Source of the DNA: an uncultured delta proteobacterium
GTDB taxonomy: Bacteria; Myxococcota_A; UBA9160; SMWR01
Reading direction: 5' to 3'
Length of the DNA: 64,000 nucleotides
NCBI GenBank assembly: GCA_963832165.1
Contig: CAWHTE010000002.1
Location: 384,001-448,000 of the forward strand
How positions within the stretch are numbered: the first letter of the stretch is position 1; each line of letters opens with the position of its first letter. A program made the translations under genes and the position numbers. Below the pieces are notes generated by a model. The model saw only the letters and a list, made by a program, of their open reading frames with translations. It was not told the DNA's origin and made no database searches. Shown here piece after piece: positions 1 through 64,000 of this stretch.

Positions 1-133
1 CCACGGCGATCCATGCGCGCGTGGCGTGGCGGCTCCGCGGCGTGCGGTACAATTCTCCGTCCACCGAGTGCAGCCAGCTCACCGCCTCTTCGATCGTGAA
101 CGTTTCGGGGACTTCAGCGATGGCATCGGGCAC
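1..133 (-). CDS. Hypothetical protein, N-terminal part (runs off the left edge)
   Basis: GTG at 133 with GGAG 7 nt upstream; open frame VPDAIAEVPETFTIEEAVSWLHSVDGELYRTPRSRHATRAWIAV to the edge. Confidence 0.5.
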   Translation of the reverse strand, partial: MPDAIAEVPETFTIEEAVSWLHSVDGELYRTPRSRHATRAWIAV

Positions 134-260
134 GGCGGGACTCCAATGCCATGAGAGTGGCGACCGGACGGGTCTGTGTGTCGAGCAAGCGTTTCGCTCG
201 GACGGCAGCACGCCCGCAGCATGCCCGCAGGTCCACCCCCAGAGGCGCGGCCTCGCTGCG

Positions 261-1010
261 CTATTTCAGCGCTGCGGGCGGCGGCTCTTTTTCTTCGATC
301 GCGGCGGCGATCAGCCTGCGAACGCGCTCGGTCAGTGCGCCCACGTCTTCGCCCGCGAACGCCGCGTAGGGCAGCGGATCGAGCACGGTGACGCGGATCG
401 GGTGGCGGCCCTGGAGCACGAAGCCGCGCTTGGGCAGCGCGCGCGAGGTGCCCTCGATCGCGATCGGCAGGATCGGGCGCTTTGCCGCGAGCGCGATCTC
501 GAACGCGCCGGTCTTGAACGTGCGCATCCTGCCGTCGGGGGATCGCGTGCCTTCCGGGAACATCATGATCGAGGAGCCGTTCGCGAGAGCCTCCTGACAC
601 TGGCGCACCATCTGCACCACGCTCGCGCGGTCGCCGCGGCGCAGCTCGATGTAGTCGTTGAGCCGCATGTTCCAGCCGATGCACGGCACCCGGAAGTTCT
701 CGACCTTCGACACCCACTTGTAGTGCGTGAACAGCCGGAACAGCACGAGGATGTCGAGCAGCGAGAGATGGTTCGCGACCATCACGTAGGCTTCGTCGCG
801 CGCGATCTTCTCGCGGCCGATCACCGTGACGGGCCAGGCCGGGTTCGTCCAGGTGTAGAGCGATGCCCAGAAGCACGTGAACAGGTGCAGGATGCTCAGG
901 CGCGGATCGAACGGGCGCGTGACCGCCCAGACGACCACGGCGACCGGGAAGAGCGCGATCGACGTCACCGTGAGGAAGGCCCAGAACGCCGCCGAGTGTA
1001 CGACCCGCAT
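261..1010 (-). CDS. plsC: 1-acyl-sn-glycerol-3-phosphate (lysophospholipid) acyltransferase
   Basis: NHLSLLD (NHxxxxD) and FPEGTRS motifs; N-terminal hydrophobic helix. Confidence 0.88.
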   Translation of the reverse strand: MRVVHSAAFWAFLTVTSIALFPVAVVVWAVTRPFDPRLSILHLFTCFWASLYTWTNPAWPVTVIGREKIARDEAYVMVANHLSLLDILVLFRLFTHYKWVSKVENFRVPCIGWNMRLNDYIELRRGDRASVVQMVRQCQEALANGSSIMMFPEGTRSPDGRMRTFKTGAFEIALAAKRPILPIAIEGTSRALPKRGFVLQGRHPIRVTVLDPLPYAAFAGEDVGALTERVRRLIAAAIEEKEPPPAALK

Positions 1011-1018
1011 GGCACGAA

Positions 1019-1741
1019 TTATGATCCGTCACCAGCCGGTTTCACACCCGGCTGGCACGCGCGCACGAACGCGCCGAACAGCTGTTCGCGGTGGCCGGGA
1101 TCGAGCGATTCCGGGTGCCACTGCACGCCGATGGCGAAGCGCGCGCCCTGCAGCTCCACGGCCTCGGCGACGCCGTCTGCGCTGCGCGCGGTGATGCGCG
1201 CGCTGCCGGACGCCGCGACCGCCTGGTGGTGCCGGCTGTTCACGGGCACGCGTTCCGCGCCGAGCACACTGCGCAGCCGGCTCCCGGTCTCGACGCGGAT
1301 CTCGTGCCGAGCGCCCGGATCGCCGAGGTGGTGATCGGCCGCGCCGGGTACATCGGTGGCGACGTCGAAGTGCAACGCGCCGCCGCAGTGGATCGCGAGC
1401 AGCTGCATCCCGTAGCAGACGCCGAGCACGGGGCGGTCGCGTTCGAGCGCCGCCGCGAGCAGCGCCCGGTCGAACGCGAGCTGGCGTTCGGGCACGACGT
1501 CGAACGACACATCGGCGGGATACGCGCGATCGGGTGCGAAGTCTCCGCCGCCCGGCACGAGCAGTCCGTCGAGCCGTTCGGCGAGCGCCGCGACGTCGTC
1601 CTGCTGCGGGAGATAGACCGGGGTGCCGCCGGCCTCGGCTACTGCGCGCGCGTAGGCGGCATCGGCGTAGTGATATTCGCGAGCGGGACGCCAGCGGCCC
1701 CGATCGTCGAGACACGGCGGAATGCCGATGAGCGGCCGCAT
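1019..1741 (-). CDS. Gamma-glutamyl-gamma-aminobutyrate hydrolase family (peptidase C26, PuuD-like class I glutamine amidotransferase)
   Basis: RPLIGI start, GGGD, GVCYGMQ nucleophile, VNSRHHQA, GVQWHPE. Confidence 0.88.
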   Translation of the reverse strand: MRPLIGIPPCLDDRGRWRPAREYHYADAAYARAVAEAGGTPVYLPQQDDVAALAERLDGLLVPGGGDFAPDRAYPADVSFDVVPERQLAFDRALLAAALERDRPVLGVCYGMQLLAIHCGGALHFDVATDVPGAADHHLGDPGARHEIRVETGSRLRSVLGAERVPVNSRHHQAVAASGSARITARSADGVAEAVELQGARFAIGVQWHPESLDPGHREQLFGAFVRACQPGVKPAGDGS

Positions 1742-1787
1742 CGCGCGAAGTATACCTTCGCGCCGCGATGAATCGGACTGCACGATC

Positions 1788-2642
1788 ATGTCGAACCTGC
1801 TGATCGCCGGATGCGGGTATGTCGGAGGCGCGCTCGCGCGGGTCCGCGTCTCGCGCGGCGACAACGTGTACGGTCTGCGCCGCAACCCGGTCGACCTCCC
1901 CTCCGGCGTCGTGCCGATCTCGGCGGATCTCGCCGTGCCGCGCTCGCTCGCGGATCTGCCGCCCGTGATCGACGTGGTGGTGTATGCGGCGTCGCCGGGC
2001 GGGCGCGATGACGCGTTCTACCGCACCACCTACGTCGAGGGCCTGCGCAACCTGCTTGCGGCGTTCCGGGCGCAGGGACAGAAGCCGCACCGGATCGTCT
2101 TCGTGTCGAGCACAGCGGTGTACGGCCAGACCCGCGGCGAGTGGGTCGACGAGACGTCGGAGACGGAGCCGTCGCACTTTTCGGGACAGCGTCTGCTCGA
2201 GGCCGAGGCGCTGCTGCGCGCGAGCGGACTGCCCGCGGTGGTCCTGCGGCTCGGCGGCATCTACGGACCGAAGCGCACGCGCCTGGTCGAGGAAGTGCGC
2301 CAGGGCCATGCGCGCATCGCGCGCGGCGGGCCGCGCTACACCAATCGCATCCACCGCGACGACTGCGTGGGTGCGCTCGATCACCTGATCGAGCACGCCG
2401 ATCCCGCGGACTGCTACCTGGGCGTCGACTGCGAGCCCGAAGACGAGGCGGTGGTGCTGCGCTGGATCGCGGGCACGCTCGGCGTGGTGGAGCCGATCGT
2501 CGCGGCGGCCGACGAGCGCCGCAAAGAGGTGCGCGGAGGCAGCAAGCGCTGTCGCAACGCGCGGCTCGTGACGTCGGGCTATGCATTCCGCTACCCGAGC
2601 TATCGCGAGGGATACACCGCCGTGCTCGCGGAGCGCCGCTGA
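1788..2642 (+). CDS. NAD-dependent epimerase/dehydratase (YeeZ-like atypical SDR)
   Basis: LIAGCGYVG Rossmann motif, SSTAVYG, LRLGGIYGP, NRIHRDD, FRYPSYREG. Confidence 0.88.
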   Translation: MSNLLIAGCGYVGGALARVRVSRGDNVYGLRRNPVDLPSGVVPISADLAVPRSLADLPPVIDVVVYAASPGGRDDAFYRTTYVEGLRNLLAAFRAQGQKPHRIVFVSSTAVYGQTRGEWVDETSETEPSHFSGQRLLEAEALLRASGLPAVVLRLGGIYGPKRTRLVEEVRQGHARIARGGPRYTNRIHRDDCVGALDHLIEHADPADCYLGVDCEPEDEAVVLRWIAGTLGVVEPIVAAADERRKEVRGGSKRCRNARLVTSGYAFRYPSYREGYTAVLAERR

Positions 2643-3790
2643 TGCCGCGGCCGCCGCGCTTCGCCCCGAGCACCGAAGCGATGCCGGGCGCCGTGTTCTC
2701 GCCGATCGCGGGCCGCATGCGCGAGGTGCCTGGCGGCGTGTGCCCGCTCCACATCGGCGACACCTGGATGGAGCCGTTCACGGGCGGCCGCATGCAGGAC
2801 CTCTCCGAGGCGGACCACCCGGGCCTGCACCGCTACTGCGAGACGCGCGGCGTTCCCGCGCTGATCGAAGCGGTGGTCGAGAAGGTGCGCGCGAAGAACG
2901 CCCTGCGCTGCGAGCCCGAGAACGTGCTGATCACCTCGGGCGCGACCGGCGCGCTGTGCGCGGCGATCGGTGCGATCACGAGCCCCGGCGACGAAGTGCT
3001 GATCCTCGCGCCCTTCTGGCCGCTGATCCGCGGGATCGTCGGCGCGTTTCGCGCGGATCCCGTCGAGGTGCCGTTCTACGACCGCGTCGCGAACGCGGAC
3101 GAGGCGGTCGCGGCGGTCGCCGCGCAGACTTCTGCGCGCACGGCCGCGCTCTACGTATCGTCTCCGTCGAATCCCACCGGACGCTTGTTGCCGGAGTCGT
3201 GGCTCGACGCACTGGCCGAATGGGCCGAGCGCGAGGGCGTGTGGCTGATCTCCGACGAGGTCTACGAGGACTTCGTCTACCGCGGTGCGCACATCTCGAC
3301 CGCGCGTTTCCGTCCCGAGCGCACGCTCACGGTGTTCTCGTTCTCGAAGGCCTACGGCATGGCCGGAAACCGCACGGGCTATCTGGTGGGTCCCGCGGCG
3401 GCGATCACACAGGCACAGAAGATCTCCACCCATACCTCCTACGCCGCGCCCACGTCGGGGCAGATCGCGGGGCTGCGCGCGCTGCGCGACGGCGCCGCGT
3501 GGATCGCGCGCGCGCGCGCGTGCTACGAGGAGGTCGGGCGCGGAGCGGCCGAGCGTCTCGGCGTTCCCGCGCCCGAGGGCTCGACGTTCTTGTTCCTCGA
3601 CGTATCCCACCGGCTCGACGAGCGCGGCATCTGGGGCTTTCTCGAGGACTGTGTCGCCGAAGGCGTCGCGCTCGCGCCCGGACCCTCGTGCGGCCGCGAC
3701 TACGAGCGCTGGGTGAGGCTCTGCTACACGTCGGCGCCGCCCGATCAGGTGCTCGCCGCGGTGGATCGCCTCGCGCCGCGACTGCGCTGA
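2642..3790 (+). CDS. PLP-dependent aminotransferase class I/II
   Basis: SPSNPTG, SDEVYE, SFSKAYGMAGNRTGY (PLP lysine); TGATG coupling to the upstream gene. Confidence 0.9.
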   Translation: MPRPPRFAPSTEAMPGAVFSPIAGRMREVPGGVCPLHIGDTWMEPFTGGRMQDLSEADHPGLHRYCETRGVPALIEAVVEKVRAKNALRCEPENVLITSGATGALCAAIGAITSPGDEVLILAPFWPLIRGIVGAFRADPVEVPFYDRVANADEAVAAVAAQTSARTAALYVSSPSNPTGRLLPESWLDALAEWAEREGVWLISDEVYEDFVYRGAHISTARFRPERTLTVFSFSKAYGMAGNRTGYLVGPAAAITQAQKISTHTSYAAPTSGQIAGLRALRDGAAWIARARACYEEVGRGAAERLGVPAPEGSTFLFLDVSHRLDERGIWGFLEDCVAEGVALAPGPSCGRDYERWVRLCYTSAPPDQVLAAVDRLAPRLR

Positions 3791-4377
3791 GGGCCGAGTC
3801 CGTCGAGCATCGCTTCGATCGCGAGCGCCCAGCGCCGCTCGACCGATGCCTTCGAGGTGCCGAGCCAGCCGGCGATCTCGGTGGCGGCGAGGCCCTGCAC
3901 GAGCGCGACCAGCGCGTGCGCGACGTCGGTCTCGTCGCCGGCGAGGCGCCCTGCATCGATGCAGCGCCGGACCTGGCCGACGATCAGCTCGCGCACCGCA
4001 CTTCCGGCCTCGAGCTCCGCCGGGCCCGGGTCGAAGTCGGCGAAGCGCCGCAGGAACATCAGCTCGGCGAGGATCGGGTGTTCGCGGATGAATCCGCGGA
4101 ACGCCTGGAGCAGGCGCGCGAGATCGGCGCGCGGATCGGCCGTCTCCGCGAGCTCGTCGAAGCGCCGCCGCAGCATCCGGAAGCCCTCGAAGAAGATCTC
4201 GCGGACCAGCCCGCTCTTGTCGCCGAACAGTTCGTAGACGGCGGGCGTCGAGGTCTGTGCGTGCTGGGCGACCCTTCGCGTCGTGAGCTCTGTGGCTCCC
4301 TCGCTCGTGAGCAACGCCACCGCGGCGCGCAGTACACGGTCGCGCAGCTCCGGAGTGCGCTGCTTCGGCCTCGGCAC
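3745..4377 (-). CDS. TetR/AcrR family transcriptional regulator
   Basis: N-terminal HTH LTTRRVAQHAQTSTPAVYELFGDKSGL; GTG start just after the upstream gene's stop. Confidence 0.88.
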   Translation of the reverse strand: MPRPKQRTPELRDRVLRAAVALLTSEGATELTTRRVAQHAQTSTPAVYELFGDKSGLVREIFFEGFRMLRRRFDELAETADPRADLARLLQAFRGFIREHPILAELMFLRRFADFDPGPAELEAGSAVRELIVGQVRRCIDAGRLAGDETDVAHALVALVQGLAATEIAGWLGTSKASVERRWALAIEAMLDGLGPQRSRGARRSTAAST

Positions 4378-4382
4378 CGCCC

Positions 4383-5078
4383 CTACGCCACGAGCGCCGC
4401 GGCCATGTCGGCCTCGATCGCGCTGCGAATCGCGCGCAGCGCGTGGTCGCGCGCGCGCAGCTTGCTCGCGGCGTGCACGTCGCGATCGAGCCGCGCGAGC
4501 TGCGCGGCGACCTCGTGCGCGCTGTGCTCGACGTCGACGGCGGGCACGACGCGGTCGAGGAATCCGGCCGCGACGGCATCCTCGGGCGCGTACATCTCCG
4601 CGAGCGCGACGGCGCGATGGAAGTGCGCGGGCGCGAGGCGCTGCCGGCAGATCTCGACGCCGAAGCGCGGCATCGTGATGCCGATCGCGACCTCGTTCGC
4701 GCCGATCCGGTGCGCACCCAGTGCGCCGATCCGGTAGTCGCCCGCGAGCACGAGGAATACGCCCATCGCGATCGCGTGGCCCGTGCACGCGATCACGACC
4801 GGCGACGGAAACGCGAGGATCCGCTCCGCGAGCTCGAAGCCCGTGCGAACGAGCGCATTCGACTCGGCGCCGCCCGCGCGCAGCACGCGCAGGTCGAATC
4901 CGGCCGAGAAGACGCCCGGCCTGCCGCAGAGCACCACCACGGCGCGATCGGACTTCGCGCGATCGAACGCGGCGCCGAGCTCGGCGAACAGGTCGATCGA
5001 GAGCGCGTTGACCTTGCCGTCGTCCATGCGGATCTCGGCGATGGAATCCCGCAGCTGATAGGTGACGCGATCGGCCAT
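4383..5078 (-). CDS. Crotonase/enoyl-CoA hydratase family protein
   Basis: MDDGKVNAL, FSAGFDL, TGHAIAMG, GANEVAIG. Confidence 0.9.
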   Translation of the reverse strand: MADRVTYQLRDSIAEIRMDDGKVNALSIDLFAELGAAFDRAKSDRAVVVLCGRPGVFSAGFDLRVLRAGGAESNALVRTGFELAERILAFPSPVVIACTGHAIAMGVFLVLAGDYRIGALGAHRIGANEVAIGITMPRFGVEICRQRLAPAHFHRAVALAEMYAPEDAVAAGFLDRVVPAVDVEHSAHEVAAQLARLDRDVHAASKLRARDHALRAIRSAIEADMAAALVA

Positions 5079-5099
5079 GTTCTCTGCTCCCGTCGGGCG

Positions 5100-5153
5100 C
5101 GTATCGAAACGTTGTTACGAAACGACGATACGATTCGGGTGGGCCGCCGTCAA
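5100..5153 (-). promoter_or_regulatory. Sigma70-type promoter (TTGACG-N17-TATCGT) with overlapping candidate TetR operator
   Basis: -35 at 5148-5153, -10 at 5125-5130; inverted arms CGTATCG (5100-5106) and CGATACG (5126-5132) enclose two CGAAACG direct repeats. Confidence 0.6.
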
Positions 5154-5173
5154 GCACGCGAATCCCCAGCGGA

Positions 5174-5608
5174 TCAGCGCGCGGGCAGCGCCTCGAGCCA
5201 CGCGCACCACTCGCTCGGCAGCCCGTGTGCGCGCGCGCCCTCCACGATCCGCTGCTTGTACGCGGCCGCGGCCACCGGATCGGCCGTCTGCAGGTCCGAG
5301 CGATAGGTCTGCACCGATTCGCGCCGCGCGTCGAGCACGACCTCGATCTCGATCCGCTCGTAGTCGCGCTCGAACGCGTCGAGGCGCGGCCAGTCGTCGG
5401 GATCGAGCGCGTACACGGCGCCCCACACGACGCCGCCGGAGTCGGGGTGGATGTTGGCCTTCGCAGTGCCGTCTCTTCCGCGTTTGTCGAGCCGCAGCGT
5501 GAACCCGGGCGCGTGTGCGGCGCCCCGCGCGAGCGCGTACGGCGCGCGCTCGCGCAGCCGGTCCGCGCAGAGATTGGATCCGTACGCGAAGTAGAGGTTC
5601 GAGCTCAT
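5174..5608 (-). CDS. Gamma-glutamylcyclotransferase family protein
   Basis: YFAYGSNL, VWGAVY, LDAFE, Y..RIVEGARAHGLP motifs. Confidence 0.85.
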   Translation of the reverse strand: MSSNLYFAYGSNLCADRLRERAPYALARGAAHAPGFTLRLDKRGRDGTAKANIHPDSGGVVWGAVYALDPDDWPRLDAFERDYERIEIEVVLDARRESVQTYRSDLQTADPVAAAAYKQRIVEGARAHGLPSEWCAWLEALPAR

Positions 5609-5665
5609 CGGGGGGGCACTCGGGTTTCGCGGCGTTACTCTACCGGCCCATTCTAGGAGGCGGCG

Positions 5666-6322
5666 GTGTTCGCGAAACGAAGTCTGGCGGTGATCTGCGT
5701 CGCGAGCTTGCTCGCGGTGGCGGCCTACGCGGAGGGAAACAAGATGGCGGGACTCGCGGCAATTCAGCGCTACATCGAGCAACAGAAGATCGACAAGAAC
5801 AAGCCCGGCTGGAAGCTCAAGTTGCCCAAGCCGCCGCCCGACGCGGACTTCAAGGGCGTGAAAGTCACCTGGAAGCTCGAGACCAACGTCGGAGACATCT
5901 CGATCCAGCTGATGCCCGACGTCGCTCCGAAGCACGTCACCAGCACCGTCTATCTCACGCGGCTCGGCTTCTACGACGACACGCCGTTCCACCGCGTGAT
6001 CCCCGGGTTCATGGCGCAGGGTGGCGATCCGACCGGCCGCGGCACCGGCGGCCCGGGCTATCAGTACGCGGGCGAGTTCGACCCCAAGCTGAAGCACACC
6101 AAGGGCGGGCTGCTCAGCATGGCGAACGCGGGACCGAACACCGACGGCAGCCAGTTCTTCCTCACGTTCGTGGCCACGCCTTGGCTCGACGGCAAGCACA
6201 CGATCTTCGGCGAGGTCACCTCGGGCATGGATACGCTGAAGAAGCTCGAGGAGAAGGGGACGCAGGGCGGTCAGCCGACCGCGGCGCTCAAGATCGTGAA
6301 GGCGACGATCGAGGTCGAGTAG
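5666..6322 (+). CDS. Cyclophilin-type peptidyl-prolyl isomerase with signal peptide
   Basis: FHRVIPGFMAQGGDP, LSMANAGPNTDGSQFF, WLDGKHTIFG; AGGAGG RBS. Confidence 0.93.
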   Translation: MFAKRSLAVICVASLLAVAAYAEGNKMAGLAAIQRYIEQQKIDKNKPGWKLKLPKPPPDADFKGVKVTWKLETNVGDISIQLMPDVAPKHVTSTVYLTRLGFYDDTPFHRVIPGFMAQGGDPTGRGTGGPGYQYAGEFDPKLKHTKGGLLSMANAGPNTDGSQFFLTFVATPWLDGKHTIFGEVTSGMDTLKKLEEKGTQGGQPTAALKIVKATIEVE

Positions 6323-6329
6323 GGCTTCG

Positions 6330-6887
6330 CTAAGCGAACTTCTGCTCGAGCACCGCGATCACGCGCTTCTCCGCGTCGGAGATGCTCGCAATGCCGAGGA
6401 TCCCGCCCGCGGCCTGCGCGACTTTGCGCGCGCGCTCGACGATCTCTTCGCGAAGCGTGGTGCGCTCCTCGCGGCTGAGCTTCGCCACGAGACCGGTCGC
6501 GTAGGCGTCCCACGCGACGAACAGCGCACCGGGCGGCTGCGCATCGAGCCAGCTCTCGAGCATCTCGCGGCTCGGAGAGCCGGGCTCGATGCCGTGCCGG
6601 ACGGCCGCGGTGAGGATCGCGTCGCGCTCGCGGCGCGACATCGCACCGTCGGCCCACGCCACCTCGACGAGCGGCACGAGCGAGAGCGCGACCCAGCTCG
6701 CTGAATCGAGGCCGAGATCCACCAGCTTGGCGATCACCTCGGGGTCTCGGATCAGCGACACGCGCGCGAGGTCTTCACCGCGCTGCTTCTCGCGCTGTGA
6801 ACGCATGCCCTCGAGCGCGGAATTCCGCTTCGCGAAGAACGCCGCTTCGAGTGACTTCCGCTCTGCGCCGAGAGTCTCGGCCGACAT
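6330..6887 (-). CDS. Conserved hypothetical protein, TerB-like fold likely
   Basis: PLVEVAWADG...ERDAIL and VAQAAGGILG..ISDAEKRVI resemble TerB-like repeats. Confidence 0.65.
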   Translation of the reverse strand: MSAETLGAERKSLEAAFFAKRNSALEGMRSQREKQRGEDLARVSLIRDPEVIAKLVDLGLDSASWVALSLVPLVEVAWADGAMSRRERDAILTAAVRHGIEPGSPSREMLESWLDAQPPGALFVAWDAYATGLVAKLSREERTTLREEIVERARKVAQAAGGILGIASISDAEKRVIAVLEQKFA

Positions 6888-6906
6888 GGCGTGCGGTGAC
6901 TCCAGC

Positions 6907-7377
6907 TCAGTCGTGAATCTGCTCGGCGAGATACTGTTCTTTGCCGATCTCTTTCACGATGTGGAGCTGCGCCTCGAGCCAGTCGGCGCCCTCCTCTTCA
7001 CCCGTGAGAATCTCGACGAGAAGCTCGCGCGAGCCGTTGTCGCCTTTGTCGCGGCATAGCGCGATGCCGGCGTTCAACCGCTTGATCGCCTCGGTCTCGA
7101 GCACGAGGTCGAGGCGGTGCTGCTCGACGGGATCCTCACCCACGCGCACCGGGTTCAGGCGCTGCACGTTCGGAATCCCCTCGAGATAGAGGATGCGCTC
7201 GATCAGCTTGTCGGCGTCCTTCATCTCGCCGATCGACTCTTCGTACTTCTTCTTGGCGAGGCGCTGATAGCCCCAGTTCTCGCACATCTTGTGGTGGATG
7301 AAGTACTGGTTGATCGCGGTGAGCTCCGCGGTCAACACGTCGTTGAGCACTTCGATCACGGCCGGATCGCCTTGCAT
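6907..7377 (-). CDS. bfr: Bacterioferritin
   Basis: LNDVLTAELTAINQYFIH, ESIGEMKDAD.LIERILYLEG.PN, QYLAEQ. Confidence 0.95.
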   Translation of the reverse strand: MQGDPAVIEVLNDVLTAELTAINQYFIHHKMCENWGYQRLAKKKYEESIGEMKDADKLIERILYLEGIPNVQRLNPVRVGEDPVEQHRLDLVLETEAIKRLNAGIALCRDKGDNGSRELLVEILTGEEEGADWLEAQLHIVKEIGKEQYLAEQIHD

Positions 7378-7404
7378 GCCGCTCTCCCGTTGCGTCTGCG
7401 CGCA

Positions 7405-7460
7405 AGGCTAACGGCGATCGGCGAGCGTCCCCACCCAAACGAAAACGAAAATGAAAGTCG
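7405..7460 (-). promoter_or_regulatory. bfr promoter (-10 TAGCCT, poor -35) with upstream Fur-like hexamer array
   Basis: -10 at 7405-7410; GAAAAC GAAAAT GAAAGT at 7441-7458 resembles GATAAT hexamers. Confidence 0.5.
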
Positions 7461-7473
7461 CGAAGCCCAGCGG

Positions 7474-7686
7474 CTAGCTGGCGGCGGCGACCGCGAGCTC
7501 GGTGTGGTCGGTTGCGGCGGCCCGCGCCGTCTCGTGCGCGATCAACTCTTTCACCATCGGAATGCAGCCGCCGCAGTTCCGCCCCGCGTGGCACGCGAGC
7601 GCGACCTCGCGCGGCGAGTGCGCCCCGCGCCGGATCACTTCACGGATCGCGCGGTCGCTCAGGGCCCGGCAGTGGCAGACGATCAT
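7474..7686 (-). CDS. bfd: Bacterioferritin-associated [2Fe-2S] ferredoxin
   Basis: MIVCHCRALSD...CGGC; immediately upstream of bfr. Confidence 0.92.
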   Translation of the reverse strand: MIVCHCRALSDRAIREVIRRGAHSPREVALACHAGRNCGGCIPMVKELIAHETARAAATDHTELAVAAAS

Positions 7687-7726
7687 CGGGAGACTCTCCG
7701 CAGGCCCTGGTATCGGGCGACATTGC

Positions 7727-7765
7727 ACCCTACCACAGCTGAAAATGAAGTTCAAAATCGTTTTC
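7727..7765 (-). promoter_or_regulatory. bfd promoter (TTGAAC-N17-TAGGGT) overlapped by a Fur-box-like operator
   Basis: -35 at 7750-7755, -10 at 7727-7732; GAAAATGAAGTTCAAAATC (7741-7759) matches 13/19 of the GATAATGATAATCATTATC consensus. Confidence 0.65.
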
Positions 7766-7793
7766 GCTTCCGCGGGAGGGACCCCTGGCTCGA

Positions 7794-7827
7794 ATTTAGG
7801 AATTTATTCAATTAAATCAGACATTTG
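7794..7827. promoter_or_regulatory. AT-rich tract with IHF-like site
   Basis: AATCAGACATTTG (7815-7827) fits WATCARnnnnTTR and follows an A/T run. Confidence 0.4.
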
Positions 7828-7832
7828 AGCGT

Positions 7833-10800
7833 GTGACCGCACCTGTCGCGGCCTGTGAGTACCCTGCGCGCCGTGTCGATGACGGTGTGGATCCGGCCGG
7901 CGCCCGCTTCGGGCATGGCCCGCGCGTGGTAGAGGCGGGCGTGCTCGCCGAGCTCGAGGCCGCGTGCGCACAGGCGGAGCGCGATCCCTCGCTTCTCGCG
8001 CATCCGCTGCGCGCGATCGTGCCGTCGCGCGCGCTGCGCGAGCAGCTCTGCTGCGCGCTCGTAGATCGCGGGCGTGCGCGCGTCGGGATCCGCGTTCAGA
8101 CATTGGACTCTCTCGCGCAAGAGGTCCTGGAACGCGCGGGTGAGTCGGGCGCGCCGGTGCTCTTGTTCGGCGAAGCCGTACGCGAGCTCGCTCGCCGCGA
8201 GCCTGCGCTCGCGAGCGAGCTCGATCCGCTCGACGACGGTCATGCTGCTGCCGTCGCGAGCGTCGAAGACCTGCTCGATGCCGGCTTCACCGAGTCGCAT
8301 ATCGACGTTCTGCTCGAGCGCGTTGCCGAGGTCGCGAGCGGTCCGGCGCTCGCACGCGCCCGTGCGCTGCTGCGCGTCGCGGCACACGTGGCGAGCGAGC
8401 TCGAGGAGCGGACGCTCGGGCATCGCTCTGCGGAGCTCGCGCGCGCGAGCGATCTCGTGCGCTCGGATCCGGCGATCCTGCCGACTCGCGCGCTCTGGAT
8501 TCACGGCTTTGCCGATGCGACCGGCGTCCAGCTCGACCTGCTCGAGACGCTCGCGCAGCGCTTCGAGAGCCGGATCTGGCTCGACCTCCCACGCGATCAC
8601 GAGCGCAGCGCGTTCGGTGCGCGGCTGCGCGAGCGGCTCGCGCCGGTTCCGGTCTTCGCCGCGCAGCCATCCTTCGAGACGCAGATCAGCGCCAGTCGCC
8701 ATGCCGATCCCGAGCACGAGGCGCGCGCCGCCGCGGCGTGGTCGCGCGAGCAGATCGCCGCCGGCACCGCGCCGGAGCGCATCGCGATCATCGCGCGTGA
8801 TCTCGCGCGACACCGGCTCGCGTTGCGCCGGCAGCTCGGACGCTTCGGCATTCCGTACTCGGGGATAGGGGAGCGAGGCTCGGTGACACCCGCTGGGCGC
8901 CACCTCGCAGCGCTGTGCGAGCTGCTCGATCGCCGCGGTGCGCTGCCCGCCGAGCGCTGGCTCGACGCGTGCGCTCGCGGCCCGGCCGCCGAGCCTGCGG
9001 ATCTGCGCGACGCGCTGCACAGGCTCGGGATCGCGACGTTCGGCGAGCTCGCGGCCGCGTCGCCCGAGCGGTGGAAGAGCGGCGTTCGGCTTCCGTCGCG
9101 CGTCGAGCTCAAAGTGGACGAGCAGGGCGCGCCGCGCGCGTCGCATCGTCTCGTCGGCGCCGTGCGGCTCGACCCGCTGCGCGACACCGCGATCGCGGTG
9201 CTGCGCCATCTCGAAGCCGAGCCCGCGCGCGCTCCGCTCGGCGTCCGCGCGGTGTTCCTGCTCGAGCTCGCCAGCCTGCTGCGCTGGAGCGAGGCGACGC
9301 CCGGGTACGTCGAGCTCTGCGCCGCGCTCGAGGAGCTCGAGCGCGCGGGCGATCGGGTCGTGCGGCGCGAAGACTGGACGCGCGTGCTGCGGCGCGCGCT
9401 TGCCGAGCCGTCCACCGATCCGCTCGGCGGCAGCGGCGGCGGCGTGCAGGTGCTGTCGGTGATGGAGGCGCGCGCGCGCGGCTTCGCGGCGCTGCGCGTG
9501 ATCGGCCTCAACCGGGGCGTGTTTCCGCGCCGCGTCTCCGACGATCCGTTGCTGCCCGACGCGCTGCGCCGCGCACTGCGAGACGTATTGCCGGATCTCC
9601 CGATCAAGGGCGAAGGTCACGAGGAGGAGCGCTTCCTGTTCGCGCAGCTCGTCGCGGCGGCGCCGCGCGTCCATCTCTCGTGCGCACAGCGCGACGCCAC
9701 CGGCCGCGCCACGCCGCCCTCGCCGCTGTTCGAGCGGACGCCGGCCGTCGTCGTCGAGGAGGGCGAGCCGGCGCTGCGCTCACCGCGCGATGCGCTGCTC
9801 GGCGCTGCGCTGCAGAGCCGTGCACCGTTCGCGGCGGCGCTGCCGGCCGCGCTCGCCGCTGCACGCCGTTCGCTGCGGCTCGGCGACGCGGACATCGCGC
9901 CGCTCGCGCGCGCGCGGCTCGCGGTGCTTCGCGAGATCGATCCGCGCGACGCGCGCCGCCACGAGCTCGGGCCGTTCCTCGGCACCGTCGGCGCGCCGCT
10001 TTCGCCGGCCGATCCGCGGCGCGCGCCGCTGTTCGTGACGCATCTCGAAGCCGCGGCTCGCTGCCCGTGGCAGGCATTCCTGTCGCGCGTTCTCGGCATT
10101 GCTCCCTCGCCGGACGCGCGCGGCGCATTGCCCGCCTCGCGCGACAAGCGCCTGCTCGGCAACGTCGTCCACGGCGCGCTCGCGCTCGCGGCAGCGGCGG
10201 GCGACTGGCCGCACTCGGTCGCGCCCGAATTCCTGCTCGAGGCCGCGCGTGAACAGATCGCCAAGGAGGGAGTGGCGCTGGCCGGTTTTGCGCAAGCGCT
10301 CGCGCGCTGTGCGGCACCCTATGTGGAGGTGGCGCGCCGGCTCGACGCGGCGGGGTCCGCGAAGATCGTGGGCATCGAGCAAGAGGGCGTCGTGCGAGTG
10401 TGCGACGCGGCCGGCGTCGAGCGCGAGCTGCATTTCCGGGCCGACCGCGTCGACGAGCTCGGCGGCACCGTGCGCCGCACCGACTGGAAGGCGGGCGGCC
10501 CGAAGAGCATTCCCGATCACCAGAAGGGTCTGGCACAAGGCACGCTGGTGCAGATCCACGCCTACGCCCAGGACGGCTCGCACGCGCGTTATGTGTATCT
10601 CGATCCCGAGCACGACGACGCCAAGCGCGTGATCGACGCGAACGCGATCGATCCCGGGCGCACCGCGTTCGACGCGGCCGTGGCGACGCTGCTCGCTGCG
10701 CGCGATGCGGGCGCATTCCCGCCGCGGCTGCGCAGGCCCGACCGCGACGAAGAGATCGGCGCGTGTCGCAGCTGCGAGCTGCGGCCCGCGTGTCTGCGCG

Positions 10801-10913
10801 GCGACAGCGGCGCGCGCATGCGGATCGCCGCGTGGGCGGAAGGGGCCGGCGCCGGCAGCGAGCTCGAGCGCGCTGCGCTCGCCGTCTGGCGTCTGCCCGA
10901 GGCGGGAACATGA
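7833..10913 (+). CDS. addB: AddB-like helicase/nuclease subunit (PD-(D/E)XK nuclease, Fe-S cysteines); start uncertain
   Basis: ARCPWQAFL, FRADRVD...TDWKAG, CRSCELRPAC; ATGA overlap with the UvrD-family gene. Confidence 0.8.
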   Translation: MTAPVAACEYPARRVDDGVDPAGARFGHGPRVVEAGVLAELEAACAQAERDPSLLAHPLRAIVPSRALREQLCCALVDRGRARVGIRVQTLDSLAQEVLERAGESGAPVLLFGEAVRELARREPALASELDPLDDGHAAAVASVEDLLDAGFTESHIDVLLERVAEVASGPALARARALLRVAAHVASELEERTLGHRSAELARASDLVRSDPAILPTRALWIHGFADATGVQLDLLETLAQRFESRIWLDLPRDHERSAFGARLRERLAPVPVFAAQPSFETQISASRHADPEHEARAAAAWSREQIAAGTAPERIAIIARDLARHRLALRRQLGRFGIPYSGIGERGSVTPAGRHLAALCELLDRRGALPAERWLDACARGPAAEPADLRDALHRLGIATFGELAAASPERWKSGVRLPSRVELKVDEQGAPRASHRLVGAVRLDPLRDTAIAVLRHLEAEPARAPLGVRAVFLLELASLLRWSEATPGYVELCAALEELERAGDRVVRREDWTRVLRRALAEPSTDPLGGSGGGVQVLSVMEARARGFAALRVIGLNRGVFPRRVSDDPLLPDALRRALRDVLPDLPIKGEGHEEERFLFAQLVAAAPRVHLSCAQRDATGRATPPSPLFERTPAVVVEEGEPALRSPRDALLGAALQSRAPFAAALPAALAAARRSLRLGDADIAPLARARLAVLREIDPRDARRHELGPFLGTVGAPLSPADPRRAPLFVTHLEAAARCPWQAFLSRVLGIAPSPDARGALPASRDKRLLGNVVHGALALAAAAGDWPHSVAPEFLLEAAREQIAKEGVALAGFAQALARCAAPYVEVARRLDAAGSAKIVGIEQEGVVRVCDAAGVERELHFRADRVDELGGTVRRTDWKAGGPKSIPDHQKGLAQGTLVQIHAYAQDGSHARYVYLDPEHDDAKRVIDANAIDPGRTAFDAAVATLLAARDAGAFPPRLRRPDRDEEIGACRSCELRPACLRGDSGARMRIAAWAEGAGAGSELERAALAVWRLPEAGT

Positions 10914-13900
10914 GCGACACGCTGCTCGCGAGCCGCTCGGCCGACGCGCGCAGCCGCACGCTCGCGCAGACCGAGTTCACGCGCCCGGTCGCGATCGAGG
11001 CCGGCGCGGGCACCGGCAAGACGGCGATCCTCGTGGCGCGCGTGCTCGCGTGGTGTCTCGGCCCGGGATGGGAGCTCGCGCGTACGCGAGAGCCCGAGGC
11101 CGAAGCCGCGCGGATCGCCGAGCGCGTGTTGCGCGGCGTCGTCGCGATCACGTTCACCGAGGCGGCTGCGGCCGAGATGGACACGCGGATCGAGCAGGCG
11201 CTCGCCGCGCTCGACCGCGGCGAGCGGCCCGTCGGCTTCGAAATGCCCGCACCGCTCGACCGGGTCGCTGCGCTGCGGGGCGCACTCGATCAGCTCGTCG
11301 TCGAGACGATCCACGCCTACTGCCGGCGTCTGCTGGCCGCGCATCCGATCGAGGCGGGTCTGCATCCGCTCTTCGAGGTGGATGCCGACGGCGCCTTCGC
11401 GGCGGAAGCGGTGCGCGACGCGGTGTCGGAGCAGCTCGGCGCCGCGTATTCGCGCGGCGACGCGCACGCGCTCGAGCTCGCGCGCCTGGGCATTGGACCG
11501 CTCGAGCTCGAGGCGGAGCTCATCGCGCAGCGCGGCGCCGGGGTCGCGGCCGCGGAGATCGCGAGCGATCCGCTCGCACCCGAGCGGATCGAGGCGCTGC
11601 GCGCGCGACTCGCCGCGGCGCACGCGGAGCTGGAGACCGCCGCTGCCGGTCGCCTCGCTTCGGTGCGCAAGGGGGGGAAGGCGTTGGTGGTAGCGGATGC
11701 GCTCCGCACCGCGCGCGGACTCCTCGCCGCGCAGGCGCGCAACCGCGAAGACCTCGAGCGCCTGCGCTCCGGCGTCGTCGAGGCCTGGCAGGGGACGGCC
11801 CGGAATGCCCTGCCGAAGTGGGCGAACGAAGACTTCACGCAAGCCGAAGCGGACGCTTTCGCCGAGCGCCGGCCAGAGATCGCCGCCGCCGCAGGCGGCC
11901 TCGCTCCACTGCTCGCGCACCTCGAGAAGATCGATCCCGCGGCGCTGGAGCCGCTCGCGCCGACGCTCGGGGCGCTCGCTGCCGATGTGGAGGAGCGTCT
12001 GCGCCGTCAGGGCCGCGTGAGCTTCGAGGACCTGCTCACGCGCTCCGCCGCGCTGCTCGCCCACCACCCGCGCGTGGCCGCAGAGCTGCGGCGCGGCATC
12101 GATCAGCTGCTCGTCGACGAGTTCCAGGATACCGACGCGCGCCAGTGTGCGATCGTCGACGCGCTCGCGCTCGAAGGTGCGGCGGCGGACCGGCCCGGGC
12201 TGTTCCTGGTCGGTGATCCGAAGCAGTCGATCTACGGCTGGCGCAATGCCGATCTCGAGGCGTACGAGCGCATGCTCGCGCGCGTGCGCGAGGCCGGCGG
12301 CAGCGTCGGCACGCTCAGCGTCAACCACCGCTCGGTGCCGGCGATCCTGCGCGAGGTCGAGCGCGTCGTGGCGCCGGTGATGGTGCAGGTCGCCGGTCTC
12401 CAGCCCGCGTTCGAAGCGCTCGCGCCGAGCGAGGAGCGCGAGGCGTCGCCGGGCTTTGCCGCGGGCGGTCGCGCTGCCGTGGAGTTCTGGCTGCCCGTGG
12501 AGTGCGACGACCAGGGCGCGCTTCGCAAGATGCGCGCGTCCGAAGCAGCGGCGGTCGAAGCGCGCGCGCTCGCGCGCGACCTGCGCGAGCTGCACGACGC
12601 GCACGGCCTCGCATGGGGCAGCTTCGGCGTGCTGTTCCGGAGCCGCGGCGATTGGGACGTCTACCTCGGCGCGCTGCGCGAGGCGGAGATCCCGTTCTCG
12701 GTCGAGGGCGATCGCACCTACTACCGGCGCCGCGAGATCGTCGACGCGGTCGGGCTCGTGTGCTGCGTGCTCGATCCGAACGATCAGCTCGCGCTGCTGA
12801 CGCTGTTGCGATCGAGTGTCGCGGGCATTCCCGACGCGGCGTGGATTCCGCTCTGGGTGGCCGGCTTCCCGAAGCTCGCCGCGAAGCTCGGATTCGATGC
12901 GAGCGCGCTCGCCGCGCTCGAGCCCATGCTGGGCGAGGTCGCGGGCGCGATCGACGGCACGGTGCCGGGCCTCGAGCGCATCTCCGACTGGCCCACGTCG
13001 GCGTTCGCGTGTCTCGAGGCGATCGATGCGCTGCGCCGCAGCTTCGAGCGCGATCCCGGGGACGTGTTCGTCGAGCGGCTGCGCGCGGCGCTGTGCTTCG
13101 AGGCGGCGGAAGCGGCGCGCTTCCTCGGCGCGTGGCGCGCGGCGAACCTCGAGCGCTTCTTCTGCGACCTCGCCGACGGGCTCGCCGCGGGCGAGCCCGT
13201 GGGTGCGCTGCTGCGGCGGATCCGGCGCGCGGTGGCCGAGGAGGAGACGCCGAGCGCCGAGCCCACCGCACCGGGGTCGCTCGATGCCGTCACCGTGGTG
13301 ACGCTGCACGGCGCGAAGGGCCTCGACTGGGATCACGTGTACCTGATGCAGCTGCACAAGGGTGCGGCGCGCCGCGCGACGCCGGGCGAGTGCGGTCGCG
13401 TCGACGGCGTGCTCGAGACGACCTGGTGCGGTGTTCCCACGCTCGCGTTCGACGCCGTGGCGGATCGGCGCGGCCGCGTCGCAGACGCCGAGCGCGTGCG
13501 CACCCTCTACGTCGGCATGACGCGCGCGCGCGAGCGGCTCGTGGTGTCGGGCGTGTGGCCCGAGTTCCTGCGCGCGGGCGAAGACTCGCACGCGGCGCTG
13601 CTCGTGGAGCGCAATCCGGCGCCGCCGGGCTGGAGCGCGGTGCTGGCGCAGGGGATCGACGGACGCGTCGAGGCCGCCGACGCGTGTTGGGTGCTCCCTG
13701 CGCTGCGCGCGGTCGCACCCTCCGCGACACCCGATCCGGTCGAGCCGGACGAGCCCGCCGAGTTCGCGCCGATCGCGGCGGCGGAGCCGATCGCGGACGC
13801 CGAGCAGCGCATGGCGCTGCCGATCGGAGCATCGGTGACGAAGCTGGTCGAGCCCGACGACGCGCAAGCGCAGGGTGCACGCACTCCGACGCCACGCTCC

Positions 13901-14473
13901 GCGGCGCGCTGGGTGGGCACCGCGATCCACGCGGCGCTCGAGCGCATCGACCTCGGCGCGAGCGCTGCCGAGTGGAGCGACCAGCGCGCGCGCATCGCCG
14001 CGCAGATCGCTGCCGCGGCGCCGCCCGACGAGCGCGCGCAGGCGACCGAGGACGCGCTCGCGTGCTGGGACGCGCTCGCGAGCGGTCCGATCGCGGCTCG
14101 GCTGCGCGCGCTCTCCGAGCGCGTCGTCGCGCGCGAGCTGCCCGTTCTGCTGGGGCCGACGCAATCACCGTGCAGCGAGCCGAAGGCGTATGCGACGGAG
14201 TCGCTCGGCTTCGTGGCCGGCAGCGTGGATCTGCTCTACCGCGGGGACGACGGGCGGCTCGTGGTGGTCGACTACAAGACCGATCGCGTCGATCCGAGCA
14301 CGGGCGATGCGCGCGTTCGCCGCGAGAGCTATGCGCGGCAGGGCGAGCTCTACTGTCGCGCGGTGGGCGAGGCGCTCTGCACCGAGCCACCGCGCTTCGA
14401 GATCTGGTGGCTGCGCAGCGGGGTGGTCGAGCAGGTTCCAGTGGCGGGCGCCGCGAGCGCGGCGGATCGGTAA
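10910..14473 (+). CDS. addA: AddA-like UvrD superfamily helicase/nuclease
   Basis: EAGAGTGKT, ITFTEAAA, VDEFQDT, VGDPKQSIY, TLHGAKGL, LYVGMTRAR; C-terminal GSVDLL...VDYKTD nuclease. Confidence 0.9.
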   Translation: MSDTLLASRSADARSRTLAQTEFTRPVAIEAGAGTGKTAILVARVLAWCLGPGWELARTREPEAEAARIAERVLRGVVAITFTEAAAAEMDTRIEQALAALDRGERPVGFEMPAPLDRVAALRGALDQLVVETIHAYCRRLLAAHPIEAGLHPLFEVDADGAFAAEAVRDAVSEQLGAAYSRGDAHALELARLGIGPLELEAELIAQRGAGVAAAEIASDPLAPERIEALRARLAAAHAELETAAAGRLASVRKGGKALVVADALRTARGLLAAQARNREDLERLRSGVVEAWQGTARNALPKWANEDFTQAEADAFAERRPEIAAAAGGLAPLLAHLEKIDPAALEPLAPTLGALAADVEERLRRQGRVSFEDLLTRSAALLAHHPRVAAELRRGIDQLLVDEFQDTDARQCAIVDALALEGAAADRPGLFLVGDPKQSIYGWRNADLEAYERMLARVREAGGSVGTLSVNHRSVPAILREVERVVAPVMVQVAGLQPAFEALAPSEEREASPGFAAGGRAAVEFWLPVECDDQGALRKMRASEAAAVEARALARDLRELHDAHGLAWGSFGVLFRSRGDWDVYLGALREAEIPFSVEGDRTYYRRREIVDAVGLVCCVLDPNDQLALLTLLRSSVAGIPDAAWIPLWVAGFPKLAAKLGFDASALAALEPMLGEVAGAIDGTVPGLERISDWPTSAFACLEAIDALRRSFERDPGDVFVERLRAALCFEAAEAARFLGAWRAANLERFFCDLADGLAAGEPVGALLRRIRRAVAEEETPSAEPTAPGSLDAVTVVTLHGAKGLDWDHVYLMQLHKGAARRATPGECGRVDGVLETTWCGVPTLAFDAVADRRGRVADAERVRTLYVGMTRARERLVVSGVWPEFLRAGEDSHAALLVERNPAPPGWSAVLAQGIDGRVEAADACWVLPALRAVAPSATPDPVEPDEPAEFAPIAAAEPIADAEQRMALPIGASVTKLVEPDDAQAQGARTPTPRSAARWVGTAIHAALERIDLGASAAEWSDQRARIAAQIAAAAPPDERAQATEDALACWDALASGPIAARLRALSERVVARELPVLLGPTQSPCSEPKAYATESLGFVAGSVDLLYRGDDGRLVVVDYKTDRVDPSTGDARVRRESYARQGELYCRAVGEALCTEPPRFEIWWLRSGVVEQVPVAGAASAADR

Positions 14474-14486
14474 CATCGCCGAGCAC

Positions 14487-15934
<1,448 letters not shown>

Positions 15935-15938
<4 letters not shown>

Positions 15939-17326
15939 GCGAGGTGGTCTCGGTGCGCAGCGTGCTCGCGCGCGAGCGCGCGGGCGGCAGCGTCACGGTG
16001 CGCGGATGGCTGCGCACGACGCGCCACTCGAAGGGCGTCTCGTTCCTCGAGGTCTCCGACGGCTCGTGCTTCGCGGGTCTCCAGGTGGTCGCAGAGCCCG
16101 CGCTCGCGAACTACGAGAGCGAGGTGAGCACGCTCGGCACCGGATGCGCGGTGTCGGTGACGGGAGAGATCGTCGATTCGCCGGGGCAGGGGCAGCGCTA
16201 CGAGCTGCGCGCGACGCGCGTCGAGCTCGTCGGCGGAGTCGCGGCCGACTACCCGCTCCAGAAGAAGCGCCACTCGTTCGAGTTCCTGCGCACGATCGCG
16301 CACCTGCGGCCGCGCACCAACACGATCGGCGCGGTGCTGCGCGTGCGCAACGCCGCGTCGGTGGCGATCCACCAGTTCTTTCAGGAGCGCGGCTTCCTGT
16401 GCCTGCAGACGCCCGTGATCACGGCGTCGGACGCGGAGGGCGCGGGCGAGATGTTCCGCGTCACCACGCTCGACGCGGGCAACCCGCCGCGCGACGCGTC
16501 GGGCCGCGTCGACTGGTCGGCCGACTTCTTCGGGCGCGAGGCGTTCCTGACCGTATCGGGCCAGCTCGAGGGGGAGATCGGCGCGCTCGCGATGACGAAC
16601 GTGTACACGTTCGGCCCGACGTTCCGCGCCGAGAATTCGAACACGAGCCGACACCTCGCCGAGTTCTGGATGATCGAGCCCGAGATGGCGTTCTGCGATC
16701 TCGCGGGCAACATGGACGTCGCCGAGGCGTTCCTGAAGTCGCTGTTCGCGGCGGTGCTCGAGCGCTGCCCCGACGACCTCGCGTTCTTCAACGAGCGCAT
16801 CGACGACACCGTGATCGCGACGCTCGAGCACATCGTCCGCGCGCCGTTCGAGCGCATGACCTACAGCGAGGCGATCGCGATCCTCGAGAAGAGCGGGCGC
16901 ACGTTCGAGTTCCCCGTGAAGTGGGGCGCCGATCTGCAGAGCGAGCACGAGCGCTTCCTGGCCGAGGAGCACGTCGGGCGGCCCGTGATCGTCACGGACT
17001 ATCCCGCGGCGATCAAGGCGTTCTACATGTACCTGAACGACGACGAGCGCACGGTGCGCGCGATGGACGTGCTCGTGCCGAAGGTCGGCGAGATCATCGG
17101 CGGCTCGCAGCGCGAGCACCGCGAGGAGGTGCTGCGCCGACGGATCGCCGCGTCGGGCCTCGACCCGGCCGACTACGGCTGGTATCTCGACCTGCGCCGC
17201 TTCGGCAGCGCGCCGCACGCGGGCTTCGGCCTGGGCTTCGAGCGCATCGTGCAGTTCATCACCGGCATGAAGAACATCCGCGACGTGATCCCGTTCCCGC
17301 GCGTGCCGGGTTATGCGGAGTTCTAG
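15935..17326 (+). CDS. asnS: Asparagine--tRNA ligase
   Basis: [46 protein letters not shown]. Confidence 0.96.
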
Positions 17327-17727
17327 TGGCGGTGCGGATCGTCCGGCTCGGCACCGATCGCAGCGACGGTGAGGGTCTGCGCATCGGGACCGTCCGCCGG
17401 CCGCCGCGCGGCGTGGCGAAGGCGGAGTTCGCGTCGCGCAACTTCTACGACGTCTGGTTTCCGAACCTGGCTCCGAGCGAGGATCTCCTGAAACGCGGTC
17501 AGCGCGCGCAGACCGAGCCCGAGTGGCGCGCGTTTGCGCGCGCGTACCGCAGGGAGATGGCGACGCCCGAGAGCCGGCGCACGCTCGACCTGCTCGCTGC
17601 GCTCTCGCACCACGCGAGCTTCTCGGTCGGCTGCTACTGCGAGGACGAGTCGCGCTGCCACCGGTCGATCCTGCGCGAGCTCCTCGTCGAGCGCGGCGCC
17701 GACGTCAGATCGCGCAAAGGGTTGTAA
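17326..17727 (+). CDS. DUF488 family protein
   Basis: IGTVRRPPRGV.K, WFPNLAPS, GCYCEDESRCHRSIL. Confidence 0.85.
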   Translation: MAVRIVRLGTDRSDGEGLRIGTVRRPPRGVAKAEFASRNFYDVWFPNLAPSEDLLKRGQRAQTEPEWRAFARAYRREMATPESRRTLDLLAALSHHASFSVGCYCEDESRCHRSILRELLVERGADVRSRKGL

Positions 17728-17806
17728 GAAAGGTCGCGGGATGGCGCGAATTGCAATTTCAGGGGCACGCTCGCGCGAATCTGAGCCAGACGCGATGGCA
17801 ACAATC

Positions 17807-17822
17807 CGGCGCGAATTTTGCA
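17807..17822 (+). promoter_or_regulatory. Sigma54 (-24/-12) promoter for the Lpp/OprI-like gene
   Basis: CGGCGCGAATTTTGCA is GG-N10-GC, close to TGGCACG-N4-TTGCW; about 60 nt before an AGGAGG-led ATG. Confidence 0.6.
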
Positions 17823-17881
17823 CCAACCCCGGGCGCGAGACGACGCAGCACGCGCTCGTCTCCGACGACGCCAGGAGGGAA

Positions 17882-18121
17882 ATGATGCAAAACCAATCGA
17901 TCGCAGTCGTGGGTGCCTGCCTAACACTGCTCGCAACCGGCTGCGCGACGAGCGGGTCGGTGGACAAGCTCGACGATCGGATCGGCAATCTCGAACAGCG
18001 CCTGGGCGACATCGAGCGCCGGGCGGCTGCGGCCGAGAGCGCCGCGCAACAAGCCGCTGCGGACGCGCGCCAGAACACCGAGCGCTCCGAGGCGATGTTC
18101 AAGAAGTCGGTGACGAAGTAG
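17882..18121 (+). CDS. Lpp/OprI-family alanine-zipper outer-membrane lipoprotein
   Basis: Lipobox LATGC, heptad coiled coil, Ala-rich stretch, C-terminal Lys (MFKKSVTK); AGGAGG RBS. Confidence 0.85.
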   Translation: MMQNQSIAVVGACLTLLATGCATSGSVDKLDDRIGNLEQRLGDIERRAAAAESAAQQAAADARQNTERSEAMFKKSVTK

Positions 18122-19007
18122 GTTTCGGCGCCGGAAGCGTTCCCACTCTCACCGGGAGACCGCGTGCCTCTTCGATCGCGCGGGTCACCAGCTCGAGGTC
18201 GAGATACTCGAGCACGCCCAGTGCGCGCGGGACGTCGAGGGCGCTCTGCCGGTCGCGTTTCAGACCGTAGAGATCGGGGTGCGCCTCCAGGTAGATGTGC
18301 GTCCCGTCGCTGCCCCACTTCGCCGTCTGGTAGACGATCTGCACGCGCGTTCCCTCGCGCACGCGGCCGTACAGGCGCCGGATGTCGTCCTCGTAGAGGC
18401 GCAGACATCCGTGCGTGGCCTCGCGCCCGATCGACCAGCGCACGTTGGTGCCGTGGATCCCGTACGAGGTGCCCCCGATCGATAGCCAGCGGCTGCCGAG
18501 CGGATTGTCGGGACCGGCGGGCACCTGCGCGGGCAGCTCGGGCTTCTCGGCGCGGATCGACGCCGGCACGTTCCAGACCGGGTCCTCGCGTTTCGCCCCC
18601 ACCTTGAAGTCGCCCAGGATCGAAGGGTCGGCCTGGTCGCCGACGGCGAGCGCGAACACCTCGGGGCCGGGGCGGTAGCGCACCGTGTAGTCGAACAGGC
18701 GCATCTCGGGGATGTTGACGACGAGCCCCTCTTCGTCGGTATCCGGCAGGATGTACTGGGTCGGAAGGAGCACCTGGGTTCCCGCGGCTGGAATCCAGGG
18801 ATCGACGCCCGGATTGAGGCGCTCGATCGCCAGGTATCCGACCCTGCGCCGATAGGCGACGTCGAGCAGCGTCTCGCCCTGCGCGACGACGGTGCTCTCT
18901 TCGCGGCCCAGCACCGGACGCAGCCCGGGTGTCTGCCCGCCTCCGGGCACGGGTGCGGCGATTGCGATTGCAATCAGCCACCCGAGTGCAAGACTCCCGC
19001 GCCGCAT
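18099..19007 (-). CDS. L,D-transpeptidase, ErfK/YbiS/YcfS/YnhG type with LysM-like N-terminal domain
   Basis: LNPGVDPWIP, VVNIPEMRL, PAGPDNPLG, YGIHGTN...ATHGCLRL. Confidence 0.92.
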   Translation of the reverse strand: MRRGSLALGWLIAIAIAAPVPGGGQTPGLRPVLGREESTVVAQGETLLDVAYRRRVGYLAIERLNPGVDPWIPAAGTQVLLPTQYILPDTDEEGLVVNIPEMRLFDYTVRYRPGPEVFALAVGDQADPSILGDFKVGAKREDPVWNVPASIRAEKPELPAQVPAGPDNPLGSRWLSIGGTSYGIHGTNVRWSIGREATHGCLRLYEDDIRRLYGRVREGTRVQIVYQTAKWGSDGTHIYLEAHPDLYGLKRDRQSALDVPRALGVLEYLDLELVTRAIEEARGLPVRVGTLPAPKPTSSPTS

Positions 19008-19629
19008 GGTTGGGCACAGAGTACGGGACCTCGGACCGATCTTCGCCGCGGCAATCTTCGCGTGCGCCCCGACTACATCGCCGCCGCCGCTCGCGGTGCT
19101 GTCTCCCGCTCCTCCGCCTCGCGTGGAGGCGCCGGCGGCCTGCGAGCGGATCGTCGCGATCGCGGTGAGCAAGCGGGAGCGGCGGCTGCGCGCAGAGTGC
19201 GAGGGCGGAGCGCTCATCGAGATGGTGGTGGCGCTCGGCCGTGGAGACGAGGGCCCCAAGCTGCGCGTCGGAGACTCGCGCACGCCCGAGGGTCGGTATC
19301 GGGTCAGCGGACCGCCGCGGCAGAGCCGCTTCCACCAGTTCATTCCGATCGACTACCCCTCGCTCTCCGACGCCGAGGCGGCGCATGGCGAGGGTCGCCT
19401 TTCCGACGTCGAGTATCGCCGGATCGCGGCCGCCCATGCGCAGGGACAGCCGCCGCCCGCGGACACCGCGCTCGGCGGCTACCTCGGCCTGCACGGCGAG
19501 GGCAAGCGCTGGCACGGCGACTCGCGCCTCCTCGACTGGACCCTGGGCTGCCTCGGGCTCGCGGACGCGGACGTCGAATTCATCGCGGCACGCCTCGCCG
19601 TCGGAACGCCGGTATCGATCTTCCCCTGA
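19006..19629 (+). CDS. YkuD-family lipoprotein of the YafK/DpaA-like subfamily; start uncertain
   Basis: Lipobox IFAC; GPKLRVGDSRTPEGRY, IDYPS..D, GGYLGLHG, DWTLGC. Confidence 0.82.
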   Translation: MVGHRVRDLGPIFAAAIFACAPTTSPPPLAVLSPAPPPRVEAPAACERIVAIAVSKRERRLRAECEGGALIEMVVALGRGDEGPKLRVGDSRTPEGRYRVSGPPRQSRFHQFIPIDYPSLSDAEAAHGEGRLSDVEYRRIAAAHAQGQPPPADTALGGYLGLHGEGKRWHGDSRLLDWTLGCLGLADADVEFIAARLAVGTPVSIFP

Positions 19630-19633
19630 CGCG

Positions 19634-20638
19634 TCACGCGGCGCAGACGTAGTCGCGGCCTTCGCAGAAGCCGCGCTGGGTGAGATCGGCGCGGATCAGC
19701 GCGCGCGCCTCGGCGCCCGCGACCGACACGACGAGCGGAAGTGCGCCGGGTGCGCCGAGGTCGCCCGGCGCGATCACGCGCGCGCCCTGGATGCGCTGGC
19801 CGATCCGGCGCGGGTGCAGCTCGACGATTGCCTCGGGGTGCCGGCCGTGCGCGCGCAGCGCCTTCGCGAGCGCGCGTCCGGTGCCGCCGTAGCCCCAGAG
19901 CCAGTAGCCGCGCCCGCGCGCGAGCGGCCCGCTCGCGAGGTAGTGCGCCCTGCACGCGGTGAAGCGATCCGGCGCGTACACCGCGCTGCGCTGCGAGAGC
20001 CGACCGGGTGTGTGACGCCACGCGAGCAGCCGCCGCGGGACGACGCCGAGCTCGCGCCCCGCGCACAGCAGGCGTAACACGAGGTCGTAATCCTCGGGCC
20101 AGCCCGCGTCGCGGTAGCCGTGTGCGCGCAGCACGTCGCTGCGCAGCACGAGCGATGGATGTGCGAGCGGGCATTCGACGAACGCCTCGCGGCGCACGTC
20201 GGCGGGAGTGCGCACGCTCGCGAGCCAGCGCTCGTAGGCGCGCATGCCCGGCCCGAGCGCGCCGCGCGGGAACAGGCGCACGTGGCAGCCGACGCCCGCG
20301 AGCCCTGCATCGCCATCGAGCGCGGCGACCTGAAGCGCGAGGCGATCGCGGTGCATGCAGTCGTCGGCGTCGTGGCGTGCGACGAGCGCCGCGCCGCACT
20401 CGGCGAGGCCGCGCTCGAGCGCGGGCACGAGGCCGAGCGCGGGCTGCGCGATCACGCGGAAGCGCGGATCGCCGCGCGCGTGGCGCTGCGCGATCGCGAG
20501 GCTCGCGTCGCGCGATCCGTCGTCGACCACGATGCACTCGAGATCGGCGAGGCGCTGGCGCGACACGCTGCGCAGGCTCGCCGCGAGCGTCGCGGCGGCG
20601 TCGCGCACGGGCAGGAGCACGGAGACGCGCGGGTTCAT
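19634..20638 (-). CDS. Glycosyltransferase family 2
   Basis: VSVLLPVRD, VVDDGSRD, ARHDADD, PEDYDL. Confidence 0.9.
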   Translation of the reverse strand: MNPRVSVLLPVRDAAATLAASLRSVSRQRLADLECIVVDDGSRDASLAIAQRHARGDPRFRVIAQPALGLVPALERGLAECGAALVARHDADDCMHRDRLALQVAALDGDAGLAGVGCHVRLFPRGALGPGMRAYERWLASVRTPADVRREAFVECPLAHPSLVLRSDVLRAHGYRDAGWPEDYDLVLRLLCAGRELGVVPRRLLAWRHTPGRLSQRSAVYAPDRFTACRAHYLASGPLARGRGYWLWGYGGTGRALAKALRAHGRHPEAIVELHPRRIGQRIQGARVIAPGDLGAPGALPLVVSVAGAEARALIRADLTQRGFCEGRDYVCAA

Positions 20639-22686
20639 CGAGATCCACCTTTCGACTTCGCTCGCCCACGGGATGGACTTCGCTTGCCCACCCGATGGTC
20701 TTCGCTCGCCTTCGGCTCGCTGCGCGAAACTTGCGCTGGCTCTCCGATGTAGATCGGGCTCGACCACGCGGCGCCGCCGTCGGATTGCAGCACGCGCACG
20801 TAGACGTACTCGCCCGGAGCCAGATCGGAGAGCTCGCTCGCGAGCTCCGCGTCGTCGCGTCCCTCGAGCGATATTGCGTCGGCGACGGCTCCGCTGCGCA
20901 CGAGCTCGAGCCGCTCGAGCGGCGCGCTTCCGATCGCGCGCACGTACAGCGTCTCGCGGAGCGTCGCCCCGGGTGCGAGCGGAACGACGCCGCCGATCGG
21001 CGTGCTGCCGAGTGCCACGCGCAGCACGATCCGCGCGCCGTTGGTCGCGTACACGCGCCGCTCGCGCAGCGCGCGCAACACGCCCTCGCGCGTGCGATCG
21101 TCGGACAGGATCGCCGCGAGGCCGCCCTCGGGCGGATCGCGCGTGAACGCGCCCGGGTGTCCGTCGTGGCGATCGCCGCTGCCGATGAATCCGAGCCGGT
21201 AGCCGCGCGCGAGCGCGTCGCGCGCGAAGTGGCCCGCGACCGGCTCGTGGATCACGGCCGGCGAATCGGGCGCCTCGCTGCTGCCGTGGATCGACGCGAT
21301 CTCGGCCACGGGCTCGAAGTGCGGGTTGGGCGCGACGTCCCAGTCGATCGCGATCGGGCCGCCCGCCGGATGGTGCGGGATCGTGAGCGCGCGGCGATCG
21401 CGGAGCGCACCCCAGAGCTCGGTCGGCGTGTCGGTGGCCTCGGCGAGCGAGTCGATCACGGGCCCGTCGTCGTCGAAGTAGAGCACGTGGCGGTGGCCGT
21501 GGATCCAGCTCGTCCACTCGAAGCCCAGCAGGGTCACGAAGCGGCCCGGCGCGTGGAAGCGGCGCGTCTGCTCGCGGATCTCCCGCCAGAGCTCGGGATG
21601 ATCGACGAGCGGGAGGATCCCCCAGCGGTCGTGATCGGTGAGCGCCACGACGTCGAGCGCGGAGACGTCGCGTGCGTAGACGAAGTAGTCCTCGGGCAGG
21701 CCCGTGCCGTCGGAGAAGGCCGAATGCCCGTGCAGATCGCCCCAGAGCACGCGCGGGCCCTCCGCGGACACGAGCAGCGGGTTGCTGCGCGCGCGCAGCT
21801 CGCCGGCCTGCACGTCGAGACGGTAGACCCCGGGCTCGCGCGCGACGACCTCGATCGCGCGGCGCCCGCCCTCGCTGCCGTCGAAGTGCACCGTGCGGGG
21901 CAGTGCGAGGCCGGCGGGCGGGTCGACGAACACCGCATCGCCCGCGAACGCGACGCCGGTGTCCCCCGCGCTGTCGACCGCGGCGAGCACGGCGCGGACC
22001 TTCTCGCCGGGCCGAGCGACACTCGGAAGTGTCAATAGCAGCGCGGCGGGCGGACCCGGGTGCACGTCGATCGCGGGTGGATCGGGCAGGAAGGCGCGCA
22101 CGCCGTCGCCGTCCCCGTCGACGGCGATCCAGAACCGCGAGCTGCGCTCTGCGTAGCGGTCGGTCAGCGCGCGCGCGGGTCCAGCGCCGTACACGATCTC
22201 GAGTCGGTCGCCCGCGACGAGCGGCCGGCCGGTCACCTCGATCCCGAGCAGCTGCTGGTCGAGCGTCTCGGCGCGCAGCGCGATGTCGGAGGGCTCGGCG
22301 CGGACTTCGGTGAAGCCCGGAGCATCGGGATCGGTGACCTGCGGTGTGCTCCAGTCCCAGAACGGCGACACCTGGAGCTGCACGGAGCCACGTGTCGCGA
22401 TGCCGAGCGGACCCACCTCGTAGACGATCCGGAACCGGTCGCGCGATGCGCGCATCGCAAACGGCGCCTGGTCCGGGTCGCGCACGAGCCGCGCGCGGCC
22501 GCCGCCGTCGGCGGAATGGGGCACCGCGGCGACCCCCGCGCGCATCGTTTCGACCACGTCCCAGCGCGCGGTCGGCGGACCCGGGCGGGTCGGCGGCGCC
22601 GGGTCGCGCGCGGCGGGGGGCTCCCCGCGCTCGCAGCCGGTCAGGACGGCTGCTGCGAGCAGGGCGGCGGCGAGCGCGCGTCGCAT
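20635..22686 (-). CDS. PHP-like metallohydrolase lipoprotein (DUF3604 / CehA-McbA-like)
   Basis: Lipobox LTGC; WGDLHGHSAFSDG, LTDHD, GFEWT, GHRHV, GSGDRHDGHPG, RRVYATNG. Confidence 0.8.
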   Translation of the reverse strand: MRRALAAALLAAAVLTGCERGEPPAARDPAPPTRPGPPTARWDVVETMRAGVAAVPHSADGGGRARLVRDPDQAPFAMRASRDRFRIVYEVGPLGIATRGSVQLQVSPFWDWSTPQVTDPDAPGFTEVRAEPSDIALRAETLDQQLLGIEVTGRPLVAGDRLEIVYGAGPARALTDRYAERSSRFWIAVDGDGDGVRAFLPDPPAIDVHPGPPAALLLTLPSVARPGEKVRAVLAAVDSAGDTGVAFAGDAVFVDPPAGLALPRTVHFDGSEGGRRAIEVVAREPGVYRLDVQAGELRARSNPLLVSAEGPRVLWGDLHGHSAFSDGTGLPEDYFVYARDVSALDVVALTDHDRWGILPLVDHPELWREIREQTRRFHAPGRFVTLLGFEWTSWIHGHRHVLYFDDDGPVIDSLAEATDTPTELWGALRDRRALTIPHHPAGGPIAIDWDVAPNPHFEPVAEIASIHGSSEAPDSPAVIHEPVAGHFARDALARGYRLGFIGSGDRHDGHPGAFTRDPPEGGLAAILSDDRTREGVLRALRERRVYATNGARIVLRVALGSTPIGGVVPLAPGATLRETLYVRAIGSAPLERLELVRSGAVADAISLEGRDDAELASELSDLAPGEYVYVRVLQSDGGAAWSSPIYIGEPAQVSRSEPKASEDHRVGKRSPSRGRAKSKGGSR
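20654..20726. repeat. 22-bp tandem repeat (about 2.6 copies) merging into a dispersed 27-bp element
   Basis: GACTTCGCTYGCCCACSSGATG at 20654 and 20676, partial copy at 20698; 20700-20726 is the reverse-complement homologue of 54956-54982. Confidence 0.75.
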
Positions 22687-22760
22687 GAAGGGGCCGAAGA
22701 TAGCCCTGCAACGGCGCCCGATTGCACACGCAGACGATCGGTGGACTCCCGCGAATTTAC

Positions 22761-22788
22761 TCAAGTGTGGGCCGCCCCAGGCCGTTGA
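22761..22788 (+). promoter_or_regulatory. Sigma28-like promoter P1
   Basis: TCAAG-N15-GCCGTTGA, 41 nt before ATG 22830. Confidence 0.6.
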
Positions 22789-22829
22789 GATGAGGCACAC
22801 CCGCGGCAGCGCGAGGCGGGGCGATCACC

Positions 22830-24815
22830 ATGACGCGTCAGAGCCGACCCACCTCTACTTCGCTCCCGTGGATCTCCACGCTGCTGCTCGCGTCGTTCGT
22901 CGCGTTCAGCGTGTACGCGCGCGTCCAGTACGCCACGGAGGGCCGCGAGGGAATCGCCGCGATCGATGCAGCGCAGGACTACCTCCTCGCGCATCCCTAT
23001 CTCACCGCACCGCCCGCGCTGCGCGCGCGTCTCGATCCGGAAGCAGTGCGGCGGGCGCGCGCTGCCTACGAGCAGCGGCTGGCCACCGAAGAGGTTCCGA
23101 CGCCGCCCGGCGTGATGCGGCGCCAGCAGGGAGAGCTCGACGCGAAGGTCGAGGCGGCGCTCGCGCGCGATCTTCCCGCGAGGCAGGTCGCGTTCGCTCC
23201 GGGCGCGAGCCCGCCGCTCTCCTGGCTCGCCTATCCGCTGCTGCACGTGGGCAACCTCGTGCTGATCGGCAACGGACTGCTCTTGATCTATTTCGGGATG
23301 TACCTCGAGCGCTCGCTCGGGCGCGTTCCGTATGCCGCGCTGCTCGTATTCCTCGCGCTGGCTGGCGCGATGGGATGGGTGGTCGCGGCGCCGCCCGCGG
23401 CCACGCACGGACTCGTGGGCAGCACGCCGCTCGTCGCGGGACTCCTGGGCGCGTTCGCGGTTCGCCTCGGGAACCACCGCAGCGAGGGCTTCTACGTCGT
23501 GGGGCTGGTCGCGGGTGCGCTGTGGATCGCGCTGCAGCCTTTCATCGGCCCGACCTGGTCGTTCGCGACGCTCGATCTCATCGCCACGAGCCCGGCGCCC
23601 GCGCCCGACGCGGTGTATTTCCCGTCCCTCGCAGCCGTGGTCGCGGCGCTGCTCGCGTCGGGGCTTGCGTGGGTGGCGCGGGTCGACGGCGAGACGCCCA
23701 CCACGGCCGCGCCGGTCGAGACGCGCGACCCGCGCTTCCGGGGCGCGCTGCGCGCGCGCCAGGCCGGGCGTCCGCGCGAAGCGCACGAGCTGCTCGCGCA
23801 GGTCCTCGTTGCCGAGCCCGACTCCTACGAGGCCGCGCTCGCCGCATGGGAAGTGGCGCGCGAGGTGGGTCGCGAGTCCGAGATCAGCGCGTCGCTCCAG
23901 CGCGTGATCCGGATCGAGATGCGGCGCGGGCTCGCGGGTGCGGCGATCGACCACTGGCTCGAGCTCGTGCGCGGCGGCATTCCCGAGCGCACCGAGCCCT
24001 CGCTGCTGATCCAGATGGCTCTGCTCCTGCGCGAGCACCACCACAAGCCCGAGGCCGTGCGCGCGCTGCGCTTCGCACTCGAGCACTCGGAAGACCGCGA
24101 GAACCACGTGATCGCGGCGCGCATCGCGCGCGCGGCGCGCGGTCTGGATCCGGGCACGAGCGAGTCGGCGGCCTGGCGCGCGCTCGCGAGCCTCGATCTG
24201 TCGATGCCGGAGCGTCAGGCGCTCGAAGGCCTGATCGGGGAGCTGCTCGCGACGCCGGACGCGCGCACCGCGTCGCTCGCGCGCGTGGAGGACGAGGCCT
24301 TCGCGACTTCGCCCGCCGCGGATGCGCCCACGGTCACGGGACCGCGCCCCGCCGCGATCGAGATCCAGACCAACGACCGCGTGCTCGACGCCGTGCACGC
24401 CGTGCCAGTCGAACTCGGGGAAGACGGCATCGAGATCCAGACGCGCTCGGGCAACAAGAAGCTCGTGCGCTACGAGCGCATCGAGGCGGTGTCGGTGGCG
24501 GCGGTGTACGGCATGGCCGAAAAGCCCGTGATCCTCATCGACCTCGTGCTCAACTGGATGACGCCGACGACGGAGACGCTGCGCGTGATCCGGATGCGCG
24601 GCGATCGATTCGATCCGCGCCGGGTGATCCCGGGCCACGCATCGGCTGCCGACGCGCTGCGCGCGTTCGTGAAGACACTGCTCGAGCGCTCGGACGCGAT
24701 CCCGCTGCCGGATCCGGAAGCCGCGCTCGGTCGGCCGTTCGCCTCGTTCGCCGAGCTCGTGATCTACCAGCGCGCCGTGCTGCTCGTGGAAGGTCCGGCG
24801 CAGCAGACCGAGTGA
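22830..24815 (+). CDS. Rhomboid-like membrane domain (catalytic residues apparently lost) plus TPR-like helical region and C-terminal globular domain
   Basis: LLHVG..VLIGN.LL..FG.YLER.LG and LVGSTPLVAGLLGA align to rhomboid TM2-TM4; helical repeats follow. Confidence 0.7.
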   Translation: MTRQSRPTSTSLPWISTLLLASFVAFSVYARVQYATEGREGIAAIDAAQDYLLAHPYLTAPPALRARLDPEAVRRARAAYEQRLATEEVPTPPGVMRRQQGELDAKVEAALARDLPARQVAFAPGASPPLSWLAYPLLHVGNLVLIGNGLLLIYFGMYLERSLGRVPYAALLVFLALAGAMGWVVAAPPAATHGLVGSTPLVAGLLGAFAVRLGNHRSEGFYVVGLVAGALWIALQPFIGPTWSFATLDLIATSPAPAPDAVYFPSLAAVVAALLASGLAWVARVDGETPTTAAPVETRDPRFRGALRARQAGRPREAHELLAQVLVAEPDSYEAALAAWEVAREVGRESEISASLQRVIRIEMRRGLAGAAIDHWLELVRGGIPERTEPSLLIQMALLLREHHHKPEAVRALRFALEHSEDRENHVIAARIARAARGLDPGTSESAAWRALASLDLSMPERQALEGLIGELLATPDARTASLARVEDEAFATSPAADAPTVTGPRPAAIEIQTNDRVLDAVHAVPVELGEDGIEIQTRSGNKKLVRYERIEAVSVAAVYGMAEKPVILIDLVLNWMTPTTETLRVIRMRGDRFDPRRVIPGHASAADALRAFVKTLLERSDAIPLPDPEAALGRPFASFAELVIYQRAVLLVEGPAQQTE

Positions 24816-25579
24816 TGAGCGCTGTGCTCGCGCGTATCACCTCGGGAATCTCGCGTCGACTGCGGCCGTGGATCGACCCCTGGCACCACCTCGACCGCAA
24901 CGTCCGCGAGCTGCGCAGCTACGCCCAGCTCGCGCTCGCGTTGGGCTGGTCGCGCGAGCCGATCCTCGAGGGGGACCACCTCCATCTCGTGCTGGGTCCC
25001 GAAGACTGGAACGAGCGCCGGCTGCGCGACGCCGAGGTGATCGGCGGCGCGTGCGCGAACGAGGCGCACAAGATCGCGCTCGAGATCGGCACCGCGCACG
25101 GTCTCGCCACGGTGCTCATGGCCGAGAACGCGCCGAGCGCACACGTGTACACCGTGAACATTCCGCCCGAGGAGATCGCGGCGGGTGTGGGCGGCGTGCA
25201 CACGACGTTTGCGCCCGAGCGCACCGAGATCGGGCGCGCGTGGCGCGAGCGCGAGCTCGGCAACGTGACGCAGATCCTCGCGAACACGGCGTACTGGGAG
25301 CCGGACTTCGGGCCGATCGACGTCGCGTTCATCGACGGCTGTCACGACGAGGAGTTCGTGTACGGCGACACTTGCCGTGTCCTCGCGCGCTGCCGCGCGG
25401 GCGCGATCGTGCTCTGGCACGATTTCCACCCGGGTCTCGTGCGCGCGTACCCGTGGATCGGGTCGGTGTGCCGCGGTGTGGAGCGCCTGTATCACGACGG
25501 CGTGTTGCGCGGGCCGATCCTGCACCTGCAGGACTCGTGGGTCGGGCTCTACCGCGTGCCCGCAGGCGGTGCGCCGTGA
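24815..25579 (+). CDS. Class I SAM-dependent methyltransferase (Methyltransf_24-like)
   Basis: LEIGTAHG, FIDGCHD, VLWHDF. Confidence 0.85.
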   Translation: MSAVLARITSGISRRLRPWIDPWHHLDRNVRELRSYAQLALALGWSREPILEGDHLHLVLGPEDWNERRLRDAEVIGGACANEAHKIALEIGTAHGLATVLMAENAPSAHVYTVNIPPEEIAAGVGGVHTTFAPERTEIGRAWRERELGNVTQILANTAYWEPDFGPIDVAFIDGCHDEEFVYGDTCRVLARCRAGAIVLWHDFHPGLVRAYPWIGSVCRGVERLYHDGVLRGPILHLQDSWVGLYRVPAGGAP

Positions 25580-27195
25580 AGATCGTGCTCGGTCACATGG
25601 CGTGGTCGGAGGAGGCGCTCGGCTGGCATCGCGCGCTGGCCGAGCGCGCGCGCGGGTTCGGCGTCGAGGTGGAGCCGCTGTGCCTGGTCCCCGATCCCCC
25701 TGCGCCGCGCTGGAGCTTCGAGGAGCTCGACCGCCGCTGGCGTCAGCGCGATCGCTCGCTGCTCCAGATCCGAGAGCAGTTGATCGAGGCGACCCGCGGT
25801 GCGGACGTGTTCTGGAACTTCAACGGCGCCAACGTGCATCCCGAATGGCTGGCGGATCTGCCCACGCTGAACGTGTACGGCTGCTTCGACGATCCCGAGA
25901 GCACCGAGCAGCTCTCGGAGCCGGTCGCGCGTTATTTCGACGCGGCGCTCGTGGGCAATCTCGGCTGCCTCCCGCTCTATCGGAGCTTCGGGCTGCGCCG
26001 GGTCGCGTGGGCGCCCAACGCGTTTCTCGGCGAGGACTGCCACGCGGATCTCACGCCCGAAGCGGTGCGCTCGAGCGACCGCCCGATCGACGTCGTCTTC
26101 TTCGGCGAGCGCGGGCTCCCGTGGCGGCGCGAGCGGCTCGACCAGCTCGCGAAGGCGTTCCCGAGCGCGGTGTTCCACGGGCACGGCTGGCCCGCGGGCT
26201 TCGCGAGCAACGCCGAGCGCCGCCGCATCTACCGCAGCGCAAAGATCGGCTGGAACGTCCACAACTCGGTCGGGCCGGTCAACCTGCGCACGTTCATGCT
26301 GCCCGCCGCGGGCGTGCTCCAGATCGGCGACAACAAGTGCCGCTTCGGTGAGGTGTTCCGGCTCGGTGAGGAAGCCGTGGGGTTCGACTCGGTCGGCGGC
26401 TCGATGGACGAGTGCATCGAGCTCACGCGCTACTACCTCGAGCACGACGAAGAGCGCCGCCGGATCGCCGCAAACGGCCGCGAGCGTTATGCGCGCGACT
26501 ACGCCGAGCCGCGGCTCTGGGACTACTACCGGCGCCGGCTCGCGGAGTGGATGAGCGCAGTGCGCGAGGTGGGGTCCGAGGCTCCGCGCTGGGAGCCCAC
26601 GCGACGTCCGGCGCTGTTGCAGAGGCTCGCGCGCGGCGCCGTCCGGCGCGTGCGCGAGCGCGCGGGGCTCGAGGTGCGCACCGAGCGCACCCGGTCCCAC
26701 GCTGTGCGCGATCCCGAGGTGATCGGCGGGGCGGTCGCTGCGCTCGTCGGCGACGCGGCGAGCATCGCGGCGATCGGACCCGGCGCGGATGCGTTCGCGC
26801 GCGAGGCCGCCGCGGATCCCGATCGCACCGTCGTGTGCTCGCTTCTCGATGCGCGCGCGATCGATGCGGCGCTCGGGCATCGCGCGCGCCCCAACCTCGC
26901 CTACGCCGAGCACCCGATCGGTGTGGCGGATGGGCCGTTCGATCTCGCCGTCGTCCTGGATCTCGAGCGCTTCGACGACGTGCTCCGCGACATCCGGCCG
27001 TTCGTCGCGCTCGCGCCGCGCCTGCTCGTCACGGCGCGCATTCGCGCGCACGAGCTCGACGCGGTCCTCCGCAGCTTCTACTCCGAGGTCGATCTGTACG
27101 CGCTTCCCGACGCGCGGATCCCGCAGCTCGCCAGAGCGGGCCTCGATACCGCGTGCTCGCCGCTGGTCGCCGAGTGTCGCGGGCCGGTCCGCTGA
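25576..27195 (+). CDS. CgeB-like glycosyltransferase with degenerate methyltransferase-like C-terminal domain
   Basis: FDDP, DVVFFG, YRSAKIGWN, NLRTF, YYLEHDEERRRIAANG. Confidence 0.75.
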   Translation: MKIVLGHMAWSEEALGWHRALAERARGFGVEVEPLCLVPDPPAPRWSFEELDRRWRQRDRSLLQIREQLIEATRGADVFWNFNGANVHPEWLADLPTLNVYGCFDDPESTEQLSEPVARYFDAALVGNLGCLPLYRSFGLRRVAWAPNAFLGEDCHADLTPEAVRSSDRPIDVVFFGERGLPWRRERLDQLAKAFPSAVFHGHGWPAGFASNAERRRIYRSAKIGWNVHNSVGPVNLRTFMLPAAGVLQIGDNKCRFGEVFRLGEEAVGFDSVGGSMDECIELTRYYLEHDEERRRIAANGRERYARDYAEPRLWDYYRRRLAEWMSAVREVGSEAPRWEPTRRPALLQRLARGAVRRVRERAGLEVRTERTRSHAVRDPEVIGGAVAALVGDAASIAAIGPGADAFAREAAADPDRTVVCSLLDARAIDAALGHRARPNLAYAEHPIGVADGPFDLAVVLDLERFDDVLRDIRPFVALAPRLLVTARIRAHELDAVLRSFYSEVDLYALPDARIPQLARAGLDTACSPLVAECRGPVR

Positions 27196-27203
27196 GGCGC
27201 GCC

Positions 27204-28289
27204 ATGCGAGTCGCCATCCATCCCGATGACTACAGCAGCCCGGGGCATGCGGGGGAGGACGCCTCTGCGCCGCGCTGGGCGAAAGCGCTCGAGGCCGCCG
27301 GCCACGAAGTGCACTGGGTCGACGTGTATCGCGCCGACATCCTCGATCAGCTCGACGGCTGCGATGGCTTCATGTGGCGACACGGGCACAGCTTGGAAAT
27401 GCAGCAGGTCGCGCGCCGCCTGCTTCCCGTCATCGAGCGCGAGCTCGGGCTCGCCGTCTACCCGGATCAGGCGACGGGATGGCACTACGACGACAAGATC
27501 GCGCAGGCCCATCTGCTGCGCGCGCTCCGCCTCCCCACACCGCAAACCTGGGCGTGGTTCGATCGCGCCGCGGCCGAGCGCTGGGCGCGCAGCGCGGACT
27601 ACCCCGTCGTGATGAAGCTCTCGAGCGGGGCGGGATCCGAGAACGTGCGGCGAATCGACAGCCCCGAGCAGGCGCTCGATCGAATCGCCGTGCTGTGGAC
27701 CAGCGGTGTCGGCGATCTGTCGGACGCGTCGCTGCGGCCGGCGCCGTGGCTCGGGCGGGTGCGCGACGCGGCGCGCGCGTTGGTCCGCGGTCGGCCGCCC
27801 CACCAGCACGGTCTTCGCCAGGGGCTTCACTACGGATACGCGCTATTCCAGGAGTTCCTCGCCGGCAACGAGTGGGACACGCGCGTCACCGTGATCGGCA
27901 AGCGCGCGTTCGCATTCCGGCGCTTCAACCGGCCCGGCGACTTCCGCGCGAGCGGCAGCGGCGCGCTCGATCCGAACCCGGATGCGATCGATCTGCCGAC
28001 CGTGCGTCTCGCGTTCGAGGCGGCGCGCCGCCTGGGATCGCAGTCGGTGGCGATCGACGGACTGCGCCGCGGCGACGAGCGGCTGATCGCCGAGGCCAGC
28101 TACACGTACATGAGCTCGGCAGTTGCGGACTGCCCCGGTCACTGGGAGCTGCGAGGAGATCCGCGCTCCGGCGATCTCTCCTGGGTGTCGGGTCGGATGT
28201 GGCCCGAGGACGCGCAGATCGAGGACTTCATCGAGCGCCTCGTACGGCGTGCACCGCGCCGTTTCGCGAGTTGGGCGCACCATGCGTAA
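27204..28289 (+). CDS. ATP-grasp (RimK-like) ligase
   Basis: YDDKIAQ, YPVVMKLSSGAGS.NV, FQEFL, DTRVTVIG, DFRASGSG. Confidence 0.82.
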   Translation: MRVAIHPDDYSSPGHAGEDASAPRWAKALEAAGHEVHWVDVYRADILDQLDGCDGFMWRHGHSLEMQQVARRLLPVIERELGLAVYPDQATGWHYDDKIAQAHLLRALRLPTPQTWAWFDRAAAERWARSADYPVVMKLSSGAGSENVRRIDSPEQALDRIAVLWTSGVGDLSDASLRPAPWLGRVRDAARALVRGRPPHQHGLRQGLHYGYALFQEFLAGNEWDTRVTVIGKRAFAFRRFNRPGDFRASGSGALDPNPDAIDLPTVRLAFEAARRLGSQSVAIDGLRRGDERLIAEASYTYMSSAVADCPGHWELRGDPRSGDLSWVSGRMWPEDAQIEDFIERLVRRAPRRFASWAHHA

Positions 28290-28932
28290 TGCGATCCATC
28301 GGCTCGCGCGTGCGCTCGTGCCGGCCCCGTGGCAGCCGCCCGCGGGCGTGACGCTCGGAGCCGGGTGTCGCGTGCTAGGCGACCCGCGCGTGCTCGTCGC
28401 CGACGGCGCGAGCGTGACGCTCGGAGCCGGTGTCGTGCTCAACTCGCTGCCCGACGGCTACCACGCGGCGATGACGTCGCCCGTGACGCTGCTCGCAGAC
28501 CGCGCGGGCGCGCGCATCAGCGTCGGAGACGGCACGCGGCTGCACGGCTGCTTCGTCCACGCCTGGTCGAGCGTGAGCCTGGGCCGCGGTTGCCTGGTGG
28601 CCGCGGGTGCGCAGCTGATCGACGCCCACGGTCACGCCACCGAGATGCGCTTCGCGCGCGTGCGCGCTCGCCTGCAAGACGAGCCCGAGCCGATCTCGCT
28701 CGGCGACCACTGCTGGATCGGCCTGGGCGCGCTCGTGTTCAAGGGCGCGCGCCTCGGCGAGGGATGCGTGGTGGGCGCGTACAGCGTGGTCGGTGCGGGC
28801 GAGTATCCGCCGTTCAGCGTGCTCGCGGGTGCTCCCGCGCAGGTGGTCCGCACCGCCGACCCCGCGGAAGTGTTGCCCGAGGACCATCCGCTCACGGGTC
28901 TCGGCGTCGATCATCGCATCTATCGCTATTAG
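28282..28932 (+). CDS. Hexapeptide-repeat (left-handed beta-helix) acyltransferase
   Basis: ISLGDHCWIG, GARLGEGCVVGAYSVV, LAGAPA. Confidence 0.87.
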   Translation: MRNAIHRLARALVPAPWQPPAGVTLGAGCRVLGDPRVLVADGASVTLGAGVVLNSLPDGYHAAMTSPVTLLADRAGARISVGDGTRLHGCFVHAWSSVSLGRGCLVAAGAQLIDAHGHATEMRFARVRARLQDEPEPISLGDHCWIGLGALVFKGARLGEGCVVGAYSVVGAGEYPPFSVLAGAPAQVVRTADPAEVLPEDHPLTGLGVDHRIYRY

Positions 28933-28947
28933 GCGAGCCAGGCGACC

Positions 28948-29778
28948 ATGGAAACTGAGCCCCGCGAACTCGTGATCGAAGCCGGACGGCACGACCGGCA
29001 GTACTGGGCCGACCTGTGGCAGTACCGGGAGCTGCTCGCGTTCCTCGCGTGGCGCGATATCGCCGTTCGCTACAAGCAGACCGCGATCGGTCTCGCGTGG
29101 GCGGTCGTCCGACCCGTACTCATGATCGCGATCTTCACGCTCGTGTTCGGCCGGCTGGCGCAGCTGCCCTCGGGCGGAGCTCCCTACGCGCTGCTCGTGT
29201 GCGCGGCGATTCTGCCGTGGCAGCTGTTCGCGAGCGCCTTCTCGGAGGCGGGCAACAGCCTGATCCACAACTCGAACCTGATCTCGAAGGTGTACTTCCC
29301 GAGGATTCTGCTGCCCGCGAGCGCCATGGCCGTGAGCCTGGTCGATTTCATCGTGTCGTTCGGGATCCTCGTGGGGCTCATGTCGTGGTACGGCGTGCAT
29401 CCGGATTGGAGGATGCTCACGCTGCCCGTGTTCGTCGGCGTCGCGCTGCTCGCGGCGGCCGGAGCGTCGCTCTGGATTGCCGCGCTGAACGTCCGGTTCC
29501 GCGATTTCCGCCACGTGATCCCGTTTGCAGTGCAGATCGGCGCCTACCTCTCGCCCGTCGGATTCAGCAGCTCGATCGTTCCCGAGCAATGGCGCCTCTT
29601 GTACTCGCTCAATCCCATCGTTGGCGTGATCGACGGGTTCCGATGGGCGGTGCTTGGGGATGGCGCGGGAATCCACGTGCCCGGCTTCATCGCATCGATC
29701 GGGATGTGTCTGCTCGTGCTCGTCACCGGGGTCTGGTTCTTCCGGCGGACCGAGCGCGGCTTCGCCGACGTGATCTGA
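28948..29778 (+). CDS. wzm: Polysaccharide ABC exporter permease
   Basis: WRDIAVRYKQTAIG, LISKVYFPR, FRDFRH, LNP, ERGFADVI. Confidence 0.93.
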   Translation: METEPRELVIEAGRHDRQYWADLWQYRELLAFLAWRDIAVRYKQTAIGLAWAVVRPVLMIAIFTLVFGRLAQLPSGGAPYALLVCAAILPWQLFASAFSEAGNSLIHNSNLISKVYFPRILLPASAMAVSLVDFIVSFGILVGLMSWYGVHPDWRMLTLPVFVGVALLAAAGASLWIAALNVRFRDFRHVIPFAVQIGAYLSPVGFSSSIVPEQWRLLYSLNPIVGVIDGFRWAVLGDGAGIHVPGFIASIGMCLLVLVTGVWFFRRTERGFADVI

Positions 29779-29789
29779 TCGGAGCACCC

Positions 29790-31070
29790 ATGTCGATCGC
29801 GATCACCGTCGAAGGGCTGGGCAAGAGCTACGAGCTGCGCCACCGCGCAGAGCCCTACCTCACGCTGCGGGACGCGATCGCGGGCAGGGCCCGCGAGATG
29901 GTGGGTCGGTTGCTCCAGCGCGGGGAACGCAAGCGGCCCACGCGCGAGAGCTTCTGGGCGCTGCGCGACGTCAGCTTCGAGCTCGAGTGCGGCGAGCGCC
30001 TGGCCGTGGTGGGACGCAACGGCGCCGGGAAGTCGACTCTGCTCAAGATCCTGTCGCGCATCACCGAGCCCACGCGCGGCCGCGCCCGCATCCGCGGACG
30101 CGTCGCGAGCCTGCTCGAGGTGGGAACCGGATTCCACCCCGAGCTGTCCGGACGCGAGAATGTATTCCTCTACGGCGCGATCCTGGGCATGAGTCGGCAC
30201 GAGATCCGGCGCCGATTCGACGAGATCGTCGACTTCGCCGAAGTCGAGCGCTTCATCGATACGCCCGTGAAGCGTTACTCGTCGGGGATGTACCTGCGGT
30301 TGGCGTTCTCGGTCGCCGCACATCTCGAGCCAGAGATCCTGGTCGTCGACGAAGTGCTCGCGGTCGGAGACGCCCAGTTCCAGCGCAAGTGCCTGGGGCG
30401 GATCGATCAGGTGAGCAGCAGCGGGCGGACGGTCCTGTTCGTGAGCCACAACATGCAGGCCGTGAAGCAGCTGTGCCCGCGCGCGATCTGGCTCGACCAG
30501 GGGCAGATCGTCGCCGCGGGCGATACCGAGAACGTCATCCACGCCTACATCGCCTCGGGCTCGTCGGAGAGCGGGCAGGACGTCGAGAAGCGGATTCGCA
30601 GCCTGCCCGAAGACCCGGTGCTCCGGCTCGAATCGGTGAAGCTCTTCCAGAACGAGCAGGAGATCGGCGACGTCGTCGAGAACGGCGAGTCGATCCGCCT
30701 GCAGATCCGCTTCCGGATTCTCGAGCGCGTCACGGGACTGCGGCTCTACTTCGATCTGTGCGACGACTACGACACGGTCCTCGTCCGGAGCTTCCACGAC
30801 GAGGATCGCGACGGCATCCCGGTGTTGGAGCCCGGCAGCTACCTCACGACCGCGACGATCCCGGCGAATCTGCTCGGGCCGATCTCGTACCGGCTGCGGA
30901 TCCTGGCCGGAATCCACAACGTCCGGAGCTGCCTGCCCTACGACGGTGTCGTCATCCCGCTCACGGTGGTCCACACCGGAGCGCACAACCGCGCCTATTC
31001 CGGCGACAGCTTCCGCGCGCGCCTCGCGCCCGCGCTTCAGTGGACGACCACGCAGCTGGAGGAGGCCTAG
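29790..31070 (+). CDS. wzt: Polysaccharide ABC exporter ATPase with C-terminal Wzt-C domain
   Basis: GRNGAGKST, YSSGM, VDEVLAVGD, VSHN; about 170-aa beta-rich extension. Confidence 0.93.
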   Translation: MSIAITVEGLGKSYELRHRAEPYLTLRDAIAGRAREMVGRLLQRGERKRPTRESFWALRDVSFELECGERLAVVGRNGAGKSTLLKILSRITEPTRGRARIRGRVASLLEVGTGFHPELSGRENVFLYGAILGMSRHEIRRRFDEIVDFAEVERFIDTPVKRYSSGMYLRLAFSVAAHLEPEILVVDEVLAVGDAQFQRKCLGRIDQVSSSGRTVLFVSHNMQAVKQLCPRAIWLDQGQIVAAGDTENVIHAYIASGSSESGQDVEKRIRSLPEDPVLRLESVKLFQNEQEIGDVVENGESIRLQIRFRILERVTGLRLYFDLCDDYDTVLVRSFHDEDRDGIPVLEPGSYLTTATIPANLLGPISYRLRILAGIHNVRSCLPYDGVVIPLTVVHTGAHNRAYSGDSFRARLAPALQWTTTQLEEA

Positions 31071-31961
31071 ATGGGAGCCTCCTCGGCGGCCGCGCGCGTC
31101 TTTCGGATCCTGGCTGCGCCGTTCTCGCGGCTCGCGCGAGCGCTGGAAGCGGCCGAGGTGCGGTCTCGCCTCGTCGAAGCGGGCGTCCCGCGCTCGCTCT
31201 ACCGGACACGGAGCGGTCAGCTCTTCTGGCTCGATCCCTCGAGCTATATGGACCGGTGCATCGCGGATCAGGGCGTGTTCGAGACGGACGCCGTCGCCGT
31301 CATGCAGCGGCTGGTCCAGCCCGGGCACACCGTACTCGACGTGGGTGCGAACATCGGGTTCCACACCGTGTTGTTGTCGCGGCTCGTCGGCCCGAAGGGG
31401 CGGGTACACGCGTTCGAGCCCACCGCGCGCTACCGGTCGATCCTCGAGCGCAACGTGCGCGCCAACAGTCTCGACAACGTCGCGATCCATCCGTTCGGAT
31501 TGTCCGACCGCAGTGCCGTTCGGACGATCCAGATCGGCGAGTCCTCCGCCACGCTGCATGCTCCGGGCCCTGCAGAGGTGCGCGCGCACGAGGAGATCGA
31601 GCTCGTGCGGCTCGACGACCTCGAGCCGCGGCTGGGTCTCTCACGGCTCGACTTCATCAAGGTCGACGTCGACGGCCACGAGCCGGCGTTCCTGCACGGG
31701 GCGGAGCGCGTCCTCGAGAGATGGGCGCCGCCGGTTCTGCTCGAGGTCAGCCATCTCCACTATCTCGAGGCCGGCTGGACCGCCTGGGACTTCTACCGCG
31801 AGCTCAAGAAGCAGGGCTACCTCGTCTACGACGAGGGCGGGCTCGTGGAGATCCGCAGCGAGACAGACTTCCTGATCCGCTGCGGAAACTTTCGCGAGAG
31901 CCGCAACATCGTGATCTCGCGGGAGCCGCTCCCGGCCGAATTGGAGGGGACAGTTCGATGA
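31071..31961 (+). CDS. FkbM family methyltransferase
   Basis: LDVGANIG, HAFEP, IKVDVDGHE. Confidence 0.9.
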   Translation: MGASSAAARVFRILAAPFSRLARALEAAEVRSRLVEAGVPRSLYRTRSGQLFWLDPSSYMDRCIADQGVFETDAVAVMQRLVQPGHTVLDVGANIGFHTVLLSRLVGPKGRVHAFEPTARYRSILERNVRANSLDNVAIHPFGLSDRSAVRTIQIGESSATLHAPGPAEVRAHEEIELVRLDDLEPRLGLSRLDFIKVDVDGHEPAFLHGAERVLERWAPPVLLEVSHLHYLEAGWTAWDFYRELKKQGYLVYDEGGLVEIRSETDFLIRCGNFRESRNIVISREPLPAELEGTVR

Positions 31962-32635
31962 TCACGCGCATGCGTTCCCTGGCCCGTCGCGCACTGCATG
32001 GCTCGGCCGCCGCCGGTCACCTCCACCTGTATCCGTACAACTTCCAGCCGTCGCAGCTCTGCTTCCTGTGCGCATGCCTCGAAGAGACCCGGAACGTCCC
32101 GGGCAACGTCGCGGAGGTGGGCTGCGCCCACGGCTACACGGCGGTCTTCCTCAACAAGTACATGGACGACCAGAAGATCGAGAAGCAGTACTTCGCGGTG
32201 GATACGTTTAGCGGCTTCGTGACCGAGGACCTGGCGTTCGAGGTCGTGCAGCGCGGCAAGCCGCCGGGACTGATCACGGGCTTCGAGGACAATCGGAAGA
32301 AATGGGTCGACGAGTCGATGCGCGCCAATGCCATTCGGCGCGTAAAGTCGATCCAGGCCGACGTCAACGAACTCGACCTCACGACCCTGGGCCCGCTGGC
32401 GTTCTGCGTGCTCGACGTGGACCTCTATCGGCCGATGTCGAAGGCCTTGGAAGAACTGTACGACGTGCTCTCGCCGGGCGGTGTGATGGTCGTAGACGAC
32501 TGTGACCCGAACAACGTCCGCTGGGATGGCGCGGACCAGGCCTACCGCGAGTTCACGAAGAGTCGCGGGCTTCCGTACACCGTCGTTCACCGGAAGCTCG
32601 GAGTCGTGCGAAAGGCCGAGAACCGACCCGCCTAG
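31958..32635 (+). CDS. TylF/MycF-like O-methyltransferase
   Basis: GNVAEVGC..G, DTFSGF, LDVDLY, LSPGGVMVVDD. Confidence 0.85.
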   Translation: MITRMRSLARRALHGSAAAGHLHLYPYNFQPSQLCFLCACLEETRNVPGNVAEVGCAHGYTAVFLNKYMDDQKIEKQYFAVDTFSGFVTEDLAFEVVQRGKPPGLITGFEDNRKKWVDESMRANAIRRVKSIQADVNELDLTTLGPLAFCVLDVDLYRPMSKALEELYDVLSPGGVMVVDDCDPNNVRWDGADQAYREFTKSRGLPYTVVHRKLGVVRKAENRPA

Positions 32636-32668
32636 CGCAGCGGCCGCGGGCCGTCGGCGCGTGCAAAG

Positions 32669-34237
32669 TCACGGCCGCAGCGCATAGCTCCGCGGCCCGA
32701 GCTGCGCGGCGAGCGCGAGCTGGATCTCGTCGGCCCAGTCGCACAGGCGCGCGCGCGTCTCGCGCGGGTCGATCAGATCGTGTACGCCGAACGCCTCGGC
32801 GCGCGCGAACGGCGAGCGCGCGCTCGCGAACTGCTCCTCGAGCTCGCGCCGGCGCGCGTCGGGGTCGGGCGCGCTCGCGATCTCGCGCCGGAACGCCACC
32901 GCGACGCCGCCCTCGATCGGCAGCGCGCCGCCCTCGGCCGAGGGCCACGCGAACACGGTCGCATCGGGCGCGAAGTGCGCCGCCGCGGCGACACCATAGC
33001 TCTTGCGCACGATCACGGACGCCCACGGCACGGTCGCCTGCACGACCGCGAAGATCGCCTCGGCGCCGAAGCGGATCGTCGCCTCCCGCTCGGCCTCGCT
33101 GCCGATCATGAAGCCCGGCTCGTCGACGAACGCGACCACGGGCAGGTGGAAGGTGTCGCAGAGCTCGACGAATCGGCGCACCTTGCGAGCGGCCGCGGCG
33201 CTCATGGCGCCCGCGTAGAAGCGCGTGTCGTTGGCCCACACGCCCACGGGCTGGCCGCCCAGACGCGCGAGCGCGGTGATCTGCGAGCGCCCGTAGCCGC
33301 GGCCGAGCTCGAAGAGCGAGTCGCGGTCGAGCACGTGGCGCACGAGCGCGCGTGCGTCGTAGATCCGGCGGCGTTCGCGCGGAATGATGTCGAGCAGCGC
33401 GGGCTCGGCGCGATCGCGCGGGTCGTCCGCGGCGCTGCGCGGTGCCGGCTGCCAGACGTTGCTCGGCAGATAGGAGAGGAAGTGGCGGATCTTTTCGAAC
33501 GCGTCGCGCTCGTCGCGCGCCACGGCGTCGACGACGCCGCTCTTCTCGTGCACGCTTGCGCCGCCGAGCTTCTCCTTGTCCACCCGTTCGCCGAGCGCGC
33601 GCTCGACGAGCGCGGGGCCCGCCACCATCACCTGCGAGGTATCTCGCGTCATCACCGCGAAGTGCGAGGAGACGAGCCGCGCAGCGGGCAGACCCGCCAC
33701 CGCGCCGAGCGCGGCCGATGCGACGGGCACCGAGGCCATCGCCTCGGCGATCGACGCGAAACGGTGTCGGGCCGACGCTCCGCCTTCGCCTGCGCCGCGC
33801 TTCGGGCTCTTGCCGTCGGCCGCGGTCACGCTGCCACCCGCGCCCTGCAACAGGCGCACGAGGGGCACGCGCAGCCGCAGGCACAGGTCCTCGGCGAACA
33901 CGCTCTTGCGCAGTCCGGCCGGGGAGGGAGAGCCGCCGCGCTGCGTGAAATCCTCTCCGCCCACGATGCAGGGCCGGCCGTCGATGCGGCCCGCGCCGAG
34001 CACGTAATTCGCGGGAGTGAACGCGCGCAGCGCGCCGGTCTCGTCGACCTCGCTCGCTCCCGCGATCGCCCCCTGCTCGCGAAAGCTGCCCCCGTCGAGC
34101 AGCGCGTCGATCCGCTCGCGGATCGCGAGCCGCCCCTGCGCGTGCTGCGCGTCGACCGCGTCGCGGCCGCCGTGCTCTTTGGCGAGCTCGCGGCGCGCGC
34201 GGATCTCCTCGACCTCGGGGCTCCAGTCTTCACTCAT
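32669..34237 (-). CDS. Acyl-CoA carboxylase, carboxyltransferase (beta) subunit
   Basis: GRLAIRERI, DFTQRGGS, KEKLGG, FVELCDTFHLP, DEPGFMIG, IDPRETR. Confidence 0.9.
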   Translation of the reverse strand: MSEDWSPEVEEIRARRELAKEHGGRDAVDAQHAQGRLAIRERIDALLDGGSFREQGAIAGASEVDETGALRAFTPANYVLGAGRIDGRPCIVGGEDFTQRGGSPSPAGLRKSVFAEDLCLRLRVPLVRLLQGAGGSVTAADGKSPKRGAGEGGASARHRFASIAEAMASVPVASAALGAVAGLPAARLVSSHFAVMTRDTSQVMVAGPALVERALGERVDKEKLGGASVHEKSGVVDAVARDERDAFEKIRHFLSYLPSNVWQPAPRSAADDPRDRAEPALLDIIPRERRRIYDARALVRHVLDRDSLFELGRGYGRSQITALARLGGQPVGVWANDTRFYAGAMSAAAARKVRRFVELCDTFHLPVVAFVDEPGFMIGSEAEREATIRFGAEAIFAVVQATVPWASVIVRKSYGVAAAAHFAPDATVFAWPSAEGGALPIEGGVAVAFRREIASAPDPDARRRELEEQFASARSPFARAEAFGVHDLIDPRETRARLCDWADEIQLALAAQLGPRSYALRP

Positions 34238-34261
34238 GCGAGCAGGGTAGAGTACGCAGCG

Positions 34262-35284
34262 ATGGAGTCGATCTACTACGTCGCGGCGTGGGCCTGCCAC
34301 CGGCGTTGCCGTCACTGCTACGAGGATCGCTTTCGCCCCTACGTTCGCGGCGAGCTCGAAGGCGTGCTGCGCGAGTCGCTGCACAACATGCCGCGCATCG
34401 TCGACCACCTGCCCGAGCGCATGAGCTATCTCGATCGCAGCGATCCGCGCGCGGATGGATCGCTGCCCGAGAAACAGGGGCGCATCATCGTCTCGGGCGG
34501 CGAGTTCCTGCTCGATGCACTGCGCGAGAAGCTCAGCTACCCGCTCGTCGAGCGCCTCGTCGCGCGCTACCGCGGAGAAGGCGGCGTCCAGGTCGTGATC
34601 CAGACCACCGGCGACGTGCTCACCGACGCGATCGTCGACGCGTTGCTCGAGCGCGGCGTCTACATGATCTCGGTCGCGAGCATCGACGACTTCCACATCG
34701 GCCTCGAAGGCGCGGACCGACAGAGGGCGTTCGTCGAGCAGCTCACGCGCATGTTCGAGCGCCACGGCATGCGCGAGTCGACGGGATTCGAGGGGCCGGG
34801 CCCCGTCTACCACTTCTTCGGCGCGCAGCCCGGGAGCTGGATCGGCAAGCTCTGGCCGCGCGGGCGCGCGTGGCAGAACGGCCTGTCCACGGCGACGCTC
34901 GCGGACAATTTCTGCAACCGCTGGTCGGGTGGTCTCAAATTCCTCGAGCACCGCTACGACGGCTCGGAGGTGTCGGTCGAGCCCGACGGCAGCGTCTACC
35001 CGTGCTGCGTCAAGACGAAGCTGCCGATCGGCAACCTGATCGAGGATCCGCTGATCGACATCCTCGAGTCGCTGCGCGGCGATCCCGTGTACGAGGCGAT
35101 CAGCGCGGGGCAGCCCGAGCGCATGGGCGAGGCGTTGGGCTGGGACGTGGCGCGCTTCGTCAGTGAGTCGCGCACGGTCACACCGCAGGGGCAGCCCTAC
35201 GAGAATCTCTGCATCGGCTGCGACCGGTTTCATGAGAAGGTGCTGGCGCCGCGCATCGCGGCGGCCCGCGAGAGACGCGCATGA
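34262..35284 (+). CDS. Radical SAM protein with SPASM/twitch-like C-terminal domain
   Basis: CHRRCRHC, SGGE, DGSVYPCC, IGN, CIGC. Confidence 0.88.
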   Translation: MESIYYVAAWACHRRCRHCYEDRFRPYVRGELEGVLRESLHNMPRIVDHLPERMSYLDRSDPRADGSLPEKQGRIIVSGGEFLLDALREKLSYPLVERLVARYRGEGGVQVVIQTTGDVLTDAIVDALLERGVYMISVASIDDFHIGLEGADRQRAFVEQLTRMFERHGMRESTGFEGPGPVYHFFGAQPGSWIGKLWPRGRAWQNGLSTATLADNFCNRWSGGLKFLEHRYDGSEVSVEPDGSVYPCCVKTKLPIGNLIEDPLIDILESLRGDPVYEAISAGQPERMGEALGWDVARFVSESRTVTPQGQPYENLCIGCDRFHEKVLAPRIAAARERRA

Positions 35285-35457
35285 CGGGGATGCGTCATGG
35301 GCCGCGGCTGCCCATCTTGGGACACGCGGTGACGTAAGTCGGAAGCGCGCTACCCCGAGGGACCCGCGAGGCGCTGCGCAGGTGATGCGCGCCTGGCCGC
35401 GGGATCCGTCTGCGCAGTCTGTGCATTTTTCGTCAAATCGCGCTGCAGGTCCGCTGC

Positions 35458-35473
35458 TGGCAAGCTTCTTGCG
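35458..35473 (+). promoter_or_regulatory. Sigma54 (-24/-12) promoter
   Basis: TGGCAAGCTTCTTGCG is close to consensus; predicted +1 near 35484, just before GTG 35486. Confidence 0.7.
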
Positions 35474-35485
35474 TGGTCGCTTCTC

Positions 35486-36643
35486 GTGCGACTACGCATC
35501 GCAACGCTGAATGTCTGGGCGGTGCCGCTGCTCTCGGAACGGATCGGCACGCGCATGCGCGAGATCGGGCACCGGCTCGGCGCACTCGAGCTCGACGCGA
35601 TCGCGTTCCAGGAGGTCTGGACGCCGACCGCGCGTCGCAGACTGGTCGAGGCCGGGCGAAGGGCCGGGCTCGCGCACGCGTGGCACCGCAAGCGGTTCGT
35701 GATCGGGAGCGGGCTGCTCGTGCTGTCGCGCCTGCCGATCGACGATGCGGACTTCGACCGCTTCGCGCTGCGCGCGCGACCGACCCACGTGGACGAGCTC
35801 CTGGGTGGAAAGGGCTTCGCGCGAATCGCACTGCGCACGCCCGTGGGCCGGCTCACACTCGTCGATACCCACCTGCACGCGGGCACGGCGAGCGACGATG
35901 AGCTCGGCGTGCGCGCACACCGCACCGCCCAGATCGTTCAGCTCGCAGGAGAGATGCGCGACCTCTCGGAGCCGGTGCTCGTGGTCGGCGACCTGAACCA
36001 CCAGGAGAGCGAGCCGGAATACCAGGTGCTGCGCGGGCTCACGGCGCTGCGCGATCTCGCTGCCGAGACCGGGAGCCGCGCAGCCACGGCGCTTCAGAGC
36101 AACCCCTATCGCGCCGGCAGCCCGAAGCCGGATCGGCGCATCGACTATGTGCTCGCGCGCGACGGCGATGCGCTCGGCGTGCGGCCGGTATCGGTCGCGC
36201 GCGTATTCGACGAGCCGTTCGCGATCGACGGGCGCGCGGCCGCGTGCTCGGACCACGCCGGCGTGCTCGCGGAGCTCGAGATCGCGCCGGTCGCGCGCAC
36301 GGGTCGCGCGCTCGCGGACGTCGCGGCGCTCGATCTCGCGTCGCGCCTGCTCGGCGAGGGCGCGAACACTGCGCGTCGCGATCGCCGGACCAACCGCGCA
36401 GAGGCTGGGATCGGGCTCGCGGCTGCTGCGCTCGCAGTGACGGGCAGCCGCACGTCGATGTTCGGCCGCCGCGCCTTCCTGCGCGGTGCACTTTCACTCG
36501 GCGCGCTCGCGGCACTCGCGCCGAGTGTCGAGTCCTCGCTCTCGTCGGAGTGGCTCGCGCGCAACGAGATCGACGCGTTCGGCGACGCGGTCACGCTGCT
36601 CGCGCGCATGCGCGCCGATCACCGCTCCAGCTCGAACCGGTAG
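35486..36643 (+). CDS. EEP-superfamily phosphodiesterase resembling neutral sphingomyelinase (SMPD2/Isc1 type) with C-terminal hydrophobic helices
   Basis: TLNVW, FQEVW, IGSGL, GKG, THLHA, HRTAQ, GDLN, RIDYV, SDH. Confidence 0.8.
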   Translation: MRLRIATLNVWAVPLLSERIGTRMREIGHRLGALELDAIAFQEVWTPTARRRLVEAGRRAGLAHAWHRKRFVIGSGLLVLSRLPIDDADFDRFALRARPTHVDELLGGKGFARIALRTPVGRLTLVDTHLHAGTASDDELGVRAHRTAQIVQLAGEMRDLSEPVLVVGDLNHQESEPEYQVLRGLTALRDLAAETGSRAATALQSNPYRAGSPKPDRRIDYVLARDGDALGVRPVSVARVFDEPFAIDGRAAACSDHAGVLAELEIAPVARTGRALADVAALDLASRLLGEGANTARRDRRTNRAEAGIGLAAAALAVTGSRTSMFGRRAFLRGALSLGALAALAPSVESSLSSEWLARNEIDAFGDAVTLLARMRADHRSSSNR

Positions 36644-37245
36644 GTCGCGCGGACGTCGACCTGCTCGACGGGCCGGCCGTCCTGGATCGCGGGCTGGTAC
36701 TTCCAGGTCGTCACGGCGCGGATCGTCGCGGCGTCCCAGATCCGCGGCGGCTCGGAGGCCAGGATCGCGACGTCCTTCACGCTGCCGTCCACGGCCACGG
36801 TGAACGAGAACGTGACCCAGCCCTCGATCCCGCGGTCGCGGGCCTGATGGGGATAGTCGGGCTCGATGCGGACCTGGGGCACGGGTGCGCGGTCGGAGCC
36901 GCCGGCGTGTGAGATCTTCGAGCCTTCGCCCGGCGGCACGCCCAGCTCGCCCGGGCCGAAGGTCTGCGGCGCGAGACCCTTGGGATCGTGGCCCGGCCGG
37001 ACCACGTTCGGCTCGATCACGATCGTCGACACTTCCGACAGCTGCGGCTTCGGGATCGGCGGCGGCACGCGGATGATGTGGATCGGCTCGGTCTCGGGGA
37101 TGTGGGTCGTGAAGTCGATGCCGGGCACGACCGGGATGACGTCGAAGTTCACGACCGGAGAGACCAACACTCCCAGGAACCAGAACAGCGTGATCGTCGT
37201 GAGAACGGACAGGAAGAACGAGACCGATAACCGGATGCTCGCCAT
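36619..37245 (-). CDS. TonB family energy transducer
   Basis: N-terminal TM helix, Pro-rich linker, YP..ARDRGIEGWV...F.V..DGSV...WKYQP. Confidence 0.88.
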   Translation of the reverse strand: MASIRLSVSFFLSVLTTITLFWFLGVLVSPVVNFDVIPVVPGIDFTTHIPETEPIHIIRVPPPIPKPQLSEVSTIVIEPNVVRPGHDPKGLAPQTFGPGELGVPPGEGSKISHAGGSDRAPVPQVRIEPDYPHQARDRGIEGWVTFSFTVAVDGSVKDVAILASEPPRIWDAATIRAVTTWKYQPAIQDGRPVEQVDVRATYRFELER

Positions 37246-37351
37246 CGCGGACCCCCTGCTCGTTCCGGGCGCACCCGGAGAGCGCTTCGGTCCGCGGCGC
37301 CATTCTACGCCAAACGCGCGTTAGCGTCCATCCCTATCTCTGTGGGGCCGC

Positions 37352-37837
37352 TCAGAAGCGCAGGATCTCCGCCTCGAGCGTTGCGAGGTCGAGCACGCCG
37401 ATCCGGTTGTGGCCGGCCAGGTGTCCCGCGCACTCGCCCGGGTTGAAGCAGAGTGCGCCGCCGCGGCGCTCGATCGCGTGTCGGTGATCGTGGCCGTAGA
37501 GCGCGACGGCGAGCTGGGTGAGGTCGAGCGCTTCGAGCTCGCGCGGATCGTGCACCACCGCGATCCGCCGGCCCGCCCACTCGACGCGCAGCGGCGGGTC
37601 GACGAACACGTGGCCGTGCTCGACGCACGCCGCGCCGAGCAGCTCGCGTTCGACGTCGTTGTTGCCGAACACCCCGAACAGCGGCGCGTCGAGCGCCGCG
37701 AGCGCGCGCAGCGTCTTCGCCTGCGTGATGTCGCCCGTGTGCACGACGCGCTCGACGCGCGCCGAGTTCAGCAGCTCGACGATCCGCGCCACGTTGGGCA
37801 GGTGGTTGTGGGTGTCGCTGATCACGCCGATCCGCAC
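37352..37837 (-). CDS. YfcE-family metallophosphoesterase
   Basis: ISDTH, HTGD, GNND, GHDH, NPGE. Confidence 0.9.
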   Translation of the reverse strand: MRIGVISDTHNHLPNVARIVELLNSARVERVVHTGDITQAKTLRALAALDAPLFGVFGNNDVERELLGAACVEHGHVFVDPPLRVEWAGRRIAVVHDPRELEALDLTQLAVALYGHDHRHAIERRGGALCFNPGECAGHLAGHNRIGVLDLATLEAEILRF

Positions 37838-37869
37838 AGCGCGAAGCTACCGCCTCGGCGGGCGAGCGA

Positions 37870-40155
37870 CTAATCGGCCGCGGCCAGCGCGCTGGCCCAG
37901 CCCGCGATCCCGGTGTCGGGCCACGCGGTGCGGACGCCGAGCAGGTCGGCGAGCACGCGCGAGACGCCGCGCAGCGACGGGTGTCCGGGCGCGCGGCCCA
38001 TCGGAACCCCCGCGCCCGTGGCGACGAACAGCGCAGGGCGGTCGTGCTCCATCGCGGTGCGGATGCCGTGGTCGCTCATCACGATCAGCACGTCGTCGGC
38101 GTCGAGGGACGCGTGCAGTGCGCCGATCCGCTCGTCGATGTAGCGGTAGACGTCGAAGAGCAGGCCCTGGCCGTCGTCCTGGCCGTCGCGCACCGCCTCG
38201 GCGAAGTGCGCGTGGGTGAGGATGTCGAGCGGCTCGATCCGGACTGCGATCAGATCCACGGCGCCCTCGCGCAGCAGCGCGTCGGTGGCGTCGAGCTCGG
38301 ACGCGATCGTCTGCAGGTAGTGGACGTCCATCGGATCGCTCGCGCTCGCGAGGCCCGGGAAGCGCTTGCGCTCCCCCGCGTCGAGCTCGCGCCGCGTGCG
38401 GCCGAGCGAGAGCCGGCGCGTGGCGCCGTGCGGCCCCGTGACCTCGCCATGCCGGCCCGCGCGCACGCCGCCGTGCGCGAGCAGGAGGTTCGCGGCGCTG
38501 CGCTCGCCCGCGCCGACGGCAGCGAACAGGTCCTGCGACTCGGGCAGCACCCACGAGAGCGCCTCGAACGGATTGCTCCCGACCGACTCGAGCCCCGCGA
38601 GCTCGACGCCGAAGCGGTAGAACGCTCCCGCGATCGACGTGTCCGTGCGCCGGTCGGGCCACACGAGCGCCTCGAGCGCCGCGGCCGTGAGCGGCGGATC
38701 GCTGTCGAGCACCGCGCGATAGCCCGAGCGCAGCAGCGCGTCGAGCACGGGCAGGTCGCCGCGCGCGCGCAGGTACTGGCTGATCGCCCAATCGCCGCAG
38801 TCGAGCAGGACCATCGCCACGCGCCGGCGTCCGTCGGCGGACGAGCGCTCGAGCGCGGGGGAGGGTGCGGGTAGCGCAACGCGCGCTGCGGGCCGGATCT
38901 CGATCTTGCGCAGCTCGCCGCCGCTCACGGCGACCGTGCCCGACGCGGCGATGCGGCCGTCGCGCGCGCGCAGCACCCAGCGCTGCGGCGCGATCCCGGC
39001 GCTGCGCTCGACGATCACGGGTCGGGCGCGGTGCTCGATCGGAAACGACTCGTACTCCGCGTCGGGCGCCGCGCCCGCATCGCGCGTGATCCAGAGCGTG
39101 CCCGCGGGCGCGTCCGGCGTGAGGCGGAAGCGCAGCCGTCCCTTCCGGGCAGCCGATGGATTGCGCGCGAGCTCGCGGCCTTGCCGCGCGCGCAAGAGCT
39201 CTTCGCGCCGGATTCCCTCGAGCGCGAAACGCTCGTGCAGCGCGTCGTAGGTGGCGATCGCGCCGTCGGTGCGTCCCGCATTCACGAGCGTGAAGATCAG
39301 CCGGATCCCGACCGACTCCTCGAGCTTCTCGTCGCCGAGCGCCGCCGCGTCGCGCAGCGCGCCGCGAAGCGCACTGAGAGCGTCGAGCTCCGGATCGACG
39401 AGGCCGCTCACGCTGAGGGCGAGCGCATAGCGCGCGCGCACCTCTTCGGGTCGCCCGCCCGCGTTCTGCCAGCGCTGATAGGTCGCGCGCGCCGCGCCGA
39501 GGTCGTCGTTCATCGCGTGGGCGATGCCGAGCGTGTCGAACCAGAGCGAGCGCACATTTTCGGCGCCCGACGGCAGCTCGTCGCCGAGCGCGCGCAGCGC
39601 TGCGGGCGCGTCGCCGCGCAGTAGATGGCGCTGCGCGAGCGCGGTGCGCTCGAGCGCGGCCGCCTCGCCGCGCGCGGGAATCCGCAGCGCGAGGTCCTTC
39701 AGCACGAGCTCTTCGGGCTCGACCGCGGAACGCGCCTCGAGCTCGAGTCGGAACAGCCCGGGGTCGTCTGGATGCGCGCGGCCCGCCGCGCGCGCGAGCG
39801 CGGCGGCCTCGTCGCTGCGTCCCTGCGCGCTGCGCTCGCGCACGAGCAGCGCCGCGAGCGCGGGCTCGGGCGTCCACGCGTCCGGGTCGGATGCGAGCGG
39901 GTCGAGCAGGGCGACGCAGCCCGGGGTATCGCCGCTCGCGATCAGCGCGTGGCAGCGGCACTCGGCTGCGGCGCGGCCGGTCGCGCTCGGCCCCGCGAGA
40001 CCTTCGGTGGCGGCGAGCGCGTGCGAGATGTCGCCCGCGGCCGCGGCCTCGCATGCGCCGATCACGGCGAGCTGGTCGCGCGCGCGCGCGAACGAGATCA
40101 CGCCGATCGCGCCCGCGAGGAAGCTCGCGGAGAATACGAGTGCCGCGCGCTTCAC
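37870..40155 (-). CDS. Exported TPR-like protein with C-terminal alkaline phosphatase / nucleotide pyrophosphatase-family domain
   Basis: N-terminal signal or anchor; LLDCGDW, PPLT, DILTH, VMSDHG; GTGA overlap with the upstream lipoprotein. Confidence 0.72.
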   Translation of the reverse strand: MKRAALVFSASFLAGAIGVISFARARDQLAVIGACEAAAAGDISHALAATEGLAGPSATGRAAAECRCHALIASGDTPGCVALLDPLASDPDAWTPEPALAALLVRERSAQGRSDEAAALARAAGRAHPDDPGLFRLELEARSAVEPEELVLKDLALRIPARGEAAALERTALAQRHLLRGDAPAALRALGDELPSGAENVRSLWFDTLGIAHAMNDDLGAARATYQRWQNAGGRPEEVRARYALALSVSGLVDPELDALSALRGALRDAAALGDEKLEESVGIRLIFTLVNAGRTDGAIATYDALHERFALEGIRREELLRARQGRELARNPSAARKGRLRFRLTPDAPAGTLWITRDAGAAPDAEYESFPIEHRARPVIVERSAGIAPQRWVLRARDGRIAASGTVAVSGGELRKIEIRPAARVALPAPSPALERSSADGRRRVAMVLLDCGDWAISQYLRARGDLPVLDALLRSGYRAVLDSDPPLTAAALEALVWPDRRTDTSIAGAFYRFGVELAGLESVGSNPFEALSWVLPESQDLFAAVGAGERSAANLLLAHGGVRAGRHGEVTGPHGATRRLSLGRTRRELDAGERKRFPGLASASDPMDVHYLQTIASELDATDALLREGAVDLIAVRIEPLDILTHAHFAEAVRDGQDDGQGLLFDVYRYIDERIGALHASLDADDVLIVMSDHGIRTAMEHDRPALFVATGAGVPMGRAPGHPSLRGVSRVLADLLGVRTAWPDTGIAGWASALAAAD

Positions 40156-41258
40156 GACGCAGACCCCGGCCGCGGGACCAGCGTCACGCGCAGTACGAGC
40201 GCGCCGCGGTCCTCGCCGCCCGTGGCGAGCACGCGGCTCCACGGCCAGTGCAGCGGCCGCTGCGAGCCCGGGAACGCGCGCGCGAGCAGGTCGTCGGCGC
40301 GCTGGATGGCCGCGAGGTCGAGGTCGAACCGCGCGGGCGCATCGGGCGCACCCAGCGTCGGGGCCGCGAGCGCGCGCTTCAGGCTCGTGGGGTTCCAGCC
40401 CACGACCAGCGTGTCCTTCGTCGCGACATAACACGGCGCGAGGTCGGGCAGCACGTTCAGGTCGAGCAGGCACGCGCCATCGCCCGCTTCGAGCTGAAGC
40501 GGGCTCCGATGCACGGGCCAGGTCTCTTGTAGATCGGCGATGAAGCGCTCGATCGCGCTCACGGCAGCGCTGCGCATCGAGAAGCCCAGTGCGAGCGCGA
40601 TGCCGGGCATCGCGTCCGCGCGCTCGGGCAGATACACCGCGCCCTCCCAGGTGCCATCGAGCACGGCGCTCGCGAAGATCCCGCTCTTGAGGCGGAACAG
40701 GCGATCCGCCTGGCTGCCGTCGGGTACGAGCGCGGCGAGGTCGAGGCCCGCGCGCGGGCGCACGCGCAGCTGCACGAGGCGCCCCGTGCTCGCGAGGCGA
40801 TCGGGCCCAACCGGGAGCGCGCCTGGCACGAACAGACTCAGCGCGCCGTCGTCGGGAGGGTCGGGCCAGCGCAGATCGATCGCGAGCGCACCGTTCTCCC
40901 TGCGCAGTGCGCCGCGCACCACGTGGCCGCTGGCCGGCAGCGCGAACACGAGCTCGCTGTCCGATTCGCGGCGGATCCGCTCGAGCGCGTCGCCATCGGC
41001 GAGACAGCGCACTTCTCCGCCGAGCGCCGCGATGTCGCCATCGGGCGCATGAACGCCAACGCTCTCGCAGTCGGGCAGCGCCGCGGCGAGCTCGCTCGCA
41101 CGGCGCGCGAGCGGGGTGCCCTCGAGCTGAGCGAGCTGTCCGAGCACTTCGCGCACCGCAGCAGCGTTTCCGGCCCACCAGGCGCCGGGCAGTTCGGTCG
41201 AAGCCGGGCTTCCGCAGCCCGCGAAGAGCGCCGCGAGCAGAGCCATCCGCGCGCGCAC
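40152..41258 (-). CDS. Hypothetical lipoprotein (start 41258 or 41246)
   Basis: Lipobox FAGC after a hydrophobic run; long coding-like ORF; ATG 41309 lies inside the promoter -10. Confidence 0.7.
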   Translation of the reverse strand: MRARMALLAALFAGCGSPASTELPGAWWAGNAAAVREVLGQLAQLEGTPLARRASELAAALPDCESVGVHAPDGDIAALGGEVRCLADGDALERIRRESDSELVFALPASGHVVRGALRRENGALAIDLRWPDPPDDGALSLFVPGALPVGPDRLASTGRLVQLRVRPRAGLDLAALVPDGSQADRLFRLKSGIFASAVLDGTWEGAVYLPERADAMPGIALALGFSMRSAAVSAIERFIADLQETWPVHRSPLQLEAGDGACLLDLNVLPDLAPCYVATKDTLVVGWNPTSLKRALAAPTLGAPDAPARFDLDLAAIQRADDLLARAFPGSQRPLHWPWSRVLATGGEDRGALVLRVTLVPRPGSAS

Positions 41259-41305
41259 GGCGCGCCGCGCACTCCGGTGCGAGGCAATTCGACCCACGCC
41301 GGGAC

Positions 41306-41333
41306 TCATCGGCCTTGTTCGCGCGCGCCTTTA
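41306..41333 (-). promoter_or_regulatory. Sigma28-like promoter P2
   Basis: TAAAG-N15-GCCGATGA. Confidence 0.75.
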
Positions 41334-41354
41334 GCGGCCCTCGTTGCGCGCGAA

Positions 41355-41382
41355 TTCAGTGCCGGCGCGGCCGCGCCGATAA
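41355..41382 (+). promoter_or_regulatory. Sigma28-like promoter P3
   Basis: TTCAG-N15-GCCGATAA, 17 nt before ATG 41400. Confidence 0.75.
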
Positions 41383-41399
41383 CGGGATCGGGGGAGCCG

Positions 41400-42239
41400 A
41401 TGCAGGATCGCGAGCAGTGGATGCGCGCGGGCGCGCAGGGTCCCAAGCCCGACCGCAAGCCGGAACGCGGCGCGCGACCGACCCGCCGCGGCGCGCGCCG
41501 GCTGCTCGGGATGCGCGTCGACGTCGCCGACTACCTCGAGGCGATCGAGATGATCCTCGCGATGGCGGAGTCGGGCGGCGGCATGACCTGCTGCGCCACG
41601 GTGCACATGGTGATGGAGGCGTGGGACGATCCGAGCTTCCGCGCGATCGTGAACGACTCCGAGCTCGTGACCTCCGATGGCATGCCGCTGGTCTGGTCGC
41701 TGCGCGCACTCGGCGCGGACGCCGCGCGCGTGTACGGGCCGACGCTCACGCCGCTCGTATGCGAGGAGGCCGCGCGTCGCGGAGTGCCGGTTGGCTTCTA
41801 CGGCGGCAGCCCCGAGGTGATGACCGCGCTCACGCAACGCCTCGCACAGCGCTGGCCCGGGCTCCAGATCGCGTTCGCCCACAGCCCGCCCATGAGTGAC
41901 GAGGCAGCGAGCTTCGATGAGGAGATCGCCGCCGCGATCGAGGATTCGGGCGCGCGCGTGCTGTTCGTGGGGCTCGGCTGTCCGAAGCAGGAGCGCTGGA
42001 TGTCCGCCTATCGCGAACACCTCTCGTGCGCGCTCGTGGGCGTCGGCGCGGCGTTCGATTTCGTCGCGGGCACGAAGGCCCAGGCGCCCGCGTGGATCCA
42101 GCGGTCGGGGCTCGAGTGGCTGTTCCGGCTCGCGTGCGAGCCGCGCCGGCTCTGGCGCCGCTACGCGCACAACAATCCGCGCTTCGTGCTGCACATGGCG
42201 CTCCAGCTCGCGCGCGAGCGCGGTCGCACAGCAGGCTAG
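41400..42239 (+). CDS. WecB/TagA/CpsF family glycosyltransferase (GT26)
   Basis: SDGMPLVW, RVYGP, VGLGCPKQE.W, GVGAAFDF, GLEWLFRL..EPRRLWRRY. Confidence 0.93.
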   Translation: MQDREQWMRAGAQGPKPDRKPERGARPTRRGARRLLGMRVDVADYLEAIEMILAMAESGGGMTCCATVHMVMEAWDDPSFRAIVNDSELVTSDGMPLVWSLRALGADAARVYGPTLTPLVCEEAARRGVPVGFYGGSPEVMTALTQRLAQRWPGLQIAFAHSPPMSDEAASFDEEIAAAIEDSGARVLFVGLGCPKQERWMSAYREHLSCALVGVGAAFDFVAGTKAQAPAWIQRSGLEWLFRLACEPRRLWRRYAHNNPRFVLHMALQLARERGRTAG

Positions 42240-43141
42240 TCGCCGCGCAACAGCTCGAGCGCACAGCCCAGCGCGCGCTCGCGCTCGCGCCGCGCGAGCG
42301 GATCGCGCCCGCGCACGCTCCACAACGCGGCGCGCGCGAGCTCGGTCGCCGCTCGGCGCACGCGCTCGAGCGCGTTCGCGGGCGGATCGAGGCGCGCGAG
42401 CGAGCGGCCGAGGCCGCGATACCAGCGCAGGTACGCCGCGAGCGAGGCGCGCTCGGCGTCGACGTGGTGATCGATCACGGCGTCGGGCAGGTAGAGAATG
42501 CGCCCGGTCCGGCGCTGGAGACGGCGGAGCAGCTCGGTCTCCTCGCCCGGGATCATGCGCGTACCCCAGCCGAGGTCGGTGCGGAAGCCGCCCGCCTCGA
42601 GCGCCGGCGCGCGCACGACGCCGAGATTGCCACCGAACGGCAGCGCGGGGCCGCCCGCGCCGCACTCCTGTGGCTCGGGTCCGAAGTCGTAGCGGCCGGT
42701 CGGGCCGCCCAGCTCGCTCTCGAGAAATGCGCGCCAGGGCTCGGACAGGCCATCCGGCAGCACGGGAACGATCGGCCCGCCCGTGGCGAGCACGTCGGGC
42801 GCAACGAGCCCGCGCGCGTGCGCATCGACCCAGCCCGCGCGGCAGGTGGCGTCGTCGTCGAGGTAGACGACCGCGCGCGCGGCTGCGACGGCGAGCGCGC
42901 AGTTGCGCGCGGCGGAGAGCCCGCGCACGGGCTCGCTCGCGACCGCGAGCGGCACGGGGAAATCGCGCGCGATCGCGGAGACGGCTGCGCGCGTGTCGTC
43001 CTCGCTCGCATTCTCGACCACGAGCACGTCCCACCGGACGGCTGCCCGCTGTGCCGCGAGACTCGCGAGCGCGCGCAGCAGCACGTCGCGCCGGTTGCGC
43101 GTGCAGATCGCGACGGTCAGCGCGGGCTCGGACTCCGCCAT
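42236..43141 (-). CDS. Glycosyltransferase family 2
   Basis: VAICTRNR, GLSAARN, YLDDD, GEETEL; GGAGG RBS. Confidence 0.9.
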   Translation of the reverse strand: MAESEPALTVAICTRNRRDVLLRALASLAAQRAAVRWDVLVVENASEDDTRAAVSAIARDFPVPLAVASEPVRGLSAARNCALAVAAARAVVYLDDDATCRAGWVDAHARGLVAPDVLATGGPIVPVLPDGLSEPWRAFLESELGGPTGRYDFGPEPQECGAGGPALPFGGNLGVVRAPALEAGGFRTDLGWGTRMIPGEETELLRRLQRRTGRILYLPDAVIDHHVDAERASLAAYLRWYRGLGRSLARLDPPANALERVRRAATELARAALWSVRGRDPLARRERERALGCALELLRGD

Positions 43142-43175
43142 CGCACCTCCCGTCGGGCTTCGCCAGCAGGTAACC

Positions 43176-43203
43176 GGGTCGGCGAAGCCCCTCATTTCCT
43201 TGA
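43176..43203 (-). promoter_or_regulatory. Sigma28-like promoter P4
   Basis: TCAAG-N15-GCCGACCC, 34 nt before ATG 43141. Confidence 0.65.
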
Positions 43204-43216
43204 GTGATCGCGTGGC

Positions 43217-43244
43217 TCAGGCCCGGGACCGCTTCCGCCGATGA
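43217..43244 (+). promoter_or_regulatory. Sigma28-like promoter P5
   Basis: TCAGG-N15-GCCGATGA, 10 nt before ATG 43255. Confidence 0.7.
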
Positions 43245-43254
43245 GAGAGTGCCG

Positions 43255-44970
43255 ATGGCGACCTCCGATCACCCCGCACCCGCTGTGGACACCGCCGCGG
43301 ACGCGGAGCGCCCGCTCGTGGCACCCCGGCGCTGGCGCGGACTGCGCATCGCCGCAGTGCTCGCGGAGTCGGTCGCGGGCGAGCGCGCGTGGATCGAGCG
43401 CATCTGCGCGGGCCGCTTCCCGCTCCACTTCGCGGAGCGCGGTGCGGAGCGCGTGCGGACATTCGTGAACAGCGACGTCGTGCTGGCGCCCGCGCGCGGG
43501 GCAAGCTCGGATCCCGCGCTGCGCGAGGCGCTCGCGAGCGGTTGCTTCCCGGTGCTCTGCGACGGCGATGCAGCGCAAACCGGGATCGTGTCCGGCGTGA
43601 ACGGTCTCGTGGTCGAGCCCACGCCGGAGGCGTTCGCGCGCGCGCTCCAGTGGTGCGCGACTCACGTCGGCGACGTGCGGCGCGCGGGTCGGCTCAACGC
43701 GCGGCTCGCCGCGGGCGATCCCGCAGCGCGCGAGGCGCTCGCACGCGGCGTTCTGCCCGCGCGCTTCGCGTTCGTGACGCCCGAGTACGCCACCGAGCGC
43801 GACACGCAGGGCGGTGGGCTCGCGAGCTACGTGCGCAGCACCGCGCGCGCGCTCGCGGAGCACGGCCACGAGGCCGAGGTGTTCACGATCGGGCGCACCG
43901 ACGGCGTCGAAGACGACGCGGGCACACGGGTGCACCGCGTGCGCGAGGCGATCTCGCGGCGTTGGGTGCGCGCGCTGTTGCGGATGTGCCGGTATCTCTC
44001 GCTCCGACGCGCGGCGCTGCCGCTGATCGCCGCGGTCGACGCGTTCTTCCTCGCGCGCGCACTCGCGCAGCGCGAGCGCAGCGTCGAGTTCGACGCGGTG
44101 CAGAGCGCCGATTTCCGCGCGACCGGCTTGTTCGTGCGCGGCCGCACGCGCTGCGATCGGCCGCATCTCGTGCGCGCGAGCACGGACGACGCGACGCTCG
44201 CGGCGCACAACGGCGAGAGCACGGTCGACCGCGCATGGCTCGATGCGCTCCAGCGCCGCTGTCTGCGCCGCGCCGACGTCTCCTACGCACCGAGCCGCTT
44301 CCTCTCGCGCCACTTCGCGCAGCGCTGGGGTCTCCCGCTGCGCGTCGCGCGTCCACCCGCGCCGCGCCTGTGCGCGCGCGAGCCGTCGCGCGAGCACGCG
44401 TTGCCGAAGCGCTACTTCATCCACTTCGGCCAGCTCACGCCCGGCAAGGGCAGCGGCGATCTCGCGGCGGCGTTGCCGCTGGTCTGGGAGCAGGCGCCCG
44501 ACTTCGAGATGGTGTGGGCGGGCATCGATCGCGGCCAGCGCCTCTCGGGCTGGCGGTCGCTCTGGGGCGCGCGCCGCAACCAGGTGCTCTGGCTCGGCGC
44601 GCTGCCGCGCCCCGATCTGCACGCGATCCTCGCGCGCGCCGATGCGGCGGTGCTGCCCACGCGCTTCGACAACCTGCCCAACACCGTGATCGAGTGCCTC
44701 GCGCTCGGCGTGCCCGTGATCGGCACGAGTGGCGCGAGCATCGAAGAGCTCGTGACACCGGGCCGCGACGGAGAGCTGGTGCCGATCGGCGATCCCGCGG
44801 CGCTCGCCGCGGCGATCACGGCGCGCTGGCTCGCGCCCGGTCCGCACGAGTGCACCGCGCGCCTGCCCAGTTCGCTCGACCCGGGCGCGGCCGTCGATGC
44901 GTTGCTCGCGCTCGCGGGCCTGCGCGACGGGCCGGTGGAACGGGATGGCGGATTACGGGCTTCGCCCTAA
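43255..44970 (+). CDS. Glycosyltransferase family 4 with an extra N-terminal half-domain
   Basis: FVTPEY, GGLASYV, FGQL..GKG, DNLPNTVIECLALGVPVIGT. Confidence 0.85.
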   Translation: MATSDHPAPAVDTAADAERPLVAPRRWRGLRIAAVLAESVAGERAWIERICAGRFPLHFAERGAERVRTFVNSDVVLAPARGASSDPALREALASGCFPVLCDGDAAQTGIVSGVNGLVVEPTPEAFARALQWCATHVGDVRRAGRLNARLAAGDPAAREALARGVLPARFAFVTPEYATERDTQGGGLASYVRSTARALAEHGHEAEVFTIGRTDGVEDDAGTRVHRVREAISRRWVRALLRMCRYLSLRRAALPLIAAVDAFFLARALAQRERSVEFDAVQSADFRATGLFVRGRTRCDRPHLVRASTDDATLAAHNGESTVDRAWLDALQRRCLRRADVSYAPSRFLSRHFAQRWGLPLRVARPPAPRLCAREPSREHALPKRYFIHFGQLTPGKGSGDLAAALPLVWEQAPDFEMVWAGIDRGQRLSGWRSLWGARRNQVLWLGALPRPDLHAILARADAAVLPTRFDNLPNTVIECLALGVPVIGTSGASIEELVTPGRDGELVPIGDPAALAAAITARWLAPGPHECTARLPSSLDPGAAVDALLALAGLRDGPVERDGGLRASP

Positions 44971-45027
44971 TCCGCCCTACGAAGAGGTCTTGTAGGGCGG
45001 ATTAGCCCGAAGGGCGTAATCCGCCAT
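44945..45027. repeat. Inverted doublet of 36-nt GTAG-family REP elements between convergent genes
   Basis: GTAGGGCGGATTAG-ccc GAA ggg-CGTAATCCGCCAT at 44992-45027 and an inverted copy at 44945-44980, 11-nt spacer. Confidence 0.88.
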
Positions 45028-45923
45028 TACACCCGGCCGAGCAGTCCGCGCGCGCGGCCTGCGCCGTAGCTCGCGATCTGCAGGCCCTGCGCACGCCGCG
45101 CAAGGCCGAACGCGCCGAGCGCGCGCGCTGTGCCGAGCGCCATGCCGCGCAGCGCCACGAACAGGACGCCGCCGGCCACGCCGCGCGCCGCGTGCGCGCG
45201 ATCGACGCGCGTGTGCGCCGAGCCCGCGCGCCACGCGCGCGTGAGGATCCAGCGCAGCGTCGCGCGCTGTGGCGGAACGACGTCGTACACGATCGCGGCG
45301 TCCGCCCATGCGATCGCGCGGCCCGACGCCGCGAGGCGCTCGAACAGCTCGATGTCCTCGCCGAGCGGCACGAAGCGTTCGTCGAAGCGCGCGCGCGTCT
45401 CGAGCAGGCAGCGCGTGCGCACGAGCGCGTTGTTCGTGGAGGCGCTGCCGACGCGCGCGCCGTCGGCGTGGCGCGGCGAGGCGAAGAAGCCGCCCTCCGC
45501 GATCCAGCGCGCGGGCGCCGCGGCAAAGCGCGGCACCACGGGCCCGGTCACGACGTCGGCGCCCGTGCGCTCGGCGACCGCGAGAAGCGCGTCGAGCCAG
45601 CCCGGCGTGGGAAGCTCGTCGTCGTCGATGAACGCGATCCAGCGTGCGCGCTCGAGCGCCGCTGCGAGCGCCGCGTTGCGCGCGTGCGGGATTCCGCGGC
45701 GCGGCTCGACGCGGTAGTCGATCGGAAGAGAGAGCTCCGCGCGCGCCCGCTCCGCCACCGCGCGCGCGGACGCCTCGGCGTCGTTGTCCACGATCACGAC
45801 CGCGAGACTCGGCGCGGGTCCAGCGAAGGTCTGCTCCGCGATCGCGCGCAGCAGCGCGGCGAGCCCGTCCGGGCGGCGGAAGCTCGCGATGCAGATCGCG
45901 ACGTCGACGGGACCCATCGCCAT
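45027..45923 (-). CDS. Glycosyltransferase family 2 (ExoM-like)
   Basis: ICIASFRRP, IVDND, GIPHARN, FIDDDE, TNNAL, GED. Confidence 0.9.
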   Translation of the reverse strand: MAMGPVDVAICIASFRRPDGLAALLRAIAEQTFAGPAPSLAVVIVDNDAEASARAVAERARAELSLPIDYRVEPRRGIPHARNAALAAALERARWIAFIDDDELPTPGWLDALLAVAERTGADVVTGPVVPRFAAAPARWIAEGGFFASPRHADGARVGSASTNNALVRTRCLLETRARFDERFVPLGEDIELFERLAASGRAIAWADAAIVYDVVPPQRATLRWILTRAWRAGSAHTRVDRAHAARGVAGGVLFVALRGMALGTARALGAFGLARRAQGLQIASYGAGRARGLLGRV

Positions 45924-45941
45924 CTCCCTTCCAAGCCTCCT

Positions 45942-45969
45942 GAATCGGATGCGCGCACGCGCGGCTGAA
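45942..45969 (-). promoter_or_regulatory. Sigma28-like promoter P6
   Basis: TTCAG-N15-TCCGATTC, 18 nt before ATG 45923. Confidence 0.55.
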
Positions 45970-46036
45970 GGCCCGCGGGTGAACCGGTGTGGCCGCTTTT
46001 CCCCGCACGGACGGGCGCCTCGGGGCGCCGCCTGCC

Positions 46037-46064
46037 TCAAGCCGAAGCGCCAAGTAGCCGATTT
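46037..46064 (+). promoter_or_regulatory. Sigma28-like promoter P7
   Basis: TCAAG-N15-GCCGATTT, 31 nt before ATG 46096. Confidence 0.72.
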
Positions 46065-46095
46065 CAAAGGCGCGGGAGGTCGCGCGCACAGGGCC

Positions 46096-47469
46096 ATGAA
46101 GCTGTCTACGTTGCGCGCCGTTCACGTCGCCACCGATGCGCTGCTCGTGTCGCTCGGATGGCTCGCCGCGTACGGCGTCCGCTATGCGATGGCGGAGCCG
46201 ATCGGCCGCGCGATCAATCCGCTCGACTGGTATCTGCGCGCGCTGCCGATCGTCGTGGTGCCCTGGATCGCGACCTGCTGGTGGTTCGGGATCTACCGAA
46301 GCCGACGCACGCACACTGCGGTCGACGAGCTCTCGAAGCTCATGCGCGGCGCGATGCTGGGCCTGCTCGTGCTCTCCGCGGTCGGCTTCTTCTTCAAGGA
46401 GCTCGAGTTCGGGCGCCTGGTCGTGCTCGCGAGCGCGGGCCTGAACCTCGTGTTCCAGGGCGCCAGCCGGATGGTCTTCCATCGGCTCGAGCGGAATCTG
46501 CGGCGCTCGGGCAGCTCCGACATGCGCGTGCTGATCGTGGGCACGGGCGTACCCGCGATCCGTCTGCTCCAGAAGCTCCAGGACCACCCCGAAGACGGCT
46601 ATCGCGTCGTGGGCCTGCTCGACGATGCGCTCGAGCCGCCCGAGAAGGACGTGGCGGGAATCCCCGTCCTGGGCCACATCGACGACCTGCGCGCGATCGC
46701 GACCTTGCACGAGGTGGAGGAGATCTTCATCGCGCTGCCGTCGCTCTCCCACGCGCACATGCTCGCGCTCGTGCTCGAATGCGAGGACCTCGGGATCACG
46801 TTCCGCGTCGTGACGAATCTGTTCGAGGTGCTCACCGCGGGCACGCAGCTCGACCTGATCGACGACCTGCCGCTCGTGCGGCTCGGACTCGAGCGCGTAC
46901 ACCCGCTCTACGAGCCGTGCAAGCGCGTATTCGATCTGGCCTGCGCGATCACCGGGCTCGTCGTTGCGGCGCCGCTCCTGGCCTGGGTGGCGTTGCGGCT
47001 GCGACAGAGCGGTGTGTCGCCGTGGTTCGTGCACGAGCGGATCGGCCGCGACGGCCGGCCGTTCCGGCTGATCAAGCTGCGCACGCTGCGCGACGACGTC
47101 GGCCCCTACGAGGAAGCTCCGCGCGGCGCCGACGATGCGCGCGTCACTCCGTACGGGGCCTGGCTGCGCGCCACGAGCATCGACGAGCTTCCGCAGCTCT
47201 GGAACGTGTTGCGCGGCGAGATGTCGATCGTGGGGCCGCGCCCCGAGATGCCGTTCGTGGTGGAGCGCTACGACGAGTGGCAGCGCCGCCGCCTCGGGGT
47301 GAAGCCCGGAATCACGGGACTCTGGCAGATCCTCGGCCGCAAGGATCTGCCCATGCACGAGAATCTCCAGTACGACTTCTATTACATCCGCAACCGATCG
47401 CTCGCGCTCGACGCGTCGATCCTGTTGCGCACAGCGGGCGCGGTGTGGTCGCGCCGGGGGGCGTTCTAA
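46096..47469 (+). CDS. Priming polyprenyl-phosphate sugar phosphotransferase (WcaJ/WbaP-like)
   Basis: Four N-terminal TM helices, [45 protein letters not shown]. Confidence 0.93.
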
Positions 47470-48372
47470 GTGACCGACGTCGACGTTTCGATCTGCATTG
47501 CCACCTATCGCCGGCGTCACGGGCTCGCGCGCCTGCTCGACAGCTTGTCGCGCCTGAAGCTGCCCGAGGGCGTGCGCGCCGAGGTGATCGTGGTCGACAA
47601 CGACCCCGCGAGCGATCCGGCCTACACGCTCGACGCCGACGCCGTGCCGCCGTTTGCGCTGCGCTGGCTGCGCGAGCCGCGCCGCAACATCGCCTACGCG
47701 CGCAATCTCGCGGTGGCGAACGCGCGCGGGCGCTGGGTTGCGTTCGTCGACGACGACGAGGTGGTCGACGAGCACTGGCTCGCCGCCTACTGGGAGCGCG
47801 CCTCCGAGGGCGAGTGCGACGGCTACTTCGGCCCCGTGCTGCCGCGCATCGAGACCTGGTACACGCCGTGGCTCGACGTGTCGTTCTTCGAGCGCCCGCG
47901 CTTCGTCTCGGGCACCCGGATCACGAACCTGGGCGCCCACACCTGCAATGCGTTCGTGCGCCGCGCGCTCCTGCGCGACGCGATGTTCGACCCCGCGTTC
48001 GGTCGCAGCGGCGGCGAGGACACCGCGCTGTTCCGGCGACTCGCCGCGCGCGGTGCGCACTTCGCCTGGTGCGACCAGGCGATCGTGCACGAGTACGTTC
48101 CGGCCGCGCGCCACCGGCCCGGCTGGCTCGCGCAGCGCGCGTTCCGCGGCGGGTGTGTGCACGCGCAGATCGAGCACGAGCTCGGACGCGTGCCGTCTCG
48201 CTCGGCGGCTGTGACGCAGTCCAGCGCGGCAGCGGGTGTGCTGCTCGCGGCGGCCACGGCGCTGCTGATCGGCGGGCGCGCGCGTTCGCTGCGCGTGCTG
48301 CTGCAAGCGGCGGTCCAGGCCGGCAAGGGCTGGGGGCACCTGGGCGGGGGATTCCAGGAGTACTCCGACTAG
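47470..48372 (+). CDS. Glycosyltransferase family 2 (ExoM-like)
   Basis: ICIATYRR, VVDND, NIAYARN, FVDDDE, GGEDT. Confidence 0.9.
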   Translation: MTDVDVSICIATYRRRHGLARLLDSLSRLKLPEGVRAEVIVVDNDPASDPAYTLDADAVPPFALRWLREPRRNIAYARNLAVANARGRWVAFVDDDEVVDEHWLAAYWERASEGECDGYFGPVLPRIETWYTPWLDVSFFERPRFVSGTRITNLGAHTCNAFVRRALLRDAMFDPAFGRSGGEDTALFRRLAARGAHFAWCDQAIVHEYVPAARHRPGWLAQRAFRGGCVHAQIEHELGRVPSRSAAVTQSSAAAGVLLAAATALLIGGRARSLRVLLQAAVQAGKGWGHLGGGFQEYSD

Positions 48373-48373
48373 C

Positions 48374-49576
48374 ATGCGGATCGCGCTCTTCCACAACCGC
48401 TACCGCGAGCGCGGCGGCGAAGACACGCTCGTCGACACCGAGTCCGAGCTGCTCGCAAAGGGCGGCCACGAGGTCGTGCGCTGCATCGTCGACAACCGCG
48501 AGGAGCTGTCGAGCGCGCTCGGCGTGATCCGCACGGCGCTGCGCGCGCGCCGGAATCCCGAGAGCGCCGCTCGCGCTGCCCGGCTCGCGGGGGAGGCGCC
48601 GCTCGACGTCGCGCACGTGCACAACTTCTTTCCCGTGCTCTCGCCCGCGATTCACGAGACGCTCTCGGCGCTCGGCGTTCCCGTGGTCCAGTCGCTGCAC
48701 AACTATCGGCTGCTGTGCGGGAACGGGTATCTCATGCGCGATGGGCGCGTGTGCGAGGAGTGCATACCGCGCGGGCCGTGGCACGCGGTGCGCTACGGCT
48801 GCTACCGCGGCTCCCGTGTGCAGACGGTGGTCTGGTCGGACGCGATCTCGCACCACCGCGCGCGCGACACCTGGCGCCGCTGCGTCGATCGCTTCGTCGT
48901 GCCGACCGAGTTCGTGGCGACGAAGCTGCTCGCGGCGGGGCTACCGCGCGAGCGCGTCGAGGTGTTGCCCTACGTGGTCGCCGATCCGGGCGAGCCGGCG
49001 CCGCCGGGGCACGGCGCGGTGTACGTGGGCCGGCTGTCGCCCGAGAAGGGCGTCGACCTCTTGATCGACGCGTGGCGCGAGCAGGGCGGGGCGCCGCTCG
49101 AGATCGTCGGCAGCGGCCCCGCCGAGGCGGAGCTGCGCGAGCGCGCGCGCGGCGTGCCGGGTGTGCGCTTCCTGGGCGTGCAGGACCGGGAGGGCGTGCT
49201 GCGCGCGCTGCGCGCGGCCGCGTTCGCCGTGGTGCCTTCGCGCTGGTACGAGATCGCGCCGTACGCGGCGATCGAGGCGCTCGCGTGTGGCCGGCCCGTG
49301 GTGGCGTGGCGCGGTGGCTCGCTCGCACAGCTCGTGAGCGACGGGCATTCGGGTCTGCTGTTCGACGCGCTCGAGCCCGCGAGCGTCGCGCGCGTGTGCA
49401 CGGCGCTGCTCGGCGACGCGGAGCTCGTGCGCCGGCTCGCCGCGGGAGCGCGCGAGGACTATCTCGACCATCACGCGCCCGAGGCCGGACTCGCCGCGCG
49501 CGAGAGGCTGTACGCCGCGGTCAGCGACGAGCGGCGGCGTGGAGAATCGCCCGGCGCAGACCGCCCGCGAGCGTAG
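48374..49576 (+). CDS. Glycosyltransferase family 4
   Basis: HNRY...GGED, HVHNFFP.LSP, LHNYRL.C, GRLSPEKG, PSRWYE..EALACGRPV. Confidence 0.92.
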   Translation: MRIALFHNRYRERGGEDTLVDTESELLAKGGHEVVRCIVDNREELSSALGVIRTALRARRNPESAARAARLAGEAPLDVAHVHNFFPVLSPAIHETLSALGVPVVQSLHNYRLLCGNGYLMRDGRVCEECIPRGPWHAVRYGCYRGSRVQTVVWSDAISHHRARDTWRRCVDRFVVPTEFVATKLLAAGLPRERVEVLPYVVADPGEPAPPGHGAVYVGRLSPEKGVDLLIDAWREQGGAPLEIVGSGPAEAELRERARGVPGVRFLGVQDREGVLRALRAAAFAVVPSRWYEIAPYAAIEALACGRPVVAWRGGSLAQLVSDGHSGLLFDALEPASVARVCTALLGDAELVRRLAAGAREDYLDHHAPEAGLAARERLYAAVSDERRRGESPGADRPRA

Positions 49577-50705
49577 CCGGGCCGAAACGCTTCGCGGTGT
49601 CGCGAGCCCGTGCGCCGAGCCGCGCGCGCTCGGGATCCGCGAGCGCGTGCGCGAGCTCGCTGCGCAGCCGCTCGGGATCGGTCGGATCGCACAGCCATCC
49701 CGTCTGGCCGGGCTCGATCAGATCGTCGGCGCAGCCCGCGAGCCGCGAGCACAGGACGGGCAGTCCGCACGTCATCGCTTCGTTCACGACCAGGCCCCAG
49801 GGATCGCCGAGGCTCGGGAACACCAGCAGGTCCGACGCCGCGTAGGCGGCCGCGAGCGCGTCGGGGCGCAGCGCGGGCAGCCGCGCGATCGCGCCCGCGC
49901 CGCACGCTCGGCGCGCGTCGTCGACCGCGCCCGCGAGCGGGCCGTCGCCCACGAACAGGAGCGTCCAGCTCGAGCGCGCGGACTCGGGCAGCTCCCGCCA
50001 CGCGTCGAGCAGCGGCAGCACGCCCTTCGACGCCTCGAGCCGCCCCGGCACCAGCGCGATCTGCTCGCGCGTGCCGAGCGACGCGCGCAGCGCGAGGCGC
50101 TCCGCGGTCACGTCGAGCGCGGCGAAGCGCGCTTCCCACCACTCCGCGGCGTGCGCGTTGGGCGCGTCGAACAGCCGCGCCTCGGGTACGCCGAGCCCGC
50201 GCAACACCTCGCGCGCCTGGACTCCCATCCCCACCACGGCATCCGCGCGCGCGAGCAGCGCGCGGCGCAGCGCGCGCTGGAGCGAGCCGACCGCTGCGGC
50301 CGCGCTGCGCGCGTGGTAGCTCCAGATCACGAGCGGCACGCGGTAGAGCGCCGCGTAGGCGGCCGCGAACATCGTGCGCGGGCCGAGCTCGCTCGTCACC
50401 ACGACGTCGGGAGCGAAGCGGCGCAGGGATCCGAGCGCGCCCCACGGAACGTGCAGCGTCGACCACTGCTCCGACGCCTGTGCGCGGTGCGCGCGCACGC
50501 GCCGGCGCAGCGACGCGCCGCCCACGATCTCGACGTCGAGGTCCGCGCGTCCCTGCTCGTAGGCGCCCTCGAAGGCGCGCTGCCAGCTCGGGTCGTCGGC
50601 CGCGGACAGCAGCACGCGCAGCTGCCAGCCCGGCGTCGCGGCGAGATCGCGGTACACCGGCAGGCGGTACGGCGTGAGGATGTTGGTCAGCAGCGCGACG
50701 CGCAT
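49521..50705 (-). CDS. Glycosyltransferase family 4
   Basis: TNILTPYR, GRLEASKG, DPWGLVVNEAMTCGLPV. Confidence 0.9.
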   Translation of the reverse strand: MRVALLTNILTPYRLPVYRDLAATPGWQLRVLLSAADDPSWQRAFEGAYEQGRADLDVEIVGGASLRRRVRAHRAQASEQWSTLHVPWGALGSLRRFAPDVVVTSELGPRTMFAAAYAALYRVPLVIWSYHARSAAAAVGSLQRALRRALLARADAVVGMGVQAREVLRGLGVPEARLFDAPNAHAAEWWEARFAALDVTAERLALRASLGTREQIALVPGRLEASKGVLPLLDAWRELPESARSSWTLLFVGDGPLAGAVDDARRACGAGAIARLPALRPDALAAAYAASDLLVFPSLGDPWGLVVNEAMTCGLPVLCSRLAGCADDLIEPGQTGWLCDPTDPERLRSELAHALADPERARLGARARDTAKRFGPATLAGGLRRAILHAAARR

Positions 50706-52402
50706 CAGTAGGCCTTGTAGAACGCGATCGGCGCCGAGCGCGGCGGCTCGTCGACTGCGAGCACGAGCAGGCCGCGCGTTCCGTCGGCGTCGAACGAGAC
50801 GGAGTGCCGCTTCGCGTCCAGGAATCGCACCGCGGCGGCTGCGAGCGGCTCGCCGTCGATACGGATCGGGTTCGCGGTGCCGATCGGGAGCCAGCGATAG
50901 GGCGCGGAGACGAGCAGCTCGAAGCTGGACTCGGCGCCAGCGTTGCCCTGCAAGCGGCGCCCCGCAACGAACACGGAGTCTCGATAGGGCTGATAGTTCT
51001 CGTCCCAGAACGCGCGCAGGGGCGCCGGGAACTGATTGAGCCGGAACGACTGCACGAGGTAGTGCACGGGCTCGGCGCGGAAGCGCGCGATCAGATGATC
51101 GACCTCGCGATCGCGCTGCGGGCCCTCGAACGTGCGGTAGATGCGCTGCGAGAACCAGAGCCCGATCGGCTGGCGCACGCCGCAGAACAGAGCGGTCTCG
51201 GGTTGGAAGCCCGCGCGATCGGGCGAGAAATTGCGGTGCACGAAGCGCAGGCTTTCGCGCTGCACCGCCTGACTGTCGTCGAGCGCGAGGGCCGTGTGCA
51301 GGACCGCACCGAGCCCGAGCGCGGCCCAGAGCACGGGCGACCCGAGGCGCGCGGTGCTCGGCCAGGGCGCGAACGCGCTGCGCAGCGGGGCCAGCGCGAG
51401 CGCGAAGGCGACCGCTGCGAACAGCCCCAGCGTCATGAGGAAGTAGGCGAACGCGGCGGCGTGGAACGCACCGACGCCGACACCGAGCGCGAGCACGGCC
51501 CACGCGAGGGCCATACGCCGCGTGCGCGCGGCCTTCATCGCGAGCGTCGCGGCGCTCATCGCCGCGAACAGCGCGAGATGGGGCACGAGCGACGGCAGCG
51601 TCGCGAGGTACTGCGAGTAGCCGATCGTCGCGCGATAGAAGTCGAACACGTCGAGGTAGTTGCGCACGGTCTCCGGCGAGGTGCCCGAGATCGCAGAGTG
51701 GGTCTCTGGCACCTCGAACGCGATCGCCACGAAGCCGCGCCAGGCCGCGAGCACGAGCAGGGCACCGAGCGCAGTGCCGCCTGCGCGCGCGAGCTCGCGG
51801 CGGGTGCGCCACTCGGTGCGCAGCGCGAGGTCGCCCGCGGCGAGCAGTCCCGCGAGCGCCGCGACGTAGGCGAGCTTCTGGGTGCCGAGCCAGCCGATTC
51901 CGAACGCCACGCCCGCCACGAGCGCGAGCCACGGACGCCGACGCGAGGCGAGCAGCGCCGCCGCGCCCCACGCCCCGCCGACCAGCGCCACCTGGTCGGT
52001 GCGGACCTGGATCGACCATTCGAGAAATGCGGGCAGGAGGCCCAGCAGCGCCGTACCGAGCGCCGCGTCGTGCCAGCGGTGGCGATCCGCGGGCAAGAGC
52101 TCGCATAGCAGTACGAACACGCCCGCCAGGTAGCCCCAGGTGAGCGCGAGCCACGCGAGCCGCGCAGCGCGCCCCGTCGCGATCTCGTCCGCGCATGCGC
52201 GCACGAGTGGAAGCAGCGCGACCTGCGGCAGGCCCGGGTGCCCCGCGCTCTGGAGCTCGCCGAGCTGTGCCGTGAGCGCCACGTCGTGGAACAGCGCGAA
52301 CTCGTCCCAGTTGAAGGCGGTCGTGAACACGGTCGCGACGCGCAGCGCCGCGAATCCGAGCAGCGCGCACGCGAGCGCGATCCAGCCGATCCGGCGGGCC
52401 AT
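50705..52402 (-). CDS. Polytopic membrane protein, GT-C-like (ArnT/PMT-type) glycosyltransferase candidate
   Basis: About 10 hydrophobic segments, NWDE after TM1, VRTD, TQK; soluble C-terminal domain. Confidence 0.6.
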   Translation of the reverse strand: MARRIGWIALACALLGFAALRVATVFTTAFNWDEFALFHDVALTAQLGELQSAGHPGLPQVALLPLVRACADEIATGRAARLAWLALTWGYLAGVFVLLCELLPADRHRWHDAALGTALLGLLPAFLEWSIQVRTDQVALVGGAWGAAALLASRRRPWLALVAGVAFGIGWLGTQKLAYVAALAGLLAAGDLALRTEWRTRRELARAGGTALGALLVLAAWRGFVAIAFEVPETHSAISGTSPETVRNYLDVFDFYRATIGYSQYLATLPSLVPHLALFAAMSAATLAMKAARTRRMALAWAVLALGVGVGAFHAAAFAYFLMTLGLFAAVAFALALAPLRSAFAPWPSTARLGSPVLWAALGLGAVLHTALALDDSQAVQRESLRFVHRNFSPDRAGFQPETALFCGVRQPIGLWFSQRIYRTFEGPQRDREVDHLIARFRAEPVHYLVQSFRLNQFPAPLRAFWDENYQPYRDSVFVAGRRLQGNAGAESSFELLVSAPYRWLPIGTANPIRIDGEPLAAAAVRFLDAKRHSVSFDADGTRGLLVLAVDEPPRSAPIAFYKAY

Positions 52403-52408
52403 GCGTCT

Positions 52409-52436
52409 GGATCGGCTTTGCGCGTGGCGCGATTGA
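52409..52436 (-). promoter_or_regulatory. Sigma28-like promoter P8 (leaderless position)
   Basis: TCAAT-N15-GCCGATCC, 6 nt before ATG 52402. Confidence 0.65.
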
Positions 52437-52500
52437 GGGTTGATCCGCCCCGTTGCACACGCACGAGCGCGCGCCGCAGCCGCGGGGCATGGGCAACTGA

Positions 52501-52540
52501 ACATGTAACTATTTGAGATTATTAAAGATTTAATTCAAAA
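52501..52540. promoter_or_regulatory. AT-rich tract with IHF-like site between P8 and P9
   Basis: TAACTATTTGAGA (52506-52518) is one mismatch from the IHF consensus on the minus strand. Confidence 0.4.
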
Positions 52541-52561
52541 GGCAGCCGGGGAGCGCGGGAC

Positions 52562-52589
52562 TTCACCCGCGCTCGCGGCGCGCCGATAC
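52562..52589 (+). promoter_or_regulatory. Sigma28-like promoter P9
   Basis: TTCAC-N15-GCCGATAC, 33 nt before ATG 52623. Confidence 0.62.
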
Positions 52590-52622
52590 AGATGGGGCAC
52601 ACCCCTCGGAGGAAGGGCGCCG

Positions 52623-52946
52623 ATGCGACTCGCACTGGTACTCGCGACCTGCCTCGCGCTGCTGGCTCCTGCCGCCGCGTCCGCGGGCCCGCGGTCGCGC
52701 CACAACCGATGCGACTGGATCGCGCGGCAGCTCGTGAGCGCCGACGCGAAGAAGCAGCGCGCCGCGGAGATCGACGACGCGCTAGGCGTCGACAAGTTCG
52801 AGAGGCGCCTCAGCTACCTCGAGGATCACTTCGAAGAGCACTGCCCCGTGCAGGCCGCCGAGCAGAATGCGGCACAGCAATTCGCCGCGATGCTCAAGAA
52901 TGCGGGGCGTGCGGCCCTCTCCTATCTGACGCTCGGCGCCTACTGA
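52623..52946 (+). CDS. Small secreted hypothetical protein
   Basis: Signal peptide ending ASA; two Cys in the mature part; GGAGG upstream. Confidence 0.75.
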   Translation: MRLALVLATCLALLAPAAASAGPRSRHNRCDWIARQLVSADAKKQRAAEIDDALGVDKFERRLSYLEDHFEEHCPVQAAEQNAAQQFAAMLKNAGRAALSYLTLGAY

Positions 52947-52985
52947 TCGCGTTCGCAGAGATCCGAACCTAGGATCTGCGCTCGC

Positions 52986-54926
52986 ATGTGTGGCATCGCC
53001 GGATACGTGCTCCGCTCGGCCCGCCCGCGGCGCGCCGCAGCGCTGCGCGACGCGCTGCGCCGGATGGCCCACCGCGGTCCCGACGACGAAGGACTCGCGT
53101 TCTTCGATCCGCAGAGCGCCCGGATCTGGAACTTCGTCACCGAGCAGAGCGACGCGCGCGCGGTCGGCGCTACGCCGCTCGGCGGAGGCGAGGCGTTCCC
53201 GCACGGCGCCGCATTCGGCCATCGCCGCTTCTCGATCGTGGGGCTCGATGCGAGCGGCCACCAGCCGATGTGGACCGCCGACGGCCGCGTGTGCGTGAGC
53301 GTGAACGGCGAGATCTACAACTACGTCGAGCTGCGCGCGGAACTCGCGGCAGCCGGCCACGTGTTCCGCTCGGCCTCCGACTCGGAAGTGCTCGCGGTGG
53401 CCTACCGAGCGTGGGGCACCGAGTGCTTCGCGCGCTTCAACGGGTTCTACGCGGTCAGCCTCTACGACGCCGAGCGGCGGCGCGTGCTGCTCGCGCGCGA
53501 CCGGCTCGGCGTGGCGCCGCTCTACGTGAGCGAGACGTCGGAGGGGGTGTTCTGGGCGTCCGAGGTGCGCGCGCTGCGCGAGCTCGCGGGCAGCGCGTTC
53601 ACGGTGCGCCACCAGTCCGTGGTCGATTTCGTCGCGTGGCAGCGCCGTGACTACCACGACTCGACGTTCTGGAACGAGATCTCCACGCTGCCGAGCGCGA
53701 GCTTTGCGTGGGTGGACGGAGAGCGTGGACTCGAGACGACGCGCTACTGGTCGCTGCCCGCGCAGCGCGCGCGCGCGACCGACCTCGATCCCGACGCCTG
53801 CGCGCGCCGGCTGCGCGAGCTGCTCGACGACGCGACGCGACTGCGCCTGCGCGCCGACGTGCCGGCCGCGGTACAGATCAGCGGCGGGATGGACTCCTCG
53901 GCCATTCTCGCGCTCGTGGCGAACCACGCGCCTCGGATCTCCGCGTTCACGGTCTCGTTCCCGGACCCGCGCTACGACGAGGAGCCGTTCGCGCGCGCCG
54001 TGGCGGATCGCTACCGCGCGCAGGTCGACTACCACGTGTTCGAGCCACCCGACGACGACTTCCTGAACGCCGCGGACGACTTCGTCGAGCTGATCGGCGA
54101 GCCGTTCCACTCGCCGAATCTGTTCACGGCCAATCGCATCTGGCGTCGGATGGCCGACCAGGGCTACCGCGTGAATCTCTACGGTGGGGGTGGCGACGAG
54201 GTGCTCGCGGGCTACGTCGGCGAGTACTTCTACCCGTATCTGCGCTACGTCGCGCGGCATCACGGGCCCGCGCGCGCTCTGCGCGAGCTGTGCTCGCTGT
54301 CCGAGCGCGGCCCGGGCTTTTTGGGTGCGGACTATCTGCTGCGCGCCGTACGCGCGGTGCCGGGCACCCAGCAGATCTACCGGCGCCTGCGCGCGCCGTG
54401 GCGGCGGCATAGCGACGCGTTCGTGCCGCCGGCGGGCGTGCGCGCGCGCGCGGGCGCACCGGAGCCGATCGAAGAGCGCATGGTCGAGCTCGCACGCGAT
54501 CAGCTCCTGAACTACTGGCTGCGCATCGACAGCCAGAACAGCATGAGCATTCCGCTCGAGCTGCGCACGCCTTATCTCGACTATCGCGTGGTCGAGTTCG
54601 CGTTCTCGCTGCCGCTCGAGTACCTGATCCGCGACGGCTGGATGAAGTGGCTGCTGCGCAAGGCGATGGACGACCTGCTGCCGGCCGAGGTCGCCTGGCG
54701 CCGCGTGAAGGGCGGATTTCCGTTCCCGATCGGCCCGTGGCTCGAGCGCCACGAGGAACGCATCCTCGCGATGCTTGCGAAGCTCGACTGCCCCTATCTC
54801 GACCCGCGCGTGCTCGCATCCGAATGGAAGACCACCGCGCGCCGCGACCCGAACCGGATGTGGTCGCTCGTCTCGATCGGGCTGTGGTGGAAGAAGTGCA
54901 TCCAGGGCGAAGCCCTGGTGGCCTGA
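52986..54926 (+). CDS. asnB: Asparagine synthase (glutamine-hydrolysing) family amidotransferase, polysaccharide-associated type
   Basis: MCGIAG, HRGPD, NGEIYNY, ARDRLG, SGGMDSS, GGDE, R.PYLD. Confidence 0.92.
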   Translation: MCGIAGYVLRSARPRRAAALRDALRRMAHRGPDDEGLAFFDPQSARIWNFVTEQSDARAVGATPLGGGEAFPHGAAFGHRRFSIVGLDASGHQPMWTADGRVCVSVNGEIYNYVELRAELAAAGHVFRSASDSEVLAVAYRAWGTECFARFNGFYAVSLYDAERRRVLLARDRLGVAPLYVSETSEGVFWASEVRALRELAGSAFTVRHQSVVDFVAWQRRDYHDSTFWNEISTLPSASFAWVDGERGLETTRYWSLPAQRARATDLDPDACARRLRELLDDATRLRLRADVPAAVQISGGMDSSAILALVANHAPRISAFTVSFPDPRYDEEPFARAVADRYRAQVDYHVFEPPDDDFLNAADDFVELIGEPFHSPNLFTANRIWRRMADQGYRVNLYGGGGDEVLAGYVGEYFYPYLRYVARHHGPARALRELCSLSERGPGFLGADYLLRAVRAVPGTQQIYRRLRAPWRRHSDAFVPPAGVRARAGAPEPIEERMVELARDQLLNYWLRIDSQNSMSIPLELRTPYLDYRVVEFAFSLPLEYLIRDGWMKWLLRKAMDDLLPAEVAWRRVKGGFPFPIGPWLERHEERILAMLAKLDCPYLDPRVLASEWKTTARRDPNRMWSLVSIGLWWKKCIQGEALVA

Positions 54927-54935
54927 GTGCAAGGA

Positions 54936-55020
54936 GGCCGACGACCGTCGGCCGACGCGCAGCGAGGCATAGCCGAGCGAAGGCGGGAGCCCGAGCGCGA
55001 GCGAGGAGCGAGCGCGAAGG
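54936..55020. repeat. Intergenic hairpin, dispersed 27-bp element and GCGA-rich run
   Basis: GGCCGAC-GACC-GTCGGCC hairpin at 54936-54953; 54956-54982 is 23/27 identical to the reverse complement of 20700-20726. Confidence 0.7.
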
Positions 55021-55047
55021 CCCGGCCAAGTTACACTCGCGCCGCCG

Positions 55048-55854
55048 ATGACACGCACGAAGGTGATTGCGATCGCGCTGCTGTGCGCCGGACTCGTGTC
55101 GCCGGTCGCCGCGGGCGCGCGCGGCGCGGACGGCGACTTCGAACAGCGCCGCTCCTCGCACTTCGTGTTGCACCAGGACGTCGCGATCGACCAGTCCGGC
55201 GGCTTCCGCGGCTCGCGCCGCTTCGAGCAGCAGGTGCTCGACGAGCTCGAGCGCGCCTACGATGCGCTCGGCCACTGGCTCGCGTTGCGGCCGCCGCGGC
55301 GGATCGACGTGGTCGTCTACGACCCCGCGCGCTTCGACGCCGAATTCGCGGGTCAGTTCCGCTTTCCCGCGGCCGGATTCTACCACGGGGTGATCCGCGT
55401 GCGCGGCGACACGCAGCTCACCACCGGTCTCTCGCGCGTGCTGCATCACGAGCTCGTGCACGCGGCACTCGATGCGGCCGCGCCCACGCTGTGGCTGCCC
55501 GGCTGGGTGAACGAGGGCGCCGCCGAGTGGTTCGAGGCGCGCACCTCGGGCCAGCGCGGACTCGCGACGCGGCAGCGCGCCGCGCTCGAGGGGATCGCGC
55601 GCAGCGGCGAGCTCCAGTCGCTCTCCACGCTCGCGTCGCCGACCTTCGCGGGGTTCGACCGTCGCGCGGCGCAGATCGCCTATCTCCAATCCTACGCGCT
55701 GATCGACTACCTCGCGCGCGCGCAGGGCGAGCGCTCGCTCGCGGACTTCCTCGCCGAGCTGATCCAGAGCCGCAGCCTCGACCGCGCGCTGCGGCGCGTG
55801 TATCGCCTCGACGCTGCGACGCTCGAGGCGCGCTTCGCGCGCGAGCTCTCCTAG
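55048..55854 (+). CDS. Secreted gluzincin (peptidase MA-like) metalloprotease
   Basis: Signal peptide; LHHELVH...WVNEGAAE; AYLQS..LIDYL. Confidence 0.85.
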   Translation: MTRTKVIAIALLCAGLVSPVAAGARGADGDFEQRRSSHFVLHQDVAIDQSGGFRGSRRFEQQVLDELERAYDALGHWLALRPPRRIDVVVYDPARFDAEFAGQFRFPAAGFYHGVIRVRGDTQLTTGLSRVLHHELVHAALDAAAPTLWLPGWVNEGAAEWFEARTSGQRGLATRQRAALEGIARSGELQSLSTLASPTFAGFDRRAAQIAYLQSYALIDYLARAQGERSLADFLAELIQSRSLDRALRRVYRLDAATLEARFARELS

Positions 55855-56669
55855 TGGCGCGCCGAATCGCGCTCGCAGCCGCGCTCGCACTGTTCGCGTG
55901 CGGTGGCGCCGAGTCGTTCGAGGCGAGCGGTGTCGTGCGCGCCGTGCGCGCGTCGGAGCGTTCGGTGACGATCGAGCACGGCGACATCGAGGGGCTGATG
56001 CCCGCGATGACGATGAGCTTCGACGTCGCCGACCCGGAACTGCTCGCGGGGATCGAGCCGGGTCAGTACGTCGAGTTTCGTCTCTCGCGGAGCGGTGAGC
56101 ACTTCGAGATCACGGCACTCGAGGCGCCCGGCGCGGCCGAGGCGGGCGTCGCGGGAACGTCCGGCGGCGGCGATCCACTCCGGGCGGCCGGGGATCCCGC
56201 GCCGGATTTCGCGCTGGTCGATCAGGATGCGCGCCCGGTCTCGCTCGCGGCGCTGCGCGGCAAGGTCGTGCTGCTCGACTTCGTCTACACGAGCTGCCCC
56301 GGACCGTGCCCGATCCTGACCGGAATCCACCGCGACGTGCGCGACGGACTGTCCGCCGCCGACCGCGCGCGCGTGCAGCTCGTGTCGATCACGATCGATC
56401 CGTTGCGCGACACACCCGAGGTGCTGCGCGCGTGGACGAGCGCGCGCCGCCTCGATACCCAGGGCTGGTCGTTCGCGACCGGACCCGTCGCCGACGTGGA
56501 CGCGGTCGTGCTCGCCTACGGCGTCGGGTCGACGCGCCAGCCGAGCGGCGAGATCGAGCACACCGTCGCGACCTTCCTGATCGACCGCGAGGGCAATATC
56601 GCGCGGCGCTATCTCGGCCTCACCCACGAGCCCGCTGCGGTGCGCGCGGAGATCGAGCGCTTGCTCTAG
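55854..56669 (+). CDS. CusF-like copper-binding domain fused to SCO1/SenC domain, lipoprotein
   Basis: Lipobox LFAC; HGDIEGLMPAMTM; YTSCPGPCP; DPLRDTP; EHT. Confidence 0.88.
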   Translation: MARRIALAAALALFACGGAESFEASGVVRAVRASERSVTIEHGDIEGLMPAMTMSFDVADPELLAGIEPGQYVEFRLSRSGEHFEITALEAPGAAEAGVAGTSGGGDPLRAAGDPAPDFALVDQDARPVSLAALRGKVVLLDFVYTSCPGPCPILTGIHRDVRDGLSAADRARVQLVSITIDPLRDTPEVLRAWTSARRLDTQGWSFATGPVADVDAVVLAYGVGSTRQPSGEIEHTVATFLIDREGNIARRYLGLTHEPAAVRAEIERLL

Positions 56670-56671
56670 CG

Positions 56672-57049
56672 CTATTCGACGCGCTCGGCGGTCTGTGCGT
56701 GGATGCCCCAGATTTCGTCGTCCAGCGACGCGTGATCCCACTTGCCGGCGACGCGCACCTTGCGGCCGACCTCGGGCGGTTTGCCGTCGTTGAGCTTGCG
56801 CAGCATGTGCTCAGGAACGCGGACCAGCACCGAGCCGGTGTCATCCTCGAGCGTCACGACGTAGCGGGAGCCGGAACCCACCGCGACGTGGGTGATGCGA
56901 CCCTGGACCATCACGTAGTCGCCCGACTCGGCCTTCTCGTTCACCTCCGCGATCGGGCGGACCCCGGACGCCATCGACCCCTTCCAGGCGGAAGCCGGAG
57001 CGGCCAGCGTGAAGCTCGCAATGGCGAGGACGATCACTGCGCTGCGCAT
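56672..57049 (-). CDS. Secreted OB-fold protein (YgiW/YdeI-like)
   Basis: Signal peptide ending ASA; V.VQGRI...LEDDTGSV.V...V.V.G. Confidence 0.75.
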   Translation of the reverse strand: MRSAVIVLAIASFTLAAPASAWKGSMASGVRPIAEVNEKAESGDYVMVQGRITHVAVGSGSRYVVTLEDDTGSVLVRVPEHMLRKLNDGKPPEVGRKVRVAGKWDHASLDDEIWGIHAQTAERVE

Positions 57050-57075
57050 GGAACCCCCCTTTGCGCGGGATTCAT

Positions 57076-57103
57076 GGATCGGTGCCGCGCACGCGGAGCT
57101 TGA
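57076..57103 (-). promoter_or_regulatory. Sigma28-like promoter P10
   Basis: TCAAG-N15-ACCGATCC, 26 nt before ATG 57049. Confidence 0.62.
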
Positions 57104-57125
57104 GGACGTGTGCGACGCTTCGCGC

Positions 57126-57710
57126 ATGCGAACGAGCCTCCACATAGCGCTCGCGGCCACTGCAGCGGTGGTTCTCGGTCTCGGCTCGGGCGCGTGGGCC
57201 GTGCGTGCGGGACTCTCGGCGGGCAACGTCGCGAATGGACCCTGGCGGACGAGTCTCACCACCGGGAGCGCCGAGGCGGACCTCTACACACGGGCCCGTG
57301 TTGCGGTCGGCGCACTGCTGGCGCTCTCGCCCGCAGAGACGATCTACTGGAACGCCGACCGCGACTCCTCGGGCGCGCTGCTCGAGGCGCGCTGCGACTA
57401 CGAGGTCGCGGGCGACGAGCTGCCCGCGCGCTGGTGGAGCATCACAGCCTACGGCTCGGACGATTTCCTGATCCCGAACGAGCCCGGGCGCTATTCCTTC
57501 AGCCAGACGACACTCGCGCGCGAGCCGCGTGGCGCCTGGGCGATCGAGGTTTCGACGGAAGCGAAGCCGCGCAACTGGCTGCCGTCGGGCCGGTCGGGCG
57601 ACGCTGGCCGCTTCGCCCTCACCCTGCGTCTCTACAACCCGGAGCGCGCGATGCGCGAGCAGCCGGGATCGGCAGAGCTTCCGCAGATCGAGCGGGGTGA
57701 ATGCCGGTGA
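57126..57710 (+). CDS. DUF1214 domain protein
   Basis: ADLYTRA.VA, ETIY, DSSG..L...C.Y, PARWWSITAY, NWLP, LRLYNP. Confidence 0.85.
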   Translation: MRTSLHIALAATAAVVLGLGSGAWAVRAGLSAGNVANGPWRTSLTTGSAEADLYTRARVAVGALLALSPAETIYWNADRDSSGALLEARCDYEVAGDELPARWWSITAYGSDDFLIPNEPGRYSFSQTTLAREPRGAWAIEVSTEAKPRNWLPSGRSGDAGRFALTLRLYNPERAMREQPGSAELPQIERGECR

Positions 57711-58237
57711 AGCGCGCTCTCGCCACGACGCTCGCCGTGCTGGGCTGCGCGGCCGCGCTCCACGTCGCGGTAGTCGCGACTCTGCCCTACGCGATCATGG
57801 GCGTCGCGATGCGCCGGCTCGGCGCCGCGGGCGGCGAGAACGTCTGGATGCACCCTCCGCTTGCGACGGCGGCTTCGCGCGCGATCGTGCGCCCGAGCCC
57901 GGACCTCGCCTACTCGAGTCTGATCTTCGACGTCGGCGAGCGGCCGCTCCGGGTGCGCGTGCCGATCACGCTGCCCTACACCTCCCTTTCGGGCTTTGCG
58001 CGCAACACCGACAACTTCTTCGCCGTGAACGACCAGACGGCGGGTGCGCCCGAGATCGACGTCGTCCTGGTCGGCCCGAGCACTCCGCGCGCAGGGCTCG
58101 AAGGCCTGCGTGTCGTCACTTCGCCGAGCGACCGCGGCATCCTGCTCGTGCGCCGCGTCGTCCCCGACGCGGCCGACTTCCCCGCAATCGACTCCGCCCG
58201 CCGCGTCACCGAAGTCCGGAGTGGTTCGATTCGCTAG
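57701..58237 (+). CDS. DUF1254 domain protein (start 57701 or GTG 57707)
   Basis: IVRPSPDLAYS...FDV..GPL-like motif, Y.SLS, DNFF.VND; coupled to the DUF1214 gene. Confidence 0.8.
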   Translation: MPVKRALATTLAVLGCAAALHVAVVATLPYAIMGVAMRRLGAAGGENVWMHPPLATAASRAIVRPSPDLAYSSLIFDVGERPLRVRVPITLPYTSLSGFARNTDNFFAVNDQTAGAPEIDVVLVGPSTPRAGLEGLRVVTSPSDRGILLVRRVVPDAADFPAIDSARRVTEVRSGSIR

Positions 58238-58345
58238 CTCGGCATGCCCGGGGGGAGCCGCTGGAGCCGAGAATCCGTCAGCGGAGGATCCGCTCGCCGG
58301 CGCGGCGTGGTAGGTTGAGACAGCGCTGCAGTTCTGGGGTTCGTT

Positions 58346-59917
58346 CTGACGCGTCTCGTCCTACCGACGCTGTGCCTTCTCGCCGCCTTGTCGGCGGCGG
58401 AGCCACGCCAGGCCGGGGCCGAGGAGAACGAGCCGGCGCCGGCGCGGGTCGAGCCCGCGCCCGCGGCCCTCGAGCTCGCGCTTCGCGAGCTCCCGCCCGG
58501 CATCCGCGCCGCGGCGCCCGAGGCACCGTCGCCGCTCACAGTCGAGTACACGGTCGACGCAGCGCTCGAGGCCCAGGTCCGCGAGATCCTGACGCGCAGC
58601 CGCCTCCATCTGGCCCAGGTGATCGTGATGGATCCGGCGACTGGCGAGGTCTTCGCATACGTCGCGACCGATCCGCAGGCCTTTCCGGCAACGCGCGCCT
58701 ACCCGACGGCGTCGCTCATGAAGGTCGTGACCGCGGCCGCGGTGCTGCGCGATGCGCCCAGCGCGGCGCGACGGAGCTGCCGCTACCGCGGGAGCCCCTA
58801 CCAGGTCAACGCCGCGCAGCTCAAGGCACCGCGCACGGGAGGTCGGCTCGAGAGCTTCGATGAGGCGCTCGCGATCTCGAACAACCAGTGCTTCGCGCGC
58901 CTCGCGGCCCACGATGTCGGACGTGCGGCGCTGTTCGCGGAGATCGAGCGCGTGGGCCTGCTCGCATCTCCCGCTCCCGGGCATCCGGGTGGGAGCATCG
59001 AGCCGGTCGGGGACGCGCTCGCGCTGGGCCGCCTCGGGTCGGGGCTCGCGGGCTCGTTCCTCTCGCCGCTGGCGGCCGCGCGGCTCGCCGCGGCGCTTGC
59101 GCGTGGCGAGCTGGTCGAGCCGCACTGGATCGCGCGTGTGCGCGACGCCGCGGGCGAGCTCGTCGCGGTGCCGGACGTCGCCCCGCCCCGGCGCATCTGG
59201 GAGCCGGACGTCGCCGCCTCACTGCGCCGCTCGCTGCGCGGCGTCACCGAGCGCGGCACCGCGCGCCGCGCCTTTCAGAACAAACGCGGCGAGCCGCTGC
59301 TCGGCGACGTCGCGGTCGCGGGCAAGACCGGAACATTGAGCGGCAAGGATCCGAAAGGGCTCTACCAGTGGTTCGTCGGCGTCGCTCCCGCGGAGGAGCC
59401 GCGCATCGCGATCGCCGCACTCGTGGTGCGCGACCGCAAAGGATCACATCGCCGCGGCGGCGCGGGGACCAACGCCTCGCAGGTCGCCGCGCAGACCCTG
59501 CGAGGGATCTTCTGCGACGGCGCCGGCTGCGCCGCCGATCGCGTCGAGCCGCTCTACGCGCGCGCCAACGCGCGCCGCGCCGAGTCTGTGGCGGAGCTCG
59601 AGGCGCAGCGCGCCGCGCGCGAGCGTGCCCGCATCGCCGCCGAGCGCGTCGTGCCGGCGCGTCTGCTCGAGGAGTCCGACATCGAGTTCCCGCGCTCGCT
59701 GCGGCGCCGGAAGGTCGAGGGGGAGATCGTGCTCGCCGTCTCGCTCGCGCCGAGCGGCGACGTCGCGAACGTCCGCGTCGACGCGTCGGACCTGCCGGCG
59801 CGATTCGGCAATCACGTCTCCGAAGTGGTGCGCGACTGGAAGTTCGCCCCGTCGACCCGCGGCGGCGAGCCGATCGCGAGCGAGGTTCGGCTGCGGATCC
59901 CGGTTCAGATCCGCTAG
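58346..59917 (+). CDS. Penicillin-binding transpeptidase domain fused to C-terminal TonB domain; start uncertain (CTG 58346 or TTG 58388)
   Basis: SLMK (SxxK), SNN (SxN), KTG; C-terminal FPRSLRRRKVEGEIVL...SGDV...WKFAP. Confidence 0.85.
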   Translation: MTRLVLPTLCLLAALSAAEPRQAGAEENEPAPARVEPAPAALELALRELPPGIRAAAPEAPSPLTVEYTVDAALEAQVREILTRSRLHLAQVIVMDPATGEVFAYVATDPQAFPATRAYPTASLMKVVTAAAVLRDAPSAARRSCRYRGSPYQVNAAQLKAPRTGGRLESFDEALAISNNQCFARLAAHDVGRAALFAEIERVGLLASPAPGHPGGSIEPVGDALALGRLGSGLAGSFLSPLAAARLAAALARGELVEPHWIARVRDAAGELVAVPDVAPPRRIWEPDVAASLRRSLRGVTERGTARRAFQNKRGEPLLGDVAVAGKTGTLSGKDPKGLYQWFVGVAPAEEPRIAIAALVVRDRKGSHRRGGAGTNASQVAAQTLRGIFCDGAGCAADRVEPLYARANARRAESVAELEAQRAARERARIAAERVVPARLLEESDIEFPRSLRRRKVEGEIVLAVSLAPSGDVANVRVDASDLPARFGNHVSEVVRDWKFAPSTRGGEPIASEVRLRIPVQIR

Positions 59918-59990
59918 CGGCCGTGGCCAACCGCTCGCGCTACTTCGCGTTCGGCAACGCCCGCTGCTCGGGGCAGATGGAGGGTGCAGC

Positions 59991-61016
59991 ATGCGAGTTC
60001 TGAACATCCACGGCGTCGATGACGTCCGGCTGGATCCGGTCGATCCGCCGCGCCCGGGAAGCAAGGACGTCGTGGTGAGGGTGAAGGCGTGCGGAATCTG
60101 CGGCAGCGACCTCACCTACATCAAGATCGGTGGAATTCTCCGTCCGCCCGGCGGCACGACGCCGATCGGCCACGAGGCCGCGGGCGAAGTGATCGCCGTC
60201 GGAGACGACGTGAGCGGCGTTGCCGTGGGGCAGCGGGTCGTCATCAACCCGATGATGACGCCGAGCCATATCGGCAGTGGCGGCCCGGAGGGTGCCTTCA
60301 CCGAGGAGCTTCTGGTTCGCGACGCGCGCGTCGGCGACAGCCTGCTTCCGATCCCGGAGGATCTGCCCTACGAGATCGCGGCGCTGACTGAGCCGCTCGC
60401 CGTCGCGCTGCACGGCGTCAACCGCGCCCAGGCGAAGCCGGGCGACAAGGTGGTCGTGTTCGGATGCGGTCCGATCGGTCTCGGCATGGTGCTGTGGCTG
60501 GTGGACCGCGGCGTGACCGACGTGGTCGCGCTCGACCTCGCGCCGGAACGGCTGGCGCGCGCTGCGGCGCTCGGCGCACGAGCGGTGTTGGATCCCACGC
60601 GCGAAGACCTTCGCGCGCGCCTGCTCGAGCTGCACGGCTCGGCGCGTATTTTCAACCGCGAAGCGGTGGGTACGGATGCCTTCATCGACGCAGCCGGTGC
60701 GCCCAACATCCTGTCCGACGTGGTGAGGATGGCGAAGTACCAATCGCGCATGGTGGTGACGGCGGCCTACATGAAGCCGGTGCCGCTCGATCTCGGCGCG
60801 ATGCTGACGACCGAGATGATGATCACCACCGCGGTCGGCTATCCCGACGAAATGCCGGACGTGATCGCGGCCCTGCCCCGGCTGCGCGAGAAGCTCAGTA
60901 CGCTGATCAGCCATCGCTTCCCGTTCGACGAGGTCATCGAGGCGCTCGGCGTCGCCGGTACGCCGGCTTCGGCGAAAGTGATGATCGAGTTCCCGGCGAT
61001 CACCTCGCCGAATTGA
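59991..61016 (+). CDS. Zinc-binding medium-chain dehydrogenase
   Basis: CGICGSD, GHE, EP, FGCGPIG; four-Cys structural-zinc lobe absent. Confidence 0.9.
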   Translation: MRVLNIHGVDDVRLDPVDPPRPGSKDVVVRVKACGICGSDLTYIKIGGILRPPGGTTPIGHEAAGEVIAVGDDVSGVAVGQRVVINPMMTPSHIGSGGPEGAFTEELLVRDARVGDSLLPIPEDLPYEIAALTEPLAVALHGVNRAQAKPGDKVVVFGCGPIGLGMVLWLVDRGVTDVVALDLAPERLARAAALGARAVLDPTREDLRARLLELHGSARIFNREAVGTDAFIDAAGAPNILSDVVRMAKYQSRMVVTAAYMKPVPLDLGAMLTTEMMITTAVGYPDEMPDVIAALPRLREKLSTLISHRFPFDEVIEALGVAGTPASAKVMIEFPAITSPN

Positions 61017-61050
61017 CACCTCGACCGCTGTTCCCGCAGACTGACCGCCC

Positions 61051-62223
61051 GTGAGCACAGCGAGCACACGAATCACGATCGACGATGTCGTCGCACGCGC
61101 GGCCCAGCGTGCAGGGCTCGACGACTTCGGTCCGCCGACCTGGCGCGAAGGCCTGGAAGTCCTGCTCGGCGAGCTCCACGCGGACGACCGGGTTACGGAC
61201 CCGGGCTATGAGACGATGATCGGAATGATGGTCGATGCGCTGTGGAACCGACTGCGCGTGGTCGACTACGCCAAGCAGCATCCGGAAGTGCGGTCGGGAC
61301 AGATCCGGGCGCCGCTCGTGATTCTCGGGATGCCGCGCACCGGCACCACGGTCGCGAGCTATCTGCTCGACCAGGACCCCGCGCACCGCTCGCTGCTGAA
61401 CTGGGAAGCCCCCGATTCGATCCCGCCGTCGACCACGAAGACGCTGCGCAGCGATCCCCGCTGTCTCGCGAAGAAGGAGATGGCGAACAAGATGGTCGAG
61501 GCGATGCTCGCCGCCGGCATCAGCCCGCCGCATTGGGAGGACGCCGACGGCCCCACCGAGTGCATCTTCGTACAGAACCAGGACTTCAAGGCGCTCTGCT
61601 GGGATGCGTTCCAGCCGAACGACGTGTATTGGCGCTGGCTGAAGCAGTGCGACATGACGAGCGCGTACGAGTACGAGCGGCTCGTGCTACAGATCCTCCA
61701 GTCGCAGGCATCGGGCCGCTGGTCGCTCAAGATGCCGTCGCACGCAGTGCACATCGAGACGTTGGTGAAGACCTTCCCCGACGTGAGGATGATCTGGGCG
61801 CACCGCGACCCCTACAAGGCGACGGGGTCGCTCTGCAGCACCGTCGAGATGGGCCACGGCAGGCTCGGCTTCGTCGACCGCGAGGCGATCGGGCGCACCT
61901 CGGTGGACCAGATGCGCGAGCACGTGGGGCGGCCGCTGCGCCTGCGCGAGCGGATCGGTGACGCGCAGTTCTACGACCTGCACTACGCCAACCTGATGCG
62001 CGACCCGATCGGCGAGATGCGCGCGATCTACGCGTGGGCGGGCGAAGAGCTCTTGCCCAGGGTCGAGGCGCGGATGACGGAATGGCTGAAGGCGCGTCCG
62101 CAGGATCGCTTCGGTCCGCGGCCGTACTCGCTCGAGCAGTACGGACTCACTCAGCGGGAGCTGGTGCCCGTGTTCGCGGAGTATCTCGACCGGTTCGACA
62201 TCGAGCTCGAAGGCGTCGAATGA
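61051..62223 (+). CDS. Sulfotransferase family protein (mycobacterial Stf-like)
   Basis: GMPRTGTT PAPS loop, W.LK.P.H, HRDP...S. Confidence 0.88.
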   Translation: MSTASTRITIDDVVARAAQRAGLDDFGPPTWREGLEVLLGELHADDRVTDPGYETMIGMMVDALWNRLRVVDYAKQHPEVRSGQIRAPLVILGMPRTGTTVASYLLDQDPAHRSLLNWEAPDSIPPSTTKTLRSDPRCLAKKEMANKMVEAMLAAGISPPHWEDADGPTECIFVQNQDFKALCWDAFQPNDVYWRWLKQCDMTSAYEYERLVLQILQSQASGRWSLKMPSHAVHIETLVKTFPDVRMIWAHRDPYKATGSLCSTVEMGHGRLGFVDREAIGRTSVDQMREHVGRPLRLRERIGDAQFYDLHYANLMRDPIGEMRAIYAWAGEELLPRVEARMTEWLKARPQDRFGPRPYSLEQYGLTQRELVPVFAEYLDRFDIELEGVE

Positions 62224-63482
62224 GCGGCCCTGCGCTCGTAGACCTGGTATCGGCCGGTGCGCAGCAGCAAGACGCGGTTGCGATCAACGACCACATCTTC
62301 ATGTCGCGCGGCGTGTCGAACTGCTACCTGGTCGGCACCGGCAGCGGGGCGCTGCTCGTGAACACCGGGATGACGCACGAGGCCGAGGCCCACCGCGACC
62401 GCTTCGCGCGGGCGTGCAACGAGCGGGTCCGGGCGATCGTCTTCACGCAGAGCCACGGGGACCACGTCGGCGGCTGGACGATGTTCAACGGTCCCGACGT
62501 CGACACGATCGTGCAGAAGAACTTCCCCGACGTGCGCGGCTACTGGAACCGGCTCGCACCGTTCTACGGCCGCCGGACCGCGAAGCTGTGGAGCGGAGTC
62601 GCCGCGACGCGCGCGCAGGGCGTTCCGGCCAGCCGTCCCCCCGTGCTGCCGCCCGACCCGGTGCCGACGGTCACGTTCGACGACACCTACTCGTTCAAGG
62701 TCGGTGACCTGCGCGTCGAGCTGCTCGCGGTCCCGGGCGGAGAGACCACCGACTCGCTCCTGGTCTGGCTGCCCGACGAGCGCGTCGCGTTCAGCGGGAA
62801 CATGCTAGGCCCGATGTACCTCCACGTACCCAACCTCTACACGATCCGCGGCGACAAGCTGCGCAGCGCGTTGCGCTACATCGAGTCGGTCGACCGGTTG
62901 CGCGCGCTGGAGCCGGAAGTGCTGATCACGGGTCACGGCGACCCGATTCGCGGCGCCGAGCGCATCCACGCCGATCTCGAGAAGCTGCGCGACTCGGTGC
63001 AGTGGGTGCACGATCAGACCGTCGCCGGGATGAATGCCGGGACCGACCTGTTCACGCTGATGCGCGAGATCGCGCCGCCGCCCGAGCTCGCGCTCGGGGA
63101 GGGGCACGGCAAGGTGATGTGGAACGTGCGCGCGATCTGGGAGGAGTACGCCGGGTGGTTCCGCTACGAGTCCACCACCGAGCTGTACGCGGTGCCGCCG
63201 CGCGCGGTCTTCGGCGATCTCGTCGAGCTCGCGGGCGGACCCGACGCGCTGGCGAAGCGGGCTGCGTCGCACGTCGCCGCGGGCAGGCCGCTCGAGGCTC
63301 TACACCTCACCGACATCGTGCTCGACGCGGCTCCCGAGCACCGCGGAGCCCGTGAGACCGCGCTCGCCGCGCACGCGCTCCTGCTCGAACGCAGCGGAGG
63401 GGCGAACCTCAGCGAGACGCGGTGGCTCGAGACCGAGATCGCCGCGGCGCGCGCATCGTTGGACCACGAGGAGAAGGACTGA
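62220..63482 (+). CDS. MBL-fold alkyl/aryl sulfatase-like protein
   Basis: TQSHGDHVGG, GGETTD, PNLYTIRG, GHG, HDQT..GMN, HGKV.WNVRAIW..Y.GW. Confidence 0.85.
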   Translation: MSGPALVDLVSAGAQQQDAVAINDHIFMSRGVSNCYLVGTGSGALLVNTGMTHEAEAHRDRFARACNERVRAIVFTQSHGDHVGGWTMFNGPDVDTIVQKNFPDVRGYWNRLAPFYGRRTAKLWSGVAATRAQGVPASRPPVLPPDPVPTVTFDDTYSFKVGDLRVELLAVPGGETTDSLLVWLPDERVAFSGNMLGPMYLHVPNLYTIRGDKLRSALRYIESVDRLRALEPEVLITGHGDPIRGAERIHADLEKLRDSVQWVHDQTVAGMNAGTDLFTLMREIAPPPELALGEGHGKVMWNVRAIWEEYAGWFRYESTTELYAVPPRAVFGDLVELAGGPDALAKRAASHVAAGRPLEALHLTDIVLDAAPEHRGARETALAAHALLLERSGGANLSETRWLETEIAAARASLDHEEKD

Positions 63483-63483
63483 C

Positions 63484-64000
63484 ATGGCGGCAGCGGACCT
63501 CTTCGACCTCACCGGCAAGGTGGGGCTGGTCACCGGCGCGAACAGCGGTCTCGGCTTCGGGTTCGCGAGCGGCATCGCCAAGTGCGGTGGTGATGTCGTC
63601 GTGTGGGGTCGCCGGGCCGACAAGAACGAGCAGGCGGCCGAGCAGCTGCGCAAGATGGGGGCGCGGCGCGTGCACTGTCAGAGTGTCGACGTGGCCGACG
63701 AGGCGCGTGTCGTCGCCGGAATGGCGGAGGCGATCGAGGTGATGGGACGCGTCGACTGCGTCGTCGCGAACGCCGGCGGCGTCTCGGGTGCGCCGCTGCA
63801 CCTGATGAGCACGCAGATGTACAACGACCTGCTCGGCGTCGCGCAGCACGGCGCGTTCTTCACGATGCGCGAAGGCGTCAAGCACATGAAGGCGCGCGCC
63901 GACGCGGGCGACCCGGGCGGCTCGATCATCGTGTGCGGCAGCCTCACGACCTTCATGGGGCACGCAGGGATCGCGCACTACGCCGCGGCGAAGGGTGCGG
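63484..64000 (+). CDS. SDR family oxidoreductase (truncated by the right edge)
   Basis: TGANSGLG, NAG, S...YAAAKG. Confidence 0.9.
   Translation, partial: MAAADLFDLTGKVGLVTGANSGLGFGFASGIAKCGGDVVVWGRRADKNEQAAEQLRKMGARRVHCQSVDVADEARVVAGMAEAIEVMGRVDCVVANAGGVSGAPLHLMSTQMYNDLLGVAQHGAFFTMREGVKHMKARADAGDPGGSIIVCGSLTTFMGHAGIAHYAAAKGA

Follow-up and report, generated by a model that had tools for sequence, protein, structure and literature searches.

Predicted sigma-28-type promoters in front of the transcription units of a surface-glycan island in an uncultured myxobacterial genome

Ten copies of a two-part motif of the form T(C/A)AAG-N15-GCCGAT stand in front of genes in the window (the whole stretch of 64,000 nucleotides analysed here), and most of them precede genes for surface polysaccharide. 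Judging from their sequence and setting, the ten are probably promoters that are read by the single FliA/WhiG-family (sigma-28) factor of this genome. RNA polymerase carrying sigma-28 would start transcription a few bases past each GCCGAT box, and almost every unit of the glycan island would be switched on together. The island would belong to a genome-wide set of roughly 100 predicted promoters and would be its most crowded stretch, with nine sites in 35 kb, the highest site density in the genome.

An earlier, sequence-only reading of the window had listed ten 28-nt motifs. All ten are found in the sequence on the strand given, each correctly oriented and placed before a start codon (Table 1). 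The distance of 6-47 nt to the start codon also stands, except at 41306-, where the likely start lies about 59 nt after the motif (counted by hand on the sequence); the gene calls come from a home-made caller, and start-codon distances are approximate. The ATG chosen by the caller at 41306- cannot be the real start because it overlaps the -10 box. The protein encoded there carries a lipobox, LFAGC, and the Met ahead of it is the likely start. At 57076-, an ATG 26 nt past the motif, also counted by hand, opens a signal peptide. At 43217+ the ATG follows GCCGAT after only 12 nt, so the mRNA from this predicted promoter may be leaderless.

The ten sites share the consensus C-T-C/T-A/C-A-G, N15, G-C-C-G-A-T. 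The simpler form, T-C-A-A-G, N15, G-C-C-G-A-T, is the consensus both of the ten and of 143 sites picked at a loose threshold (at least 11 bits) by a matrix whose training set excluded the window; all 143 have the same CGA core in the -10 box. Searched literally with up to two mismatches, TCAAG-N15-GCCGAT recovers eight of the ten sites and misses 45942- and 52562+, whose -35 words are TTCAG and TTCAC. Enrichment in the window is confirmed at the same tolerance, with 46 matches against 21.7 ± 5.3 in shuffled sequence (0 of 100 shuffles reach 46). A weight matrix whose training drew solely on upstream regions from the rest of the genome gives the ten sites 12.3-17.9 bits. Of the 24 window genes preceded by a gap of 40 nt or more, nine score at least 12.3 bits, and these are all sites of the sequence-only reading; the remaining 15 score 7.9 bits or less. 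The tenth site, 57076-, lies under an overlapping gene call in this comparison.

Table 1. Predicted promoters and glycan gene clusters in the window; promoter scores are from the matrix trained outside the window
Feature	Position	Strand	Score (bits)	Remarks	Genes downstream or basis
Predicted sigma-28-type promoter	22761..22788	+	12.3	weakest of the ten; -10 box GCCGTT	9.8-kb operon 22830-32635
Predicted promoter	41306..41333	-	17.8	-35 word TAAAG	lipobox protein (40152 to ~41247), phosphodiesterase-domain protein (37870-40155; PF01663)
Predicted promoter	41355..41382	+	15.5	back to back with 41306-	WecG/TagA-family glycosyltransferase 41400-42239 (PF03808, 192.7 bits)
Predicted promoter	43176..43203	-	13.7	-10 box GCCGAC	GT2 42236-43141
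Predicted promoter	43217..43244	+	15.3		GT4 43255-44970
Predicted promoter	45942..45969	-	12.5	-35 TTCAG, -10 TCCGAT	GT2 45027-45923
Predicted promoter	46037..46064	+	17.9	exact match to the literal pattern	operon: priming sugar transferase 46096-47469, GT2 47470-48372, GT4 48374-49576
Predicted promoter	52409..52436	-	15.4	GCCGAT to ATG only 8 nt	565-aa multi-pass membrane protein (50705-52402), GT4 (49521-50705)
Predicted promoter	52562..52589	+	13.2		107-aa signal-peptide protein (52623-52946), asparagine-synthase-like gene (52986-54926)
Predicted promoter	57076..57103	-	17.1		small signal-peptide protein (56672 to ~57049)
Glycan export/modification operon, ABC-transporter type	22830..32635	+			gene calls, Pfam
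Glycosyltransferase block	41400..52402	both		six transcription units, each with its own motif	

The genes behind the motifs are those that had been described from the sequence, as judged by Pfam and, for the two small proteins, by their signal peptides. The export operon encodes a rhomboid-domain membrane protein, methyltransferases (FkbM and TylF), a glycosyltransferase, a hexapeptide acyltransferase, Wzm (28972-29778) and Wzt (29790-31070). Taken together, the motif-bearing units between 22.8 and 52.4 kb contain ABC2_membrane, ABC_tran, Bac_transf, WecG, three GT2 and three GT4 (Pfam); the GT2 at 19634-20638 is a fourth, outside these units. Wzm/Wzt, a priming transferase and glycosyltransferases, which an ABC-transporter-dependent surface polysaccharide pathway requires, are thus all present. 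The GT4 gene at 43255-44970 is an example of a gene with a predicted promoter and no orthologue in 30 other genomes of the order (no match at E<=1e-20). Among the sequencing runs listed for positions 41000-47500 of the window, there are rows of soil-metagenome DNA with a small share and no RNA run.

The motif is a feature of the whole genome. When 2.43 million pairs of 5-mers were tested blindly in 2521 upstream regions, CTCAA-N17-CCGAT came out on top (19 occurrences, 0.34 expected), with shifted forms of the same motif right below; it still ranks first once repeat-bearing upstream regions are taken out. A matrix built from the ten sites only finds 63 intergenic matches of at least 15 bits at spacer 15 and 14 at spacer 16, against 3-17 at nine other spacers tried. 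Of 2688 upstream regions, 111 reach 13 bits with the refined matrix, versus 6-20 with wrong spacers. Of 84 genome matches scoring at least 16 bits, 48 are intergenic (non-coding DNA makes up 11% of the genome) and 40 are followed on the same strand by a gene that begins within 200 nt. GCCGAT and the start codon are a median of 33 nt apart. The motif thus shows the enrichment upstream of starts whose absence would have spoken against the sequence-only reading.

Predicted targets elsewhere in the genome include diguanylate cyclases (GGDEF), an EAL phosphodiesterase, PilZ receptors, type IV and Flp pilus genes, chemoreceptors, polarity and cytoskeleton genes and chaperone genes. The predicted targets form a coherent set: the motif precedes 5 of 10 GGDEF genes and 4 of 12 PilZ genes, compared with 111 of 2688 upstream regions overall. 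Among 60 downstream proteins scanned, none belongs to a flagellar family and two are chemoreceptors. The proposal of one sigma factor over a glycan programme therefore stands in part: the motif is promoter-like and a sigma of the fitting type is present, but the set, at about 111 of 2688 regions, is not specific to glycan genes. The output is likely a surface-attached or pilus-motility lifestyle, in which cell-surface polysaccharide would be made along with pili and c-di-GMP signalling, because the other predicted promoters precede c-di-GMP, pilus, chemoreceptor and polarity genes.

The genome does encode a sigma28-family factor, on which the sequence-only reading depended. It is the only match above the TIGR02479 cut-off (283.9 bits versus 189.6), lies at C5:361153-361830 and has Pfam regions 2, 3 and 4; among solved structures, its best relatives include WhiG at 247.8 bits and E. 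coli FliA at 196.1 bits. A sigma-54-type -24/-12 box is found about 100 nt upstream of the gene and two sigma-54 activator genes lie alongside. Such a box is present at 78 of 78 related loci, and transcription of the sigma gene is predicted to begin at a sigma-54 promoter. Flagellin (Flagellin_N), FliG (FliG_C), FlhA (FHIPEP) and the anti-sigma factor FlgM gave no match in the 89%-complete genome. Flagellin glycosylation, which had been offered as one possible output of the programme, is unlikely since flagellin, FliG and FlhA were not found. The RsiG-type motif E-x3-S-x2-R-x3-Q-x3-D, the helix with which the anti-sigma RsiG of the WhiG switch binds c-di-GMP, is absent from small proteins in a regular-expression scan of 4927 predicted proteins; the only matches are two giant proteins of 3847 and 4462 aa. 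RsbW-like and STAS domains occur elsewhere in the genome, and no link from them to the sigma or the motif was found.

The surroundings of the sigma gene were compared across 80 related Myxococcota loci. Downstream of the gene, on the minus strand and before a PP2C phosphatase gene, the motif is present in 56 of the 67 loci with enough flank, whereas wrong spacers give 1-5 of 67 at this position; the window genome has the same PP2C arrangement. Upstream, again on the minus strand and 1.5-2.3 kb before the sigma gene, it is found in 52 of 69 loci versus 1-9 of 69 with wrong spacers, at the position where the window genome has divergent activator genes. At this locus the boxes are kept between species while the spacer letters differ. 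The same applies to the island, where the motif precedes the priming transferase orthologue in three of six relatives' loci with different spacer letters, and the orthologue of the 565-aa membrane protein in two of three; it was not found within the fetched DNA at the other three and one, respectively. In three relatives of one family (f6), WecG comes directly before the priming transferase, with no motif in the fetched flank. Another relative (G039) has a divergent site at the place matching 45942-. DNA-level matches to the island across 30 genomes of the order are limited to its priming transferase and WecG segments, short low-scoring segments aside. The strict spacer, the fixed orientation, the position just upstream of starts and the conservation across species support the view that the motif behaves as a sigma-factor promoter class.

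Flagellin promoters of flagellated relatives were used to link the motif to FliA, but within the order of the window genome the link was not borne out. Of the 16 upstream regions of flagellin genes from this order, one reaches 13.0 bits by the first matrix and the other 15 stay below 10; instead, 14 of the 16 carry a sigma-54-type promoter. A sigma-28-like CT(A/T)AAG...CCGAA box was seen only in three flagellins of the same class. The exact word was also counted across the phylum, the control being a spacer in the same codon phase. In other classes, word and control give 1127 versus 1128 matches in genomes with FliA and 972 versus 875 in those without it, while the window's own class gives 853 versus 294. 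Co-occurrence of the word with FliA is thus non-discriminating. As enrichment is limited to the window's own class, the large regulon is a feature of this clade, and a comparison on the scale of the phylum cannot separate sigma from lineage. Two genomes of the class are FliA-negative; one is unenriched (2 versus 3) and the other, which is enriched (21 versus 6), may reflect an assembly gap.

These counts bear on the assignment to FliA/WhiG. A promoter class read by another sigma, either a different sigma-70-family member or an ECF factor, would agree with the flagellin genes of the order that lack the motif and with the phylum-wide count that does not track FliA, and the genome holds five other sigma-70-family genes (78-114 bits). 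We nevertheless regard such a reader as unlikely. The motif flanks the FliA/WhiG gene itself in most related loci on either side, a related box occurs in flagellins of the same class, and GCCGAT(A) with T(A/C)AA at 16 nt is the signature described for sigma-28 only in the parts of the literature available to us (PMC8325347, PMC12871210, PMC3627812).

It is highly improbable that the motif is a two-part site bound by an activating or repressing transcription factor instead of a -35/-10 pair. Its halves are dissimilar and non-palindromic, its orientation to the gene is fixed, and the sigma-28 consensus match spans both boxes; the spacer of 15, the only one enriched apart from a weak signal at 16, suits the geometry of a sigma -35/-10 pair. 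Half-sites at fixed spacing are also known for dimeric regulators, however, and several sites lie 8-12 nt from the start codon, too near for a normal leader. The chance that the sites are accidental matches, or pieces of interspersed repeats in a genome of 70% G+C, is practically negligible, even though two abundant interspersed repeats do occur in its intergenic DNA and codon periodicity raises some spacer counts in coding DNA. The motif comes first without the repeat-bearing regions, wrong-spacer controls have 5- to 18-fold fewer matches, and the boxes are kept across species while the spacers diverge. Because the spacer letters differ among all copies, an origin of the sites from a repeat element was rejected.

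In E. coli, the sigma-28 consensus has a spacing one base shorter than the motif found here. This was dropped as an objection, N16 being common to the motif and to two published consensus sequences: T(A/C)AA-N16-GCCGATAA for WhiG (PMC12871210) and TTAAG-N16-CCGATA for Bdellovibrio FliA, the latter derived from mapped transcription starts (PMC3627812). Both boxes fit both of them, in keeping with the resemblance to this sigma class claimed from the sequence. The sites thus show the features of the sigma-28 class, a T(A/C)AA -35 and a GCCGA(T/A) -10 lying 16 nt apart.

A close likeness is to the attack-phase regulon of FliA in Bdellovibrio bacteriovorus (Karunker et al. 2013, PMC3627812). Its motif and spacing are nearly the same as T(C/A)AAG-N16-CCGAT, it comprises on the order of 100 promoters, and its many non-flagellar targets include cell-surface and chemotaxis genes, with a link to c-di-GMP. 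The predicted sites here likewise amount to about 100 or more and are mostly non-flagellar. In contrast, Bdellovibrio has flagella and promoters located by 5'-end sequencing (PMC3627812), whereas here no flagellar genes were found, the promoters are predicted, and a whole polysaccharide island is among the predicted targets along with pilus and polarity genes.

WhiG, the sigma-28-family factor of Actinomycetota, acts in Streptomyces sporulation and, in Rubrobacter, on type IV pili and DGC/PDE genes (PMC8325347, PMC12871210). It resembles the factor here as a flagellar-clade sigma without flagella whose targets, predicted ones in the present case, include pilus genes and c-di-GMP enzymes. Unlike WhiG, the present sigma belongs to a two-membrane myxobacterial lineage, and the motif scan of small proteins in this genome found no RsiG-like anti-sigma. 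Its predicted regulon is far larger, with roughly 100 promoters compared with 12 confirmed ones in Rubrobacter, and polysaccharide or glycosyl targets have 0 occurrences in the accessible part of PMC12871210. The class III flagellar promoters of FliA/SigD in E. coli, Salmonella and Bacillus, TAAA / GCCGATAA as cited in PMC8325347, share the -10 box, and the protein family is the same (TIGR02479 above cut-off). However, the -35 word here is mostly TCAAG and the predicted targets are non-flagellar except for two chemoreceptor genes. A classical flagellar regulon, with class III genes under FliA and FlgM, is not found in the window genome.

Vibrio and Pseudomonas have flagellar hierarchies that lead from sigma-54 to sigma-28, an arrangement reportedly described by Prouty and colleagues in 2001. 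The sigma-54-type box and the two activator genes at the sigma gene resemble them; a sigma-54 promoter and these adjacent activators would feed the sigma gene as in flagellar hierarchies, but there is no flagellum for the cascade to build in the window genome. In the syp polysaccharide locus of Vibrio fischeri, each unit has its own promoter for SypG and sigma-54. The glycan island is similar in that each unit is separately wired, by prediction, to one alternative sigma. It differs in that the sigma is of the sigma-28 type, whose promoters need no enhancer-binding protein, and in that the predicted promoters are part of a genome-wide regulon while those of syp are private to the locus.

A broader proposal, for and against which we see the case as evenly balanced, is that this uncultured Myxococcota class kept the sigma-54 to sigma-28 cascade and that in its flagellum-less lineages sigma-28 came to govern lifestyle globally, from more than 100 promoters. 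It would wire every unit of a partly strain-specific polysaccharide island (one promoter per glycosyltransferase unit), together with pili, polarity and half of the diguanylate cyclases, to one switch. New glycan genes would thus gain sigma-28 promoters on joining the island.

Sigma-28 is the textbook flagellar sigma. To our knowledge, there are few cases in which it runs non-flagellar functions (WhiG in actinobacteria, the chlamydial sigma-28 and Bdellovibrio FliA), and each has taught how regulons get rewired. We found no paper in the literature on a glycan island as a sigma-28 target. A single sigma, a single core polymerase and a promoter of 28 nt make a simple test system. Since DNA sequence is enough to recognise the promoters, the regulon provides a ready list of co-regulated genes, many of unknown function, for organisms not yet grown. 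If the proposal is true, a large uncultured branch of the myxobacteria uses sigma-28 for surface sugars, pili, polarity and c-di-GMP signalling, all of them elements of the social life that myxobacteria lead on surfaces, with the flagellar-style sigma-54 input still in place.

The ten 28-nt motifs reported by the sequence-only reading are all present in the window, at the positions and on the strands listed in the table, with the consensus C-T-(C/T)-(A/C)-A-G, N15, G-C-C-G-A-T. The literal pattern with at most two mismatches recovers eight of the ten and matches the window 46 times, versus 21.7 +/- 5.3 times in shuffled sequence; none of 100 shuffles scored as high. The genes that the same reading assigned to the surface-glycan units of this island agree with Pfam. 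When scored by a matrix whose training regions all lay outside the window, nine of the 24 window genes preceded by a gap of at least 40 nt score at least 12.3 bits, all nine being among the ten sites, and the remaining 15 score at most 7.9 bits; the tenth site scores 17.1 bits. The island has the highest motif density of the genome, with nine sites in 35 kb.

Features of the island, the sigma gene locus and other motif-bearing regions (window positions unless a contig, C, or the sigma gene locus, L069, is named)
Feature	Position	Content
Ten motifs (start, strand)	22761+, 41306-, 41355+, 43176-, 43217+, 45942-, 46037+, 52409-, 52562+, 57076-	predicted sigma-28/WhiG-type promoters
Export operon	22830-32635	rhomboid-domain protein, methyltransferases, GT, hexapeptide acyltransferase, Wzm, Wzt (Pfam)
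Glycosyltransferase region	41.4-52.4 kb	WecG, GT2, GT4, GT2, priming Bac_transf + GT2 + GT4, GT4 behind 565-aa membrane protein (Pfam)
Lipoprotein/phosphodiesterase unit		lipobox protein, then phosphodiesterase-domain protein; island
Small secreted proteins		two small signal-peptide proteins; island
Palindrome	44945-45030	85 nt, near-perfect
Minus-strand frame	32669-35233(-)	carboxyl-transferase domain from residue 363
Stretch without confident gene	34238-35485	about 1.2 kb
Sigma gene	C5:361084-361848 (254 aa)	FliA/WhiG family
Sigma-54-type box	L069:10984-10999	TGGCAC-N5-GTGCT, at -101 of the sigma gene
Second interspersed repeat (example)	L069:10660-10730	rich in GCGCAGCGAGCGAAG-like words
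Second densest motif group	C6:7900-35700 (L181, L182)	eight sites in 35 kb

The assembly comprises 5.54 Mb in 11 contigs (70% G+C, 89% complete). Genes were called with a codon-pair model trained on this genome itself, giving 4927 genes at 89% coding density. The start codons of this model, and thus the distances from motif to start, are approximate. Of the minus-strand frame of the table, the caller retains 522 aa only, leaving the stretch without a confident gene. The palindrome, with a free energy of -63.6 kcal/mol (z = -9.1 versus shuffles), separates two convergent genes, 43255-44970 and 45027-45923; since the genome contains whole or half copies of it at some 32 sites, it is a REP-like interspersed element.

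At a threshold of 16 bits, the first matrix, built from the ten sites, finds 84 matches in the genome, 48 of them intergenic (non-coding DNA makes up 11% of the genome) and 40 no more than 200 nt upstream of a same-strand gene. The signal depends on the spacer. Indeed, when the spacer is changed and the boxes are kept, intergenic hits number 63 at a spacer of 15, 14 at 16 and 3-17 at nine others in the range 10-20. The motif also emerges from a blind search of upstream sequence for every pairing of 5-mers at gaps of 10-21, run on the 2688 regions less 167 that contained an interspersed repeat: CTCAA-N17-CCGAT tops the 2.43 million pairs, with 19 occurrences versus an expected 0.34, followed by TCAAG-N16-CCGAT, TCAAG-N17-CGATA and CTCAA-N16-GCCGA. 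Enrichment upstream of genes, a check proposed along with the original claim, is borne out by a refined matrix, which scores at least 13 bits in 111 of the 2688 upstream regions versus 6-20 with wrong spacers, and 12 bits in 133 versus 14-27; the spacer-15 counts are slightly inflated since this matrix was trained on the same regions, minus the window. From these real- and wrong-spacer counts, the regulon would comprise about 100 promoters, with about one call in ten false. Very short distances to the start codon occur at window 52409-52436(-) and 43217-43244(+) and across the genome, where 18 of the 111 high-scoring sites lie within 10 nt of a called start; this suggests leaderless mRNAs or mis-called starts. 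Before filtering, the word-pair statistics are dominated by the second interspersed repeat, which the filter flagged in as many as 167 of these 2688 regions.

Written as T(C/A)AA-N16-GCCGAT, the motif is the same as the WhiG consensus T(A/C)AA-N16-GCCGATAA in the available text of PMC12871210, and the same as the Bdellovibrio FliA promoter TTAAG-N16-CCGATA, derived from 140 mapped transcription starts according to the available text of PMC3627812. A sigma-28-family factor, whose presence the sequence-only reading had made a check of its claim, does exist: the genome encodes one FliA/WhiG-family sigma (283.9 bits, cut-off 189.6) with regions 2, 3 and 4 all present. Its closest solved structures are the WhiG chains of RsiG-WhiG complexes (247.8 and 243.9 bits), then E. 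coli FliA (196.1 bits). Profile searches for Flagellin_N, FliG_C, FHIPEP and FlgM, which cover the flagellin and FlgM searches advised earlier, gave no hit in the 89%-complete genome, and it is unlikely that a whole flagellar gene set was missed by chance at this completeness. No anti-sigma was identified in the genome among FlgM and the other candidates looked for.

The earlier view of a surface-glycan regulon holds in that the island units carry the motif, but it is too narrow, many of the roughly 100 predicted promoters standing before other classes of genes. At 13.5 bits or more, the first matrix finds 74 sites, nine in the window and 65 outside. The proteins downstream of the 60 best of these 65 were scanned for families (five were left out) and include no flagellar protein. 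They comprise five GGDEF, one EAL and four PilZ proteins; four stand-alone receiver proteins, a hybrid kinase and a further histidine kinase; two chemoreceptors; a PilB-type ATPase with MshEN domain, a prepilin, a Flp pilin and a T2SS-C-like protein; a bactofilin, DivIVA, a Roadblock/LC7 protein, an Arf-like GTPase, two DUF4388 proteins and an FHA protein; Hsp70, a DnaJ protein and an AAA ATPase; a GT2 and the PP2C phosphatase adjoining the sigma gene; and 12 proteins without a Pfam family. Five of the ten GGDEF genes and four of the 12 PilZ genes of the genome have a motif of at least 13 bits. The sites of the second densest group precede a receiver/PAS-GAF kinase operon, an Rrf2 regulator divergent from a globin gene, a GT28/EryCIII-like glycosyltransferase and several genes without a Pfam family.

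Comparison of 80 sigma gene loci from related species, whose sigma proteins are 83-98% identical, reveals conserved sites on both sides of the gene. A minus-strand motif lies 0.5-1.4 kb after it, at the position of the PP2C gene here, in 56 of the 67 loci with enough flank (1-5 with wrong spacers). In 52 of 69 loci (1-9 with wrong spacers), another lies on the minus strand 1.5-2.3 kb before it, at the position that the divergent sigma-54 activator genes occupy here. The boxes are retained while the spacers vary. In the window's own genome, the site after the sigma gene scores a strong 18.4 bits, and the one before it is weak at best, with 12.4 bits inside a called gene. In the island, the priming transferase orthologue carries the motif in three of six loci (G039, G015 and G108). 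Among 30 further genomes from the order, three contain an orthologue of the 565-aa membrane protein, preceded by the motif in two cases, and none has a match at E<=1e-20 to the GT4 at 43255-44970. The island thus combines a conserved core with a variable part, both carrying the promoter.

An exact-word comparison across the phylum yielded no tie between motif and sigma independent of ancestry. Only in the window's class is TCAAG-N16-CCGAT more frequent than the word pair at a control spacer that keeps the codon phase (853 versus 294 in 26 genomes with FliA); other classes have 1127 versus 1128 (67 genomes with FliA) and 972 versus 875 (56 without). The two FliA-negative genomes of the window's class conflict, with 2 versus 3 and 21 versus 6.

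The ten motifs are probably promoters of the FliA/WhiG homologue, which would switch on the island units jointly with a wider regulon. RNA polymerase with this sigma would read T(C/A)AAG at -35 and GCCGAT at -10 and start just past the -10 box, in some units nearly at the start codon (8 nt at 52409-, 12 nt at 43217+). Among the sequencing runs listed as matching window 41000-47500, there is no RNA run. Production of the sigma is predicted to need sigma-54 and an activator. Once made and free, it would jointly switch on the export operon, six glycosyltransferase units, the lipoprotein/phosphodiesterase unit and the two secreted proteins, and alongside them pili, polarity proteins and c-di-GMP enzymes. 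In Myxococcus, exopolysaccharide and O-antigen are required for pilus-driven motility and development, so that co-regulation of the glycan island with pili would make sense.

Non-flagellar sigma-28 regulons are known for WhiG, Bdellovibrio FliA and chlamydial sigma-28. Literature searches on FliA, WhiG or sigma-28 in Myxococcota, myxobacteria or Myxococcales returned nothing on the subject among the matches listed, and the words "polysaccharide" and "glycosyl" do not occur in the available text of PMC12871210. What is new is a whole surface-glycan island as target, with one promoter per unit and a conserved sigma-54 input, although the supplementary tables of the cited papers might list glycan FliA targets.

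The sigma-54 input is predicted from the sigma gene itself, where two sigma-54 activator genes lie directly upstream. A sigma-54-type box precedes the gene in all 78 related loci (none at the control spacing), 80-126 nt upstream among the examples listed. Cultured myxobacteria are known as non-flagellated. In a sample of 151 Myxococcota genomes, a FliA/WhiG-family sigma exceeds the cut-off in 86 and flagellin occurs in 64. In the window's own family, f1, the sigma is encoded by this genome and by both sampled relatives, all three of which lack flagellin; other families of the order do have it (4/9 in f4, 4/6 in f5, 1/1 in f7). A sigma-54-type TGGCA(C/T)-N5-nTGC box stands 91-223 nt before 14 of 16 same-order flagellin genes (L150-L165, from G051, G057, G068, G088, G093, G098, G103, G108 and G128) and is absent at control spacings; these 14 have no sigma-28-type motif. 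It seems, then, that flagellin in these flagellated relatives is sigma-54 dependent. The three flagellins of family f8, in the same class, lack this box and show a CT(A/T)AAG...CCGAA box. We infer that the ancestor had a flagellar-type cascade from sigma-54 to sigma-28, in which sigma-28 by then served mostly non-flagellar genes, and that this cascade would have outlasted the flagellum in the window's family.

Follow-up and report, generated by a model that had tools for sequence, protein, structure and literature searches.

The window analyzed here, a stretch of 64,000 nucleotides from an uncultured delta proteobacterium, contains at 58319–59917 on the forward strand, with 59917 as the end of the stop codon, an open reading frame in which a PBP-type transpeptidase is fused to a TonB C-terminal domain (TonB-C). 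The first-pass annotation had the gene begin at 58316; however, positions 58316–58318 are a TGA stop codon just 5' of the frame, which opens at 58319. The first common start codon is the TTG at 58388, use of which would remove the signal peptide described below; because close homologs begin at a position matching the CTG at 58346, this CTG is the likely start, and the fusion gene then spans 58346–59917 (+) and encodes 523 aa. Residue numbers are counted from 58319. GC content is 67–77% across the 20 kb flanking the gene, with no step at the gene itself, and neither a sigma-70 promoter nor a terminator was matched within 57900–60200. As originally proposed, the fusion is contained in a single open reading frame, in which both Pfam domains exceed the cut-off. 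The junction was checked for a stop or break with a contig of a related strain from another sequencing run (record 7 of X1), which covers 59406–59724 with zero gaps; in the sequencing runs searched, at most 12% of the sequence words were present, and RNA contigs give no evidence of expression. An assembly artifact or read-through was rejected as the source of the fusion.

Hydropathy heuristics predict a cleavable Sec signal peptide (58346–58423, +) with a short hydrophobic core and an A-x-A end. Only about 60 residues separate this signal from a pedestal-less transpeptidase domain of class B type (58535–59530, +; PF00905 at residues 101–386, E 4e-23, over cut-off), for which the top Foldseek match is M. 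tuberculosis PBPA (3lo7, E 2e-18), and VIA comparisons with class B transpeptidase domains gave Z scores of about 32–36 (for 4r0q, Z 36.3, rmsd 3.3, 322 aligned residues). We found 294 homologs of the fusion, and the counts given here use the best 120 of these 294. The catalytic motifs SxxK (S132-L-M-K135, 58712–58723, +), SxN (S187-N-N189, followed by an invariant C191, 58877–58891, +), and KTG (K336-T-G338, 59324–59332, +) had been described as intact, and all seven motif residues are indeed present in 120 of the 120 listed homologs. C154 (58778–58780, +) and C191 are likewise invariant in 120 of 120; absent from the earlier annotation, they form a possible second cysteine pair whose disulfide we infer. 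The CDGAGC pair that had been noted at the end of the transpeptidase domain (C-x4-C, C399/C404, 59513–59530, +) is real and is kept in 119 of the 120 listed homologs, but it is not specific to the fusion: a loose form of the pattern occurs in 66 of 66 unfused paralogs, and a fusion-specific role for these cysteines was rejected.

The domain is followed by a charged linker of 37 residues (59534–59644, +) whose helical nature, postulated from the sequence, is reproduced at residues 406–442 (pLDDT about 95) in an AlphaFold2 model built from a 100-row alignment (pLDDT 92.5, pTM 0.83); among 115 homologs, the linker between the cysteine pair and TonB-C has a length of 38–71 residues. The tail (59651–59914, +), which the first-pass annotation had offered for testing as a possible failure to be TonB-C, is TonB-C by sequence, with both PF03544 (residues 456–527, E 4e-11) and TIGR01352 over cut-off. 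It also matches PDB TonB entries by sequence, has the strand and helix order of TonB-C in the model, and belongs by identity and tree to the subfamily of a TtpBCD-type operon. Pfam and structure comparison found neither a glycosyltransferase nor a pedestal domain, and no PBP_dimer match, which agrees with the initial description; Pfam also found no M56 or other signaling domain. In its fold and three motifs the enzyme resembles PBPA-type class B PBPs (M. tuberculosis PBPA 3lo7, Atopobium 4r0q, and P. aeruginosa PBP3; Foldseek E 2e-18, VIA Z 33–36, about 20–24% identity), whereas it differs from them in having no pedestal, an apparent cleaved signal in place of the anchor, and a C-terminal helix plus TonB-C. 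With the TonB energy transducer it shares the C-terminal domain; the N-terminal motor-binding helix and elongated Pro-rich spacer of TonB are absent, their place being taken by a segment that resembles a signal, the globular enzyme domain, and a helix. The second motif of class D beta-lactamases is of the SxV type; in contrast, SNN is found in 120 of the 120 listed homologs and M56 is absent, so that the features of a class D beta-lactamase or a BlaR1 sensor are not seen here, the class D beta-lactamase match being weak (E 0.02) and an OXA match lying far below cut-off.

Rather than as two separate genes, the case that had been named as contrary to a fusion, the listed relatives are mostly encoded as one chain: the TonB-C part aligns within a single chain in 115 of the best 120 homologs, and a search for the same architecture, proposed at the outset, found Transpeptidase and TonB_C together in 113 of them. 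All 115 listed homologs that have the domain (115 of 115) retain the TonB-C core residues P458, G468, W507, and F509, across about 50% identity. Source titles of the homologs are mostly Myxococcota, Myxococcales, or Deltaproteobacteria, with some Spirochaetales, which are likely mislabeled assemblies. Among nine pairs for which dN/dS was computed, the closest gave 0.09 for the fused tail and 0.12 for the transpeptidase, the low tail value indicating purifying selection on TonB-C; three pairs from the window gene's own clade gave tail values of 0.45–0.66, with synonymous sites near saturation. At the level of sequence, the fusion is thus confirmed as real and conserved. Across a sample of 151 genomes from the class, the PBP family was found in 126 and the full fusion in 13; an unfused copy is also present in 10 of these 13, and in G031, G043, and G078 the fused copy was found alone. 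Among these, G031 (L027) is a single-contig genome, 96% complete, that has a fused copy without an unfused paralog. A patchy distribution of this kind and the faster change of the tail in the window gene's clade would fit a neutral by-product, in which a duplicated PBP landed behind the end of a duplicated tonB and the tail is a tolerated relic. We regard this as extremely improbable given the invariant core residues, the low dN/dS of the closest pair, and the occurrence of the same tail on a second enzyme, and the conservation largely refutes it.

In a FastTree phylogeny of 84 rows, drawn from its midpoint, the 18 rows of fused transpeptidases make up a single clade (SH 99), and the unfused paralog in the window genome is 53% identical to the fusion. 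This paralog (G000:C7:864812–866352) belongs to an unfused family of short transpeptidases from Myxococcota and relatives, the domain of which is about 50% identical to that of the fusion and has the same motifs and cysteines, whereas the family differs in its Arg-rich tail and longer membrane segment, in having no TonB-C, and in its neighborhood, with NifU and/or PilZ genes adjoining 57 of 61 unfused loci. In our phylum sample, distant unfused relatives (about 28–39%) were found in other classes, none of which matched over the TonB-C tail, and Atlas clusters from Bdellovibrionota and Thermodesulfobacteriota contain further distant unfused members (about 30–39%). These results show that the fused enzyme arose once, as a duplicate of a membrane-anchored PBP without a pedestal. 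Unfused copies have the Arg-rich tail, an uncharged run with a median of 20 residues (n = 65), and an RG motif in 58 of 65, whereas fused copies have a median run of 15 residues (n = 17), an RG motif in 1 of 17, and small residues at the end. N-termini were usable in 101 homologs, of which 88 show a hydrophobic core of 12 residues, four a strong one of 19 residues, and two a lipobox-like string. Signal and anchor were told apart by hydropathy heuristics, and on these the data suggest that fused copies exchanged the membrane anchor for a cleaved signal peptide. The unfused anchored PBP (L043:8812–10353, G000:C7) is itself near-universal in the class at a fixed NifU/PilZ locus, and we found no description of it.

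The tail belongs to the TonB of an operon that encodes DUF3450, a long ExbB (which we take to be TtpC), ExbB, two copies of ExbD, TonB, a TPR protein (presumably TtpD), and a transporter bearing CarboxypepD_reg. The window tail is 32–43% identical to eight TonBs from such operons, compared with 21–28% for the two best other TonBs of its own genome. Conversely, all 13 of the longer proteins found with the tail of one operon TonB are transpeptidase fusions (48–68% identity). A 90-row tree of tails, built from few columns, groups the operon TonBs and both fusion types (the second is described below) apart from eight of nine outgroup domains, the ninth being a long branch. The fusion is thereby shown to carry a C-terminal domain that comes from the TonB encoded in a TtpBCD-type operon, whose own TonB keeps the motor-binding helix and Pro-rich spacer. 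In Vibrio, the TonB2/TonB3 TtpBCD systems have DUF3450 (TtpB), a long ExbB, ExbB, ExbD, TonB, and a last gene after tonB, as in the donor operon, which differs in its two ExbD genes and adjoining CarboxypepD_reg-bearing transporter; the accessible text on the Vibrio systems mentions no accessory that joins an enzyme to TonB-C (PMC6957404).

To relate the fusion to this operon, we used 80 loci, of which 16 encode full-length fused copies, 61 unfused copies, and three copies cut by contig ends, which were left out. To read the neighborhoods, six-frame translations were compared by BLAST with 19 reference proteins, a set that did not include SEDS genes. Of the 16 full-length fused loci, 9 have core ton or transporter genes at a distance of up to 6 kb, compared with 0 of the 61 unfused loci; two of the remaining fused loci have only the downstream companions of the transporter, and five have no operon gene within 6 kb. 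At L052, L056, and L059, the fusion occupies the interval from tonB to the TPR gene, and its start is overlapped by the tonB stop codon. Among 25 metagenome loci, the fusion again lies between tonB and the TPR gene at L180 and L184, between the two exbD genes at L169, and directly after the transporter at L183. The cognate TonB is present in 9 of the 13 fusion genomes, which include kin and are therefore not independent, and was not found in the other four; matches to its TonB-C subfamily occur in 19 of 138 genomes without the fusion, 14 of which were checked as operon tonB. Neither fusion type is present in 18 of the 28 genomes holding this TonB subfamily, so the fusion is dispensable, and its linkage to the operon could partly reflect its place of birth. 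Other genes occur within these operons: at L052:7806–8738, a gene for a peptidase M28 separates the fusion from the TPR gene, and a repeat-rich frame of 373 residues lies between the two exbD genes at L056:4031–5160, with similar gaps at L158 and L186.

In the window genome, the cognate transporter lies on the same contig (C2:327612–331004), about 111 kb from the fusion, and the cognate motor genes were not found in this genome, which is 89% complete. In G005, the operon occupies a gap of 6.3 kb between the CHAD gene and the transporter; in the window genome this gap measures 0.7 kb, which reads as a deletion of the motor genes rather than an assembly gap. At L126:5080–5613 (G000:C2:327079–327612), the motor genes from DUF3450 to TPR are absent between CHAD and the transporter. 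The loss of the motor here, together with the absence of both fusions from 18 of 28 subfamily genomes, marks the fusion as an optional accessory. A fusion that persists where its cognate motor has been lost also fits a different view, in which TonB-C is a general wall-binding or dimerizing module that replaces the anchor, and the enzyme works across the sacculus, independently of transport. The apparent loss of the membrane anchor is in keeping with this, the three genomes with only a fused copy fit a general wall role, and dimeric TonB-C might bind peptidoglycan according to the portion of PMC9022066 available. However, such a tether leaves the retention of the fusion in four different operon positions unexplained and does not say why two types of enzyme use one TonB subfamily, and the wall contact measured for a Ton system is that of ExbD, as far as the accessible text of 10.1101/2023.08.11.552980 goes; we consider it unlikely.

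The transporter lies inside a phosphate cluster with pstSCAB, phoU, ppk, sixA, and CHAD; within the genus, the Ttp/transporter locus is linked to phosphate genes at L126, L034, L035, and L036, suggesting that it may be under phosphate-starvation control. The transporter kept in the window genome has a diverged TonB-box region (VEEIVV compared with LEAFVV-like sequences in seven relatives), and the gene that follows the transporter is similar to beta-helix proteins that are widespread in Verrucomicrobiota. A separate Ton cluster of the DUF3450 type lies on C3, and the genome has nine plug domains overall. The neighbors of the fusion in the window are unrelated to it and recur beside no other fused copy. 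Two adjacent small genes, DUF1214 and DUF1254, lie just upstream (57009–58237, +); these and an alcohol dehydrogenase are absent beside other fused copies and were ruled out as partners. Elsewhere in the window (36619–37245, −) is a stand-alone tonB without exbBD neighbors, 28% identical to the tail of the fusion.

The slot between tonB and the TPR gene is filled at L033:6089–6925 (−) by a different protein of 279 residues, which consists of a signal-like segment, a small domain, an acidic and Pro-rich linker, and a TonB-C of the same subfamily. Of its 79 matches, 44 (44 clusters) cover at least 80% of its length, and all 44 of these retain R77, S96-Q-H98, D105, and H141. Pfam matches to M15 are weak and below cut-off; however, the protein has the S-x-H-x(6)-D motif, the distal His ligands, the conserved Arg, and the M15 fold, at moderate Z scores of 7–8. 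Its model aligns to 1lbu with a VIA Z of 8.2 (rmsd 3.5, 99 aligned residues) and also matches VanXY 4muq, LysB4, and Ply500 (fold matches 6akv and 2vo9); the fold search for TonB-C was run on the homologous tail of this protein. The fold and metal-ligand motif of the M15 zinc DD-peptidases (1lbu, VanXY 4muq, LysB4, and Ply500) are thus shared by this sister fusion and not by the transpeptidase fusion, and two unrelated D-amino-acid peptidase folds carry the tail of one TonB subfamily. The M15 fusion was found in 1 of the 151 class genomes, its operon context comes from one locus, and none of the 25 loci in the metagenome scan has an M15 domain. It may have arisen from tonB directly or by an enzyme swap on the transpeptidase fusion, and the tail trees fit either route.

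A tail without the TonB membrane helix would bind unproductively, and the fusion could in principle be a regulator or decoy, in which TonB-C, having no motor, rivals TonB for access to the box and so holds back uptake while the PBP domain senses the state of the wall or beta-lactams. Sensors of the M56/BlaR-like kind can end in either a TonB_C or a transpeptidase domain, according to the available part of 10.64898/2026.04.08.717257. Against this, the fusion contains no M56 or other signaling domain, both passenger types retain a complete catalytic set, and the translational coupling to tonB in three loci suits an accessory as much as an inhibitor, so that we find a regulatory role very unlikely.

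The reading that we favor, and to which we assign about an even chance, is that the fusion is a putative periplasmic enzyme that edits the wall and is targeted to a site of Ton transport. It would be an exported, probably soluble serine DD-peptidase (a transpeptidase or a carboxy/endopeptidase) that uses TonB-C as an address tag, its anchor having been replaced by the cleaved signal peptide. The tail would dock at the transport site, in the simplest case by pairing a strand with the transporter's exposed TonB box, and alternatively on a periplasmic Ttp subunit; binding of TonB-C to exposed TonB boxes is described in the accessible text of PMC9022066. The helical stalk would hold the active site in the wall layer below the docking point, where local editing of cross-links by the enzyme could make room for the bulky Ttp/TonB machine or its cargo to reach across the wall. 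Without the membrane helix of TonB, the fusion cannot itself transmit motor force, and having no pedestal it probably acts without a SEDS polymerase, which makes hydrolysis or re-cross-linking of existing wall as likely as synthesis. The first-pass annotation had suggested that wall remodeling could be targeted to outer-membrane transporter or motor sites. This idea gains genomic support in the tail from the TonB of one operon, the linkage at 9 of 16 loci, and the second wall peptidase with the same tail, but nothing supports a link to gliding or to a Tol motor. We counted against the favored reading the 111 kb between fusion and transporter, the missing motor genes, the four fusion genomes in which no cognate TonB was found, the 5 of 16 unlinked loci, the faster change of TonB-C in the window gene's clade, and the majority of operons without a fusion.

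A docked enzyme might instead act as a gatekeeper that processes imports, such as D-Ala-D-Ala peptides from foreign walls or beta-lactam-like compounds, and not the cell's own wall. Both passenger folds are known to act on the D-amino-acid ends of peptides, an enzyme docked on an exposed TonB box would sit at the exit while transport proceeds, and the absence of a pedestal for a SEDS polymerase is compatible with such a role. We judge it decidedly unlikely: the transporter lies in a phosphate-uptake cluster in several genomes, which does not point to muropeptide cargo, and the second motif is SxN, the fold ranks with class B PBPs, and the class D beta-lactamase match is weak, as noted above.

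Extending the favored reading of a wall-editing enzyme at a Ton site, we propose, more tentatively and with somewhat less than even confidence, that in this class TonB-C freed from its motor is a reusable address tag and that TtpBCD-type operons recruit interchangeable wall peptidases, either a serine transpeptidase or an M15 zinc peptidase, that would dock on the transporter and open or re-seal the wall where TonB must cross it. The occurrence of the same tail on a second, unrelated wall enzyme hints that cells remodel the wall at outer-membrane gates. Dedicated wall-remodeling accessories are known for secretion machines and flagella, and if the proposal is true, the fusions would be such an accessory of Ton transport. 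How the Ton machine passes through the wall is still unclear, and in the portions of the literature consulted the wall figures as the structure to which ExbD is anchored. The finding of one TonB tail on two unrelated wall-peptidase folds, both seen inside a single type of operon, suggests that certain Ton systems come with local wall editing of their own. Each of the two fusion proteins is small and probably soluble and can be tested in vitro.

The fusion is built from known parts, but its architecture is apparently undescribed: our literature search, which did not extend to subscription journals and supplements, found no description of a transpeptidase-TonB-C or M15-TonB-C protein. The nearest cases, the M56-TonB_C and CarbopepD_reg-TonB_C proteins of Bacteroides, likewise place TonB-C on a non-TonB domain; M56, however, is a membrane signaling protease, whereas the passengers found here are wall-peptidase folds with a predicted cleaved signal, and the accessible text of the same source states that TonB proteins with extra domains are not functionally characterized (PMC10350073). 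A loose precedent is SjdR, a short TonB-like protein that affects septal peptidoglycan in Anabaena, as described in the available part of PMC8597729. The architecture is already visible in the automatic Pfam annotation of public proteins, and many homologs of the fusion are named "TonB family protein" by their sources, a label that hides enzymes. A profile search with the TonB-C alignment against 1.84 billion representatives was dominated by multi-TonB-C repeats, and no new passenger was found among the nine short matches inspected. Many of the proteins retrieved (P0200–P0346) have 4–9 tandem TonB-C domains, and the three that were scanned contain TonB-C families only.
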